Shown here: piece after piece, positions 1 to 64,000 of the stretch
Position numbering within the stretch: the stretch's first letter is position 1
How the letters are laid out: every line of letters begins with the position of its first letter
Assembly: GCA_965153455.1 (NCBI GenBank)
Contig: OZ234493.1
Coordinates: 19,458,213 to 19,522,212 of the forward strand
Direction: 5' to 3'
Length of the DNA stretch: 64,000 nt
Origin: Sphagnum compactum
Taxonomy: Eukaryota
Notes under the pieces: generated by a model
Database searches by the model: none
The model's input: the letters and a program-made list of their open reading frames with translations, nothing else
Told to the model about the DNA's origin: nothing
Position numbers and translations under genes: made by a program

Positions 1-972
1 GGGAACATGGGGAGCAATAACATTAGTTGGTGGTAATTATGAAACAAACCCATTTCATAAAACTCCAAACCTTAAACCCTAGTCAAGTCTTAAGCCCTCT
101 AGCCCATAACTTTGAAACTTGTAGCTACATAAATGTAAATATGGAGATGTGGGGCACAATGACATTTAGTCGGTACCAATCTTTGAACAAACACATTTCC
201 TAAAGCCCCAAAACCTAAAACTTTATCAAACCCTAGCCCATAACAAATAAAGTTGCAAATACATAAAAGTATATATGGGGAACATGGAAGTAGTTGCATC
301 TAGATGCCACTAAATGTTGTCATTGTTCATGGAATGCCAAACAATAGACCACTAGCATGGCACTTATTTAATAGAAATCCATTTTATTGTTTGAATGTCT
401 TTCATTAATGAACAAGTGTAACTATGATCAATTCCCAAATCAAACCAAAAAAAAGTTGCTGTAAGTTATGTTTAATTTACCAAATATTAACCATCATTGT
501 TAGAATTTATTTATTTTTCATTACTAAACAAGGCAATTATTGCAAAATTTTGAAATTTGACTTAACATAGGGTATCAATTTTTTTTCTTAGAATTTTGGA
601 CCAACCAAGTATCAAATGGCTACTACACTAGGATATTAATATTTTTAAAGTACATATGGATTAATAATCGTTGGGTATGCATAAGGGCCAGTTTTTGCAA
701 TAACCTACCTTGAATTGGACTCAATATGATTATACATATAGGCCTTTATTTTGTGATGAAAGCTTGAAATGAAGATGGTAGCCATTAAAGGGCAAAAGGC
801 CTTAAACCAAGTGATCATTCAATCTATGTCCATTATTGACAAAAGATAACTATTGTCGAAAGTTGAAAGGGACTAACTTTGCAAAGAAGTACATGAACAA
901 AATGATATGAGGTTTAATTTTGGGCAAAATAAAAAAGAAAAAATTACCCCCAAATGGATGGAAGATTTACCA

Positions 973-1160
973 GTATAAATTTATCTTGCTATTCATGTTT
1001 TTCATCTAGCATTTTGATGATATTTAATTAAGATAAATATTTCTTGTTGTTCATGTATTTCATCTAGCATTTGATAATATATTTAATTAATATAAATTTC
1101 TATTTTTTTGTTATTGTTTTTCACGTAACATTTTGATGATATTTACTTAATATAAATATA
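973..1160. repeat. AT-rich ~57-60-bp tandem repeat, about 3 copies
   Basis: Recurring tttcatctagcattt(t)gat(g/a)atattt units. Confidence 0.75.
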
Positions 1161-4100
1161 TCCTAGACCTCACTTCATTTTTTCTTGAATTTACATCTTT
1201 AAAATGAAATCATTTAACTTGTTCCAATTTCATTTCAAACCACATGGGGACCACATTGTGAAAATTCACCCTAACAAAATTCATTGGGACTCTTGTTCAA
1301 AGATTTATTTTGATGAATATCTTTCTTGAACTTTTTGACATTGAATAATGATATATAGTCCTTTTAATTATGTCCAAAGGGTGAAAAAGCAGACTACAAT
1401 GAACCAAAAATGGTGGATGTGGTGTTCATAATTAGTCTTTTTCATAGTGTAAAACTGGAGTCATTATTTCAAAATCGTAAACATCCCCCCCTATAAACAA
1501 AAAAATTGTGGATTTCAAGAAAGGCATCCTTTGAAAATCCTACATACTATTTACATTTTGAAATGTAACTTAAAATTCATCAATGTGTGGATTTCAAGGA
1601 CTAAATTCAACAATTAGCTCAGAATTTTTCATAAAATTTTCAAATATTCATTTTTTATGAATTAATTAATTCTAAATCTACATTCATGATACCACTCCAC
1701 CAAAAAAACAGGAATTTATTGGTATAGTTCATGATGCATTTTTGAATCCATAACACAAATTATGGAATGTGACAACACAATTGGCCTAATTTAAAAAATC
1801 CACTTTGAGTTCATAATATCATTATTTGTCATTCTATTTTTACAATGTTTTCGACTTGTACCCTACTCCTAAAAAATGGGTTTTTCCCAACATTTCATCA
1901 TAATTTCAAAGTTGTATAAGCCTAAAACTTAACACCCTCGTGAAAATTACAATGTGACACCAAAAAATGGATTGTCTAATGTGCTTTCACCCCAAAGGAG
2001 TTGAAAAGAAATATGCATTCATCATGTAATGGGTGGCCAAAAATATAGAATTTGATCCTTATAATATTTACGAAAAGCTTTATGATATTTTGCCAAATAA
2101 TTTTCTTATGGATAATTGTTCCATCTTCCACCACACTGTTTGTGCAAAAGAAATGGAAGATGAAAATGCATAAAGGGTCAAGTTTTAAGGTTAGGTTGAA
2201 ACTTATTTAATAAATTTATTCATTAATTAATTTAGCAAAACTTTTGGCCATCTTATAATCTACATTAAATCACATTCAATAGAATGAAAAGACCTTTCTT
2301 TTAAATGATGAAAATTATATATCCATAATAAAATTTAATAAAATATGATATTACAAAACACATATGTGTATAAATTAGTAATAATGAAATCTACATAATG
2401 TTAATATTTTATATAATTTTTAAAATTTAGTATTATATTTTAATAATATAATATAATATACTTATAAGTTAATATGACACAAGATTTATTGATTAATACA
2501 TGTTTAAAGGTAAGGAGATTTAATATTTATTTTTCTATTATTATAAATAAAATAAAATCCCCCCAACAAATTCAATGTTGATTTAAAATAGGTTTATTTA
2601 CAAATCATTTTTTAAAATATAATTTCTTCAAGAAGTCATTGTTGTTCAAATGTATTAAAATGTATCGACAATTCAAATGAATTTTTAGTCAAATTACTTC
2701 ATATATATATTTGATTTTTTTTATAAATGTGTGTTAATATCACTTTTTTGGGGCTTGGCAAGTACCAACTAACTTGCCTAGAAACAATTGTAAAAATAAC
2801 ACTATGCCAAATTGTGACTTTCATGACTAGAACATTAAACAACTATGTCATGTGTACAATCATTTTTGCTTTGGGCATGGACAAGGTTAGTCATGAATAT
2901 GATTATATGACCAGGAACAAAAAGCATAACAATTTTTAGTCATTTACATGATTACAAGACTAAAATTATGACTTCATGACTACTTAAGAATACAATTACA
3001 ACATATGTTGGTCCCCCAACATTATGTAATTAATTCAAACAACATATCTAATAAATGTTTTCTGATATCAATTAAGTACACCATGAAAGTTCAATGAATA
3101 CATAATCTTAGGATTTAAGGTTCTAATAATTAAATTTTAAAAACCAATCAAAAAAATGGGAGGTTAATTATAATTTAATTATTAATTATTAAAATTTTAC
3201 ATTTATATAGTAAAATTTAGGATTGGCATTGGATATTTCACAAGTGAACCTAGCTTAGGGAAATCTAAAAATGAATAGAGATTTGTTCAAAAGGTGTTTT
3301 TGAAATTTTAAAAAATCACTAGAAAAGTAAGGAAGTAAATTTAAATTGGCCAGATTGAAACTTGTTCTTCCTACAAGTAGCTAGTGGGACTTTGAAAAGA
3401 AAAAACCTCATATCTATCTTGTAGGGCTAGTTGTGGATAAATCCTCCTATGGATGATTGCAAATGTGGCTATGTCATAAATTAATTTTTTAATAAAATTT
3501 AAGTTTTAAAATTTTAAATAACATTAAAAGCCCACAATCCCTTACCAATGGAGGATTTCCATTAAGGTTTAGAAAGGCTTTCCTTGCTTTAGAAAAAATC
3601 TACATGTGGGCATTCATGAGGAGGCACACAAAGGTGTTGAAGAACTAGGCAAGAAAAAAAGTCCATTTCTAGTTTGAAGGGTGAGTTCTTCTTCAAACTT
3701 ATGCTTTTATTTTTCAAGTTTATTCAATATTTTTCTTTCTTTTTTGTCTTCTTCAAAAGGTACAAGATGGAAGGACACAAGTCCTAGAAAACTAAGAATA
3801 CTCCAAAAAGGGCAAATCGCAAGGGGAACAAGAAGAAATCAAATACTTGAACCTTCCCCCCCAATTGTGATAAGCATATTAAATAAAGAGAGGGGAAGAA
3901 GACCTAGAAAAATTCTTGACCTAGATCAACCTTCACCTATAATAACATACAAATATGTTATTATTAAATCAGGCAAGGTTCCATTCCCCTTCCTAACATC
4001 ACAAATTTATATGTTTCATGGGTTTGTTCCAAATCCATGGGAAATTTGTTATTTCATGGGTTCGTATTGTTTAAACATGAATGTCATGCATTGTTTAAAC

Positions 4101-4499
4101 ACAAAAGTTATGTGCACAACTTTTGTGTGTAAACAATATGGATAGACATACAACATCCATGTTTCAACAATATGAATAGGGATATGACATTCGTATCTAA
4201 ACAATGCACATGACATTGATGTTCGAACAATACAAATAGATGAATGACATCTATGTCTATTCCATTCAAACCTATGAAAAGCAAATTTCACAACTATTAT
4301 TGCCAAATCATGACGCATGAAATTTGTGATGAAGTTAGGTTTCATTTTTCATACGTAGATTTTGTGAGAAGTTTTGCCATTGTTTTTTTCACAATGATTG
4401 TTGTTGAGAGATTCTAATTCAAATGTATTCGTGTAACCTATTTCATTGGTTTGAATGTGTATTGGTTATCCATTACTTCCTTCCAAAGCCATCTTTTTG

Positions 4500-7400
4500 G
4501 TAATTCACTTGAATTTTGAACTAGGAAAACTATTCAAAATTCAGTATTTTTTGGAAATGCTATTGGATTTCTACAAATCCAAACACCTTCATTAAATCTT
4601 ATGCATCGAAAGTTTTTTAACAATACAAAGAGTGTGCCCAAATTCCATTATAATTTTTTATTTAAATGAATTTTCAATGAAAACATTGTTTTCAATAACT
4701 TTTTCACTATAAGTTGAAGCATTATGAAACCAACTTGATACACCTTTATTCATTGAAAACTTTCCAACAACACCAAGAGCATGACAAGATGCACCATTAT
4801 TTGGGAGATTTTAATGTGACAAATAAATAAAATAAACTACCTTCTTTCATAGATAAATAGTGAAGGTTTTCAAAGACCATAAATGAAGAAAAAACTTAAT
4901 AAAAATCACCATTCTAATATTTGATTTTTAGTTTGTAGTTTTTTTAAAAAATGATTAAAGATTTGTACTTCATATTTGGTTTATAGCCAAATTTGGCTAA
5001 ATCTTATTACGGATGATAGTTTTTTTTATTACAAACAAAAATTCCTAAAAAAGAACAATGACCATCACCTACATAATATATATTGACATCTTCACTTTTT
5101 TGGGTGAATCCTTTTATTATAGAAACTCCACATACACATCATACACCAAGTTTTAGATGAAATATAACCAATATATGCAGTGCTGGGCCATTTGGGCCAA
5201 TAAATTAGGTTTGATTTGGTAAGTGATCACATGATTCGATAGTTGAAATGGGTGTGTTTAGTGTTCCATCTACGAGTGTTAAAAAATTATCGTTAATTTG
5301 TTGAAGCATACTCACATGTGACATTGAAGAGCTTGTCATGATTTATTTTGTTTATGCCAATTGGAATGAATGTTTCACCTATTGATGAATGTGGTTAAAA
5401 TTCATTAAACATTACCCTACCATTTATTTTTTTGCCATGAATTGCTGTGCTTTGTTTTGGCAAGATGTTGGTCAAGTCTTGTAGAACCTTGGAGACAAAT
5501 GGGGAAACATCTTTGATGCCAAATTTTCTATTGTATTTTAGTGATGTTTCTTATTTTCCTTACCAATACAATGATAAAAAATGGAATGAATTTTCCTCAA
5601 TATAGGACATAATATTGTTATTCTAGGATCCACACTCTTGATGTAAGATTGAAAAATGAAATATAAAACTTAATTAAGCTCAATATGAAAAATTGGGTTT
5701 CATAAAACAAAAGTGGAGTTATAACCCAAGGAGCCAATTTCTAACACAAGATTGCATGTCTTAATAAAGAATTGAACATCCTAAATCATGGATCCAAATT
5801 TGTAAGAACTATTGAATAGTAAATGTTCCTACAAAAATCAAATAGTCATATTTTCAATTGAAAGGATTTAATTCGTTCCCTTGCAAAATTCCTTATATTT
5901 TGGAAAATTATAAGGTATTGTACTAAGACTTATTAAGGATTCTAAATTCTTGAAACCACACCTTGGTTCCTAAAAAGGTTAGTGGTTTGACACCTCTTGT
6001 GACAAAAATTACGAAGGTGCACTAATTGATCTTGACCATGTGTTTGTAAGAAATTCATTGAGAATGATATTGAAAGGAAAACTATGACTTTATGAACTAG
6101 ACTTATTGATGTGCATCATGATTAAGGACTAAAAGAGGATAATGGAAAATTGATTCTTGAAAACCATAATCTTGAAACAAAACACACAAATGAATGGAAA
6201 TAAATAACATAAACATGTAGACAACAAAATGTATTCAAAAGTATGTTTCACATGTTTGAAAATGAAATGTTGGGTGTTTCCATTGGGAGGGATTGTACCA
6301 TATTGGCTTCTATTTTCATGCCCACCTTTCCTTGAACATGCTTGGAATCTAATTTTAAACCCCAAGTTGCACACCAATTTGTAGTAAAGGTGGCATCACA
6401 AAAAGGAACAACAGAGCAAGACAAAGTTGTGTGTATTCTTTTATACATCAAGGGTGATAGGTATGTTCAAAAGAGGTTGTCAATAAATTATTGCAACTAA
6501 ATCACAATCCACAAAGATGACATGTGGGGTAGTTACAACATAGGGTGGTTCATTTTTTCTTCACATTTTATTGTCTACATATTGCATTTTATTCAAGTGC
6601 CATAAACATATGGTGAAATCATCAATGCAACAAAAACATTTACAAATTAAAAATGCCAATTTGAATAAGAACATGGACATAATGATGAAATTCAAAAACT
6701 ATCTACCAAACATATAGTCATGAACTTTGATTAAATTATTATAATTGTAGTAATTAATTTTGATTACTGTAAAAATATGAATAATTAATGTGAATATTTT
6801 GTATTTCTGATAAATGTTAAGTATAAATAAGTAATTTAAAAGTTATAAATACAATTTTTTTGAAAATTAAATTCATTACTGTAATTATAGTATAATTATT
6901 ACAAAAATTAGAACCCAATTTAATTATAATTTATGACATATGAATAGCTTAAATATTATATAACTATTTATGATAATAATATTAAATAAATAAATAATCT
7001 AAATAAAATGGTTTTATAATAAATAATTTGATTTAAATAATTTTACTATATAATTTTTATAATTTTTTTTTATTAATATGCAGAAATATGAAAAATATTG
7101 TAAAATTAATGTAGTAATAATAATTATTCACTTTCAATCAAATATTATAGGTTTTACATACAATAATTTATTATAATTGAACTATTTTAATTAAAATAAA
7201 TAAATAAATAAATAATTCACATTATAGTAAAATTACCATAAGAATTGTAAATTTTAACTGAAATTATAAATTATAAATATTATTATTAAGTGAAATTACA
7301 TATTATATAAATTTTAAATAAATTTTTAACATTGTAAAAATAATAATAATTAGGGTAAATTTTTTATGTTGGAAGAATAATTATTTACTGAAATTAATTA

Positions 7401-8319
7401 ATTATAAACAATAGACATATTAATTTGAGAGTAATGATGATAATTACATTAATTATTGGAATTACGTTATGATTAGTGTAAAAACTTGAAATATGGATTT
7501 TAATTATAAAATTTAAGTTTTAAATTATTTGATTATCTATTTAAAAAATTGGTAACTAATTTAATTACAATAATTCTACTATAATTATTGTACTTGTTTT
7601 TTATACACCCATGGATGTTTGATGTATTGTCACCTTTACATATACCCTAATATGAGGCTAATATACAATAATATGTTTTCAACCATGCCTAATTAATCCA
7701 AGAGAATAATACATATATATGCCATTATGAATGTGGAGTACATAATGTATACATAAGGCTTAGTATACATAATTGTTAGTCACCATAACATAAAATACAC
7801 GACTTACCCTATACAAAATTAGTAACATACATAAGTTAATGTATAAAGAAGTATAAGATAACATTTTTTGGTCACTTTTGCAACTAATGGGCCATATAAA
7901 GGTCTTCTAAAATGAAAATAATGTGAAAAATAATCACATTGGAAGAATGAAAAACCTGTAAATTGTTGCAACATAGTCATAAATGTGACCAAAAAATGTG
8001 ATGTGATATTCAGTCGCAAATGTAACCAGTGTTACTTGTCAACAACAATTAGTCGCATGTAATCACAAATCATTTGATTACATTTTAGCCTTTCTCTACG
8101 CGTGACAATATTTTTAATGATAAAAAGGTCCTTTTTTTTCTTGGGCATCAAGCTATCCTTGTCCATATATATTTTCTCATGCATTGAAGTGTAGGAAAAA
8201 CTAGTTTTATTATATTTGTTCTAAATGCCAAATTTCTTTTAACATGGAGTTGGGTGAAAGGTCACATCATGATGGGAATAATGCTTTCTTGGAAGTTGAA
8301 TCATTTTTGCCACCATCTA
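4500..8319. repeat. Left outer arm of a large inverted duplication (partner 25825-29615)
   Basis: Continuous reverse-complement match over about 3.8 kb. In one sample, 6261-6322 versus 27798-27859 differ at about 7 of 62 nt. The paired ORFs 6129-6377(-) and 27640-27870(+) translate similarly. Confidence 0.95.
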
Positions 8320-10461
8320 AGTAAAGAGAAATCAAACTTCAACATGTAACTTGGGAAAGCCCAAGAAAAAACTGTGCAAAGAAAGCTCATGATAATTTCA
8401 TGAAGAAGCACCACATTGCTATGCCATCCAGAGCTTGAAGGAGGATTTTCAGCGGGGACCAAAGGTGTCTCAATCTCTGCACAGGGATGCACAACATCTC
8501 TCTTTCTTTTTGGCGGCCCTTGTGAAAGATCAACTCCTTTTCGCTTGAGGCCATCTGAATTTCCCATATTTTGCACTACTGAAATTCATTTTGCTCACTG
8601 GTCTCATAAATATTTTTCTCTTAACCTTTTGTTCTCATAAAACCTGCTACAAATCCTTTGCCATCCCTATAACATACACAGGGTATGATGGGTGTCCCAC
8701 ACATCACAGATTCCCACAAGCTAAGCTGATCTTTCCACTAGATCTCCCCCACAAAACACCAACCCCTTTCCTCTTCACGATCTCCCTGGAATTCTCACAC
8801 TCTTCTCTCACTCCTTTTCGACTTTTCTTGCAGATGTTTCTTTTTCTTCATTTTCTCGGTGCCCAGAAAATTCAAGAAGGGTTTTGTCATGACTCTTCAG
8901 ACTCTAGTAGACGCGCTTTACCGATTTCTTGGCCACTGAACAATTCATTACTGTCTTTTGTGGAACACATGTCTCTATTTTCTATTTTCTACTCATAATT
9001 GAGGATGGAGTATGCAACGTCACCTTGAGACTTGTGAAACACGCTTTACTTTTTCCCTCTGGCCTCCTCCATTATTATCATCATGACTTTTGTTCACATC
9101 CACTCATCGACCTCTCTTTTACCAAAAGACTATAGCCGAAAAAAAGCTAAGTCATAAATTTTAAAAGTGCTAAAATCAAATTCTTTTTAAGATTCTCAAT
9201 AGCCGAAATTCAACCAAATTCAAAGAAAAATCGTCAAATTTCCTTACATGCCTTTCAGTAGGTAGCCAAAATAAGAGAAATATGTTTAAAATTTTCTAAT
9301 GCCATATTTAGCTCATAGCCAAATCTGGCTAAATCTTCCTACCGATGATAGCCACTTGGGCTATGTCTCAAAACCGACCAAAAAATTATTCATCCACACG
9401 TTTTCTGCTGTTGGCTGATTTCACCCAGTGCATTATTGAAGCGCTCTGCCAGAGCTCATGTTGCAGGCAATGCATAATTAATTGGGCCTTGGGCGAACCG
9501 GCCAGGATGAATTGACCCCCACAGTGGGATCACTGTAAAAACCCCCAAAACCCATTTAATTGGCCGTATTAGGCCCCAAGATTTATAGATTTGGACTTGG
9601 GGACCTGATTTAGTCTAGGGAAATGATATTTATAAATATTGACGAGCATTTAAATGAGCTTTGTGGTTTTTACCATGATCCCAATGTGGGGGTCAATTTG
9701 CCTTGTTTGGGTGAACCTGGACTACACTAGAACCACCGTGAAAATCCGAAAGTTTTTGGGGGCACCTTCAAAACATTATAGATACATGGAGCATCCTTAG
9801 AACATCATCACCCGACACCTGCAAACACCCCTTTTCATTAAATCTTCCAGCGGGATAGCCTAACTCATGCTCCTCTCCAGTATTTATGTCGATTTGCCGT
9901 GGTCATTTTAACCCCTTTAAATGCCACTCTGGATGTGGACAGTGACTAATACTGGTCCAGATGTAAAGACATAAATGGTTTTTGAGTGTTTAAAGGGATT
10001 TTTATGACGTTTGTGGGTGGCGATTGTGATCATTAAAAACTATTCTATTTTAGCATAAAGCAGTTTTTTGCAGTTTTGGGGGTGGAGATGATCTTAGACA
10101 AAATCAGGGTCTCTAAATCGACAAAGACAGCCTCTAAGAGGCCTCACTCAAGAAGGTGAGTGTACCAGTGCAGGTGCTGGTTCGCCCTGGCCAGTGGCTA
10201 TGATTGGAGGAGCCTGGGGGGAGAAGGAAAAATTACATGGACAGTCATAGCAAATAAATCCAGAGTAGAAAAACAAAAGAAATTCTGTACAAAGGAATGA
10301 TTTTTCTTGGTGAATCTTGGCACTATGGCTACAAAGGAAATTTGAAGAAATTGGGAAAATTCGTTATAATAGTGTGAGTTCGAAAAAAAAATGGTGATAA
10401 AATGGAAATAATTGACAAAGTTTACAACCTACTAAATTGAAAAAATTAGAAAAAGAAGACT
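8320..10461. repeat. Left inner arm of the inverted duplication (partner 14913-16935)
   Basis: aacttcaacatgtaacttggg at 8335 is the reverse complement of the sequence ending near 16920. ORF pairs 8301-8576/16694-16915 and 8591-8998/15931-16820 match. Confidence 0.95.
9503..9705. mobile_element. Foldback/MITE-like insertion found only in the left inner arm
   Basis: About 50-bp inverted ends aattgacccccacagtgggatca... / ...tgatcccaatgtgggggtcaatt; absent at the matching site near 15580. Confidence 0.75.
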
Positions 10462-10636
10462 GTTACAGAGGTATATATGTGTGCACTCTAAATAAAGTAT
10501 GGAAAAACACGTGAAACTACTGGTGTTTTACTGCAAGACCCTTTTGACTCCTTATGGTGAGCCTGTTCCCCATAATAACTCCAAGACGCATCAAAGAAAT
10601 GTTAAATTTGAACTCTTCAACCCTCAGTTGGTCTAA

Positions 10637-10982
10637 GGCCTGCTTTACACTAGGAGTCAGGGCTGAAAAATCTTGCGGCCAAGTTTGAGCATTTTTGGCT
10701 TGTTGTTTGGCTGCAAGTTACTACTAAATGGTAGAACATTCTCCACAAGGCTTGCAAATTGGCTTCCCAAATTTGATGGTATCCTTTTCTTCAGCCTTGG
10801 GGCCAGTACAAGGCCATCAAGTTCAGTGTTTATTAGTAACTTGGGGCAGATTGCAAAGATTTTTTTTCTATTTCAGCCTTGACTCCTAGTGTAAGCACTT
10901 GGGGCTGATTTCAACTTTTGCAGCAATAGGAATGCTTGATTTGAGTTGAAGATCAGCCTTGACTCCTAGTGTAAAGTGGGCC
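10637..10982. mobile_element. Tourist-like (PIF/Harbinger) MITE; second copy at 14043-14365
   Basis: TIRs ggcctgctttacactaggagtcagggctga / tcagccttgactcctagtgtaaagtgggcc, flanked by TAA on both sides. Confidence 0.85.
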
Positions 10983-11786
10983 TAAGAGCAGCTGCACAGG
11001 TACTGGGTATATGGGCCTGAACATTGAATTCTGGCTCAGCACAGTGGCTTTGGGCTTTGAGATTTTCCCTGAGAATACCAAGGCAGACAAAAGGCTCAGC
11101 CAAGGACAATACCGCCTGTTGGTTGTTAGATAGACTGTGAGACAGGTGGTTGGTCCAAGTGGGTTGCTAATAGCTATTATTGGTTGCTGATCATTTACAG
11201 TGTAAGTTTTAGTGTGGGCTCGATAAAAAAATTAAAAAGAAACTAATCCTGGTTTTGGGAAATATTGTATTCCATTGCCATATACTAAGAGCACCTATGG
11301 AGCTGCTCTAAGGATGATTTTAGCTACAACAGAAGGTGTCTTTGCATTTCAAGTGATTTCAGTACATTGAATGAAGCCACTAATTTAAATAAATTGAGAC
11401 TAGTTGAAGAATAATGAATTTACTGATTTAATGGGGGGGGGAACTAGTGAACTGCACGCACATTTTGTAAGATTTAGAAGCAAACACAATGTGTTTTTGT
11501 AGCTTGGTACTAGTATAGGTGCTGATTTGGTCAAGCTGTAATTATACCAGGCATAAGCACTATGAGTGGTCCCATGGCCTTGGGATGTGTGGCCACAGCA
11601 TGGGAGGGTATGCCCTGTAAATAGTGAAACAGTGGGTTCCAGTACCATCTTTTCCTGACTTTACAGATAACTTTAATATCACAAGTTAGATTGGGGTAAT
11701 GCCAACCAAGTGGTGCGTTCTCCCTGAAATAGGCCTGCCCTGGCTTTGGCCAGTGTGGGTTCTTTGGGGGTAAGACCTTGCCATAT

Positions 11787-12675
11787 CTTAATGCCATTTT
11801 TTACTAAAAAAACATGTATTTATAAAATCAAGATTCAAAGTTAAAACATTTGGTTCTGGGCTTTTAAAAAAATCATAGGAAATCAAAGAAAGTTTATAAG
11901 ATTAAAATAGTATGGTGACAATCTCGTTCTTTTGTGAAAAGAAATTTGACTTATTTGATTTTCATATAAATCGATTCATAATTGAAAATGTTCCATTGTA
12001 ATATTTTGACCCATGTTTTGTAATTGTTCATGTATGTACAAGATTTCATCTTCTCCCCGCTGGACTAAAGATTTATGTTGTAAATTTTGTAATTCAAACT
12101 TTGGGTTTAAATAATCTCCGCTCCACATTCGACAAATAGTACTTACTTTCAAACCACCCAAAAAAAAAAATTCAAAAACATCTTTTGATGTTGTTTATCC
12201 AAGTACTCATAAAAAAATTTCAATTTAATCCAAAACTCTTCATTATCATGACCCCTAATGAGACTTTGCTCACTTTTCAATTTGTTCAATGCACCCTTCT
12301 AGATTTCCAATTTTTTAGTATTGAAGAAAAAATAACCCAATACTTTAAGACTTAGAGGGAACCCCCACAAGCATTTATAATCTTTGTACATATATTTTTG
12401 AAATTTTTTGTTGGAACATGATTTGCATTATCGAATGCATGGAACATAAATAATTCCCTTGCTTGCTCTTCCTCCAAAGATTTCATGATCATTTTTTCAT
12501 TCTCACTTACATCAAATTTCAGAATTTGTCAATTTTGACAATCCATAAGTACTTTGCTTTTAGAAGTTGCATTCTTGACAACCTTTTCAATGAGAAGTTG
12601 CAAGGATGTAAGGTTCTCCGACTTATCAACATCATCCATCACCACTTACACTTTCTCCGATATCACTGATTGCCT
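11787..12675 (-). pseudogene. Antisense NB-ARC fragment, an unspliced copy homologous to about 20055-20948
   Basis: The reverse complement gives kinase-2, RNBS-C and GLPL-like segments plus GGLKVSTICRMWSGDYLNPK...LYIHEQL, followed by the adjoining intron sequence. It contains frameshifts and stops. Confidence 0.92.
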
Positions 12676-13128
12676 AATCTTGCAGTGGTGTAGCGTAATT
12701 CATGCTCCTCTCTAATATTTATGTTGATTTGCAGTGGTCATTTTAACCCCTTTAAAAATTAGCATGGATTTGGACAGTGATTATTACTGGTCCAGATGTA
12801 GACATAAATGGTCTTTGAGTGTTTAAAGGGGCTTTTATGACATTTGTGGGTGGGGACAGTGATCCTTTAAAACTATTCTATTTTAACATAAAGCATTTTT
12901 TTCCAGTTTTTGGGGTGGAGATGATCTTAGACAAAATTAGGGTCTCTAAATCGACAAAGACAGCGTCTAAGAGCCCTCTCTCAAGAAGTGAGTGTACCAG
13001 TGTAGGTGCTGGTTCGCCCCAGACAGTGGCTATGATTGGAGCAGCCTGGGGGGAGAAGGAAAAATTACATGGAAGGTCATAGCAAGTAAATCCAGAGTAG
13101 AAAAATAAAATAAAAAATTTGTAGAGAG

Positions 13129-13300
13129 GAGTGATTTTTCTTGGTGAATTTTCGCACTGTGGCTACAAAGAAATTTAAAGAAATTGGGAAAATTCGTTTT
13201 AATAGTGTGAATTTGAGAAAAAAATGCACATAAAATAGAAAAGTCAACAAAGTTTACAAACCACAAAATTGAGAAAAGAAGGAAAGGAAAAAAAGCACTG
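13129..13300. mobile_element. hAT-type MITE (CAGTG...CACTG family); homologous copies at about 10295-10461 and 14913-15085
   Basis: Ends gagtgattttt...aaaagcactg with an 8-bp TSD gtagagag / gtacagag. Confidence 0.75.
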
Positions 13301-13361
13301 GTACAGAGGTATATATATGTGCACCCTAAATAAAATATGGAAAAACATGTTGTGAAACTAA

Positions 13362-13688
13362 GGGAAACTTTAGATGAGGGTCCAAGGTCCAGGAACCAAT
13401 GAATTCAAGCAATCTTATTGGTCGAAAGCTTTAAATTGGTCCCAAGGCCTTTAGACGAGGATCCAAGACCAAAAAGTGACAAATTGAGGCTAATGTGGCA
13501 CCTGTTTTGGAGGGAAAATCAATTGGTTGGGACCAAAAGACAGTGCTAAAAGGAGAGCTCCTGATTTGGAGAACCAAGAATCAGGCTAGGGACCCAGGTA
13601 CACTCCACCTCAAGAATTCAATTTGCTTCACATGAGTCCAAATTGGTTCCTAGGAAATCGGACCCGGGACCCTCGCCTAAAGTGGGCC
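13362..13688. mobile_element. Tourist-like MITE inserted after the duplication
   Basis: TIRs gggaaactttagatgagggtcc / ggaccctcgcctaaagtgggcc with a TAA TSD (13359-61, 13689-91). The empty site gtgaaactactggtg is at about 10511. Confidence 0.88.
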
Positions 13689-14042
13689 TAATGATGTTTT
13701 ACTGCAAGACCGTTTTGACTCCTTATGTGGAGAACCACAGTCAGCTCGATTGACATCCGGTGCAAAGTGCAAACATGTTGGATCCGTGACCTGAGGCCTT
13801 AGCCTAGTGAAAGCCAGTACCTTTTTGCTCACTTTTGGTTTTGTGACTTGCTTTGTGTTATGGTGCCCGCAACCAAGTCTGTTGTTTGTGAAGGAATTGG
13901 GGAAACCTGTATTAATGACCAGGCTGAACCTGCACCTACATTAATGCATTCACCTTCTTGAATGAGGCCTTTCCCCCATTATCACTACAAGACGCATAAA
14001 AGAAATGTTAAATTTGAACTCAGAGACCCTGATTTAGTCTGA

Positions 14043-14365
14043 GGCCCGCTTTACACTAGGAGTTAGGGCTGAAAAAACTTGGGGCAACTCTGAGTATTTT
14101 TTTATTTTTGTCTGGCCCCAAGTTATTAATAAATGCTACAACATTGGCCACAAGGGTTGAAAATTGGCTTCCCAAATTTGATGGTATCCTTTTTTTTAGC
14201 CTTGGGGCCAACACAAGTTATTAGTGACTTGGGGCAGATTGAAAAGATTTTTTCTTTTTTGGCCTTGACTCCTAGTGTAATTTAGCACTTGAGGCTGATT
14301 TCAACTTTTGCACCGTGCGTGATTTGAGTTGAACATCGCCCTCGACTCCTATTGTAAAGTGGGCC
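14043..14365. mobile_element. Tourist-like MITE, duplicated copy of 10637-10982
   Basis: Same TIRs; flanks tga and taa. Confidence 0.8.
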
Positions 14366-14912
14366 TAAGAGCAGGTCCACAAGTGCTGGCTATATGGCTG
14401 TAGACAGTAAATTTTGGCTCAGCACAATGGCTTTGGCTGGACATTTTCCCTGAGAATACCAAGGCAGGCAAAAGCCTCAGCAAAGGACAATACCTGCTAT
14501 TGATTGTTCAATAGACTGTTAGACAGGTGGTTGGTCGAAGTAGGTTGCTAATAGCTATTATTGGTTACCGATCATTTGCATTGTCAGTTTTAGTGCGGGG
14601 TTGGGAAAAGAAAAAGAAACTAATCCTGGTTTTGGGATATATCGGGTTCCATTGCAATATACTCAGAGCACCTGTGGAGCTGCTCTAAAGGATGATTTTA
14701 GCTACAACAAAAGCTGTTTTGTCAAGTGATTTCACTGAATTTTGAATGAATTCATTATTTTTTAATTAATTAATGAATGGGCAATAATGAATTGCACCCA
14801 CATCTTTTATAATTAGAAACAAACACAAAGCTTTTGTAACTTGATACCAGTATAGATGCTGGTTTGGTCAAGGCATAGTATTTGTCCCTGGTATACCAGA
14901 TACAAATATTAT

Positions 14913-16935
14913 CAGTATTTTTTTCTTTTCTCTTTTCTTTTTCTCAATTTTGTGGTTTGTAACTTTGTCAAAAATTTCCATTTATTGAGCATTATTTTCT
15001 CGAATTGACACTATTAAAACGAATTTCCCCAATTTCTTCAAAAAAACGTTTAGCCATAGCGCGAAAATTCACCCAAAAAAATCACTTTTCTACACAGAAT
15101 TTCTTTTGTTTTTCGACTCCAGATTTATTTGTTATGACTGTCCATGTAATTTTTCCTTCTCCCCCCAGGCTGCTCCGATCATAGCCACTGGCCAGGGCGA
15201 ACCAGCACCTACACTGGTACACTCACCGTCTTGAGGAAGGCATCTTAGAGGCTGTCTTTATCGATTCAGAGACTCTGATTTTGTCTAAGAGTATCTCCAT
15301 CACAAGACTGTAAACAACTCCTTTATGTTATACTAGAACAGTGTTTAATCATCACTGTCCCCACCCACAACCGTCATAAAATTCCCTTTAAACACTCAAA
15401 GACCATTTATGTCTTTACATCTGGACCACTAATAGTCACTGCATGTCCAAATACACGTAGAAATAAGCTTTTAAAGGGGTTAAAATAACCACTGCAAAAT
15501 TGAAATCAATACCGGAGCGGAGGAGGGGTTACGCTATGCTGCTGCAAGATTTAATGACAAGGGGTGTTTGCAGGTGTAGGGTGGCCGGTTCACCCAAGGC
15601 CCAATTAATCATCCATTGCCTGCAACATGAGCTCTGGCAGAACGCTTCAATAATGCAGTGGGTGAAATCAGCCAACAGCAGGAAACGTGTGGAGCAATAT
15701 TTTTTGGGTGAGTTTTGAGATATAGCCCAAGTGGCTATCATCGGTAGGAAGATTTAGTCAGATTTGGCTATGAGCTAAATATCGCATTAGAAAATCTTCA
15801 ATATCTTTCTCTAATTTTTGGCTACCCACTTGAAAACCATGTATGGAAATCTGACGATTTTTCTTTGGATTTGGTTGAATTTTGGCTATTGAAAATCTCA
15901 AAAAGCATTTGATTTTAGCACTTTCTAAATTTATGACTTAGCTTTTTTTCGACAATAGTTTATTGGTGAAAGAAAGGTCGGTGTGTGGATGTGAACAAAA
16001 GTCATGATGATAATAATGGAGGAGGCCAGAGGGAAAACGTAGAAAGCGCGTTTGACAAGTCTCAAGCTGACATGAGTAGGAAATAGAGACATGTGTTCCA
16101 GAAAAGAAAGTAATGAATTGTTCAGTGGCCAAGAAATCGGTAAAGCGCGTATGCTAGAATCTGAAGAGTCACGGCAAAATCCTTCTAGAAGTTTCTGGGC
16201 GAGGAGAAAATGAAGAAGAAGAAACATTTGTGAGAAAAGTCGCAAAAGGAGTAAGAAAAGAGAGTGCGAATTCCAGGGAGATCCTGAAGAGGAAAGGGGT
16301 TGGTGTTCTTTGGAGAGATCTAGTGGAAAGTTCAGCTTGCGAGAATCTGTGATGTGAGGGACACCCATCATACCCTGTGTATGCTATTGGGATGGCAGAG
16401 GATTTCTAGCAGGTTTTATGAGAGCTTCTTCTTCTGTGAGAAAGGTCGAAAAAGGAATAAGAAGAAAAGAGTGTGAGAATTCCAGGGAGTTCGTGAAGAG
16501 GAAAGCAGTTGATGTTTTCTGGCGAGATCTAGTGGAAAGATCAGCTTAGCTTGTGGGAATCTGTGATGTGAGGGACACCCATCATACCCTGTGTATGCTA
16601 TTGGGATGGCAAAGGATTTGTAGCAGGTTTTATGAGAGCAAAAGGTTAAGAGAAAAATATTTATGAGAGCAGTGAGCAAAAGGAATTTCAGTTGTGCGAA
16701 ATATGGTAAAGCAAAAAGGAGTTGACCTTTCACAAGGGTCTTCAAAAAGAAAGAGAGATGTTGTGTGGACCCCTGCCGCGATTGAGACACCTTTGGTCCC
16801 GGCTGAAAATGCTCCTTCAAGCTCTGGATGGCACAGCAATGTGGTGCTTCTTCTTGACCTTATGATGAGCTTTCTTTGCACAGTTTTTCTTGGGTTTTCC
16901 CAAGTTACATGTTGAAGTTTGTTTTTTCTTTATTT
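14913..16935. repeat. Right inner arm, immediately upstream of the NLR, with an internal ~200-bp tandem duplication (about 16228-16425 and 16436-16639)
   Basis: Reverse-complement match to 8320-10461. The block ...gtgatgtgagggacacccatcataccctgtgtatgctattggg... occurs twice. Confidence 0.93.
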
Positions 16936-17865
16936 TTTTTATTTTGTTTCGGTGTTGACAATTTTCTTTGACCCTTACAACCATGATAGCTTATTGTCCT
17001 CACAAAGCATCAGGAGAAGGAGGTCTAGTTCAGAGTTGAACTCCCAACCAACAACTTCACAACCATACCTTTTAGTCACTAGGATACTTGAATGTCCCCC
17101 ATCATTTACAAGTTTCCTTGTCATACATTTTTACTTTGCTTACTTTCCAGTATGGTTGTTTAGATAAAAACGATATGAAATAATGTTTAAAACAATACGA
17201 AATGGAGTCATCATATTAGCCTCTTACATTAGGTCGGTAACTCATTTGCTAACAAGTAGAATTGGTGAAAGGGAAATTTGTCAAAATTTGTCATTGATTA
17301 AGAATATATTGAACTTGTCAGGATTGGAACTTTCATTACAGATTATGAGTTAAGTTCAATGTGTAGTTCTTGATCCAACAACCTAGAGCAAATTATTAAA
17401 ATGCTCTTGGACTTTCTTATTGGGTTTGTGTTCGAATTCCTAAGCCATCAAAGTTCTTAGAGGCCCAATTGTTGGGGGAAGATGTCATGAAATACAAGTG
17501 AACCAAACTAGATGGCTCAGTTAGTCAACCCAAACTTGAAAGAATCCAATCCGAAGCATTAACCTTTATTGTTTGGCATGCGTTCCACCTGTTATGTAAC
17601 AACGTTTGCTTATTGAACTATGTTTTCAAACTTTGAGGTCTATGACAAGTGAATAATCTTCATTTGTTAGTCATACAATCTAGATTTGGTATTCTTTGAT
17701 TCATCTATTATTGTCATCTTGTTAAACTTAATATTTTCGACTAATTATTGCCTTTGTTTAACTACTATAATTTGTATATTGCATTTATCTTGTTTCATGT
17801 ATAGTCTACTAATTTCCAAGAAAGGTATGAAGAATTGTGTTGACTCGTTTTCATTTTCTTTGCAG

Positions 17866-19581
17866 AAATATCTAGTGCATGATTTAAATCCCAGCTACAA
17901 TTCCAATAATCCAACCTTCACCATCATTTTTTTTCATGGGATTGTTTTTGGCACGAATGATGCATGGAAGGAAACATGGACAACACGTCCCACCAATGAT
18001 AGAGAAAAGTGCATATGTTGGCCAGAAAAGTGGCTACCTGAAGACTTGAACAACAATGTTCGAATTTTATCATTGTCCTATGATTCTCACATTGTGGCAA
18101 GTGTTCACGATGATGTGACTGAAATTGGCAAAAACCTCATTCAAAGTTTGATTGCAAATTCAAGGTGTGAAAATCTCCTCTACTTATTTGAAAAACATAT
18201 ATATATATATATTTTTTTTATTTTTTTTTATTTTTTTTCAGCTATATTTCCAACGTAACACATAGAAGATGAGTTGTACATTAACAAAAGAATGTACACA
18301 CTTACACATTTGTGCATAATAATTGCTTTACCAAAACATGGTTGTCACATTTTCTAGGTAGATTAATGGAATCAATAAATGAAAAATGACACATGACAAG
18401 CAAATCAATTATGAACTTATGGCTTAGGTCATGTGTCAATTGGAAAATTGCTCCAAGTATAATAGGATGAATTTGTGCATGTTAATACAATGTTGATAAT
18501 GGAATTTTGGTGCATTGTTAAATATTTTGTAGGTATCAATCCCTTTGGGATGGACCAGTGGCATTAGTTGCTTATAGTTTTGGAGGTCTTGTACTCAAAA
18601 GCTTGGTGGTTGAAGCTCACAAACGTGTATATCAACGGCTAACAAATGGTTTGGATGATGAAATACAAAAATGTTGTAAAACATTTTTGAACAATGTCAA
18701 AGGTGTAATATTTTACGGTGTACCACATTCTGGTGCTAGCAATTTATCAAAATATTTCAAATGGCAATGTCAACAAATCAACACGTTCAACAAACATTTT
18801 GCCCCACTTGGTTTTTCAAGAAATTAAAAACCTTTCAACAAACAAATGCAATCCCTTTCAAAGGAGTTTAAAGATGCTGTTCATGAAGACTTCAACATTT
18901 ATGAATTTGGCGAAGGATTACCAATCAACAAGAATTGGGTAAAATTTTCATTGTATCACATTGAAAGTTATTTTCATTAGTTAAACATTTTTGTACTGTC
19001 AAAACTTGTGTGAAATCATGTACTCAATACTTCTGAATATATCAATGTGGTGAATGGGTCATGTGTTTTATGAACTTTGTTTCATGAATTACTATTGATG
19101 GAAATGAAATGTGATTGATTTCAAACATTAGGAAATAGGTTTAAAATTTCCCTTCATCAAATCAATTCCACATAAATATTTTAAAGGAAAATCATAACAT
19201 CATTAAAACATGTAAGATTCCTAATTAAAAACCAATAACTTTGTGATGTATTTATATAAGTTGTTTGCCAAAGGGTTGAAGGAAATTACTTGTATACAAT
19301 ATTTCATTATTATTCAAACATCAATAGTTATTAAGTTATAGTTTCCACTACCATTTGGTTTATAAGTTAAAGGATAAGTGAACAAACAAATCAATAAGTT
19401 TCATTAACTTAATTTTTTGCACATGCAGGGAATTTTAGTGCCATATGTCTCAGCTACTCAGTTGTCAAACAACAACCATTACAAAATTGAGGATGCTAAT
19501 CACTTCACAATTTGTAAGCCACCAAACAAGGATCATGCAAGCTACTTTTTATTATTACAATGTTTGAAAATATGTATGAAG
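17866..19581 (+). CDS. N-terminal alpha/beta-hydrolase (SERAC1/PGAP1/SesB-like) domain exons of the NLR
   Basis: Spliced translation reads ...IIFFHGIV...CWPEKWLPEDL...VRILSLSYDS...GPVALVAYSFGGLVLKSLV...VIFYGVPHSG...GFSRN*KPFNKQM...FGEGLP...DANHFTICKP. The frame continues cleanly past the TAA to the GT donor at 18939. Confidence 0.85.
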
Positions 19582-22500
19582 GTAAAAACATCAAATTTAA
19601 GTCTTTTGATTTCATATATGTTCATGTAATTTGAAACACACTCGGTCACAGCACATTTGATGTGTTTTGCATATGCAATGTCATATATAATGATTATCAA
19701 ATAAGAAATATAGCATATAAATGACCTATATTTTGTGAATTTTGACAGAAAAATATATTGCTTCCACGTTTGCCATGTCATGAGGTGGCGTTGATTGACA
19801 AAGCACGAGACATAAACATCTTGTTACAAAAGCAATCTATTGTTGGTTTGGTTGGAATGGGTGGGATTGGAAAAACCACTTTGAGTCAAAAATTCTATCA
19901 TTTGTTCCACAACCAATATGACAAATCTAGTTTTTTGGAGGATGTGAAATCAAAGGACAATATCAATGATGTCATTAAACAACTCCTACATGATTTGTGT
20001 GGCAAAAGGTTATGCAAGGATGAAAATGTGAATCAAGAACACCTTGACGAAATCAAGCAATGTATGATATCGAAAAAAGTGTTAGTGGTGGTGGATGATG
20101 TTGGTAAGACGGAGAACCTTACATCCTTGCAACTTCTTGTTGAAAAGGGTGCCAAGAATGCAACTTCTAAAAGCAAAGTACTTGTGAATTGTCGAAATTG
20201 GCAAATTCTAAAATCTCATGTAAGTGAGGATGGAAAAGTGGTCATGAAATCTTTGGAGGAAGAGCAAGCAAGGGAACTATTTATGTTCCATGCATTCGGT
20301 AATGCAAATCATGTTCCAACAAAAGATTTCAACGATATATGTATGAAGATTATAAAAGCTTGTGTGGGGCTCCCTTTAAGTCTTAAAGTATTGGGGTCTT
20401 TTTTATGCAATAATAAAGAATTGGAAATTTGGAAAGATGCATTGAGCACATTGAAAAGTGGGCAAAGTTTGACAGGGGGCAATGATAATGAAGAGCTTTG
20501 GAATGTATTGAGAATTTCTTATGACCATTTGGATAAAAGACATAAAAACATGTTTTTGGATATTGCTTGTTTTTTTGGTGGTTTGAAAATAAGTACAATT
20601 TATCGAGCGTGGAGTGGAGATTATTTACACCCAAAACTTGGATTACAAAATTTACAAGAAAGATCTTTAATCGAAGGGGTAGAATGTGGAATCTTGTTCA
20701 TACATGACCAATTACGAGACATGGGTCGAAATATTGCAATGGAATTACCAATTATGAATCGATTTGTATGGAAATCAAATGAATCAAATTATTTTTTACA
20801 AAAGGATGAGGTTGTCATTCTATTTTTTCAATCCTATAATTTTATTTCAATTTCTTATGATTTTTTTAATGTCCAAAACCAAATGTTTTAGCTTTGAATT
20901 TTGATTTTATAAATACATGTTTTTCTAATAAATTTTGGCATTAGGATGAAATGTTATTTTGCATTGATAACCCTTTTGTTTTCATTTCATGTGATAGGTG
21001 GTGGAACATTTAGAGGGCATTTCATTGAAAAAATGTGTCGATTTGCCTTTGTTGTCCAAAATCGACTCAAAGGGATTTCCCAACCTTAGGTTGGTTGACC
21101 TAACAGAAGCTTCACCAACTATTGTGGAAAATTTTATCAAACAACGAAATTTGAGTAATGTTAAATGGTTATGCCTCAAAAAATGCATGATGGAAAAATT
21201 GCCAAGTAATTTGTTTTCTTGTTCACAACTTCGAATGCTTGATTTGGCACAATGCAAAGAATTGAAAGAACTACCTTCATCTATTGGCCAAGTGAATGCA
21301 CTCCAAGAGCTTGATTTGTCAGGGTGTTCCAACTTGAAAGAATTACCTTCATCTATTGGTCAACTGAATGCACTCCAAAAGCTTGATTTGCATATGTGTT
21401 CCAATTTAGAAGAACTACCTTCATCTATTGGCCAATTGAATGCACTCCAAGAACTTGATTTGTCAAAGTGTTCCAACTTGGAAGGACTACCTCCATCTAT
21501 TGGCCAATTGAATGCACTCCAAAAACTTTATTTGTTAGGGTGTTCCAACTTGAAAGAACTACCTCCATCTATTGGCCAATTGAATGCACTCCAAGAGCTT
21601 TGTTTGTTAGAGTGTTACAACCTGAAAAATCTACCTTCATCTATTGGCCAATTAAATGCACTCCAAAAGCTTGATTTGCAAAGGTGTTCCAAGTTGAAAG
21701 AATTACCTTCATCTATTGGTCAATTGAAGGCACTCCAAGAGCTTGATTTGTTAGGGTGTTCCAACTTGAAAAAACTACCTCCATCTATTGGCCAATTGAA
21801 TGCACTCCAAAAGCTTGTTTTGTCACAGTGTTCCAACTTGGAAGAACTACCTCCATCTATTGCCCAATTGCATGGACTCCAAGTGCTTGTTTTGTCAGCG
21901 TGTTCTAACTTGGAAGGACTACCTCCATCTATTGGCCAATTGAATGCACTCCAAAAGTTTGATTTAGGAGTGTGTTCCAAGTTGGAAAAACTACCTTCAT
22001 TTATTGGCCAATTGAATGCACTCCAAGAGCTTAATTTGTCAAGCTGTCCCAAGTTGAAAGAACTGCATTCATCTATCGGCCAATTGAATGCACTCCAAAA
22101 GCTTAGTTTACGATGGTCTTATAACTTGAAAGAACTACCTTCAGTTATTGGCCAATTGAATGCACTCCAAAAGCTTGATTTGCATATGTGTTCCGAGTTG
22201 AAAGAATTACCTTCATCTATTGGCCAATTGAATGCACTCCAAGAGCTTGATTTGGGAGTGTGTTACAAGTTGAAAAAATTACCTTCATCTATTGGTCAAT
22301 TGAATGCACTCCAAAAGCTTGATTTGCATATGTGTTCCAACTTAGAAGAACTACCTCCATCTATTGGCCAATTGAATACACTCCTAAAGCTTTATTTGTG
22401 GGATTGTTCCAACTTGAAAGAATTACCTCCATCTATTGGCCAATTGAATGCACTCCAAAAGTTTAATTTGCAAATGTGTTCCAAGTTGGAAAAATTACCT

Positions 22501-23826
22501 TCATCTATTGGCCAATTGAATGCACTCCAAGAGTTTTATTTGTCAGGGTGTTCCAACTTGAAAGAACTACTTCCATCTATTGGCCGATTGAATGCACTCC
22601 AAAAGCTTGATTTGCAAAAATGTTCCGAGTTGAAAGAATTACCTTCATCTATTGGCCAATTGAATGCACTCCAAGAGCTTGATTTGGGAGTGTGTTACAA
22701 CTTGAAAGAACTACCTCCATCTATTGGCCAATTGAATGCACTCCAAAAGCTTGATTTGTCAGGGTGTTCCAACTTGAAAGAACTACCTCCATCTATTGGC
22801 CAATTGAATGCACTCCAAAAGCTTGATTTGTCAGGGTGTTCCAACTTGAAAGAACTACCTCCATCTATTGTGCAATTGAATGCACTCCAAAAGTTTAATT
22901 TGCGAATGTGTTCCAAGTTGGAAAAATTACCTTCATCTATTGGCCAATTGAATGCACTCCAAGAGTTTTATTTGTCAGGGTGTTCCAACTTGAAAGAATT
23001 ACCTCCATCTATTGGCCGATTGAATGCACTCCAAAAGCTTGATTTGCAAAAATGTTCCGAGTTGAAAGATTTACCTTCATCTATTGGCCAATTGAATGCA
23101 CTCCAAGAGCTTTATTTGTGGGATTGTTCCAACTTGAAAGAACTACCTCCATCTATTGGCCAATTGAATGCACTCCAAAAGTTTAATTTGCGAATGTGTT
23201 CCAAGTTGGAAAAACTACCTTCATGTATTGGCCAATTGAATGCACTCCAAGAGCTTGATTTGTTAGGATGTTCCAACTTAAAAGAACTACCTCCATATAT
23301 TGGCCAATTGAATGCACTCCAAAAGTTTAATTTACGAATGTGTTCCAAGTTGGCAAAACTACCTTCATCTATTGGTCAATTGAATGCACTCCAAGAGCTT
23401 GATTTGTTAGGGTGTTCCAACTTGAAAGAATTACCTCCATCTATTGGCCAATTGAATGCACTCCAAAAGCTTGATTTGCAAAGGTGTTCCGAGTTGAAAG
23501 AACTACCTTCATCTATTGGCCAATTGAATGCACTCCAAAAGCTTTATTTGTGGGGTTGTTCCAACTTGGAAGCATTACCTCCATCTATTGGCCAATTGAA
23601 TGCACTCCATGAACTTGATTTGTGGGGTTGTTCCAACTTGAAAGGACTACCTTCATGTATTGGCCAATTGAATGCACTTCGAAAGCTTGATTTGTTGGGC
23701 TGGTCCAATTTGGAAGGACCACCTTCATCTTTTGGCCAATTGCATGCATTTCAAAAGTTTGATTTTTGCAAATGTTCCAACTTGAAAGAACTACCTTTAT
23801 GTATTGGGCAATTGAATGCTCTCTGA
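17866..23826 (+). CDS. Hydrolase-NB-ARC-LRR (HNL-type) NLR immune receptor. Exons 17866-18164, 18533-18938, 19429-19581, 19749-20810, 20998-23826. Start exon not located. One in-frame TAA at 18825-18827 makes this allele a possible pseudogene.
   Basis: GT-AG introns keep the reading frame across all five exons. Hydrolase motifs FFHG, AYSFGG, YGVPHSG and DANHFTICKP; NB-ARC P-loop GMGGIGKTT, kinase-2 LVVVDDV, GLPL, FLDIACFF and IHD; then a 24-aa LRR array. Confidence 0.9.
19749..20810 (+). CDS. NB-ARC domain exon
   Basis: ORF 19758-20891 carries P-loop, kinase-2, RNBS-B (SKVLVNCRN), RNBS-C, GLPL, RNBS-D and an MHD variant (IHD). Acceptor tttgacAG ends at 19748; donor GT at 20811. Confidence 0.95.
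21229..23820 (+). repeat. Coding tandem array of 36 x 72-bp LRR units, consensus LQ(K/E)LxLxxCSxLKELPsSIGQLNA
   Basis: Units counted in the 942-aa ORF; 21229 + 36 x 72 = 23821, the codon just before the TGA. The nucleotide core tctattggccaattgaatgcactcc recurs in most units. Confidence 0.97.
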
Positions 23827-25110
23827 AAGCTTGATTTGTGAGGGTGTTGCAACTTGAAAGAACTACCTTCATTTATTGTCCAATTCAATGCATTCCAAGA
23901 GCTTGATCTACGAAGGTGTTCTGAATTGAAAGAATTAGCTTCATCTATTGGTCAATTGAATGCACTCCAAAAGCTTTATTTGTTAGGGTGTTCCCACTTG
24001 AAAAAACTGTTTTCATCTATTGACTAATTGAATGCACTCGAAAAACTTGATTTGCGAAGGTGTTCTAAGTTGAAAGAACTACCTTCATCTATTGGCCAAT
24101 TGAATGCGCTCTGAAAGTTTGATTTGTGTGAGTGTTCCAACTTGAAAGAACTACCTTCATCTATTGGTCAATTGAATGCACTCCAAGAGCTTGTTTTGTG
24201 CGAGTGTTCCAACTTGAAAGAACTACCTTCATGTATTGGCCAATTGAATGGACTTCGAAAGCTTGGTTTGTCAAAATGTCCCAACATAACTACCCTCATC
24301 TATTGGCCTATTGAATGCACTCAAAAAGCTTGATTTGTCATGGTGTTCCAACTTGAAAGAATTATTTTCATCTATTGGCCAATTGAATGCACTCCAAAAG
24401 TTTTATTTGTTAGGGTGTTCCAACTTGAAAGAACTACAATCATCTATTGGCCGATTGAATGCACTTTAAAAGCTTGATTTGAATGGGTGTTCCAGTTGAA
24501 AAAATTATCGTCATCTATTGGTCAATTGAATGCACTCTAAGAATTTGATTTGTTAGGGTGTTGCAACTTGAAAGAACTACCTTCATGTATTGGCCAATTG
24601 AATGCACACCGAAAACTTGATTTCAATAAGTTGAAAAAATTATCGTCATCTATTGGTTAATTGAATGCATTCCAAGAATTTGATTTGTCAAGGTGTTGCA
24701 ACTTGATTGAAACTACCTTCATTTATTGACCAATTGAATGCACTCCAAATTTTTATTTATAAAACTTCTACAACTTGAAAGCATCATCCAAAAAATACAT
24801 TCATCTATGGGCGAATTGAATGCACTCAAAGTTTTTCATTTGTCATGGTGTTCCAATTTGAAATAACTAGTTTCAACTATTGGTCATTGAGTGCACTTGA
24901 GAATTTTGATTTGTGTGAATGCTTCAACTTGCAAGAATTATTTGCATGTACATTGGCCAATTAAATGCATTCCAAAAGTTTTAGTTGTGGGAGCTTAATT
25001 TATACGAGCTTATAGGAATTACTTACGTTTATTAGCCAATTTAATGCATTCAAGGAACTTAATTTGTTAAGGTATTTCAATTTGAGATAATTACTTTCAT
25101 CCATTGCCGA
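23821..25110 (+). pseudogene. About 17-18 degenerate LRR units continuing downstream of the stop codon
   Basis: The same 72-bp unit continues with stops (ctctga, gactaa, ctctaa) and small indels, and diverges more toward 25.1 kb. Confidence 0.9.
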
Positions 25111-25824
25111 CTGTATCGTTTGTAAAAAACCCTTATTTTCAACCAAACCACTTTCAACTTGATGTCATCTTCGACTACGTTTCAATTGTATTGTTTTGAA
25201 CATTTAAAAAAATTATTCACAATTTTCAAGTAAATTGTGAGCCACCTACTCTTTTGGTGGACAAATGAAGGCATATCCCAAATATTTTGCAGCTCACAGA
25301 ATGTTCTTAGCACGCCCATGGTCTACAATTGAATTCTAGTCAAAATGTTGACTTGGAAATTTACATAGTTTATAGTCAAGCCTTTATGGGTGATGTGTCC
25401 CATGTTCAACTACTTTGGTTGATTACAAAACATAGTGATGGATGATAGATCACACATTGATGGATGACATTGAGATTAACACTAATGTCTTCGTTGCAAG
25501 TGCACATCAAGACCATTTCTCGACTATGATTACAAGTTGAAGGCAAAAAATGAATGTTGAATAGTCTTACATATTATGTCCACAATTCAATTGCAAATGT
25601 TATTTAGTAAACATGACAACAACCATTGTGCCATGTTCTATAAACAGTGGTATATGCATGGTTCTGGTTTTAAGAAACAAATATTTATTGAGGTTGTCAA
25701 AGCCAACAAAATCATAAGGATGAAAATATGTTCTTTTTCTTTGAAAGACCCCCACAACTAGATTTTGAAAACTATCAAGTTATTTGATGATTTGTCAAAA
25801 ACATTCAAATCCTAGGTTATGCGA

Positions 25825-28800
25825 TAGATGGTGGGCAAAAATGATTTAGCTTCCAAGAAAACATTATTCACGTTTAAGATGTGACCTTTCACCCACCTCC
25901 CTATTAAAAGACATTTGGTATCGAGAAAAATTTAACATAATAAAACTAGTTTTCTTTATAGTTCAATGCATGAGAAAATACATATGGACAAGGAGACCTT
26001 GATGCCCAAAAAAAGAAATGATCTTTTGATCAATAGAAGCATTGGCACTAATGGAAAAAGGCTAAAACGTAACCAAATGATTTATGATTACATGCAATTA
26101 ATTGTCATTTACAACTAACATTAGTTACATTTGTGACTAAAAATCACATCACACATTTTTTGGTCACATTTATGACTATGTTGCAACTATTTCTAGGTTT
26201 TCATTCTTCCAATGAGACGATTTTCCATTTTATTTTTCTCTTAGAAGGCCTTCATATGGCCCATTAGTTGCAAAAGTGACCAAAAAATGATAATTAATAC
26301 TTATTTACACATTAAGTTATGTATGTGACTAATTTTGTATAGGGTAAGTCATGTGCTTTATGTCATGGTAACTAACAATTATGTATAGTAAGCCTTATGT
26401 ATACATCATGTACTCCACATTCATAATGGTATATATATATATGTATAATTCTCGTGGATTAATTAAACATGGTTTGAAGAAACTATTATTGTATATTGAC
26501 CCCATATTAAAATATATGTAAAGATGACAATACATCAATCATCCATAGGTGTATAAAAATATATATACAATAATTATCATAGAATTATTGTGATTAAAGT
26601 AATTACCAAAAATGTATATAAATAATCAAATTATTTAGAACTTAAAATCTAAAATTAGAATCCATATTTAATCTTTTTACACTAATCATAATATAGTTCG
26701 ACTAATTAATGTAATTATCATCATTATTGTCAACTAATATATCTATTATTTATAATTACTTATTACAATAAATAATTATTATTTCAACATAAAAATTTGG
26801 AAATTTAATTCTTGAAATTTACAAATGCTAAAAATTAAATTTAAAAATATATAATATGTAATTGCACTTAGTAATCATATTGATAATTTATAATTTAAAT
26901 TAACATTTACAAATTTTATGGTAATTTTACTATAATGTGAATAATTAATGTACTTGTTGTAATTACAATAATTGAATTATAATAGATTATTGTTATGTAA
27001 GAACAATAATATTTTATTGAAATTGAATAGTTATTATTACAATAATAGTTTTTACATAAACTTTTATTACTTTTACACAATAATAAAAATTATAAAATTA
27101 TACTAAATTGATTTTAATCAAATTAAATATTTTAAAATAATTTTTTATTTATTTAGTAGTAGTATCATAAAAAGATTGTATAATATTTAAGCTATTTATA
27201 CAATAGAAATTATAATTAAATTCGGATCTATTTTTAAAATAATTATATTATAATTAAAATAATGAATGTAATTATTGTAAAATACTGTGTTTCTAATTTT
27301 AAATTACTTCTTTATGGTTAACAATTATTAGCACTACAAAATATTCACGTTTTTATAGTAATCATAATTAATTACTATGATTGTAATAATTTAATGAAAG
27401 TTCATGACTATATGTTTGTTGTATTTTTTTGAATTTCATCATTATGTGCATATTCTTATTCAAATTAACAATTTCAATTTGTAAATGTTTTTGTCACTTG
27501 ATGATTTCACCATATGTTTATGATGTTTGAATACAATACAATATGTATAAAATAAAATGTCATGAAAAAATGAACCACCCTATATTGCAACTACCCCACA
27601 TGTCATTTTTGTGGATTGTGATTTAGTTGTAATAATTTATTGACAATCTTTTTTGAGCATACCTATCACTCTTGGCATATAGGAGAATACACACAACTTT
27701 GTCCCATTGTGATGTCATCTTTATTATTTTGTGTTGTCCCGTTGGTGTGCAATTTGGGGTTTAAAGTTAGATTCCAAAGATGTTCAAGGAAGGGTGGGCA
27801 TGAAAATGGAAGCACATATGGCACAATCACTCCCAATGGAAACACCCAACATTTTGTTTCAAGCATGTGAAACATACTTTTGAATACATTTTGTTGTTTG
27901 CATGTTTATGTTATGTTTATGTTTATGTTTCCATTCATTTGTGTGCTTTGTTTCAAGATCTATGGTATTCCAGAATCAAATTTCCATTGTTCTGTTTTAG
28001 TCTTTAATCATGATGCACATGAATTAGTCTAGTTCAATGAGTCTTAATTTCCTTTTAAATATCATCCTTAATGAATTTCTTACATCCACGTGGTTAAGAT
28101 CAATTAGTGCACCTTCATAATTTTTGTCACAAGTGTCAAACCACTAACTTTTTTAGGAACCAAGGTGTGGTTGCAAGAATTAATAATCTTCCATAAGTCT
28201 TAGTACAAGACCTTATAATTTTCCAAAATATAGGAAAATTTGGAAGGAAATGAATTAAATCTTTTTGAATTGGGAATATGAGTCCTTGATTCATAGGAAC
28301 ATTTACTACTTAATAGTTCTTAAAAAATTGGATCCATGATTTAGGATCCTCAATTCTTCATTAAGACATGCAATTTTATGTTAGGAACTGGATTCTTGGA
28401 TTACACCTCCACTTTTGTCTTATGAAATCCAATCTTGCATATTGAGCTTAATTAAGTTTTATATTCATTTCTCAATCCTACTTCAAGAGCGTGGATTTTA
28501 GACTAACAATAATTTGTCCTATATTAAGGAAAATTCATTCCATTTGTTATCGTTGTATTGGTAAGGAAAGTAAGAAACATCATTGGAAATACAATAGAAA
28601 GTTTTCGCATTAAAAATGTTTCACCATTTGTCTCCAATGTTCTACAAGACTTGACTAACATCTTGCCAAAACAAAGCACAACAATTCACAGTAGAAAAGA
28701 GAATGGTAGGGTAATGTTTCATGAACTTTTACCACATTCACTCCAATTGGCATAAACACAAGAAATCATGACAAGTTTTCCAATGTCGCATGTGAGTATG

Positions 28801-29615
28801 CTTCAACAAACTAGTGATATTTCTTGAACACTTGCACATGGAGCAATGAACACACCCATTTCGACTATTAAATCATGTGATCACTTACCAAATCAACCCA
28901 GTTTACTTGCCCAAATGCCCCAATAATGCATATATTGACTATATTTCATATAAAATTTGGTGTATAATGTGTATGTGGAGTTTCTATAATAAAAGGCTTC
29001 ACATTAAAAAGTGAAGGTGCTGATATGTACTATGTAGGTGATGGTCATTGTTCCTTTTTAAGAATTTTTGTTTATAATAAAAATAATTATCATCCCTAAA
29101 AAGATTTAGCTAAAATTAGTTGGCTAGAAACGAAATATGAAATACAAATCTTTAATCATCTTTATATATTTTTTACTACACACATAAAATCAAATATTAG
29201 AATGGTGATTTTTATTAAGTTTTTTCTTCGTTTAATGCTTTTGAAAACCTCCAATATTTATCTATGAAAGAAGGTAGTTTATTTGATTTGTTTGTCACAT
29301 TGAAATCTCCCAAACCATGGTGTGTCTTGTCATGCTCTTGGTGTCATTGGAAAGTTTTCAATGAATAAAGGTGTATCGAATTGGTTTCATAATGTTTCAA
29401 CTTATAGTGAAGAAATCATTGAAAACAATTTTTTCATGAAAATTCATTTGAATCAAACACATTATAATGGAATTCGGGCCACTTTTGGTATTCTTACAAA
29501 ACTTTTGATTCATAGGATTTAATGAAGGTGTTTGGATTTGCAAAAGTTTAATGATTTGTGAAAAATATTGAATTTTGAATAATTTTTTCTATTCAAAATT
29601 CAATTACATTACAAA
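25825..29615. repeat. Right outer arm of the inverted duplication (partner 4500-8319)
   Basis: tagatggtgggcaaaaatgatt at 25825 is the reverse complement of about 8299-8319; the match runs to about 29615 and includes the AT-rich core. Confidence 0.95.
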
Positions 29616-29654
29616 TACTTGTGACTAGTTTTGCAAGACTTTGAATTGTTAATC

Positions 29655-30470
29655 CCCTTGTTCTTTGACATGCATCATACGATCTACAGTAATCGTGCAC
29701 ATCTCTGTACATAGTTGGCCACCAATATCTAACATCCAATATCTTCCTCTATGTTATTTCAATTGCAAAATGCCCTTTAGATGGTTTTTCATGTAGTTCT
29801 TTCATCACCATTTGTGCTTTTGTTGTTCTCAAACATCATCACAATTTGTTGTCTTAGCCCATTCTATATAATTCACCAGTTTTCAATGTAAAAAGGCTTT
29901 ACTCTCCTAATCAATCTTTGCTTTTGCTATATCGATAACGTGCCCTAAATTTGTCCTATCCTCAAAAATTCTTTGACATCATTTAACCATTTTAGCTCTA
30001 TCTAAAACAAACTTGCATCTATGGTTTGATCAAACACACCTCTAAGTTTTTTAACATCTGGTAGTCTTAACAACGCATCTGCAATTACATGAGTTCTACT
30101 TGGCTTCTACACTACTGTGAAATCATATTCTAGGAACAATAATAGCCATCTAGCTATTCTCCTTGAAACCTATGGTTTGTTGACCAAATAGACCAATGCA
30201 ATATGATTTACATAAAAGATAAATTTATTGCCCAACAAATAATGTTTGAACTTGTGCAAAGCAAAAACCATTGTTCAAATGTCTCTTTCTATTATGCTAT
30301 AATTATGTTTTGCTCTTTTCAAAAGCTTCAAAACATACATAATTAGTTGATCACTTTTCCTTGTTACATTCTGAGACAGTATAGCCTTTACAGTTAACAA
30401 GGATGCATATGTATGAACATGAAATTACACCTGCCAGTTTGGTGACATCAATATCGGTGCTTCAATATAT
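29655..30470 (-). mobile_element. Ty3/gypsy pol remnant (RNase H and integrase zinc-binding region)
   Basis: Minus-strand translation gives APILMSPNW..FHVHTYAS..MVFALHKFKHYLLGNKF..RIARWLLLFLEYDFTVV..HVIADALLRL and RYWWPTMYRDVHDYCRSYDACQR, with stops. Confidence 0.9.
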
Positions 30471-30859
30471 ATTTTTAATGGAACATTTTTTACATCTCAA
30501 CAAACTTTGGACAATCTATCATTTTATGTCCATTCAAACCACATATGTGGCATCCATATGAAGATGTCTTTTGTGATTTTTGACTTGGTTGTGCTACCTC
30601 TATGATTGCCACCATGGTCTACCCCTTTTTTTTTCTTCATGTCTCCACATTGTGGTTCGTCATCCCATAATTTGTGCAATGTGTATTACTTTGTGTTTTT
30701 ATTAATGTTGTCTGTTTGGTATTATGTGGTACTAACAATGCATTCCTTGCTTTTTCAGTAGTCATACCTTCTTCACACAACATTGCCACCTCCTTATGTT
30801 GTTGTAGTGTTGATCGTTTCATTCTGGCAGTCACAATTATGAGATATGATTGCAAACCT

Positions 30860-31434
30860 GCTCTAACAAAATAGTTAGAAAATTATTGATAGTCAGTACT
30901 TGTAAACCATGAACCGACTTCTAAATTCATTCATAGTAAACCTCCACCCTCATAATCTCATCCTACTTCATGTTTTTCAACTCCATGTATATTTTTTCAT
31001 CATTTTAAATGTTTTTGATGATGTTTGCAAAATGCATGTGTAAGCTCCGAAAAAGTACAATCAAGAAATTTTGACATGTAATTATGGCATTAGTCCGATG
31101 CCATATTTTTAAACATATAGCCAAATGCATTGATGATATAATCTTTAGAAGTTTCTACATTAGCCTTTATTACAAAATTGAACACTTTGACATGAACATC
31201 TAAGTCAACATATTTTTTTAAATCAAGATACTTTAAAGCAACCCTATTTGGCCTAACATAATGGCCATTTCTGTGGTCGCAAATTTGTGTAGTTACAACA
31301 AATGGTTTTTTATATCCTCCTTTTGGATTCATTGCATTTGCACTTTTGTACCTTCCAACAGCCATTGAATTCACCGATGGTCGATCTGTAGTCATGTTTA
31401 TATGAGTAGTCATTATTGAATTGGTAAACACCAT
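30860..31434 (-). mobile_element. Probable gag remnant of the same LTR retrotransposon
   Basis: ORF 31090-31434 (DLDVHVKVFNFVIKAN..IINAFGYM..ASD) followed by a decayed RVEVYYE, upstream of pol on the same strand. Confidence 0.6.
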
Positions 31435-31804
31435 TTGAAGTGTCCCAACAACTCTAATAGTTACTATTGGTAATGTTGAACTTCGATTCAGATTCCTTCC
31501 TATCGAGACTCCATCAAATCCATTACCTAGTTTTGTTGCGAATCCAAGTAATATTCCCTTTTGACAAAATCCATACTAGGCATGGAAGGAAAAAATGGGT
31601 AACCAATTCACATTCAGGCCAATGGCATAGGCTACATTAGTACATTTGAGTTATAATATTTCATTAACAATCATTGTGGAAGAAGCAATGGCAAAAAACT
31701 TCTGACAAAACCTAGGTATGGAAAATGAGACTACCTTAGGAAGGGGAATGGAACCTTGGGATTTATAAGTAACATATTTTTAAGTTATTAAAGTTTTGCC
31801 TTCA

Positions 31805-32095
31805 TTTTACATGCAGAGGGTGTCGATGGCATTGTAAGGAGCATAGACAACTGTTATTTTCAAGTGTGTTGTTATTATTGGTGAAGGTTTGTCTAGGCTA
31901 GGCATTCTTTCAAGTGTTCCTCTCCTCTCCTTATTTAATATGCTTTTCACAATTGGGGGGGAGGGTTCAAGTACTTGATTTTTTTTTATTCGTGTTGCAA
32001 TCTGCCCTCTTGGGAGTATTCTTAGCTTCTAGAACTTGTGTCCTTCCATCTTGTACCTTTTTCGCCCCCTTTGTTGGGCTCTTTGTTTTATTGAT
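31805..32095 (+). mobile_element. 3' end fragment of a CRE/R2-like (restriction-like endonuclease) non-LTR retroelement; related copy at about 61718-62010
   Basis: FYMQRVSMAL*GA..VIIGEGLSRLGIL and HIVSMVL*RV..ILRQAIVV..FSRL resemble the QRLSVALQRGNA C-terminal motif; each is followed by a pyrimidine-rich tail. Confidence 0.55.
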
Positions 32096-34854
32096 AATTG
32101 GCAAGTTTTCATCATTTTTGAACTATTTTGCATGATGTAATAGTGAAACCTAGACATGCAACCTATTAACAATTTTTATAGTCTTTTTTGTCATGCAATC
32201 ATGCATACGTTAATTTCAAGTTTCAACCCAGAAAAGATGGAGCCGTTATTACAATTTTCTCAGGTCTTTTGCTCGGAATGCAAGGGTATTGTGAATCCAC
32301 AGTAAAAAAGTTTATTGTGATGTATTTATCATGTCTTTTGCAAGAAAAGCAAGGCTATCCAGAATTCGAAAATATATTTAATTATGAAATGTCATTGGTA
32401 TATGGAAAGTCACCAGGATGATCATCAATTAAAATGCAACATATAAGATCATCAATTAAAATCCAACAAAATGATCATCAATCTAAAATGAAATCAAGCA
32501 TTATAACTTTAAAACATATAAGCAAATTCATTTTTTGCATTAGTAATGACTAAGTATGACATGGATAAACCTTTTTTTTGTACTTTGTAGCAAAGGGATC
32601 CAGGGCCATTAGAAAGGGTAATAACATTCTATGATTGTGACCTTTGGATGCAAGAAAATCATCCCAAGAGGGAATAGATTTGTCGACCTTCTATTCCACC
32701 AAATAATCATCAATTAAGTTTTTTTATTTTCACTAAAAAAAAAATTCCATCACCATTTTCAACCTTCATCCTTGATGGACCAACTTTCTAATCCACTTGA
32801 TATAACATCTACCAACAATCATATAACTCGAATTGAATGACAAAAATTCAAGTAACATTGTGTCAAATGTGGATGTTTTGGCCCTTGAAGGCCTCTATGA
32901 CAACCACTCAATGAATGCACTACCTAATGTACTCAACTCACAATGGCAATATTTCATTGCAAGTCATGGTTATAATGATTGCCCGAAATAATACTCTATT
33001 GATGGTTCTAATAATAAACAATTAATGTTATCTTCTTTTCGGTAAGCTGTCTCATGAAGGTCCCTTGTGGATATCATTAAACATCATGTCAAGATCCCGT
33101 TAAATTTGATTTTTCCTAAACTTTGAAATCATTGCCATGACTAAATAACTCAAACTTCAAACACAATAGTTCCAATAAATCATCCACACAAGGTCACCAC
33201 CCACATTAATAAGGTAGTCTCAAAAATTCGACTCCATGGTTTTCAGCCCATATTTCAAATGAATAAATTATTCACCTCTCTCTCTCTCCACATAATTCTG
33301 ACAATCCAATACAAGATACTTAATGTTTTTAGGACTTTTAGATGGTTAAGATCTTGCTCCACCTTTAAAAACATTGATAATATCTAGCTTAGTTAAGAAA
33401 GGAATATTTTTCCTGATGCCCAAGCTCTGGCTGCCTTTGGTGGTAGTGCTCCAAAATTGTCACCATCCTTGCATAACATGACACACCCAACCTAAAAGTA
33501 AACCATACAAAATTTTACGCACCCACACCAAGAAAATCTTGCACAACTACCAACATTCAACATATTTGAGCAATTGTTGTTGATGTTGACTCCAATGGTG
33601 TATCCACTAACAAACACATAAAAGTATTCCCCATTGCATCCTCCACATTCAATCAAGGTTCAGGGTTCTAAAACATTTATATGTTTAGGTGACATTTGTA
33701 AATTGGTATAATTTAGATCAAATTGTAAGTTCATGTGGAATGTGAAAAGGCCCAAGCAAGTTCATTATGAAATGACCCATTTGTCATATTCAATTCAAAA
33801 GAAATTGAAATTGTAAACACCATTAACAAGCCCATGAAACAACTAAACAACATTGTTATGATATCAAAAAAGGGAATATGGTAGTTTAATAACTTTGGAA
33901 TGCTAGAGGTTTTATAGAAAGGATTTTGACATATTAGAATAGGAACAATGCTTGCCAATTTTGCAAGAGCCACCGAAAGTTTAGGGTGTCCATTCTGCAC
34001 TTGTAGACCACCCACATTCTCAATGCACAAAAAGATGTGGCTTGGGGTATGAAATTCATCACCAAACAACCTAGCTACCTCTTCTATGTCAACTTCATTT
34101 TTGAGGTTCACAACCTCTTGCCAAAGCTTTGCAAGTCGGTGACATGTGAAAATTCTCTCCGCATTAGGAACACCAATTCAAGTTCTTGTGATCAAACGAA
34201 AATCTAATTGAGCATGAGCTTTCGCACATTTGCTTCTTTTCCTTACCCATGTGCTACAATATTGGATTTCTCCATTAAGTTCCTAGCGCTTAATACATGT
34301 TAAAGCAAAACACCTTTTGATTGGTTGAAATGCATGTCCACATTTTTGCTTCATGAACATACATGGAATTTTTTAGAATATCTTGTTTAAACTAATGTAA
34401 CCCAAGGGGGTCATAGTTTCTAGCTTCCACATACTTGTTCTTGTCTTGTTTTCCTTGTTTGCCACAATTGGTTGGAATCAATGACTAAAATCTTCAAAGG
34501 AATGTTTGGCTAGGGTTTCTTGCAAGCATTGACATAGTACAAGATCGATTGATTAAAGTTTAAAGTTCTTATGGATGGATATTGATCTTGCATTATCATT
34601 TCATGCTTTGTAAACTTGTTTATAAATCTTTAAGTTTGACACATTTAGTGTTGAAGCTTCAGTGTTTCTCAGTTCGGTACAAAACTAAATCAGTGTTGTC
34701 GTAGCAACTCTTCACTAGAAAAGCCAAAGATAATTGAAGGAATCCTAGCTGAAAATTTATTCCAGAAATTCTACTAGAAACCAAGCTCCTAATTGTTTTT
34801 ACAAAAAGCTCAGAAAGTGGAAATGGTGGGAGTTTGTTGGAAATAAAAGAAGAA

Positions 34855-35100
34855 GAGTTGCGGGTGGGTAGCGGATACCTTTTCAATGAAAGGGAAACCA
34901 AAGGCACAAGGGACCTCATGAGCCAGAGAGATGTACAACTCCCTTTTTGTTTTAGTCCTTAAAGTTTTCAAAGAAAGAGGAGAGAAAGAAGTTGGGAAAA
35001 AAAGGTTAGTTTTGACCTCCCTAGATTCTGAGTTCAGAATTGCAATGCATTGGCCTTTCCTTAGGGCCTCTAGAGTTGCACTAAAAGTTTGCTCCTCCAT
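34855..35100 (-). pseudogene. Degenerate N-terminal fragment of a DHBP synthase (RibB)-like protein
   Basis: MEEQTFSATLEALRKGQCIAILNSESREVKTNLFFPTSFSPLSLKTLRT..ELYISLAHEVPCAFGFPFI follows the RibB pattern ALEALxxG..D..REgEtD..P..i..mR..gGl....l....c..lGlPf. Acidic catalytic positions are mutated. Confidence 0.6.
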
Positions 35101-35559
35101 ACTTCGTGTTTGAATTCTAGCACTCAAATCAAACCTTGGGTCTTTTATATTGGAGATCCAAAAAGAAGAAGAGACAATTCTTAAGAGATAGGTTTTAGAG
35201 GTTGTTCTAGTCATGAGCTCTTCTTGCATAGAAGATTTAGGCAAGGTTGTGGATAAGCTTATCGTTGACATCCTTTTCCTTGTAGCATTGGAACTAAATA
35301 TAGTCAATAGCGAAAAAAAAAACCTAGGATGCAATTCATGTGGGAAGACATATCGATTTGACAATGATCAAGCCTTCCCAAATGAACATTGCATTATTAG
35401 CAACAATGTGGAATGCCGTTGTTGCTGCATCACCATAACAAAACAATTTTAGTGTATTGGATTGATTGAAAGCTTGCACCTTCTGGGCTTGCTCATGCTT
35501 GGTGCTTCCTTGCCTTCCCGGCCATAGTAAACTTACACCCATTAGTGCACTATGAAGGA

Positions 35560-35775
35560 TGAATGATAAGTGGTCGGGAAACAATTTTTTGTTGGGTTTC
35601 CATTCATTAACTAACCATGGTGGTTACTTCAGTTGATATATATTTTTCCCCTACCTACTTACTAACAACCCACAAGCAAGTTGTTAGTAGGTAGGTAATA
35701 AAAACAACCTTTACATATCTGGAAATAAACCATCTCCTTACCTAATAGTTATTATTTTCCTACCTACCTACCTAT
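35560..35775. repeat. Dispersed repeat with TACC-rich motifs; inverted copy at about 58695-58935
   Basis: tactaacaacccacaagcaag / cctgcttgtgggttgttagtag, with flanks also matching. Confidence 0.8.
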
Positions 35776-35794
35776 GCATTTCCTATCACAAAAC

Positions 35795-36040
35795 TTGGCA
35801 TTTCTTGGCATTTATATACTTGATGGGGAGTTTGACACCTTTTCATACCTTGGTGGTTTTGTGCCACTTGGCATTTACATTTATGGGGACTTTGCCACCC
35901 TCTTTCCATACCTTGATGGTTTTGTAAGATTTTGCATTACATTTATCATGAGTTTGTCACCCTCTTGCATATATTCATGAGGAGTTCACCATCTTTCCAT
36001 ACCCTGGTGGTTTTGTAAGACTTAGCATTTCCATTTACAT
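35795..36040. repeat. Degenerate ~65-70-bp tandem repeat, 3-4 copies
   Basis: Recurring ccataccttg(g/a)tggttttgt and ttggcattt motifs. Confidence 0.75.
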
Positions 36041-39000
36041 AAAGCACTCTGAGAAAATCTTGGCCAGAGCCCCTTTGATAGCAGGGATGGTAGGAGTAGC
36101 AATAAACAAAAGGAAGATGAAAAAAAGGACATGAAAAGTCTGTGGAAGCTTGAGCCAACTGATTCTCCTTAGTTCAACCACAGCCTCTTTTGGCAACAGA
36201 GATGATACAAGGGGGAAAAGAAACCAAAAAAATATTCAAGTTTTGTGGAAGCTCGTGCCAACTTCCTCTTTAGGTTAGCCGCAGCCTCTTTCACAATAGA
36301 ACAACATTAGCAACAACCCCATTTGAGTAAAATTGGCATAACTACTGGATAAAGTTTTAGGTACAGTCGCATTGAATGGATTAAAAGCTATTTTCAGAAA
36401 AAAGGAAACTATCATGTATCTCAAATGGCTTCAAGACAGAGTTATGGACGAGTATTTAACTATTAAAGGATCACAAGAGCATCATATAAAGGTGCACAAA
36501 TTTGCACATATTATCAGTTACATCCAGGTGTGTGCTCAATTAAGTCCATCACTTGGATGCTACAAAATGAAAAAGTCAATGACCAAGGAAGGATATAAAA
36601 CTTATAACAGACACCAGACGCGTGGAATTGACAATAGGATTATCAAATCATGGTGCTGTGAAGAGAAGGGCAATGGTATATCCCTGTTGCCAAGTCATAA
36701 AGCAATTTGTGCTACCTGAAAGTAGAATCTGAATGAAACATTACGCACATCAGTGATTTCCTTGCAACAACTATGATGTTCACCATGTCTCATGCCTGAC
36801 AGTCTTTTGATGCATCACATGATTCTACTTGCATTTGTACACCTTATGTCATGAGCACATACTCATAACTGCCCTCCCTCAAATTTCACATACCCCAAAA
36901 ATCATTGCATCCCAAGCAACATCACAGAATCCCAATCACAACATTTTGGCCACATATCAAGCAACAAACGGGAGCTGAAACCCATAATAAGTTTGCGGCA
37001 GCCAGGAGGTAAGATTGCAGTTGACAAGGCTGAATAGATCATCATCTTCATAGCTAGCTTCCATTATGTAATAGCAGCATTTTACTTGGACAGGCAAGGA
37101 TTCCCAAGATTTGTGTCTGGCCAAAATCTTGTCCACTTCCTGCACAACAATGGTACCAAAGAATCAGATCTCAGGTACTAAGATAACACAAATACACCAT
37201 TGCATAGACAGGCTGATGCTAACCCTTGCCACCACTCCATGGAAGCAGATGTCAAATGGAGAAGTAAAAGTGTGGTGACAATGTTATTATGACTGAAATG
37301 CTGCCTGAAGACATGCTTGATTGTTCATGGAGCATCCTAAGCATTTCAAATGCACTTTCCTTATACTAAAACTAAAATCTACTCCCTGCCCTACAATTAA
37401 TTCAACTGGCTGCATAGAATTACAAGCATTCTACTTTGTAACTTTGTGACGTCAAACAAGAATAGGCCAGAACTTTATAAAAGAACGCCTCACAAGTTCT
37501 CCATTTACGTAGCTCTTATATACTCTCCAATGTTCACACGACTTTCTTGAATGAAGGCCCTGTGCCACAGCAAGAAAAGTTGGTGGAACCAACTTTCTCA
37601 AGACTCAGATGTGAACATGTCAACCATGGAGAAGTTTGCTGTTTAGGAAAGCATGTCTGCAGTGTACTCCTACCATAGAAAGTAAAATTTGACCCACATT
37701 CCAAAGCTAACAATGAATGATGAGAAGCATGTCTGCATGCACAGATTGATAGCATGATTAAGAAATCCAAATGCTGAGCTACACCACCAAAAATGCATGT
37801 CTTACAAGAATGAATATCATTGCTATGACAGCTGGGTTGACAGATGGGATTGATGACATCTTAACATGCATAAAACTTCCTCTATCTGCTTTGGGGTCAG
37901 AACAGTACCCTGCATACACTTGCAGATTTTCATCACCAAAAAAATCGCTATCTTCCTCACAGGGCAGTTGCATTAGTTCTAAGGACATGCATTTAACCAG
38001 CCCATCCTGAAACAGGGGCCAGCCAGATAAAACACATGGTAGATTCTAAAGCTTGGTGATATGGTAGCCTACAACATTGAAGGAAAGCTCCAAAACTTAT
38101 GAACCACAAATACCTTGCTCGATAAGAAACATGATGAGCAAAGGTCACTATGTGCCCCAGGAATTGCCACCTGTCTCAATCCCCTGAGGACAACTGCTTA
38201 TCTTCTGTGGATAGGATATCCTCAACAGTTGATGTGGCAGCAAAAGTCTCCTGCACCATTTGAGCGCTAATTTTAGCACATGCACAGCAACTCTTTACCC
38301 AAACTTAAGAATTTTCAGAGCCAAGTCAGGAGTGCACAAAGCAACTTTGTGTAGCACCAACTTGGCCATGTGACAGAGCCCCCATTGAACCATGCTGAAC
38401 ATTAAAGAAGGAGAAACAGCTGGATGTGTCATGTGTAAGGCACTTTTTCCTAGGACAATCCACAAGTATGGCAAATGTCTTAGTGACCTAAACTTCTTCT
38501 GGGGAATCAGGACTGCAATTTACTGTAACAACTCTAAGCTCAAATGATCCCCAGACCCCCCACATCCAGAACACCAACCAATGGAACTCCACATTCCCCA
38601 AAGGCTAGTGTCGGCCATCCCAGTAACTCTGAAAATCCATCCTCCAATTCTTGTGATTACACCCAAGTGGCCAATGTATCCCCACTTCCAATCTTAAAAG
38701 GAAGAGTAACCATAATGGATAAACTAAAAGTGAAGGTGAAGAACCTGTATCCTCAAGCACATGCATGCCATAGGTTTACTTGCTTGTGTCATACACCAAC
38801 ACGGCAAGAACAGTAGTGCAATAATGGCAGGAGTGAAGAGAGGAGAAACCCCATCCATCAGTAAGATGATCTCAATCACCCATCCACCAGCCAATCATGT
38901 GTCATGACAGCTGATCAACATTAAAGTCCCCTGAGGCTCTAAATTGATGTCCAGCAAAAAATTCATTCCTTCACTCAGAGTACCTGGATCCATGCCTGGC

Positions 39001-39744
39001 CCCAACCCCCTGAAAGAGACACAATTTTGTCAACTTGCAGATGAGTTCCTATTGCTAGAGTTCTCCGAGATGTATATAACCTGGTGGAGCTAAAACACCC
39101 ACAAGTGCATGATTGTTTCAGGACCTCCTGCCACCTGTACTGAAACTACTTCATTTTTGGCAAACGAATTATTGTCAACAGCCCCTGTTATCTGTGCTTA
39201 ACCTATGTTTTTTCAAGGGATGACATGAACACACAGCATGAGGACACTCCAATTATCAATACCTGTGTAATAGGAGATAGACAGCAGAAAGGAAAGACAA
39301 TAATAACTTCACAATCTGTGCAGGAACGCCAACCTTCAGAAAACTTTCAGCAGACTATAGTAATATGCCAAAAATCAAACCACAAATAATGAAAACCTTC
39401 CACAACTATAAGCGGTCTCATTCACAAGTGCACAAACACCCTAATTTTATTAACTAAAAGATACAGGATAAAAGAGCCAAAGATGGGGGCCAAGGTGACC
39501 CACAGTCAGGTTGGAGTTGGTAACTGATCTTGCTTACCAAATGAGAGTCTAAGCAGGCTATACAGGAGATCACAAATATAAAAAGACACAGAGAAAGAAA
39601 CAGAACAGACAGAGAGGGAGAGAAAGACCTTGCACCCTGCAGAAGGCAAGTACATAACCAGGGGCAGCCCATCACCATGGACTAGAATGGGGGGAAGACT
39701 ACACAAAAGAGTATCAGGTCAAATCCTCAGATGAGATGAAGCTG

Positions 39745-42183
39745 CTAAATTTGGGAAGCAGTAGCCAGACGACTGGCAGGTCGTTGAAGCCCCCTTGAGT
39801 TGGGTGGAGACATTGGAGAGCCCTGTTTAGCCAATTGTTTCCGTTTCTCCTCTCGCTTCATTCTAAGCTCCTGCTCAAGCTCCTCTTTCCAGAGCCTTTG
39901 ACGCTCACTAGAACTCAGACTAGGGCTTGGTAGTGGTTGCTGTGTATCATTAATAAGACCTTTCCATTCATTTAACCTTGCTGACGGAATTTCCAAAAGA
40001 GGGGAACAATTGACACTGGGAGAAGGTGCTCCAGTTCCACTGGGGCTCCCAGAACTCACACTCGTCTCACTCTCTTGGCTGCTTCTGATTCCAATTGACC
40101 TTCCACTGAGACTGCCCGGTGATTTGCTGGGGCTGTGCGTTTGTTGTTTTGCGATAGCAGGGTTCAAAGGTGCAATAAAGCTCTCTGCAGGCCCAGTTGA
40201 TGCAGGAATTTCTGAGCTCCTCATTGAGGTCTCATAAAGTTCCTCATAGAGTGGTGTCTGGAGCCTTTTGAGCTCCAAAGCCTTCTCATCCAAGAAGGCA
40301 CGAATCTTGGATTCTGTCACTTCATCTTCCTCCTGCTGCTGCAGAGACCATCCCCTCTCCCCAAGATTATGCTCACACTCTGGGGTCCCCATGCTTGTGA
40401 GATCTCCATTAGCAACAGGTCCTCCTACAGAGAACCCTCCATTCGCCGTCAGATTAAGCCTCCAGTTGTTGCCATCCACAAATGAGGGCTCTGACACTGG
40501 GTTATAGCTTTCATTCCAAGTATCATGTTGGATAGAATCGAACCTTACAGAGTCCAACCTCACAGAACAATTAAGGTCATCCATGTCTGAATTCCCAACC
40601 CTTCTGGAAGCCCAGTTGATGTTATCAGAATTCTTCACCGAGTATGGGGAGCCTCTGAAAGAAAAGGATGAACCCTTCCCAAGCACCCCTGTTGGCTTCC
40701 AGCTGTCCTGGCCAATCTGTCTCCATGTACCTTTCACAGATTGCAATTCCGTGTTTCCCCTATTTGCCTGCTGCTCCTGCAAATGACCATCAGCTGCTTG
40801 TTGTTGTTGTATGTCCTCAGATCCATCTAATCCTCCTTGAATCTCACAGGTGAGAACAAAGGGATGCTTCAGAAGCTCAGTTGCACTAGGCCTCAGTGTG
40901 GGCTCCCTCTGGAGACACTTGAGGAGAAAATCCTTGCCTTGATGAGAAAGATGCTCAGGGATGGGAGGGTGTGACTTTGTAGTTCCAATGTGGAACAATG
41001 CAGCTACCTCTTGGAACTGCTGGCTCCAGGGAGGTTTGCCGGTCGCCATTTCAATCACAGTGCAGCCAACACTCCACATATCAGCTTGCCAGTTATGACC
41101 TGTCTGACGAATGACCTCAGGAGCCATCCAGTAAGGGGTGCCTTTCATGGACTTGGCTTCAGAGATCGTTGCAAGTTTAACCACCTTTTTGGATGCACCA
41201 AAGTCTGCAAGCTTGATACATCCCTTGTTATCAACCAGTATGTTTGCCCCTTTGATGTCACGATGCATGATATGGTTGCTATGGAGGTACTCAAGACCAA
41301 CCAGCAGCTGTCGTGTGTACATACGAATGACAGGTTCAGTGAAAGAACCAAACTTGCCAAGGAGTGAAGCTATTGAGCCTCCCGGTACAAATTCAAGAAA
41401 GATGTTCAGTGCCTCCTCCTCTCTTGCTGTGCCTAAGTACCGCACAATATTGGGATGTGAAAGGTTTTGCAGCAGCTTCACCTCCTCTTCAAGCTCTCGG
41501 ATGTGTGCCTGTGCCTTCTCCTTTGTGATATTGTTCACTGAGATGCACACCTGCTTCACTGCAATAAGCTCCCCGGAATCGAGATTCAAACCCATATACA
41601 CCCGGCCATAAGCACCTGCAAAAGAGGCAACAACACAAGCACAGCTTACCATCTGACTAGAAGAAGAAGGGAGTCATCTGACATGCATGATTCTGGCACA
41701 GACTGAGGAACAGAAATAGTCATCTCACGGCAGACAGTTTCAGTGGACTCCCAAGGCTGTGAAGAAGAAAGATCTCTCTACAGTCTATTGTGGAGCTTCA
41801 ATGGCGAAGTTACTTGGAGTTCTTCATGGTGCCAAGGACTAAGTCTCGCAAGTAGTACACTCTGAGTAAACTAGGGTTACTGTGGACTAGGAAGCAGCAA
41901 ATCACCATGGCTACACATGGATTTTGGGATGTGATCTTCCATGGGAAAGGCTGGCTGGCTCTTTGCGAAGTACGGGCTGGATTCACAGACCCTAGTATAA
42001 CCTCCTCGACGATGTCAAGTCTTTGGGATGCAAAGAATGGAACAAGCTAATAGCACAGCTTGCTCCGTTTGTTTGTTTTGCAAAACCCTTTGCTATCGAA
42101 ATAAGATACTAACCTGCACCGATGAGCTCGCCCTTCCGCCATCGAATGGCACGAGGACTACCCATCCGCGGAAGCCCCTGCAT
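39745..42183 (-). CDS. NPK1: NPK1/ANP-family MAP kinase kinase kinase with two coding exons (42183-42114 and 41615-39745)
   Basis: Exon 1 MQGLPRMGSPRAIRWRKGELIGA splices (GT-AG, phase 1) to GAYGRVYMG. Full kinase motifs (AVK, HRDIKGAN, DFG, GTPYWMAPE). Family-specific C-terminal ESKIRAFLDEKALELKRLQTPLYEE and WKEELEQEL coiled coil. Confidence 0.95.
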
Positions 42184-42954
42184 TTTGGTTGCTGCTCTCT
42201 CGATTCCAGTTCCGTATTTCTGCAGACTTGCACAACGCCTCCCTGACTGACGCAGTCTAGTTCCAGCACATCAACAACAACTTCTTCATTTCTCTTCTTT
42301 CATTTGTTGTTGTAATAGGAGCAGAAGCGATGGAGATATCCGAAGCCGCCGCCCAACATCAGCTCCCGTTTCTCAAACCCCCACTCAAAACGTAACCTCA
42401 ACCCTCGCCAAAAAAAAAAAAAAACAAACAAACAAAAAATCCACAAATTCAAAAACTCTTACAACCAAACTTCTGAACAAAAATCTGGAATCAAAACCCC
42501 CTTCACATCAAAGAAAAGCACAAACAATGAAGAACTCAGAGCTCCAAAAACACAACCAAAAGTAACAACAAAAGGAAACAGAGGACTTGAGACTCGAGAC
42601 CCCCTTTCAGGACATCCACTGGACCGATTTTTTTGAAATAAAAACGAAACTGGAATTGCATATGAATGTAGATGATACAAGAGCTTTTCTCCGGGAAAAG
42701 GACCAGAGAATCCCTTCCAAAAATTGGGTGATCGTGGAGGAGAGACTCGGAGAGAAGGAAAAAACCGGAGCGACGAGGTGCACGCACTCGGAAGAGCGAC
42801 GGCGCGGGAAGAGACGACGCTTGAAACGCCACGGGTTTGCTCCCAATCACGGGTGTGAAAATCAACCCGCTATTCTCTTGCACCCGGCCCGCCGCCGTAA
42901 CGGCCAAGAGTTTTATCGTAGGTGCCAACGGCTCCCTATAAGATTGGGGCCACA

Positions 42955-43031
42955 TTTGTGGCCTTTTATCCAAGGAGAATACAAATTTTGTGGCCTTTTG
43001 TCCACGGACAAATACAAATTTTGTGGCCTTT
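42955..43031. repeat. About 2.5-3 copies of a 33-bp tandem repeat upstream of the MAPKKK
   Basis: tttgtggcctttt...aatacaaat units. Confidence 0.85.
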
Positions 43032-43062
43032 CGCCCAAAGACATTAAGGCTCGCCCCCCCCA

Positions 43063-43345
43063 CCTTTTTTTTTTCCGGCTGTACATAGCCAAAAGGCGAA
43101 ATTAAAAATTCAAAAGTGCTGAAATAAAGTGTTTTTTGTGATTTTAAATAGCCATAATTCAACCAAAACTTAAGAAATTTTGTCAGATTTCTATACATGG
43201 TTCTATTAGGTAGCCAAAGAATATAGAAGGATTCTGATTTTTTTTCTACTTTCATATCTAGTCTGTAGCCAAATCTGGCTAAACCATCTTATGGATGACC
43301 GCCATTTCAGCTACATCACAAAATTGAAAAAAAAAAAAAACCATG
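43063..43345 (+). mobile_element. Representative of an abundant dispersed repeat with core tagccaaatttggctaaatctt...ggatgat...gctacatcacaaaattgaaaaaa. Other copies near 2030, 3340, 4900, 9135, 15710(-), 29080(-), 55075, 56600(-), 60690, 62470 and 63320(-).
   Basis: Recurring conserved motifs in both orientations with T-rich and A-rich ends, probably a longer relative of the CAGTG MITE family. Confidence 0.8.
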
Positions 43346-46300
43346 GTAGTACCTAGTCACTAATAGGCACTAATAAATTACTTTTTAAAATTGTTGAAAA
43401 TTCTGAAAAAATACATACATGCATAATATGCCAAAATTGAATGGAGTTGTTAAGCACAATTAGCTTTATTATTTTGTATGATGTTGAATTGTAAATTAAT
43501 AATTATTTTTACTGCCAAACATAACTGATGAAAAATAATTAATTATAGGTACCTTGCCCCTGAACCAGCTACGGGTATTATTCTACCATACCTGTGTGTA
43601 TTATAATTTGTAAATACATTCTTTTCAGTAAAAAAAGTCTTAATTATTCCAAATATTGTTGTACCTTGCTTATGTTCATTAGTAAAAAATAATAGTATTT
43701 TACAATTTTAAATTATACAAAATAATAGAGCTAGTGTGCTTGAGAGTTTTTTTTAAATTTCTGACATGGCACGTAGATCATTTTCAGAATTTTTTGGGTT
43801 TATGGTGAGATGCTAGAAAAGTGGGCATTTATATACTCAAGATGGTTAGTCCACAATTTGTGGGCAATTCCCCTTGTTTTGGAGTCTTTTTGGTTCCACT
43901 TCCTCATACACAATACCATAGGTGGGTAGGTAGTTAAGGTAGAAATTAATTAAAAAATGAAGTGTTTAATTAAAAAAAATATTTTTGAAAAAAATGCTTA
44001 ATTTTCAAAATTTTCAAAAAAAATTTCAAAAATTGTTGAGTTATACAAAATAATTGTTTTGGAGGTTATAACATTCAAGTCCCAATAGATTTTAAACAAG
44101 ATAAACAATGTCAAATGCTGCATTTCATATTAAAAAGAAAGACGAACTTCAACACCCACATAACTTTTCTAATGTAAACAATAAAGAGATGACAAACAAA
44201 TAGCATGTTGGAAGTTATTTCATATCATCTAGCATTTATAGTAACTCCAAACAATGTTCATACATCTTTGCATCAATCAACTACATCATTGAAATGTATC
44301 TCATCCTTATCAAGTTCTCCTTTCAACTCTAAATTGTCATTGCAGTTAGGACTCTATTGTTTTTAATGTGCATATCTATCAAGTTGTTTACCTATGCTAT
44401 CAAGTACATTTAAATCAAAATAAATGTTTGAAATATCTTCCGCAACAAAATCCTTTTCCAAGACACTACAAGAATTTTTTTGATCAATTTATGTATTTGC
44501 TTAATGTTTTAAAAAATACCCCCATGTGTTTTTTTTATAAATTTAATCAAAAGTGAGATGGGCTCCAATTTCTTGTTCTACTACCAAACCAATACCCAAT
44601 TCTATTTTCACACACACCCAATAAGTTCATATTTTACAAATAATCAATACATATAAACTTGTCAAGTATGTAGGTATGATAAACCTCTTGGAATCATGGA
44701 TATGAACACATTTATATGTTTTAGAAAGCATTTGCAAATGTGAAAATAAAATTCAAGTTCAACAACTTTTAGTATATCATTGAAGAATGTTGTGCAAACA
44801 ACATTATATGTTTCCTAACTTTTAAGGATGTACACAAGATCACAAATGCTTGTTATCAAGGCCTCAAATGAGTTTTGTTTGAAATAGGTTCATGAGTTTT
44901 GAACATAATGATTATAAGGATTGTTTTGAAAAAATAGCAAATAACTATAGTTTTGGGGGGAGAGTTTTTTACAAGAAAACCTTGTGCGAAGGGATGGTGT
45001 TTTTTGACACATAATATATGTGCAAGGCTTTGTGTTGGGTTTTGAGTTGTGAATTCCATCTTGTTTGTAGTTTCAATTATTTGGTGTTTGGTTTTTTTGG
45101 TGGTTTTTCTTTTTCTTCTTTTACTAGAAAACAAATGGCATGTCAATAAGTTTTGGAACTTTTGCTAAATTGGTGTTGTTACATTTGGGAATTGCAACCA
45201 ACAACTTTTACATTGGCAAGGTTTGTGAAATTACATGTGCTAAAAGATTTGCAAGAATCTTAGGTGTTGTTTATTTGGTTTTCTTAAAAAGTTTGTGGTT
45301 GTAGATTTTTGTAATTGTTTATTCTTCTTGAACACCAAAGTTTCATAATGTAATTGTTATTTTTCTAAGAGTTGCATGGAAAAGTGCATATTCTAATTTT
45401 TAAAAAATAACATCTTATTATTTTTGGGAGCAATTTTCTTGGGTGTTTCATTGTTTGATTTTTTTTCCCCCTACTTTTCAAAAGTGTTGTTTCTTTGTAC
45501 ATTTGGAATTCCTTATGTGTTTTTTTGGCTTGTTCATAAATTGACAAAGTCATGTAGGTTCACATCAATTGAACAAAGTTGTCGAAATTTTGCCATGTTT
45601 TCTTTTTCCCTAGTTTTGTAATGGATCAATGACTATAAAATAATGATATTTCATCCTAATTTAAGACTTGGAAAGCATTGCACACAAAAGAATCACATAA
45701 CCACACAATGTACATACAAATCATTATCATAACCCTGCCATGTCCTTTAAAGGTGTTAAATCGCATATAAGATCTATTCATCATTTTGATTTGAAATCCA
45801 ATGTTTTTACAACAACGTTTCACATTTGATCACACGACATTGTTAAAATCACAAACCAACTTGATATTCATTTTATGGGATTCGTTTTTAGTGATTCATG
45901 GTTTACATGGGGACTTGACCTTTGCTTCGTCAATGTTCAATATGGTCCAACATAACTTTTGAATGATTTTTATCAAAAACATATATTGGCAAATTCATTT
46001 GAATTCTTCTTTCTCTTTGTCATGCATGTTCTTTTAGTAGAATTTCCCATTTATTCTAGGTTCTTAATTTTGAAGTTTCTTTTTCTTTTGTGTGTGAATG
46101 TGCTACTTACATGAATTATTGTTGTAGTTGTTACCAATATGTATAGTGCTTAAAATGTTATGCTTGTTGATAACAAATGATTTGGTCCCGAGAAGCTAAT
46201 GAACGTGAAGACGTCCTTGATGATATTTGTAATTATTTTGAACAATTGTGTAAACAATTGATTGTAAATTGTTGTTTTAGTCTTATCATAGAATTTTCAT

Positions 46301-49300
46301 TATTGCTAGAAAACAATACCTCGTATATTAGATCACCTTGGGATGATTGGCAAACGTAGGCATCTTTATTAATATTACCAAAACAATGCGAGATTTATAC
46401 AAAGACATGAATAAATTACAATGTAAAGTTTTTTGTCCCTCATTGTAGTGTGATATTTCAAAAAAATTCTATGTATTTGGTTTGCCAATCTTTAATAGAA
46501 ATGTGATTTTTATTTGTTTTGGAACAATTTCACTAATGTTGGACTAAAAACTTATTAGTTGTTAAAGTTGTTATGTTGTTGGTGATGATGCGAACATGTT
46601 TCAATCCTTTTTATTCAAATGTGCAACTATGATTATGATTGTCTTATATAAAGGTGTATATATTTTGTGTATGAATTGTTACTTGTAAATGATGTTATTC
46701 AACTTGTCTTGGGAAATTGTCATGCGTCTATCATGTTAGTTGACAAAAATGCAGGAAAGATTTATCTTCATCTTTTGAAATTTTTATTTAGTTTTTTTGT
46801 TGCTTCATGAATAAAAATCTCATGCCAAAACATATTGGGCAAATATATGATAGTTTCACGACAATGTGTGATTTTGCTTCTTTTAGATGAATATATGTTA
46901 TGGTTGTAAATGTTGTAACATAAAGTTAAGGTTCATTTATGTTTTGGTTAGTTGTTTTTGGAACTAAAAAATATGATGAAAAATTACTTTGATGCTTTAA
47001 AATATTATATTAACAATTAGTCAATAAACTAGTAGAAAAAAATGGTAGATAATGAATAAGTTGTTTGAATTCATTGTCATCCCCTTTCTTTTCCATGCAT
47101 GTTCTTTTTGAGCTTTTTCAATGTGTTCATATTTTTAAATATTTCTCTATTATTATTATCCTACTTGGTTTTATGGTGATTTTAATATTTCATTTTTGAT
47201 TCTAAATTCATTCATGGTTGTTGTGTGCTTTTATGTTGGCGCTTACAACTATCGTTGTCATCACACATATAACACATAACATAGAAATGCCCTAAATGGT
47301 GCATCACATCTAAACTTTTTGGTGATTCAAAATAAGACTCATTTGTAACAACACATGAGTTCAAACCCAAATCATAAAAGAAGAACAACAACACTTACAT
47401 AAACATAAAAAAATTGCAAAGCAAAAAACTATGCTTTGGAATTCCAAATCACCAAAAGTGATTTGGGATCACACGACTTGGGATTATATCTCATGAAAAG
47501 CTATCTCGAACCTTGTTCACACTTGAACTGGTTCAAAATAAAATTAACCAACTCACCTAACCCAATTTATCCTTAATTATTTGGGACCTAACTTAGTAAC
47601 TAAACTAACACACATGACATGGTTGTCCAAATTATTTTGTACTTTTTCAAATGAAGTGAAAATGAATGATGTGCTTTAAAATGTAATTGTGGACTTTCAA
47701 CTTTTAAATATTATAATCACAATATATTAAAAATGTAGAAGTACATTTGAACACCATTAATAGGTTTATCAATTTCAAACATACATGTTACATACAAATT
47801 ATTATGTTACCTTTTTTCAAATTTTGTGTTCAACTTATTATTAACTCAATGGACAAATTAATTTTTCTATCTATTTTATGATGTTTTCATTCTATGGTAC
47901 ATAATTTTAAAACATGTCTTAGTTAAAAAGACACATCTCGACATTAAAAGGGGGTGAGGTTACCTTGAACTACCAAAAGTCTTTTGAAAATTAACATTTC
48001 ATATTTGCTAAGCAATAATTTTGGATATAAACATTCAACTTTTGCATACAACAAGCATGCAAAACTCTAGGACTTCATTGCAACAAAGCTCACAATCTCA
48101 TGAGAATTAGTTTAAATAAAACTTGCAAGCACATGAAACTTTTGGACTAATTTGTTGCAATAGAGTTCGCATGCAAGTTCCAGAAGTTATGATTCCAGAA
48201 GAGCTTCAAGCCTTATATTGGGATGAATTCTAAATCAATGAATTTTCATCCAAATAAAGGAAATGAAAAACAACCAATGAAATTGGAAAATAAATTACAT
48301 AATAATTATTCCTTTCATATGATTGAACAAAATTGATGAATTTCGATGGATGAAATGACCCTAACAAAATGCACTTAAATGTCAATGCAAAAATAATTGG
48401 AACAAATGTTTTGAAGGATTAATTTCCATCAAAGAAATTAAAGGCACTTTCAAGATCTATGGATGAACGTGAACTTTTGGATGAATTTTTAAAATTCCAA
48501 TTTCATGGTAATGAATGTGATAACTGTAATGGACCAAATTTAAGCCAACTAAGCTGAATTAGAATAGATGAATGTGCAAATTGAATTTCCAAGGATCAAA
48601 TCTATTTATGACGATTGAATCCAACCTCTATGGATAAAATAATATGGAACACATGTTATTAGAGGAAGTACATATTGCAATCACTAAATTGTGACAACCA
48701 TTCAATGTAAACTTGAGACTCCAAATCGTAGCATAGTCTACCACCAAAAGTTCTATTGTGCACAAGTAAAACATTCCTTGATGTTGGGATGAACATTGCT
48801 TTCGATTCGCACCATGTGTACATGATAATTAAAAGCTACCTTTCTTGTATGTGGGGTTACAATTGCATTTTCAAATAACGTAAAACATCGTCACATTTTT
48901 CCTTTGTATATTTTGGTTCCCTCACTGGGTTGAAGAAATTTTGTTCACTAATGTTGTAATGATGTCGCAGGAACAATAACTTACACAATCTAGAAGGTAC
49001 TCTCCAGCCTGTTAGAGTAACAAAAGTTACCCACCAGCCTGTCCCTCTACAATGTCACTGACACGATGGCACTTTAATCGTCTTATACTTGTGTGTTGTG
49101 AGTTACACATACCTAAATGGCTCATACATGTAGTTTATGTTCTCTTTAGAAAATGTAAGGGATCATAGCTCGCCGAGATTGTCAATAATCCTCAAACTTT
49201 GTCTTGTACCATACATGTCGTTTCTAAAGCCGTAGATGATAGATTGTCCACTTGCAACCACCAAAATCAACCACCAGCTAGCATACATGATCTTGAGCAA

Positions 49301-51244
49301 ATTGAAGACAGTTTATTGGGAAAAAGCATTCACCAAAAGCATTAAGCCTTAAAATGCTAAAAGGAAAAGGAAAATACAGACCCAGGCAAAGAGGAACCAG
49401 ATGTTTAGATTGGTGCCACCACAGCCAATGACAAATCCTGCATACAATACACATGCATAATTGCAGAAAAGAGAAAGATCTTGCAAACTCAGGAAGTGGC
49501 ACAATGTAATAGGAAAGAAAGGTCATCACTAGATCTTGGGATTCCAACAGCTTTACTGTAAGGCCACATCAAACAAATCAAGCAAAGAAGAGATGCAGCG
49601 ACACAAAAAACTGTTGTTGCAGAGAGAGCATTAGGAGCACATGAATAGAGACATGTAATGCTTTCTGTTGCAGAAACTTGTGTACAACCCAGTTCTTTAG
49701 ACAAAGTCAAGAAAACTTACAATCTCCACCAGATAATGTGCACATGACACCCACTCAAACCAGCTGCCCTGCGGTATTTCATATGTATCTGCCTTCTGTT
49801 TGTCTTGTGAGAACAGTTTTGCAATGCCATGAATACCTGTATGTGTTTTCTTTGAGCATAGTGAAGCCTATCACAAAACGAAGGTTAGCCATGAGATGAT
49901 TTTTTGGTTTCTCCCAACCGGATGAGATTCCCATGTTTCTGTGCACAGCATCAATTTAAACAACATGTGGATATTGGAGAGTATGAGATACTATTTTGCA
50001 ACAATGAGATGTATTTTGGACGATGCTGATGCAAGTCCAATTAGTGTGGAGAACCCATGAGGAAGCAAAGACATAAGATGCTGAGGAGATACAATGGGAA
50101 TAGCAAAAAGTGAGTAAACACTCACTAGCAGCATATGACACTGATACTGCTGAGTTCAGCCCAAGAAGAACACAGCCAAGCCAACCCACTGAAACCATTG
50201 CAAGCCCCTTGTAGACTTCATGTACTCCAACAAGGAAATCTGAGTGTTCAACACTGATGGCAATGAATGGTGGAGGCAGGGCAGTGCAAGTCTTTGTAGC
50301 ACAATTGTCTGTAGTGCACTGACATATTCGTTGTCTTGTGAGTGCTGGGTAAACAGAAACTGCATGCCACCCATTAAACTATCAGCACATTTCACTCTAT
50401 TGATGTTCAACAAGTAGGCAGTGATGTGGCTAATCTAAGTACAGATCACTTATTTTTCCAAGGGTTTTCAAGTAGGTATGAGTGCAGAATTCATTGAGAA
50501 ATATTTACACTTCTAGGGCACATGTAAACACCCCTTAGGAGCAGATATTGCACAGGAAAATTGGTGTTGATCATATGGCAGATTGATGAAACAAGTCACG
50601 AGTAATGTGAACTTACGTCAAACCAACAAGATAGCCTGCTAGATGCATCCATGCCAAGGAGCTATAGCTGAAAACATGGCTGCATCATACAGCCTGTGAA
50701 GCATTTCAAGCTCCATCATGGCAAGCAACAGCACTGTGCTCCATGCAGAGAATTAGTGTTCATTTAGGTGTGGAACTGAGGTGACCCCATCTCCTGCATC
50801 CACCAAACCACCACCTGCCCCAGAAAGTGCCAAGAGGCATGTCATCAGATCACTACAGTACCTCTTCCAAACTACAAATCCCACCATTTGTCCATCAACC
50901 CCATTTCAGGGAAGCTAACAAGATTGTTGTGGGGAAAATGACAGTATGCTACATGACAAGACTTTTCTCTCTTGTTTCAGTCACTTCCAAGAAGAGTCAA
51001 ATGCTTGTAAAAGCCCAGAGAAGTGAGCAAGAATATCTGGTCCTATCATATCCATTAAGCAAGTACGCATGCAAAACATGTGGATCCAGACAGCAGCAGT
51101 GCACCTTTAAGAGAGGGGTATGATGATAAGGTGCGCAGATGAGGCTGATATTCTAATTAGAACAAGGGACTTGATTTCAGAGACCCTTGATAAGCATGAT
51201 TCTCAAAATTGTGATTCCAATGAGGGCACTGTTCATCATACCCC

Positions 51245-53124
51245 TTGTGTCCAGGAGGGTATGGTAAGATTGCCAGGGAAGAAGGGAAGAGAGAAAATCA
51301 GCCTGTTGTTGGTGACGCACATGACATCATGGCCATTAGCAGCCAAATCACTCATCAAATGCTTGTTGATGAAGAAGCTATCAGCATTCAGCAAGAAGCT
51401 TGGTTTGTAGTCAAACTGAAGAAAAAATCAAATGAGCACTTGCTTTCAGCTGAAGAACTGGATTCAGGTCATCATGAATTAAGGTCTGACAGTCTTGGCA
51501 GTGCAATTTTGATAGAATCAAGCAATCTTCCAAAGGAGGAAGCACATGACCAAACAATACTAGAAAGGATTGATGATGTAGACAACAACCAAACCATCTT
51601 GGGTGAAGAAGGGTTGCGCAAATCCACTGATACTGAAGCAGCTTTTTCCAGAGAGAAAACAGCTGTTTTGATCAGGGAGGACAACAAGCTTGCAGTGAAG
51701 ACAATAAGAGAGGCAATCAGTGATCCCTATTACTTTTCAGACAGTGATGAACAAACAGCAGATGCCGAGAGCAAGCTAGTCACTGAGAGGGAGTACAGTA
51801 GCCAAGTTGTTGATTCCCTTGGACTGCTTGTAATGTACTCAATTCCCAGGACAGTACATTGTCTTCTTAAGAATTGTGCAGTCATGTTTTGCAGTACTAC
51901 CATGACCCAGTGTCAGGGCATCAGTTCAGGTCAAAGAATGAAGTTATGGAGTATCTGGAAAGGGGAACGCTCAAGAGGGGGCAACTGAAGCCCAAGTCAA
52001 ATTCAAAGCTTTCTGGTCAGAATGTAACAGCAAAATTTCACTCTCAGAGTGCACCTGGCAAACTCCCCAATCAACAGACACTGGAATCTCCATCCTCCAA
52101 CCATTTGTCTGCATGAGTGAAGACTACAGCCGTGACTGCAAAGCCCACTCAACCCAATCAGCCCAGTCTTCCTGCACGTTTTGATCCACCATCTTCAAGG
52201 CCTGGATCCAATCTCTTGCCTCCACCTACAACATGGGCATCAGTGTTGGGATCTTCTTCAACATCAACAAAAATTCAAGAAGAGAAGCAAATGGTTATTC
52301 CCAATGCATCAGCTCAAGAAAATGCTGTGACATCTGCATCAATGACAGTTCAGGAGGAGAACTCATCATTGATCAAGGAGCCTTTAGGCAAGAGTTCAGC
52401 TCAGGTTCATCTCCGCAAGATGCTGACAGAGGAGTCCCTCTTCAAAAACTCATCTGAACCTTCAATCAGGATGGCAAAGCACCAGCCTCCTTTACTGCTT
52501 AGATGGAATGATGAGCAGAACACAGCATGAACCGCTCTTGGCATCCCTGCAGCACCGAGTGCTTCTGGCTTGCAATGTATGAGTCAATCTAGTGCCATTC
52601 TCTTGTTTTTGCAGCCTCTCGAAATTTCAAGCCAGTCAAGATGGCAATGTCCCATTCCCCCTCACATACCCACATTTGCTCCAACTCCAGCTAGCATGCC
52701 TTATCCTGCTCACATATCATCTGTGCCTCTTCCTGTTTTCTGCTCCCATTCCTGTAGTCCCCAATTGCCTGACAGTTCCATTCTCTTCTTCAGCTTATGA
52801 AACAGTGCAACCTTCGGCCTCTTGCAATTGGCTGGCAACTTAGAGACAGAGTTAGTGGGTGCAATTTCAGACAAAGAGTACCTCGTGCACAGGACGGTGG
52901 TGCAGAAGCCACCAACTAAAGTAGCAACAATGAAACAAATGGAGGCCTTGGGGTGTTGGATTTGCCTTGAGTCTCTGCAACAGCCAAAGAAACCAGAGTT
53001 TGCTCTTGCAGATATTTCTGCAAACCTTGAACACCCCGACATGGACTCAGGTATCCAAAGACATTCATCAAGTTTGGTTGTTGAGGATTTGCGGAACACT
53101 CAAATTGAGAATTGGAATGTGTGA
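51245..53124 (+). pseudogene. Methyl-CpG-binding domain (MBD)-like gene remnant
   Basis: After ttgcag at about 51893 the frame reads YYHDPVSGHQFRSKNEVMEYLE, the C-terminal half of an MBD. It continues to 53124 through TGA stops at 52114, 52528 and 52798. An acidic low-complexity ORF lies upstream. Confidence 0.65.
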
Positions 53125-53845
53125 ACCTAGATATAGAAATTGCACTAATTCAAATTGATCTTGAGAGCCTATACTCTTGTTTGTTTTTCTTCATTTTATC
53201 CACAAACAGGTGAAATCCATACTGGGTTGTGAATCTTTATATCCACATTTGCCAACGTAGGTATTTTGTACTCATTTGTAGAGCAACCCATCACATTAAA
53301 TGATATGCAAATCATAATTTGCAAACCATAGATAATTTTTCTTTCTTTATATCCATCTCTCTGTTTCTCTCTTACAATATGATTGTATCAATTACCCTTC
53401 AAACACTTTTTGCAGGTTGTCAAGCCTTGAAGAGTATCAACACAGTAGTTTTGGCCTTTGACGTGTGCGCATTATGACACACATAATGTCAATCTTTTTC
53501 AATAGATTGATGAAGCTAGATCTGTTGCACATAATGCTTCACTGAATGCCACTAATGTATCACTTATGAATGGAACCCGAAAGCTGATGGTGGCCATGGT
53601 GACCACAGCATGCATGCAAGCATAACTAGTTGGTTCAAATCTTGCTTACAACTCTATTCCCAAACTCTCTAATGGGAAATTTCTGATTTAAAACTTACAT
53701 GAAAACTTTTTTAAATGGAAATTGAGGAGATCCTTCAAACAACAATAAAAATAACTTATGAGATTGTAGAGAGTAATTACACAACAAACACATCAATTGG
53801 AAGGTAATATGAGTGTTATCGAGCAACAACCATCACGAATAAATT

Positions 53846-53974
53846 TCTCTGTTTGCTTTCACCAAAATGAGTAGACAAAAAAATCTATTATTGCACAAAG
53901 TAAGGACTTAAATTACTCTGTTTGCTTTCATCAAATGAGTAGACAAAAAATCTATTATTGCACAAAGGAAGGAC
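53846..53974. repeat. Tandem duplication of about 65-70 bp
   Basis: ctctgtttgctttca...atgagtagacaaaaaatctattattgcacaaag occurs twice. Confidence 0.9.
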
Positions 53975-56900
53975 ACATGCACACATGATGAAAAATGCTC
54001 CATCATAAATCACAATCTACTTGATAAAAACACAATTCTAATATTTTTCATTCTATGGCCAACTTTTATTTTTATTTTGTGTTTAGAACACATTTTTATT
54101 GGATCATAACCGAACTCATTACATGTTTTCACATTTGTTCCTTCCTACTACCTTTATACATACAACTTTCCATAATATTTTCACAATTGCAAAAAAACAT
54201 GCATTTGTACAATTCATGAGTTTTGAAACCCAAAAATGAGTTGGGACAAATAAAGAGAAGATTGAATACCATGAATAATGTCAAACCAATGGTTATTTTC
54301 ACATGTTAAATGCAAAGATATTTTTTTCATTTTCACATTTTGCATTGACATTTATTTCTTTGTTAACAACTTTTTGTTAATGTTCACATATCCACATGAA
54401 GCCTAACTAAACAACACATGTTTATATCTCAAACAAATGACATGTTGAAATGATTTTGATGTAAAAAATTTTTGGCCAAAAAATAATAATGATATGATGC
54501 AATTTATAATATGTAATAAATTTTCTTTATTTGCACAAAGACAAGTAAAAAAAAACTCTTCAAATGTTCTTTAAACAAAAAAATAAAATCATTCCTATAT
54601 GAAATTGAGATGTGAAAAAACACAAAGACCACAAAAACATTGTTCCATTTCATTCAAAATAGGTTCCAACTGCCATAATCTATTTTGGTACGGAGAGATG
54701 AGTCGTGGACCTTAAACTCATCTTACTTATACCAAGTCCGAATTGAACTTGTCACTAGAATATCACTCTCAATAAATATTCATTCTCTTGTGATTCACAT
54801 ATTTTAAGTTTATCCACAAATGACAATTTTCTATCCATATTGGATGCAATGCATCCATCATAATTCAATTTTCATCCATGAAAGAAAATAGCCATAATGG
54901 ACATGTAACAAACATTAACTTAAAGGTGCAACATCGTAATTTATTGTTGTTCCTTCTTGAGTCCATGATTTTAAGGCTATTTTGTTTTACATCCAAGTCT
55001 TTGATACATGCCAAAGTCCAGTTCAAATCCCCAAATAAGTTAGTTGTTTACAAGAGTTTCCTTTTTTAAAATTGGTGAAATTTCGCCAAAAAGGGAAATA
55101 AAAAATTAAAAAATCCAAAATGAACTAATTATAGAGGTTTTTAATTGCTGGAAGTGAGGGGAAAAAAGTGAAAATCATTAGATTTCTAAGTTTTGGTTTA
55201 AAATGTGTAGTTGAAAAGCATAGAAGGATGATTAAAGATTTTTACTTCATATTTGATTTATAGACATATTTTGTTAAATCTTTTGAAGGATGGTTACCAC
55301 TTTTTCTTCATCTTTCTATGGCCGATCACCTCTTTGGCTCCAATAAGAAAACTCATAATAAAAACATTGCATTGGACTCCTTCAACTCTCTGCTTTTATG
55401 TCATTTGGTCCGAATTGTTTCCACTTCATTTCTCCTTAATCAAAGCTTGGAGCCTCTATCCACAATTGTTTGAAAAACTCCCAAATGAAAATACAAAATT
55501 TCACAAGACATTTGTTGATCATTTGGAAATATCTTGCTCATGCAATAAATGCAATTTCGTGTGCATAACTTGAGATCTATACATGTAGACACACTTGCTC
55601 TTGTGTTTTTTTTCTTTGGGTGAAATTTTACCACTTGGCAACAAAAAAAAAGAAGGTAGTTTGAAACCTACAAATGGTTTTTTTTGTTGAAAAATAGCCC
55701 AAAGTCACTGTATTTTGAGGAAAAAAAAAGATGAAGTTTGGACCCCTGAATATGCATAGGATCTAGTAATACCCAAAAGGGCCATATAAAAGGAAGAAAT
55801 GGTTACTTTTGATGCATGGTTTTCTTCAATGATTTTGCACTGCTCATGATTTTGACCTTTGAATGTAATGACTTCTCAGTGCTTGAACAATAAAGCTCTG
55901 CTTTCTCAAGCACATTGTCAAATTACCACCTTGCCTCCATCTGAAAGGATTGCTTAGAGTTTGCAAAGATTGCTAGAAATTGTTGCGTCTAATTTAGGGC
56001 TTTAAAACTGGTAATCTTGCACACTCCCCATAATGTCTGACTGTTCTCTTTTGAAAGCTTCAGAATAGATTGCATATATGGGACTTGTGCACATATCAGG
56101 GACTACATATGAAACCCATTCATTTAGTTTTTGCCATCTTTTGGCTATGTACCTCCAAATGGTGAATGGGGACTCTTTGATTGAATGGGACTGGAATTGT
56201 TGAAAGAATTGGAAACTTGTTTTGCAGAGTAAGGTTTTTTAGGGTTTAGGGTGCTCTGATTGTTTGAGGACTATATACTACAGATGGGCAGTGCTGTATT
56301 ATTTTGGCTGCTAAAATTGGCGGAGTTCATTATGTGGAATACCACTTGAATATCACTTCAAGAGCACATCAGGAAGGGTTTAGGGTTTAGGTTACTTTTG
56401 AGCATATCTGGGAGGGACTGCATTTGAGATCATTATGCACTTTTCTGTGCATATTTGTTTCCCTGAATGCGAAGGAATTTTTTCAATTCACATTGACTGT
56501 ACTCGCTAACATAACTTGGTAATTGGATCATGCACTATTTTCTGGATTCAATGAAGTGTGATTGTTTTGAGGATTATATACTACATAATCTCAGAGTGTT
56601 TGTTTTTTTTTTTTTTCAATTTTGTGATGTAGCTGAATTGGCAATCATCCATAAGATGATTTAGCCAGATTTGCCGACATACTAGATATGAAAGTAGAAA
56701 AGAACCAGAATCCTTCTATATTCTTGGCTACTTACTGGAACTTATCATAAAAATCTCGATTTGGATTTATTTATTTTTGAAATCTGGTGGATTAGGGTCT
56801 TTTCTCCATGAAAAATCCTTTGCGTAGGTCAAAATTGTATTTTTCAGGTCAAAAATTTGTGAAAGTTTTGCTCCCAAAAGAAAATGCTGCAACAGATGCA

Positions 56901-57569
56901 ATGGTGTATTTTGGCCACTTAATTGGTGAACTACATTATTTGGAATGCCATTTGAGTATCACTTGAAGAACATATATCTATGTGGTACTACTCAAAGCTC
57001 TTGTCTGTGCATGTCTAATGCAATCTAGTCACTGCACCAAAAGCCTCTATGTATTTAAGGAACTTGCTTGAAGTATATTTTAGCAAGCACGCACAACCAA
57101 AAACATGGAGCAACATGGCAGCTGTGCAGCTTGGGATACAAAGACAAGAAGGGAAGGGGCTGGTTAATGGGTTCACTATTAGCATGCATTGGGTGCAAGA
57201 TCTGCTTTGAAAGCTGGACAATGTCGATTATGAACATGCATCTCAAATATCCATACACAGGGCAATGGAACTGAAATTGAGGTTGCTTGGATACATCTTC
57301 AGGTAGGTCTGTATTTTCTTCTTCTCCCTTGTAAACATGTTCAATCTCACTCTACCTGGTGATGACAACAAATCAAAAGGTCAACAAAAAAAATCATATG
57401 TGCTTCAATATTTGAAAAGCAACCATTCCAAATTCCAAGATGATTTTCTTTTTGTGTGTGTGCGCATGTGTGTGTGTGTGTGTGTGAACAATGAATCGTA
57501 TACAAATCCAAAGGGAAATCTAACTTCCAAGCACAGCATACAAGGATGGGTCCAAACATAATTAATGTA

Positions 57570-57691
57570 ACTATGGAATGGTCAAGTCCCTGCCCATTAT
57601 TGTGTTGGGTAAGGCGCCAGATATGCGTATCATGACGAGCTAGGCAAGGCAGCCAAGATAATGGGCAAGGGTTACGCCATTTCCATTATAG
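57570..57691. repeat. Short foldback element
   Basis: actatggaatgg...ccctgcccattat / ataatgggcaaggg...ccatttccattatagt. Confidence 0.65.
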
Positions 57692-58318
57692 TAAGATCTT
57701 GGGAGGTAGAATCTATGATAAAAAAAAAAAGAACAAACAAATCATGTGTAACAAACATTTTGGTCATTGCTATAACAAGTGTATGATCATAACCGGAAGA
57801 TTATGTCATATAATCTGGTCAAGAAAATCATGTAATCTGCCACCTTAGATCTTAAGTGTTTTAATCAAGATTCAGAAGGGAAGATAAATATGAGGAAGCT
57901 TGTTCAACTACATACACCAAAATTTCATTCCCTTGGGTTAATCTTTTAATTGGGTCTCATCCTACAAATTTTTCAGTTTATCACTCCGATAATAATTAGA
58001 AAATGGTACAGGACTGGATGATTAGTTCCACGGACCAGGAATTCTGTCAGCCAAATTGGTGGCAAGTGACAGAATTTCTGGTGAACTTATTGAAAAAGGA
58101 TCAGAACTTGGAAGAGAGGAGGAGGGGTTATGTAGGTATGCATTGTGTCCAAAATTGCAGGCTGACAAATTTAGAATAATTTCACCTTGGAATTGTCCAT
58201 TTGTGCATTATTGTTGAACTTTCATCTCTCTCTCCCTCTTCCCCTTCAAATGGATGAAACCCCAGAGCTTTACCAATTAATAGATTAAATCACAGTTTTA
58301 ATTCACATGTGTCATGAA

Positions 58319-58481
58319 CAGTGAATTTCTTTTTTTGGCAAATACTCATCACTTGATGACCAAAAAATTTGGAAAAATTTGGAAACACAATTTGAGCTGC
58401 AAATTCAATAAAAAATGCCAAAAATTTGGGAAAATCGCCAAACTTTTGAAACCATTAAACTGATTTTTAAAAAAAACACTG
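58319..58481. mobile_element. hAT-type MITE with a perfect 8-bp TSD
   Basis: gtcatgaa-CAGTGaatttctttttt...aaaaaaaCACTG-gtcatgaa. Confidence 0.88.
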
Positions 58482-59989
58482 GTCATGAACCAAGGCTTCG
58501 TCATGTATGTTGTGTTCTTTTACAAAGCCCTGGTTCATACATGAGAGATAGAACTTCATAGTTTCATTCATTGGCCAGAGTGAACCAGCACACCATCCAC
58601 GGGATGCCCATTATGACGCACTTGTAGATGAACCTCAACTGAGTTAATATCCGGTTTCACCTCGATAACTCATACTATAAGAAGTAGGTCATATGTATGG
58701 GTAGGTAGGTTGAAAAATAGGCAACTACTAGGTAACTAGATGGTTTACACATAAGTAAGGGTTGTTTTTACTACTTATTTACTAAGAACCTGCTTGTGGG
58801 TTGTTAGTAGGTAGTAAAAAAAAGCAACTGAGCTAACCATCATGGTTAGAGCCAGGGAACTGGAACCCAACAGGAAACTGTTTCCTGACTACTAACCATC
58901 CATCCTCATGGATGATCCATCCTTCATGGTGCAATCATGGGTGCTCATTCACTTCAGCCTCATTCATTTCTGTGTAAACTATATGTGATGTGTTTACCAT
59001 AATTTGACATTAATGTAATATGTGGCCATGACAAAAAATTCAAGTGCCAAGGCCTAATTTTAATTGGTTCTTAAAAAAAAAACTCATATTTTGTTTTAGT
59101 GAATAAAATCTGAAAATAGGCTCCAAATTATATACTCTATACTTTTGTTCAGTGCTTTCTCTGCAGAGTGTGGGGTTTCTTTCTGTAGAGGAGTCTGGTG
59201 GTATGCATGGTTGTCCACTTTGATGACCACTGCCAAAACAAATTATAGTCCTCAAATTGCACATGTTGTGTACTGTATAGCTGATCTGCTTCACATGTGA
59301 TAACTGTGATTTCTTATTTGTCTTTGTAAGATAATTTTGCATGTTTAGGCAAAGTCTCCACACTCACTTGGGCAAACACTAAACAGAGGCAAATCAATTT
59401 AAAAATCCAGTACGGTTGATGACACACTCTCTGATCAAGGAGTTTGAGCTTTTCAAATTATCACACATTTATATATGTACTCAGCATATAATTTGGTTTC
59501 TGTAAAACTGTAAGCAACTGGTGGTAGCAATTGAAAGAGGCAGTACAAATTTGTGTTCAAAGCTAAGAAGAAAAAGAGTAGGTACTCAGATGGAAGGAGC
59601 TCATTGGACTAGGTAACTGGAAAGAGGCCACCCATTACTGGAAGAAAATAGCTTGGGTGCTCCAGCTAGCTAGCTGGTAACCCGACATAACCAGTGACCT
59701 TTACATCCATAATCTGCTCAACATGTGAATGCAGATTGCTAAATTTCATCTGTACCATGGATATGGGTCACTGTTTGTCCATGCATGGAGTGAGATACAT
59801 GCAGCTTTAATTGTGCGATATAATTGGGGCATGGAGGTCCACTCAGGAAGCAACACATCAGCATGTAACAACCTGGGGGATTTGTGCAGTGTATTTTGGA
59901 GGGTATCTATCTTACCAGGTGGAATTTCTTGCTCTAGATTCCATGTAAATTCCCTCAGCAGCTCTTCATAAAGCTTCTCGGTTGTTATG

Positions 59990-60086
59990 AAGGGGAAGGA
60001 GCGGCTGTAAGTGCCTTCCACCTTGGGGCTTAGGTTCTTTCCTGGGTTCATGGGGTGGAAGGTATTGACAGAAGTGCCTTCCCCTT
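59990..60086 (+). ncRNA. Candidate miRNA precursor hairpin of unknown family
   Basis: Stem of about 45 bp with loop UUCUUU. Many arm differences are G-U wobbles on the + strand. Confidence 0.55.
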
Positions 60087-61717
60087 GAGCTGGTTATTTG
60101 TTTGTGTTGAACTTCCTTTCCTCTCTGTTTCTCGCTATTCAAATTTCAAACTCTCCAGTCCTGTCCTTGAAATTTGCAAGAGAAAAGCACTTCGATTTTG
60201 CAAGTGGGTTGGTGGTTGATCAATTGATTGCAAGCCCAACTTGAACTTCAAACAAATATTTTGACTTAGATGAGACTCTAGAGTGTAAAAGTTGTTGTTG
60301 GTGGAATCTCACATATGGTGAATACAAAGACTGACATTGTGATTCGTAAGCCTCCACACCAAATTTTTTTAAAAAAAATATTGTTCTATGGAGCTGCTGC
60401 TACAGTACAGTTTGTTTTCCTTTTCTTTCTTAGAGAAAGAAACGTGTGTCGGCATGGCAGGCAAAGGTCAGAGCCAGCTATTGCGACAAAAGATGGCAGA
60501 CATTACATGCCATTCAAGTGTGAGAAAATTGGTTTTTTAATACCATCGGCCATAGTTTATGTGTATGGTTAAGCGACAACCTGAATCTAAATGATAGCTT
60601 TGAAAATCTTTTGAGACAGAATATTTTTCAAAGCTTCAGAGAAAACCCAAGTCAAAGGATTTGACTAGTCCCCAATTAGGGTTTTTTGGGAGGGGCAAAA
60701 TTTTCACCACTTAGCAACACACATAAATCCAGTTCAACTCATGCAAAAGGATTTTTGTGAAAAATGTGCGCCAAAGTCACCAAATTTCACGAATGAAATT
60801 TCTGAAATTGCCATATTTAGACAATACAAAGTCGCCAAAATATAGCAGGATTCTTAAATTTTTTTTACTTTCCTCCTTGGCCTGTTGCCAAATTTGGCTA
60901 ATTCCTCTTGTGGATGATGGCCAGTGTGACTACATCACAAAATTGAGGGAAAAAAAAAAACCCTCCTCCAAATGGTGTCTAATGTGCTTTTAAAGGGCAC
61001 TATGCAATGAGGTGTGGCTTGCAAATGTAAAATTAGCTAATGGGCAAAGCTTTGTAATTCCACAGTGTAACAACTTACCTTAATCGCAAATTCAGTACAT
61101 TCAATGACCTTTAAACTTTCCAACAAAATTAAGTATGTGGACAACAACTACCTAAGCAAAACAAAAATTGTCGTCACACACGATTTCTAAAAGTTTTTAA
61201 CATCCTTGTATAAAATGAATTCTTTGCATTCTTTAGATTTGAAAAAATGAAATTATTTAGACTATAAATAATATATATTTTAGGATTGAATTGAAATTAT
61301 ATATTTGGTTTAATTGCATTTCAATGATATATTTTCGTAGCAAATGTTGCAGTATTTTTGGTACAAAGGCCTCATCTTCAACCACATTCTAATTTGTTAT
61401 CCAAAGAACACAACATGTCCTGGTAGCACTTCCTTGGGGTAATACTCCAACAACTGGTCTCAATGCTCAAATTGTAGTTAGACATATCATAAGCAAAAGA
61501 GCTCTCCTCCTTCATTACCCTAGTACCTTGGCCAATAATTATATGATTTTCAGAAATGTTGAAAATTTCAAACGTTATTTCTTCCAAATCAAAAAAATAT
61601 TGTGAAGGATAGGAGTGAATATTTAGGAATATTTCATTTGTCGAAATGAAAATTTCAAAATAATTAATTATTTGATGGACATGTGTTGAAATGGCCAAGG
61701 TACTTAGGTATTATGTT

Positions 61718-62010
61718 CATATTGTGTCAATGGTTCTTTAGAGAGTTTAGATCACTTTTATCTTGAGGCAAGCCATTGTTGTCAAGAAGATATTTTCTAG
61801 GCTTGATGCTTTTTTAGGTTTCTCATTCGTCTCCTTGTCAGAATGGCTTCACACAACCAATGAGAGATTTAGGACCTAGGTGCACTCTTTTGCAACCTTG
61901 GGTTATGCTTTTGTGCTGATGGGTGATGTCTCTTGGTTGGTTGTTGGTCTTCTTCTTGTTTTTCCTCCCTTTCTCTTTCCATTTGCGAGCTTTACCTTTT
62001 CAAAAAAAAT
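61718..62010 (+). mobile_element. Second CRE-like non-LTR 3' fragment
   Basis: Similar to 31805-32095 in translation and 3' tail. Confidence 0.5.
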
Positions 62011-63689
62011 ATTTAGGCATGTTTTCATCATCATCATATCTAGAGAAGAATTGGATGTTTCTAATTTACGACAAGTACATAGTTCACATTCATCAATACT
62101 AATAAAAATTAAAATCCTTTGATTTTGAATAGGATTGTTTCTTGAGGTTGAAGTCACAAGAGCGACCACATTCTATAACCAACGCAGGCAATGTACAAGA
62201 AAAAACCCACCTAATTCACTAAAACAAACTTAAGGAATTTCTTCTATCGTCTCTATATACAACATCACTCCATACAAGCTGCAAGAACCCAATCCACCGT
62301 TGTCATTATAAAATTGCCGTCATATATATGTACTGTACTCTTGCTATAGTTTACAGCTTCCTACTGTGAATGCACATTTATGAGTGCTCGAAGGCACATG
62401 TCCCAGTTGCTTAAGGAGTTTCCTAAGCACACATTTACATACGCCTCAAGTGAAAATGTTTTCTTTTTGACGAATTTTTGCACCACAGCCACAGAAACAA
62501 TCTAGTGCTACTCATGCAAAGGATTTTTGCAAGGGGAAAAAAAAGCGAATTTTTTCAGATTTTTTGGACTTTTAGTTTTGTTTAAATTTTAATTAAATTA
62601 TTTTTAATTTTTAATTTTAAAAAATTCCCCCTGAAATCACGGTATTTAAACAATAGGTTCCAGCAAGCCTCCAAAGTATATGAGGATTTTTAAATTTTTT
62701 TACTTTCCTGTGTGACCCATAGCCAAAATTTGGCTAATTCCTCTTGTGGACGATCGGCAATGTGGTTACAACATCAAGAAATCCAGAATTTGTTGTCAAA
62801 GCAAACATCAGCTTCAATAATGTATTTCTGGCAAAACCATATTCAGATTCATCAAAGAAGTCAAAGAAAATTTATGGCGAATGCAAACATCAGGTTCATG
62901 AAAAAGCAATCCAAATAATTTGTGGAAAAAGAGCCCAAAAAAATCACATTCATCAAGCATAGCCTAATTAAAAAGAATTTCTTTTTTGACAAACCCAAAA
63001 TTCAAAATTCATTAAAAATAAATTAGGTTACAGAATTTCATCCTTCCGTCTTTTAGAAGCCAACAAGTTACAAAGACCCCTAACATTATATTTGCAATAT
63101 ACTTGTTAATGCAGATAGTACAAAGAGTAGGTACTGCTGCAATTTTTTTCCCCTTGTCTGCCCTTTGCCCCATTTTTTCCCAATTTTATGATAGGGGGGG
63201 ACAAAGACTGTTTGAACAAAAGAGAGAGAGAGAGTAAGAGGAGGAGGATTTGGGTTTTGGCTGGTCAGATGTTCCGGGTAGAGAAAAAAATAAAACTCTT
63301 GTCATATGTAGCTGAAGTTCATTACACAGTTTAGCCAAATTTGGCTGTAAACAGGATATGAATGAAAGTAAAAAAAGTCTAAGCATCCTTCCCATTTTTG
63401 GCTACCAGGCTAAAACCCAATAGAGAAATCTGGTGACTAGAAAACAAAAGAAAAACAGAAGTTTTTAGCCATTTTGAGAAAAATATTTAGCCCGGAAAAA
63501 AAACTTTGAACTTTGAAAAAGAGACAGACAGACAGAGAGACAGAAAAGGGTTTGGGTTTTGGCAGGTCAGATTTCCCGGGCAGAGAAAAAACCAAAAATA
63601 AAATTTTAAAAAATTGGTTATTAGTAAATTACCTATTCAGCCTGGCAATGAAAGGTAATTTTTTTCTCGCCATAATTTTGGCGTTTAGC

Positions 63690-63801
63690 GATTCGTCCCT
63701 AGTAGTAGTAGTTTTCGCCATCGCCACTGCTGCTGCTGCAGCTGCCGCAGCGGCTGCTGCAGTTTGCCTGCGCAGTTCACAGTCTTGTCCGTTGTCGCGG
63801 A

Positions 63802-63843
<42 letters not shown>

Positions 63844-64000
63844 CTTTCTTTCCGCTCTTGCTCTTGTTGCTGTGACGCTTTCTTTCTCTTCTGTTGCGAA
63901 CAGAACATGGCCTAGTTTGCAACTGTGCATTGTTCTTTGATCCCTGAGCTGAAAGAAAGAAGCTTGAGAGAGGGACACACATACACACACACGCGCGCGC
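63690..64000. promoter_or_regulatory. CpG-retaining, (CT)n/(GCT)n-rich segment, probably a promoter or 5' UTR of a gene at or beyond the window edge
   Basis: Abrupt rise in CpG content with a (CT)n microsatellite at about 63807-63838, resembling the MAPKKK 5' region at 42.2-42.9 kb. Confidence 0.5.

Follow-up and report, generated by a model that had tools for sequence, protein, structure and literature searches.

Sphagnum compactum DNA analysed here (64,000 nt, hereafter the window) probably harbours a small cluster in decay, made up of three members of a Sphagnum hydrolase-NLR (Hyd-NLR or HNL) repeat unit that exists in many copies. The right copy (R) is full length and occupies the plus strand from 14918 to at least 34835. 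The left copy (L, 3755-11784) and a third copy lying between the arms (M, 11785-14872) are both encoded by the minus strand, their 5' ends pointing toward R. Original prediction pictured two copies only, one carrying the gene and one lacking it, and overlooked M, which self-BLAST revealed.

Organization of the cluster

The following features were delimited:

3755-4496, minus strand: outer 3' flank of L; 3755-3947, 3937-3996 and 4339-4485 match the reverse complement of 32061-31583
4497-8319, minus strand: 3' flank of L (D'), AT-rich, non-coding, 85.3% identical to 25825-29615
8320-8411, minus strand: intron 1 stub of L, 92 nt, ending at the putative deletion junction 8319/8320
8412-8567, minus strand: coding exon 1 of L, intact 52-codon ORF with ATG
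8568-11784, minus strand: 5' region of L, composed of Ua' (8568-9504), a MITE-bearing piece (9505-9808), X' (9809-10519) and B (10561-11784)
11785-12673, minus strand: pseudogene fragment of M, which spans NB-ARC except for its N-terminal third, the winged helix and some 130 nt of the next intron
12676-14872, minus strand: 5' region of M, composed of X' (12676-13360), a MITE-like insert (13361-13966) and B (13967-14872)
14918-16702, plus strand: 5' region of R, X (14918-15583) followed by Ua
16703-23826, plus strand: hydrolase-NB-ARC-LRR gene of R, from Pfam, tblastn and RNA contig joints
23827-25106, plus strand: distal 72-nt LRR repeats of R, unreadable, with several stops and frame changes
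25107-34835, plus strand: 3' part of the R unit, composed of post-LRR sequence (25107-25824), D (25825-29615), an insertion (29616-31582) and an outer part (31583 to at least 34835)

The gene of copy R is disrupted

Exons of the R gene are located approximately at 16703-16843, 17866-18164, 18533-18938, 19429-19580, 19748-20816 and 20998-23826. First residues of 7 out of 10 relatives were placed by tblastn at 16703-16861, and the joint 16842>17865, spanning a GT..AG intron, is present in at least four RNA contigs (16844>17867 in at least three more); joint 19578>19747 was also detected. Since exon 1 lies at 16703-16843 and its joint to 17865 is supported by RNA, the break at 16935/16936 is intronic, 92 nt into intron 1. 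Thus 16936-25824 does not hold the whole HNL gene, as had been proposed, because coding exon 1, like the promoter, is situated in the duplicated "upstream flank".

The NB-ARC domain, with readable P-loop, scores 119.1 bits for PF00931 (cutoff 23.5) and 47.9 bits for PF23282 on 19746-20891; identity of its ORF to Sphagnum NLRs is 75-89% for most of the best 41 rows. The LRR part (20998-23826) scores 387.9 bits for PF23598 and forms a 72-nt array of 48.6 copies. Exon 3 of R alone reaches 14.7 bits (E 0.022) for PF05057 (DUF676), where the cutoff is 20.3; relatives P0004 and P0028, 68-90% identical over exons 2-3, pass it with 22.8 and 25.1 bits.

The gene had been taken as intact, but a nonsense codon was overlooked: exon 3, the hydrolase exon, contains in-frame TAA at 18825-18827, as read from one assembly. 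At this position, 51 related loci have TTA (48 cases), TTT, CTA or T-A (one case each) and none has a stop. The reading frame of R is thus interrupted both by this codon and by stops in distal LRR repeats.

In the R unit, Ua contains a 214-nt tandem duplication (16229-16639), the 5' region lacks about 65 nt at its outer end compared with other copies, and the outer 3' part, from 31583 onward, carries degenerate DHBP-synthase-like exons on the minus strand (Pfam PF00926 matches). One related locus (L050) is colinear with R up to 34835.

Inverted arms and their junction

Self-BLAST of the window revealed these reverse-complement matches: 4497-8319 with 29615-25825 (83.2%, 3872 columns, bit score 3927), 8319-8834 with 16935-16433 (87.3%), 8633-9504 with 16423-15582 (86.5%) and 9809-10457 with 15583-14928 (83.7%). 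A repeat search of the window recovered these arms as well. In global alignments, 3' flanks of L and R show 85.3% identity (K2P 0.165) and 5' flanks 90.7% (K2P 0.100), and the arms diverge by 9-17%. The left arm consists of 3'-flank and 5'-flank pieces fused at 8319/8320 in a clean joint with possible overlap of 1-2 nt. The arm coordinates, the fusion and the original by-eye divergence estimate of about 10-15% are therefore borne out, and chance is excluded. The arms even extend outward beyond the ends first reported (3755-4485 with 32061-31583). In the right arm, the match is interrupted by an insertion of 1,967 nt (29616-31582) that is found nowhere else: none of 80 related loci carries it, and six of them bridge its site.

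The suggested inversion of the interior by means of the arms is unlikely, because no stretch of perfect identity between them exceeds 53 nt; with 85-91% identity in aligned columns, they are not nearly identical.

Copies L and M are relics

In copy L, the intron 1 stub retains donor GT and has the same length as 16844-16935 in R. The exon 1 ORF is open in both copies; that of L matches N-termini of 46 out of 69 Sphagnum relatives, and first residues of 8 out of 10 relatives were placed by tblastn at 8567-8394 on the minus strand. Because the right breakpoint falls in intron 1 and exon 1 is kept, the left copy is a truncated gene and not an empty site. The MITE-bearing piece includes a 39-nt TIR pair at 9510-9698.

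RNA contigs matching exon 1 of L are no evidence for its transcription; contigs from paralogues and other species pile up in these data. At 8396, all eight RNA contigs differ from the window.

Copy M retains a gene fragment (11785-12673) that matches 20057-20947 in inverted orientation with 83.9% identity. Five stops and six indel codons occur in its 277 codons, and 179 of 277 residues are identical. Homology continues into the intron, so M is of genomic origin rather than a retrocopy. The 5' region of M abuts the NB-ARC fragment directly, the counterpart of R 15551-20057 being absent. The claim that the 8.9 kb is missing on the left is accordingly correct as to the gene body, which L lacks, but not for the segment 20057-20947, which recurs inverted in M. 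A protein tree built by a quick method sets M apart from R, with weak support at that node.

The MITE-like insert of M is bounded by 24-nt TIRs (13367-13683), and bin 13360-13883 shows a peak of contig depth in four out of four runs, depths not being copy numbers.

The flanks belong to a family-wide repeat unit

Relatives were represented by 80 loci on moss-derived metagenome contigs, limited to 10 kb on either side of NB-ARC. Both "flanks" are colinear beside many other paralogues in these contigs; they are not specific to the locus but are part of a repeat unit common to many paralogues. Where at least 3.2 kb of sequence precedes exon 2 (15 loci), exon 1, Ua and X are each present in 14 cases. 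D is carried by 15 of 24 loci having at least 2.5 kb beyond the LRR array; since the other nine are devoid of it, the unit is not uniform. In all relatives that have both flanks, the gene is in one piece, exon 1 included.

Copy L has its own relatives in this set. L027 and L039, the nearest ones, possess a complete gene between equivalent flanks and, together with L080, are colinear with its outer 3' flank. L021 and L017 are the nearest sampled relatives of D' (K2P 0.09-0.10), and L045 is colinear with L up to 11784 (95% over 11536-11784). The L unit is truncated at 3755, where relatives and copy R run on further; window positions 1-3750 match none of the metagenome loci compared. As the copies nearest to L are complete, L itself was most likely once complete and would have lost its gene body by a deletion of about 8.9 kb.

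Formation of the cluster

Our preferred interpretation, the decaying three-member cluster, involves a unit in which a 5' region (B, X, Ua; about 2-3 kb) is followed by the gene and an AT-rich 3' region (at least 6-9 kb in most copies). Three such units may have been brought together long ago by segmental duplication and inversion or by inverted duplication. R is full length, with the exon 3 nonsense codon and a decayed distal LRR array. In L, the promoter and exon 1 are retained and the first 92 nt of intron 1 run directly into the 3' flank; about 8.9 kb is missing, and the 1-2 nt overlap at this joint suggests end joining. In M, only 0.9 kb of NB-ARC is left, fused to its own 5' region. Truncation and pseudogenisation are the usual mode of decay in NLR gene clusters. 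Here, three copies lie within 3755-34835, two of them relics and one with a nonsense codon, and the arrangement is ordinary birth-and-death turnover of NLRs in Sphagnum, for which we claim no function.

Judging from sequence comparison, segmental duplication appears preferable to transposition: two related loci (L006 and L040) have a common joint at which a truncated kinase gene meets B, and no transposase was found among the 19 flank ORFs scanned.

A transposon as vehicle for the whole unit was considered separately and is unlikely. ORFs scanned contain no transposase-type family, upstream unit ends are not sharp and vary among loci, and the L006/L040 joint inside a kinase gene is as expected from segmental duplication.

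Alternatively, L and M might have been born incomplete by replication-based template switching of the FoSTeS/MMBIR type, so that L was never whole. Joints with little or no overlap (8319/8320, 12673/12676, 11784/11785), short colinear pieces in a single orientation and broadly similar divergences of the pieces (K2P 0.10-0.20) would all fit such an event. It is not required, however, as two tandem units with internal deletions yield the same order of pieces. Moreover, L and M each have their own X and B and differ in MITE content, as separate units would, and their nearest relatives differ from those of R, so R was not the template. We regard this origin as rather unlikely.

Another possibility is that R was duplicated privately at this locus in inverted orientation, giving head-to-head sisters one of which later lost its gene by clean deletion. 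Head-to-head orientation, the clean joint and the match of both L flanks to R in correct order speak for it, and the part of the original prediction that describes an opposite copy without gene body behind a clean junction stands. The sister relationship does not. Distances between L and R are at or beyond the family median in every segment (0.096 versus 0.101 in the 5' region, 0.170 versus 0.151 in X, 0.154 and 0.177 versus 0.124 and 0.147 in the 3' flank), and R ranks only 8th of 21 neighbours of L in the 5' region, 8th of 8 and 11th of 13 in the 3' flank and 11th of 11 in X. By these measures L and R are not the closest relatives of each other, and three copies are present instead of a pair. 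A private duplication is consequently improbable. An old local inverted duplication may nevertheless have occurred, because the metagenome loci nearest to L and R could be paralogues but could equally be orthologues in other species of Sphagnum.

An assembly artefact, such as collapse or mis-join of paralogous units, is conceivable in a family of dozens of copies 80-92% alike, and no contig bridges 8319/8320 among the pieces listed from four runs of short Logan contigs (at least 88% likeness, with paralogues and other species piling up). An exact 24-nt word spanning this junction had zero matches in metagenome contigs, which is uninformative as to absence. Against an artefact, the 9-17% difference between arms is too large for collapse, the joints fall inside otherwise colinear homology, and pieces from run X1, perhaps the source sample and then not independent, match with 0 differences over 11315-11588, 11823-12103 and 12166-12483. 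Misassembly is thus very improbable, in agreement with the original view. In the same contigs, opposite-strand joints occur, e.g. 8352/16756 and 10134/14002, which most plausibly stem from contigs of paralogues whose two parts match different copies.

Finally, it is hardly credible that the NLR is a mobile cassette which entered one copy and left the other as the empty site. The missing block starts about 0.9 kb ahead of exon 2, ends 0.7 kb past the LRR array and is gene-sized apart from exon 1, but its left boundary in intron 1 leaves exon 1 and promoter behind in L, neither TIR nor TSD was seen at its ends 16936 and 25824, no transposase-type Pfam family was found in 30 window ORFs or in the flank ORFs scanned from related loci (19 of 35), and relatives with both flanks hold the whole gene.

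Implications

Turnover of hydrolase-NLRs in peat moss thus resembles that of flowering-plant resistance-gene clusters, with duplication, inversion, deletion and point decay. The corrected gene model places the first exon about 1 kb upstream of the apparent gene. Long HNL "flanks", being a family-wide repeat unit, will mislead reasoning based on synteny and on filled or empty sites. A dated set of such relics could calibrate the erosion rate of defunct NLR copies in the genome of a bryophyte.

There is a slim chance that the inverted relics are not inert and, if transcribed by read-through, give long hairpin RNA and hence small RNAs damping the whole hydrolase-NLR family. One proposed route to microRNA genes starts from inverted duplication of their targets, and the arrangement would then be an early stage on this route. 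Candidate hairpin pairs are the head-to-head exon-1/5' regions at 8.3-9.5 kb and 15.6-16.9 kb (about 91% alike) and the inverted NB-ARC segments 11785-12673 and 20057-20947 (about 85% alike).

Comparison with known systems

Like transposable elements or gene cassettes with filled and empty sites, this locus has one copy with the block between flanks and another with the flanks joined. In contrast to them, the block boundary here cuts the gene in intron 1, and terminal repeats, target duplications and transposase-type families in the ORFs scanned are lacking.

Head-to-head NLR pairs such as RPS4-RRS1, as treated in PMC7747988, are similarly divergent, with 5' regions facing across a short spacer. 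According to that paper, a typical NLR is partnered in all known pairs of this kind by one that bears an integrated domain (PMC7747988). Here, the partners are fragments of one family and there is no second complete gene, L being reduced to exon 1 and M to a 0.9-kb piece of NB-ARC with five stops. No integrated domain appeared in Pfam scans of ORFs in 1-34 kb, and tblastn with 10 relatives found only HNL pieces in the window.

The gene probably belongs with the hydrolase-NBS-LRR (HNL or Hyd-NLR) class of bryophytes (Xue et al. 2012, PMC3352924); Sphagnum hydrolase-NLRs are mentioned by Chia et al. 2024 (PMC11218826). Unlike the class, R has an in-frame stop in the hydrolase exon, and its own exon 3 stays below the DUF676 cutoff when taken alone.

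Clusters of NLR resistance genes reportedly evolve by birth and death, a view ascribed to Michelmore and Meyers in 1998. The present locus is like them in having several paralogues within about 30 kb, truncated or pseudogenised members and signs of segmental duplication, deletions and transposon insertions. An example of an NLR cluster named in PMC7747988 is RPP4/RPP5. The peat-moss cluster differs in consisting of bryophyte hydrolase-NLRs, in that all three copies look dead or disabled, and in the unusually long conserved non-coding flanks of its repeat unit.

Inverted arms and exon 1

Self-BLAST and a repeat search recovered the inverted arms of the original prediction: 4497-8319 is the reverse complement of 29615-25825, and 8319-10457 that of 16935-14928. 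The joint between the two left-arm pieces (8319/8320) is clean, with an overlap of 1-2 nt, and arm homology stretches outward as far as 3755 on the left and 32061 on the right. Global alignment of the arms gives 85.3% identity for the 3' flank (K2P 0.165) and 90.7% for the 5' flank (K2P 0.100). Since their longest exact match is 53 nt, inversion via the arms would be unlikely.

For 7 of 10 annotated relatives, tblastn placed the first 46-59 residues at 16703-16861; for 8 of 10 it placed them on the minus strand at 8567-8394. Both sites are open reading frames with an ATG start, and the encoded peptide is the N-terminus in 46 of 69 Sphagnum relatives. In RNA contigs, 16842 is spliced to 17865, which removes a GT..AG intron of 1,022 nt; these contigs may derive from paralogues, and the splice is therefore that of the family rather than of copy R itself. 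Placement, reading frames and splicing together define exon 1 and locate the right breakpoint (16935/16936) 92 nt into intron 1 of the copy R gene.

Exon 1 of the forward unit (copy R) and of the left-hand unit (copy L)
16703-16843, plus strand: copy R exon 1 (tblastn, ORF, RNA contig joints)
8412-8567, minus strand: copy L exon 1 (tblastn, ORF with ATG)

Copy L retains exon 1, its donor site and the matching 92 nt of intron 1. It is thus a truncated gene and not an empty site, and the gene could not have entered as a cassette between the flanks.

Copies M and R

The interval separating the arms holds repeated sequence: self-BLAST reveals repeats of X and B, both parts of the 5' region, and of NB-ARC inside it. 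This third copy (M) had been overlooked earlier, as had exon 1.

Repeats between the arms
9841-10519: segment X, direct repeat of 12676-13360 (self-BLAST)
10561-11535: segment B, direct repeat of 13967-14872 (self-BLAST)
11785-12673: NB-ARC piece of copy M, reverse complement of 20057-20947

The counterpart at 20057-20947 comprises NB-ARC without its N-terminal third, the winged helix and some 130 nt of the intron that follows. When translated in the intact copy's frame, the 277 codons of copy M's NB-ARC piece include 5 stops and 6 indel codons, and 179 of the 277 residues are shared with that copy. The piece is joined directly to its own X. By its sequence, copy M is a dead genomic copy.

In relic orientation, copy L consists of 3' flank, a deficit of 8.9 kb against copy R, intron stub, exon 1, Ua (another part of the 5' region), X and B. 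Copy M follows with NB-ARC piece, a deficit of 4.5 kb, X, MITE and B. Copy R comes next in forward orientation, beginning within X at 14918, its outer end about 65 nt short of that in the other copies.

Exon 3 of copy R contains an in-frame TAA (18825-18827), a site at which 48 of 51 related loci have TTA and none of the 51 a stop. The LRR exon is open over 20998-23826; further 72-nt repeats, with several stops and frame changes, reach 25106. The whole array (21228-25106) consists of highly regular 72-nt repeats of 24 residues each, about 49-54 in number and 81% matching (TRF score 4229), and about the first two thirds alone are still in frame. Array length differs among relatives, pointing to unequal exchange inside it. 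Provided that the TAA is no assembly error, copies L, M and R all appear to be dead or disabled.

Gene family and class

A protein database search with the NB-ARC ORF (19746-20891) returned thousands of NLR proteins. The best 41 matches are mostly Sphagnum proteins with 75-89% identity, and among them S. fallax matches are spread over at least 10 differently sized chromosome-scale contigs. By these matches, the window is peat-moss nuclear DNA and the copy R gene is a member of a large, dispersed family.

Pfam search of copy R detected NB-ARC (119 bits), strongly scoring LRR families and a winged helix of Roq1 type, and a serine-hydrolase-like elbow is present in its N-terminal exons. Exon 3 scanned alone scores 14.7 bits for DUF676, under the cutoff, which two close relatives, P0004 and P0028, exceed. 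On these domains, the gene is probably a hydrolase-NLR, a class known from bryophytes (Xue et al. 2012, PMC3352924) and reported in Sphagnum (Chia et al. 2024, PMC11218826).

Repeat unit in related loci

Metagenome contigs were scanned with the NB-ARC ORF, giving 80 moss-type loci, against which the window was BLASTed. Exon 1, Ua and X are each found in 14 of the 15 loci whose sequence extends 3.2 kb or more upstream of exon 2. Of the 24 loci that reach 2.5 kb or more beyond the LRR array, the post-LRR stretch is present in 16 and the AT-rich 3' flank D in 15, D being absent from 9. The "flanks" thus accompany the gene family rather than this locus alone.

Three loci (L028, L039, L050) are colinear with copy R out to 33.3-34.8 kb, including degenerate exons that at least three other paralogues likewise have downstream (L032, L034, L050). 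A piece or divergent copy of a riboflavin-pathway gene therefore moves with the repeat unit.

33731-35367, minus strand: degenerate DHBP-synthase-like exons (PF00926, E 3.4e-7 and 0.009), tail to tail with the NLR

L032 and L034 skip from 25933, 108 nt into the 3' flank, to 33653, so that about 7.7 kb of copy R is absent; their breakpoint lies near that of copy L (25825). Breaks may recur just past the gene; alternatively, D may be an old insertion. In L074, a second, partial 5' region (Ua and X) lies in tandem about 3.1-4.7 kb before exon 1 of a complete gene; promoter-region relics beside a full copy are thus not peculiar to the window.

At its upstream end the unit has no sharp, common limit across loci. 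In both L006 and L040, segment B abuts a kinase gene that breaks off within the catalytic loop, at a joint common to the two loci. The L006 kinase part is 94-96% identical to the window kinase gene, far above the likeness between the NLR parts. Such a joint would be the expected trace of tandem segmental duplication ending inside a neighbouring kinase gene. No transposase-type domain was detected in 30 window ORFs or in the 19 scanned of 35 flank ORFs of related loci.

Kinase gene and insertions
L006 1-2479 and L040 about 4110-4150: kinase/B joint loci, matching window 37681-41266
39745-41673, minus strand: complete kinase gene of the window
9510-9698: MITE-like insert with terminal inverted repeats
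13367-13683: MITE-like insert with terminal inverted repeats
29616-31582: insertion private to copy R (1,967 nt, right arm)
9132-9385 and 15700-15947: short dispersed repeat, in 5' regions of NLR units
43085-43336, 56602-56741, 60829-60962 and 63329-63432: short dispersed repeat, elsewhere in the window

The MITE-like inserts, together with read pile-up depth peaks in bins 10740-11263 and 13360-13883, record later transposon traffic inside the unit. The 1,967-nt insertion is found in none of the 80 loci, six of which bridge it; it lacks clear terminal repeats, and its 161-codon ORF (31090-31575, minus strand) has no Pfam match. The short dispersed repeat, present at six places in copies of 130-250 nt that are 71-90% alike, is probably a small non-autonomous transposon.

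Origin of the cluster

Pairwise K2P distances rank R from L as 8th of 21 in the 5' region, 8th of 8 and 11th of 13 in the 3' flank and 11th of 11 in X; from M, R ranks 39th of 81 in NB-ARC DNA. Nearest to copy L are L021, L017, L080, L039 and L027, and nearest to copy R are L001, L002, L006, L009 and L026. In L027 and L039 the gene is complete, and the flanks on either side of it align as far as the exact position of the copy L joint; the ancestral state of the copy L lineage was therefore probably filled, these loci being either paralogues or orthologues from other species.

A small NLR cluster in birth-and-death decay is the best reading, and we consider it probable. Units of a segmentally amplified family would have ended up head to head. 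Copy L would have lost 8.9 kb, from intron 1 to a point 0.7 kb beyond the LRR array, by end joining as its joint, almost without homology, suggests; two or more events would have removed the greater part of copy M, and copy R would have gained its nonsense codon. That the relics were copied incompletely at birth, through template switching, is unlikely. Origin of copy L by private sister duplication of R is less likely still, the L-R distance reaching or exceeding the family median in all segments. Misassembly is very improbable, and an NLR cassette, with its breakpoint inside intron 1 and exon 1 kept in copy L, is the least credible of all.

The main value of these results lies in a corrected gene model and in caution about the long, family-wide flanks of hydrolase-NLR genes. 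Head-to-head NLR pairs are known, a typical NLR being paired with one carrying an integrated domain (review cited in PMC7747988). Such pairing, as described there, does not hold for the window copies; the cluster is a further example of an already known kind of system.

Follow-up and report, generated by a model that had tools for sequence, protein, structure and literature searches.

The window, a stretch of 64,000 nucleotides of Sphagnum compactum (assembly GCA_965153455.1, contig OZ234493.1), carries a gene that is predicted to be an alpha/beta-hydrolase-NB-ARC-LRR ("Hyd-NLR") gene of Sphagnum. Its features, which end in a long array of near-identical LRR units and a decayed tail of the same repeat, are collected in Table 1.

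Table 1. Features of the Hyd-NLR gene and its repeat array, in positions of the window
Feature	Position	Strand	Basis or remark
Exon 1, opening with the start ATG ("MVKQKGVDL..."), N-terminus basic and rich in Pro/Ser	16703..16842	+	tblastn with S. fallax P0124, translation
Exon 2, first half of putative alpha/beta-hydrolase (DUF676-like) domain	17865..18162	+	82% identity to P0124 residues 40-155
Exon 3, second hydrolase half, GxSxG-like "YSFGG", interrupted by TAA	18531..18937	+	translation
Premature TAA in exon 3	18825-18827	+	"...GFSRN(stop)KPFN..." where relatives have L
Exon 4, hydrolase-to-NB-ARC linker	19428..19579	+	tblastn, 84% to P0124 residues 287-337
Exon 5, NB-ARC and Roq1-type winged helix; end approximate	19747..20816	+	Pfam; end inferred from P0124
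NB-ARC, P-loop GMGGIGKTT	~19830-20525	+	Pfam NB-ARC, E 2.6e-34, 119 bits, cut-off 23.5
Roq1-type winged helix	~20526-20738	+	Pfam WHD_ROQ1, E 1.5e-12
Exon 6 start, non-repetitive pre-LRR segment; start approximate	21004..21228	+	conserved among paralogs
LRR array, 36 in-frame 72-bp units (24 residues), consensus LQKLDLSGCSNLKELPSSIGQLNA	21229..23820	+	codons 5, 7 and 8 hypervariable
TGA closing the open frame, codon 2 of the 37th unit	23824..23826	+	translation
Non-coding tail, ~17 decayed units with stops and indels; end approximate	23821..25106	+	78-95% identity to unit consensus

The preliminary description of this DNA had taken the region for a plant NLR from a bryophyte, and the domain content confirms that reading. 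The NB-ARC and the Roq1-type winged helix are both recognised by Pfam, with the P-loop lying within an open frame at 19746-20891, and the C-terminal LRRs match LRR_14 (E 4.4e-116) and eight further LRR families. The best match of exon 5 is P0002, an annotated partial protein labelled Sphagnum compactum, to which the exon is 100% identical. Contigs from four public runs were examined over 16600-21250. Spliced RNA-library contigs exist for family members, and the relatives' contigs display the joints 16842-17865, 18937-19428 and 19579-19747, these three with GT..AG, as well as 18162-18531. Part of the stretch is contained in 20 of 24 runs, none of which covers more than 0.36 of its sampled words. 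The pre-LRR segment is shared with 35 of 40 metagenome loci at 71-96% amino-acid identity, and with one of these relatives, locus L003, at 94.8% nucleotide identity.

The N-terminal alpha/beta-hydrolase domain is present as judged by homology to P0124 only. Exons 2 and 3 display 82-90% identity to this S. fallax protein, which itself matches Pfam DUF676 (putative serine esterase; E 7.1e-5, 22.8 bits, cut-off 20.3), while a Pfam search of the window's own two hydrolase exon frames gave no match. The N-terminus "MVKQKGVDL" in place of "MGNSYGLKGKGVDL" was considered as a second lesion of the gene and rejected; it occurs in the same form in L003 and is therefore a lineage feature. Fragments of another NLR lie nearby.

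A single uninterrupted frame across all domains is not found in this copy, as exon 3 is broken by the premature TAA; the downstream domains are intact. At position 18826 all 22 covering contigs of the four public runs have T, giving TTA, and the same codon occupies the site in the related loci L003 and L038. Hence, the stop is recent. A full-length Hyd-NLR cannot be made from this copy, and since the lesion is private, the copy is probably a recent pseudogene rather than a working receptor. Despite the stop, its array retains the family's functional signature, and it may now be drifting.

The preliminary description had counted 36 units of exactly 72 bp, and this count holds: cut at 72 bp, the array yields 36 units, all within one open frame of 942 codons in the standard code (20998-23826). 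Tandem Repeats Finder reports the 72-bp period over 21262-24749 with 48.6 copies, 81% matches and a score of 4229. A 30-base core of the unit gives 39 matches at up to three mismatches, exclusively on the + strand and all inside the array (21277-24748), where 100 shuffles lead to an expectation of 0. The pairwise nucleotide identity of the 36 units averages 83.8% and ranges from 69 to 99%, and the most divergent ones are the edge units 1, 35 and 36, with 13-14 differences from their best partner. Traces of larger rearrangements are visible within the array, namely a duplicated block of six units and a super-motif of two. Units 24-26 repeat units 18-20 with only 1-2 base differences, and unit similarity is higher at even shifts (0.858/0.849/0.870) than at odd ones (0.831/0.831/0.828). 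Calculated by the published formula rather than with T-REKS, Psim over the 36 units is 0.793, rising to 0.851 without positions 5, 7 and 8. The high internal conservation pointed out at the outset is thus borne out against the HIC threshold of at least 0.70 (PMC13449251).

The differences between units are strikingly uneven along the repeat. Amino-acid entropy is highest at positions 7 (2.92 bits), 8 (2.91), 5 (1.80) and 14 (1.68), followed by positions 11 (1.29), 3 (1.27), 17 (1.15) and 13 (1.06), with the remaining 16 positions below 1 bit. Parsimony on a neighbour-joining tree built from the 36 units assigns 57 of 161 inferred changes to codons 5, 7 and 8, which make up 9 of the 72 bases (binomial p 8e-14). 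The eleven four-residue words listed in the preliminary description are each found in the array, and its proposal that variation concentrates at the x positions of LxxLxLxxC agrees with these values.

The per-codon check that had been suggested along with this proposal returns a nonsynonymous excess at the same codons. Codons 5, 7 and 8 carry 51.5 nonsynonymous changes over 7.35 sites, and the scaffold carries 33.5 synonymous changes over 14.35 sites, so that dN(5,7,8)/dS(scaffold) is 3.0 (p 2.5e-7), to be read as a crude count by parsimony on recombining 72-base units with few synonymous sites. The pairwise Nei-Gojobori estimates are 0.48 vs 0.139. Within codons 7 and 8 themselves pS is also high, and dN/dS of the scaffold is 0.62. 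Among 13 related arrays, dN(5,7,8) exceeds dS(scaffold) in every one, with ratios of 1.06-4.91. At 1.8-4.9 the excess is significant (p<0.05) in nine arrays; in the other four the ratio lies between 1.06 and 1.33 and is non-significant. Positions 7, 8, 3 and 5 are also the most variable among 422 units of 35 Sphagnum-labelled proteins, which together hold 190 distinct three-residue words. A few hypervariable positions per repeat, apparently under diversifying selection by this crude counting, are a feature of the HIC mode.

Exposed positions of any LRR protein are under weaker constraint, and the pattern might be read as relaxed constraint instead of positive selection. The array would then be a structural or autoinhibitory solenoid, with exposed positions 5, 7 and 8 free to vary and recombination homogenising the rest. 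The four arrays with ratios close to 1, the crude dN/dS method and the stop in the window copy are all compatible with such a scenario. Free drift, however, predicts a ratio near 1 and not values of 3-5, which disagrees with the ratio in the window array and with the nine significant arrays, and the wealth of three-residue words also argues against it. We consider relaxed constraint rather unlikely and favor selection for amino-acid change at the exposed positions of an LRR sensor.

The predicted structure places the variable residues where such selection would be expected to act. AlphaFold predicts a regular solenoid (mean pLDDT 85.6), and the top PDB matches of this model are long LRR solenoids. 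In nearly every unit, positions 3-7 form a strand and positions 17-21 a helix. The variable codons fall on the predicted beta-strand face of the model, in line with the recognition face anticipated in the preliminary description. The strand assignment is consistent with the repeat structure given in PMC4030839.

The open frame ends within the repeat. The TGA that closes it in mid-unit had been overlooked in the earlier reading, as had the ~17 further units that extend to ~25106. As a conserved stop, the TGA at 23824 was rejected, since three of the 40 loci, those aligning at 90% or more, have GAA, CAA and TAA at this site. The tail gives 17 local matches to the unit consensus, several of them partial or gapped. 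Its first 144 codons contain four in-frame stops, as opposed to none in the preceding 942, which points to an array that was under coding constraint until recently.

Comparison with related loci indicates that coding and non-coding units behave differently. Aligned to L003, the window keeps its register through the flanks and the decayed tail, at a likeness of ~0.94-0.95 (mean 0.94 for the tail, similar to the 3' flank), whereas the likeness of the in-frame units is just ~0.86, whichever register between -6 and +6 units is chosen. The difference in total array length from the window amounts to +4 units for L003, about -15 for L005 and -11 for L002, with collinear flanks; the loci compared here were drawn from metagenome assemblies, have flanks diverged by ~5%, and are related loci rather than demonstrated alleles. 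In-frame units number from 0 up to at least 72 per locus in the 35 related loci analysed; short-read assemblies, if such they are, may be chimeric or collapsed, which would weaken both the unit counts and the coding/tail contrast. Similar arrays are found in proteins that bear the labels of six other Sphagnum species as well as in the 35 metagenome loci, and the pattern is family-wide across Sphagnum Hyd-NLRs.

These observations bear on whether the array has any functional meaning at all, as a selfish repeat expanding and contracting in a dead gene, i.e., neutral minisatellite dynamics, could leave a regular array too. The premature stop in exon 3, the decayed tail and the nearby NLR fragments would fit a dead gene. 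Yet the stop is recent, being absent from the 22 contigs and from L003 and L038, the long frame is free of stops up to the point where they become frequent, and the scaffold dN/dS lies below 1. Moreover, collinearity with L003 has been kept by the non-coding tail, which consists of similar repetitive DNA, but not by the coding units. Such neutral dynamics are quite improbable as the explanation. A mis-assembly of the number and order of near-identical units must also be weighed, as assemblies are known to go wrong in repeat arrays (PMC6868369) and the best sequencing run covers only 0.36 of the words of the locus. It is nevertheless a very improbable cause of the pattern: at a mean identity of 84% the units can be told apart, the reading frame stays open for 2.8 kb, and the same kind of array recurs across the Sphagnum-labelled proteins and metagenome loci.

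The preliminary description had gone further and proposed a system of repeat shuffling for receptor diversification. Related loci do differ in the number and order of their units, and to this extent the proposal stands; no dedicated or somatic mechanism was seen, and the anatomy of the array is what ordinary unequal crossing-over produces. Templated mutagenesis, or an assembly from cassettes of the lamprey VLR type, resembles the Sphagnum arrays in outcome only, and we give it hardly any credence, as the units differ at all three codon positions without bias to one base, unit types propagate as whole units and blocks, each related germline locus has its own fixed array, and Pfam recognises just one other large frame in the window, a protein kinase.

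We regard it as probable that the region is the LRR sensor of a Sphagnum Hyd-NLR, shaped by unequal crossing-over and gene conversion together with selection at exposed positions. The gene would belong to a large family of hydrolase-type NLR immune receptors in Sphagnum, with an LRR domain built from tandem 24-residue units of the TIR-NLR type. As the anatomy of the array shows, its units are subject to unequal crossing-over and gene conversion, which keep the scaffold uniform while altering the number and order of units. Selection, as the statistics suggest, would favor amino-acid change at positions 3, 5, 7 and 8, which are predicted to lie on or just after the beta-strand and to line the concave face. 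The concave face is the ligand-binding site of LRR proteins. Acting together, both processes could generate new surfaces quickly over evolutionary time, following the logic of fungal HIC NLRs, here with LRRs and in a land plant. The process would be a germline, population-level one, operated by no dedicated machine; unequal crossing-over and selection suffice to explain the array, which bears no sign of a dedicated shuffling system. Recombination combined with surface selection on receptor repeats is a known route to new specificities.

The HIC mode has been described for fungi and, more broadly, across the tree of life (PMC13449251), and HIC NLRs in plants have already been mentioned in print. 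The closest analogues are the HET-E/HET-D/NWD proteins of Podospora, in which the NLR sensor likewise consists of tandem near-identical repeats (PMC4986451, PMC13449251). Both systems combine a few hypervariable positions per repeat, a nonsynonymous excess and recombination that alters repeat number and order. HNWD repeats are quoted at 80-100% identity, and the Sphagnum units, with 84% at the nucleotide level, lie at the low end of this range. The repeats themselves differ, being LRRs in Sphagnum and WD40, ANK or TPR in fungi. Furthermore, Sphagnum combines its LRRs with a plant-type NB-ARC as ATPase and lacks repeat-induced point mutation, and the differences in unit number and order observed there lie between related loci. 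A stronger version of this parallel is possible, if doubtful: Sphagnum Hyd-NLRs might be the land-plant counterpart of fungal HIC NLRs, with arrays that range from a few units to more than 70, probably form multi-turn solenoids and reshuffle fast enough to differ among individuals, and with selection on the in-frame units only. The last element would follow from the contrast between non-coding copies, which are collinear between loci, and coding units, which are scrambled.

How plant NLRs gain new specificities is known mostly from flowering plants, with LRRs that tend to be irregular and diversity compared across paralogs and alleles. In the Sphagnum arrays every unit can be aligned to every other, allowing for a cleaner read-out of the residues under selection, and receptor engineering could draw on the family as a natural scaffold. 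The window copy, probably a freshly formed pseudogene, matters less. A practical problem is that such arrays are annotated as partial proteins, as in the case of P0002, and that short-read metagenome assemblies may err. The family further connects plant NLR evolution to the HIC mode of fungi (PMC13449251).

Within plants, parallels exist at several levels. Hydrolase-NLRs of bryophytes (HNL) were reportedly treated in Xue 2012. The order of alpha/beta-hydrolase, NB-ARC and LRR is that of the bryophyte Hyd-NLRs described, Sphagnum included, in PMC11218826, where the NB-ARC groups with that of bryophyte TIR-NLRs. The main text of that paper, in which "LRR" occurs five times, does not discuss repeat arrays. 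Searching the literature by title or abstract, we found no description of the Sphagnum arrays, and a search on TAO1-type arrays as homogenised repeats returned nothing relevant.

The preliminary description had set the Sphagnum array against the usually more degenerate LRRs of angiosperm NLRs, a contrast that is unsupported or at least overstated. Tomato Cf-2/Cf-5 provide a printed precedent, with highly conserved tandem repeats of 24-residue plant LRRs in a two-unit super-motif. Their LRR number varies from 20 to 33 among paralogs and orthologs, and a difference of six LRRs separates two specificities (PMC4030839). Different from the Sphagnum proteins, these are extracellular receptor-like proteins of the plant-specific LxxLxLxxNxL type and not NLRs. 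Equally regular arrays also occur in seed-plant TIR-NLRs, such as those labelled as TAO1 (Eutrema, P0141), RPV1-like (Populus, P0137 and P0170), RPP1-like (Cardamine, P0175) and RPV1 (the conifer Cryptomeria, P0202), and regularity of this kind is therefore not a bryophyte peculiarity. These proteins carry an N-terminal TIR instead of the hydrolase, and the longest Sphagnum arrays exceed theirs in length. They share with Sphagnum the winged helix of the Roq1 type and regular 24-residue units of the motif LxxLxLxxCxxLxxLPxxIGxLxx. In this sample, which is biased since a repetitive query served to retrieve its members by similarity, 15-27 units are recognised per array with a mean likeness of 69-75%, and the most variable positions are 2, 3, 5, 7 and 8.

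Cutting the LRR array of the window at every 72 bases yields exactly 36 in-frame units, all of which follow the motif L-x-x-L-x-L-x-x-C-x-x-L-x-x-L-P-x-x-I-G-x-L-x-x, with a mean nucleotide identity of 83.8% between unit pairs. This confirms the 36 × 72-bp array reported in the preliminary description, and every four-residue word quoted there is present in the translated units.

Positions of features within the window
Feature	Position	Strand	Remarks
Gene model	~16703 to 23826	+	six exons; S. fallax protein P0124 mapped onto the window
TAA in exon 3	18825-18827		relatives have Leu
NB-ARC frame	19746-20891		Pfam NB-ARC E 2.6e-34; Roq1-type winged helix E 1.5e-12
Open frame of the array	20998-23826		stop-to-stop, 942 codons, standard code
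In-frame LRR units	21229-23820		36 units
Period-72 array	21262-24749		one array by Tandem Repeats Finder; 48.6 copies, 81% matches
30-base unit core	21277-24748	+ only	39 matches (<=3 mismatches), 0 expected
Stop ending the array frame	23824-23826		TGA, in frame, inside a unit
Decayed tail	after the TGA to ~25106		~17 units, 78-95% identical to consensus
Repeated two-base change	23821-23826 and 24109-24114		second codon of the unit, consensus CAA replaced by TGA
Second NLR fragments	11785-12682, 8319-8834, 6228-8319	-	same family
Protein kinase frame	39745-41673	-	642 codons with a complete kinase domain (Pfam Pkinase E 6.6e-70); no relation to the NLR

Amino-acid entropy among the 36 units is highest at position 7 (2.92 bits), position 8 (2.91) and position 5 (1.80), amounts to 1.1-1.7 bits at positions 14, 11, 3, 17 and 13, and stays below 1 bit at the remaining 16. 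A neighbour-joining tree of the units, scored by parsimony, assigns 57 of its 161 changes to the nine bases of codons 5, 7 and 8 (binomial p 8e-14). These codons carry 51.5 nonsynonymous changes at 7.35 nonsynonymous sites, compared with 33.5 synonymous changes at 14.35 synonymous sites in the other 21 codons, the scaffold. The resulting rate ratio, dN(5,7,8)/dS(rest), is 3.0 (p 2.5e-7), or 4.4 on a tree built without codons 5, 7 and 8, by methods that are crude, as the units are short and recombining and synonymous sites are few. Scaffold dN/dS is 0.62, and pairwise Nei-Gojobori estimates point in the same direction (0.48 vs 0.139). The check by per-codon dN/dS and entropy proposed in the preliminary description is thus favourable, with a nonsynonymous excess at codons 5, 7 and 8.

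A single-sequence AlphaFold model of the 942-residue frame (mean pLDDT 85.6, pTM 0.66) has a period of 24 residues, and nearly every unit displays a strand spanning positions 3-7 and, at 17-21, a short helix. From this strand, positions 3, 5 and 7 are predicted to face outward, with position 8 directly after. The assignment is consistent with PMC4030839, which places the concave-face strand of LxxLxLxxCxxL at positions 3-5. The best PDB matches of the model are long LRR solenoids (GSO1/SGN3, SHOC2, Leptospira LIC11098 and FLS2).

The anatomy of the array is as expected from unequal crossing-over and conversion. Units 24-26 repeat units 18-20 with one or two differences per unit, and the first and last units diverge most. 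Unit similarity is higher at even than at odd shifts, indicating a two-unit super-motif, and positions 3 (E/K) and 17 (S/P) tend to alternate unit by unit, giving a 144-bp super-repeat. Hypervariable words are linked to scaffold variants, N-R/Q-M always occurring with K-K-E/A-K-S at positions 3, 11, 13, 14 and 17, so that unit types propagate as whole units.

The same pattern extends across the Sphagnum family. Among 422 units from 35 Sphagnum-labelled proteins, variability is highest at positions 7, 8, 3 and 5; these units hold 190 distinct three-residue words, and 12 of the 21 words of the window array are private to it relative to these proteins. Searching metagenome contigs with the conserved pre-LRR segment gave 40 loci; five of these matched only partially and were dropped, leaving 35 for analysis. 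In-frame units in the 35 loci number from 0 to 72 or more (>=72 in L007, 68 in L030, 49 in L018, 38 in L022), and most of the loci share a conserved first unit. In the 13 related arrays tested, with 12-71 usable units each, the rate ratio lies between 1.06 and 4.91, above 1 in all and significantly so in nine. The test set excludes every array below 12 in-frame units, the two loci in which the unit register breaks down part of the way along (L025 and L026), and L028, which has units already represented in L027. In L007, a 1,828-codon open frame from position 2190 runs off the contig end. It contains 72 LRR units belonging to this family, which, if correctly assembled, would make the LRR domain extremely long by NLR standards.

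Comparison with one of these loci, L003, bears on what drives the turnover. L003 is collinear with the window along the whole gene; the pre-LRR segment is 94.8% identical, and the 3' flank and decayed tail units remain in register (mean ~0.94). The in-frame units, by contrast, reach only ~0.86 similarity whichever register between -6 and +6 units is chosen, no better than random pairs. Relative to the window, total array lengths are +4 units (L003), about -15 (L005) and -11 (L002). If the contigs are correct, coding units would have turned over while the non-coding copies of this repeat kept their places, which favours selection over mere instability. A serious caveat is that in short-read metagenome assemblies, if these are such, the stretch of greatest uniformity may be misordered or collapsed.

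The preliminary description overlooked both the TGA and the tail beyond it, where stops and small indels occur; four in-frame stops fall in the first 144 tail codons, compared with none in the preceding 942. The identical two-base change in two units four apart suggests that a block duplication arose in the tail after the stop, so the non-coding tail may also have been rearranged at some time. In all five full-length Sphagnum proteins examined, the sequence stops within a unit or immediately behind one, without a C-terminal domain.

The NB-ARC, winged-helix and LRR matches (nine LRR families in Pfam), together with N-terminal exons 82-90% identical to those of P0124, which matches DUF676 (putative serine esterase) above cut-off, identify the gene as a hydrolase-type NLR. 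PMC11218826 describes this class in bryophytes and mentions members from Sphagnum. More than 2,100 proteins match at E <=0.001. The top match, at 100% identity, bears the label Sphagnum compactum and is a partial protein; identity across the best 120 is 79-100%, and those among them with an organism name are Sphagnum, the majority of the rest being unlabelled. RNA-library contigs of close relatives contain the GT..AG joints of four of the five introns, and the two DNA runs contain none.

The exon-3 TAA is private and recent, since all 22 covering contigs from four public runs have T at 18826 and both L003 and L038 likewise read TTA. One of these 22 contigs, 177 bases long, differs from the window by a single base. 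The window copy is consequently most likely a young pseudogene, although an NB-ARC-LRR product might still start downstream of the stop. The differing N-terminus MVKQKGVDL is not a lesion, as L003 has the same one.

With a repeat similarity coefficient (Psim) of 0.79, the window array exceeds the 0.70 threshold published as the operational criterion for high internal conservation (HIC), a mode described in fungal NLRs. PMC13449251, whose survey includes LRRs, reports an enrichment of HIC repeats among ATPase-bearing proteins from across the tree of life, and says of plant NLRs that this mode "apparently also occurs" there. The preliminary interpretation holds in kind: the array is a homogenised sensor whose face is hypervariable and which evolves by repeat turnover. 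Its contrast with angiosperms fails as stated, and peculiarity to bryophytes is not borne out: among the database matches of the array, units of the same motif number 27 in a TAO1-labelled Eutrema protein, 16-18 in Populus RPV1-like proteins, 19 in a Cardamine RPP1-like protein and 15 in a Cryptomeria TIR-NLR. The variable positions agree and mean unit identity is 69-75%, compared with 70% for the window by the same measure, in a sample biased by the repetitive query and counting only profile-fitting units. Nor does the array point to a dedicated shuffling system, its anatomy being one that crossing-over and conversion would produce. The super-repeat resembles the two-LRR super-motif of highly conserved LRRs reported for tomato Cf-2/Cf-5, a precedent in print, where LRR number is variable (PMC4030839). 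Our literature search found no printed description of the Sphagnum arrays. The window copy is probably dead, and a proper long-read study is merited by the family more than by this locus.

The NB-ARC piece of the second NLR is broken into three frames with 49-79% amino-acid identity to P0124 and the database protein P0122. An exon-1-like and upstream piece is directly followed by sequence matching the array 3' flank of L005 and L002 (82-86%), with no LRR array in between, so that this NLR looks like a gutted or rearranged copy. A further database protein, P0204 (ENA, 1562 aa), combines Ras/Roc-type GTPase Pfam families with 15 LRR units of a related motif, which lie 48 residues apart and share 92% identity. 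The protein is ROCO-like, and its LRR array is homogenised with a repeat of two units.
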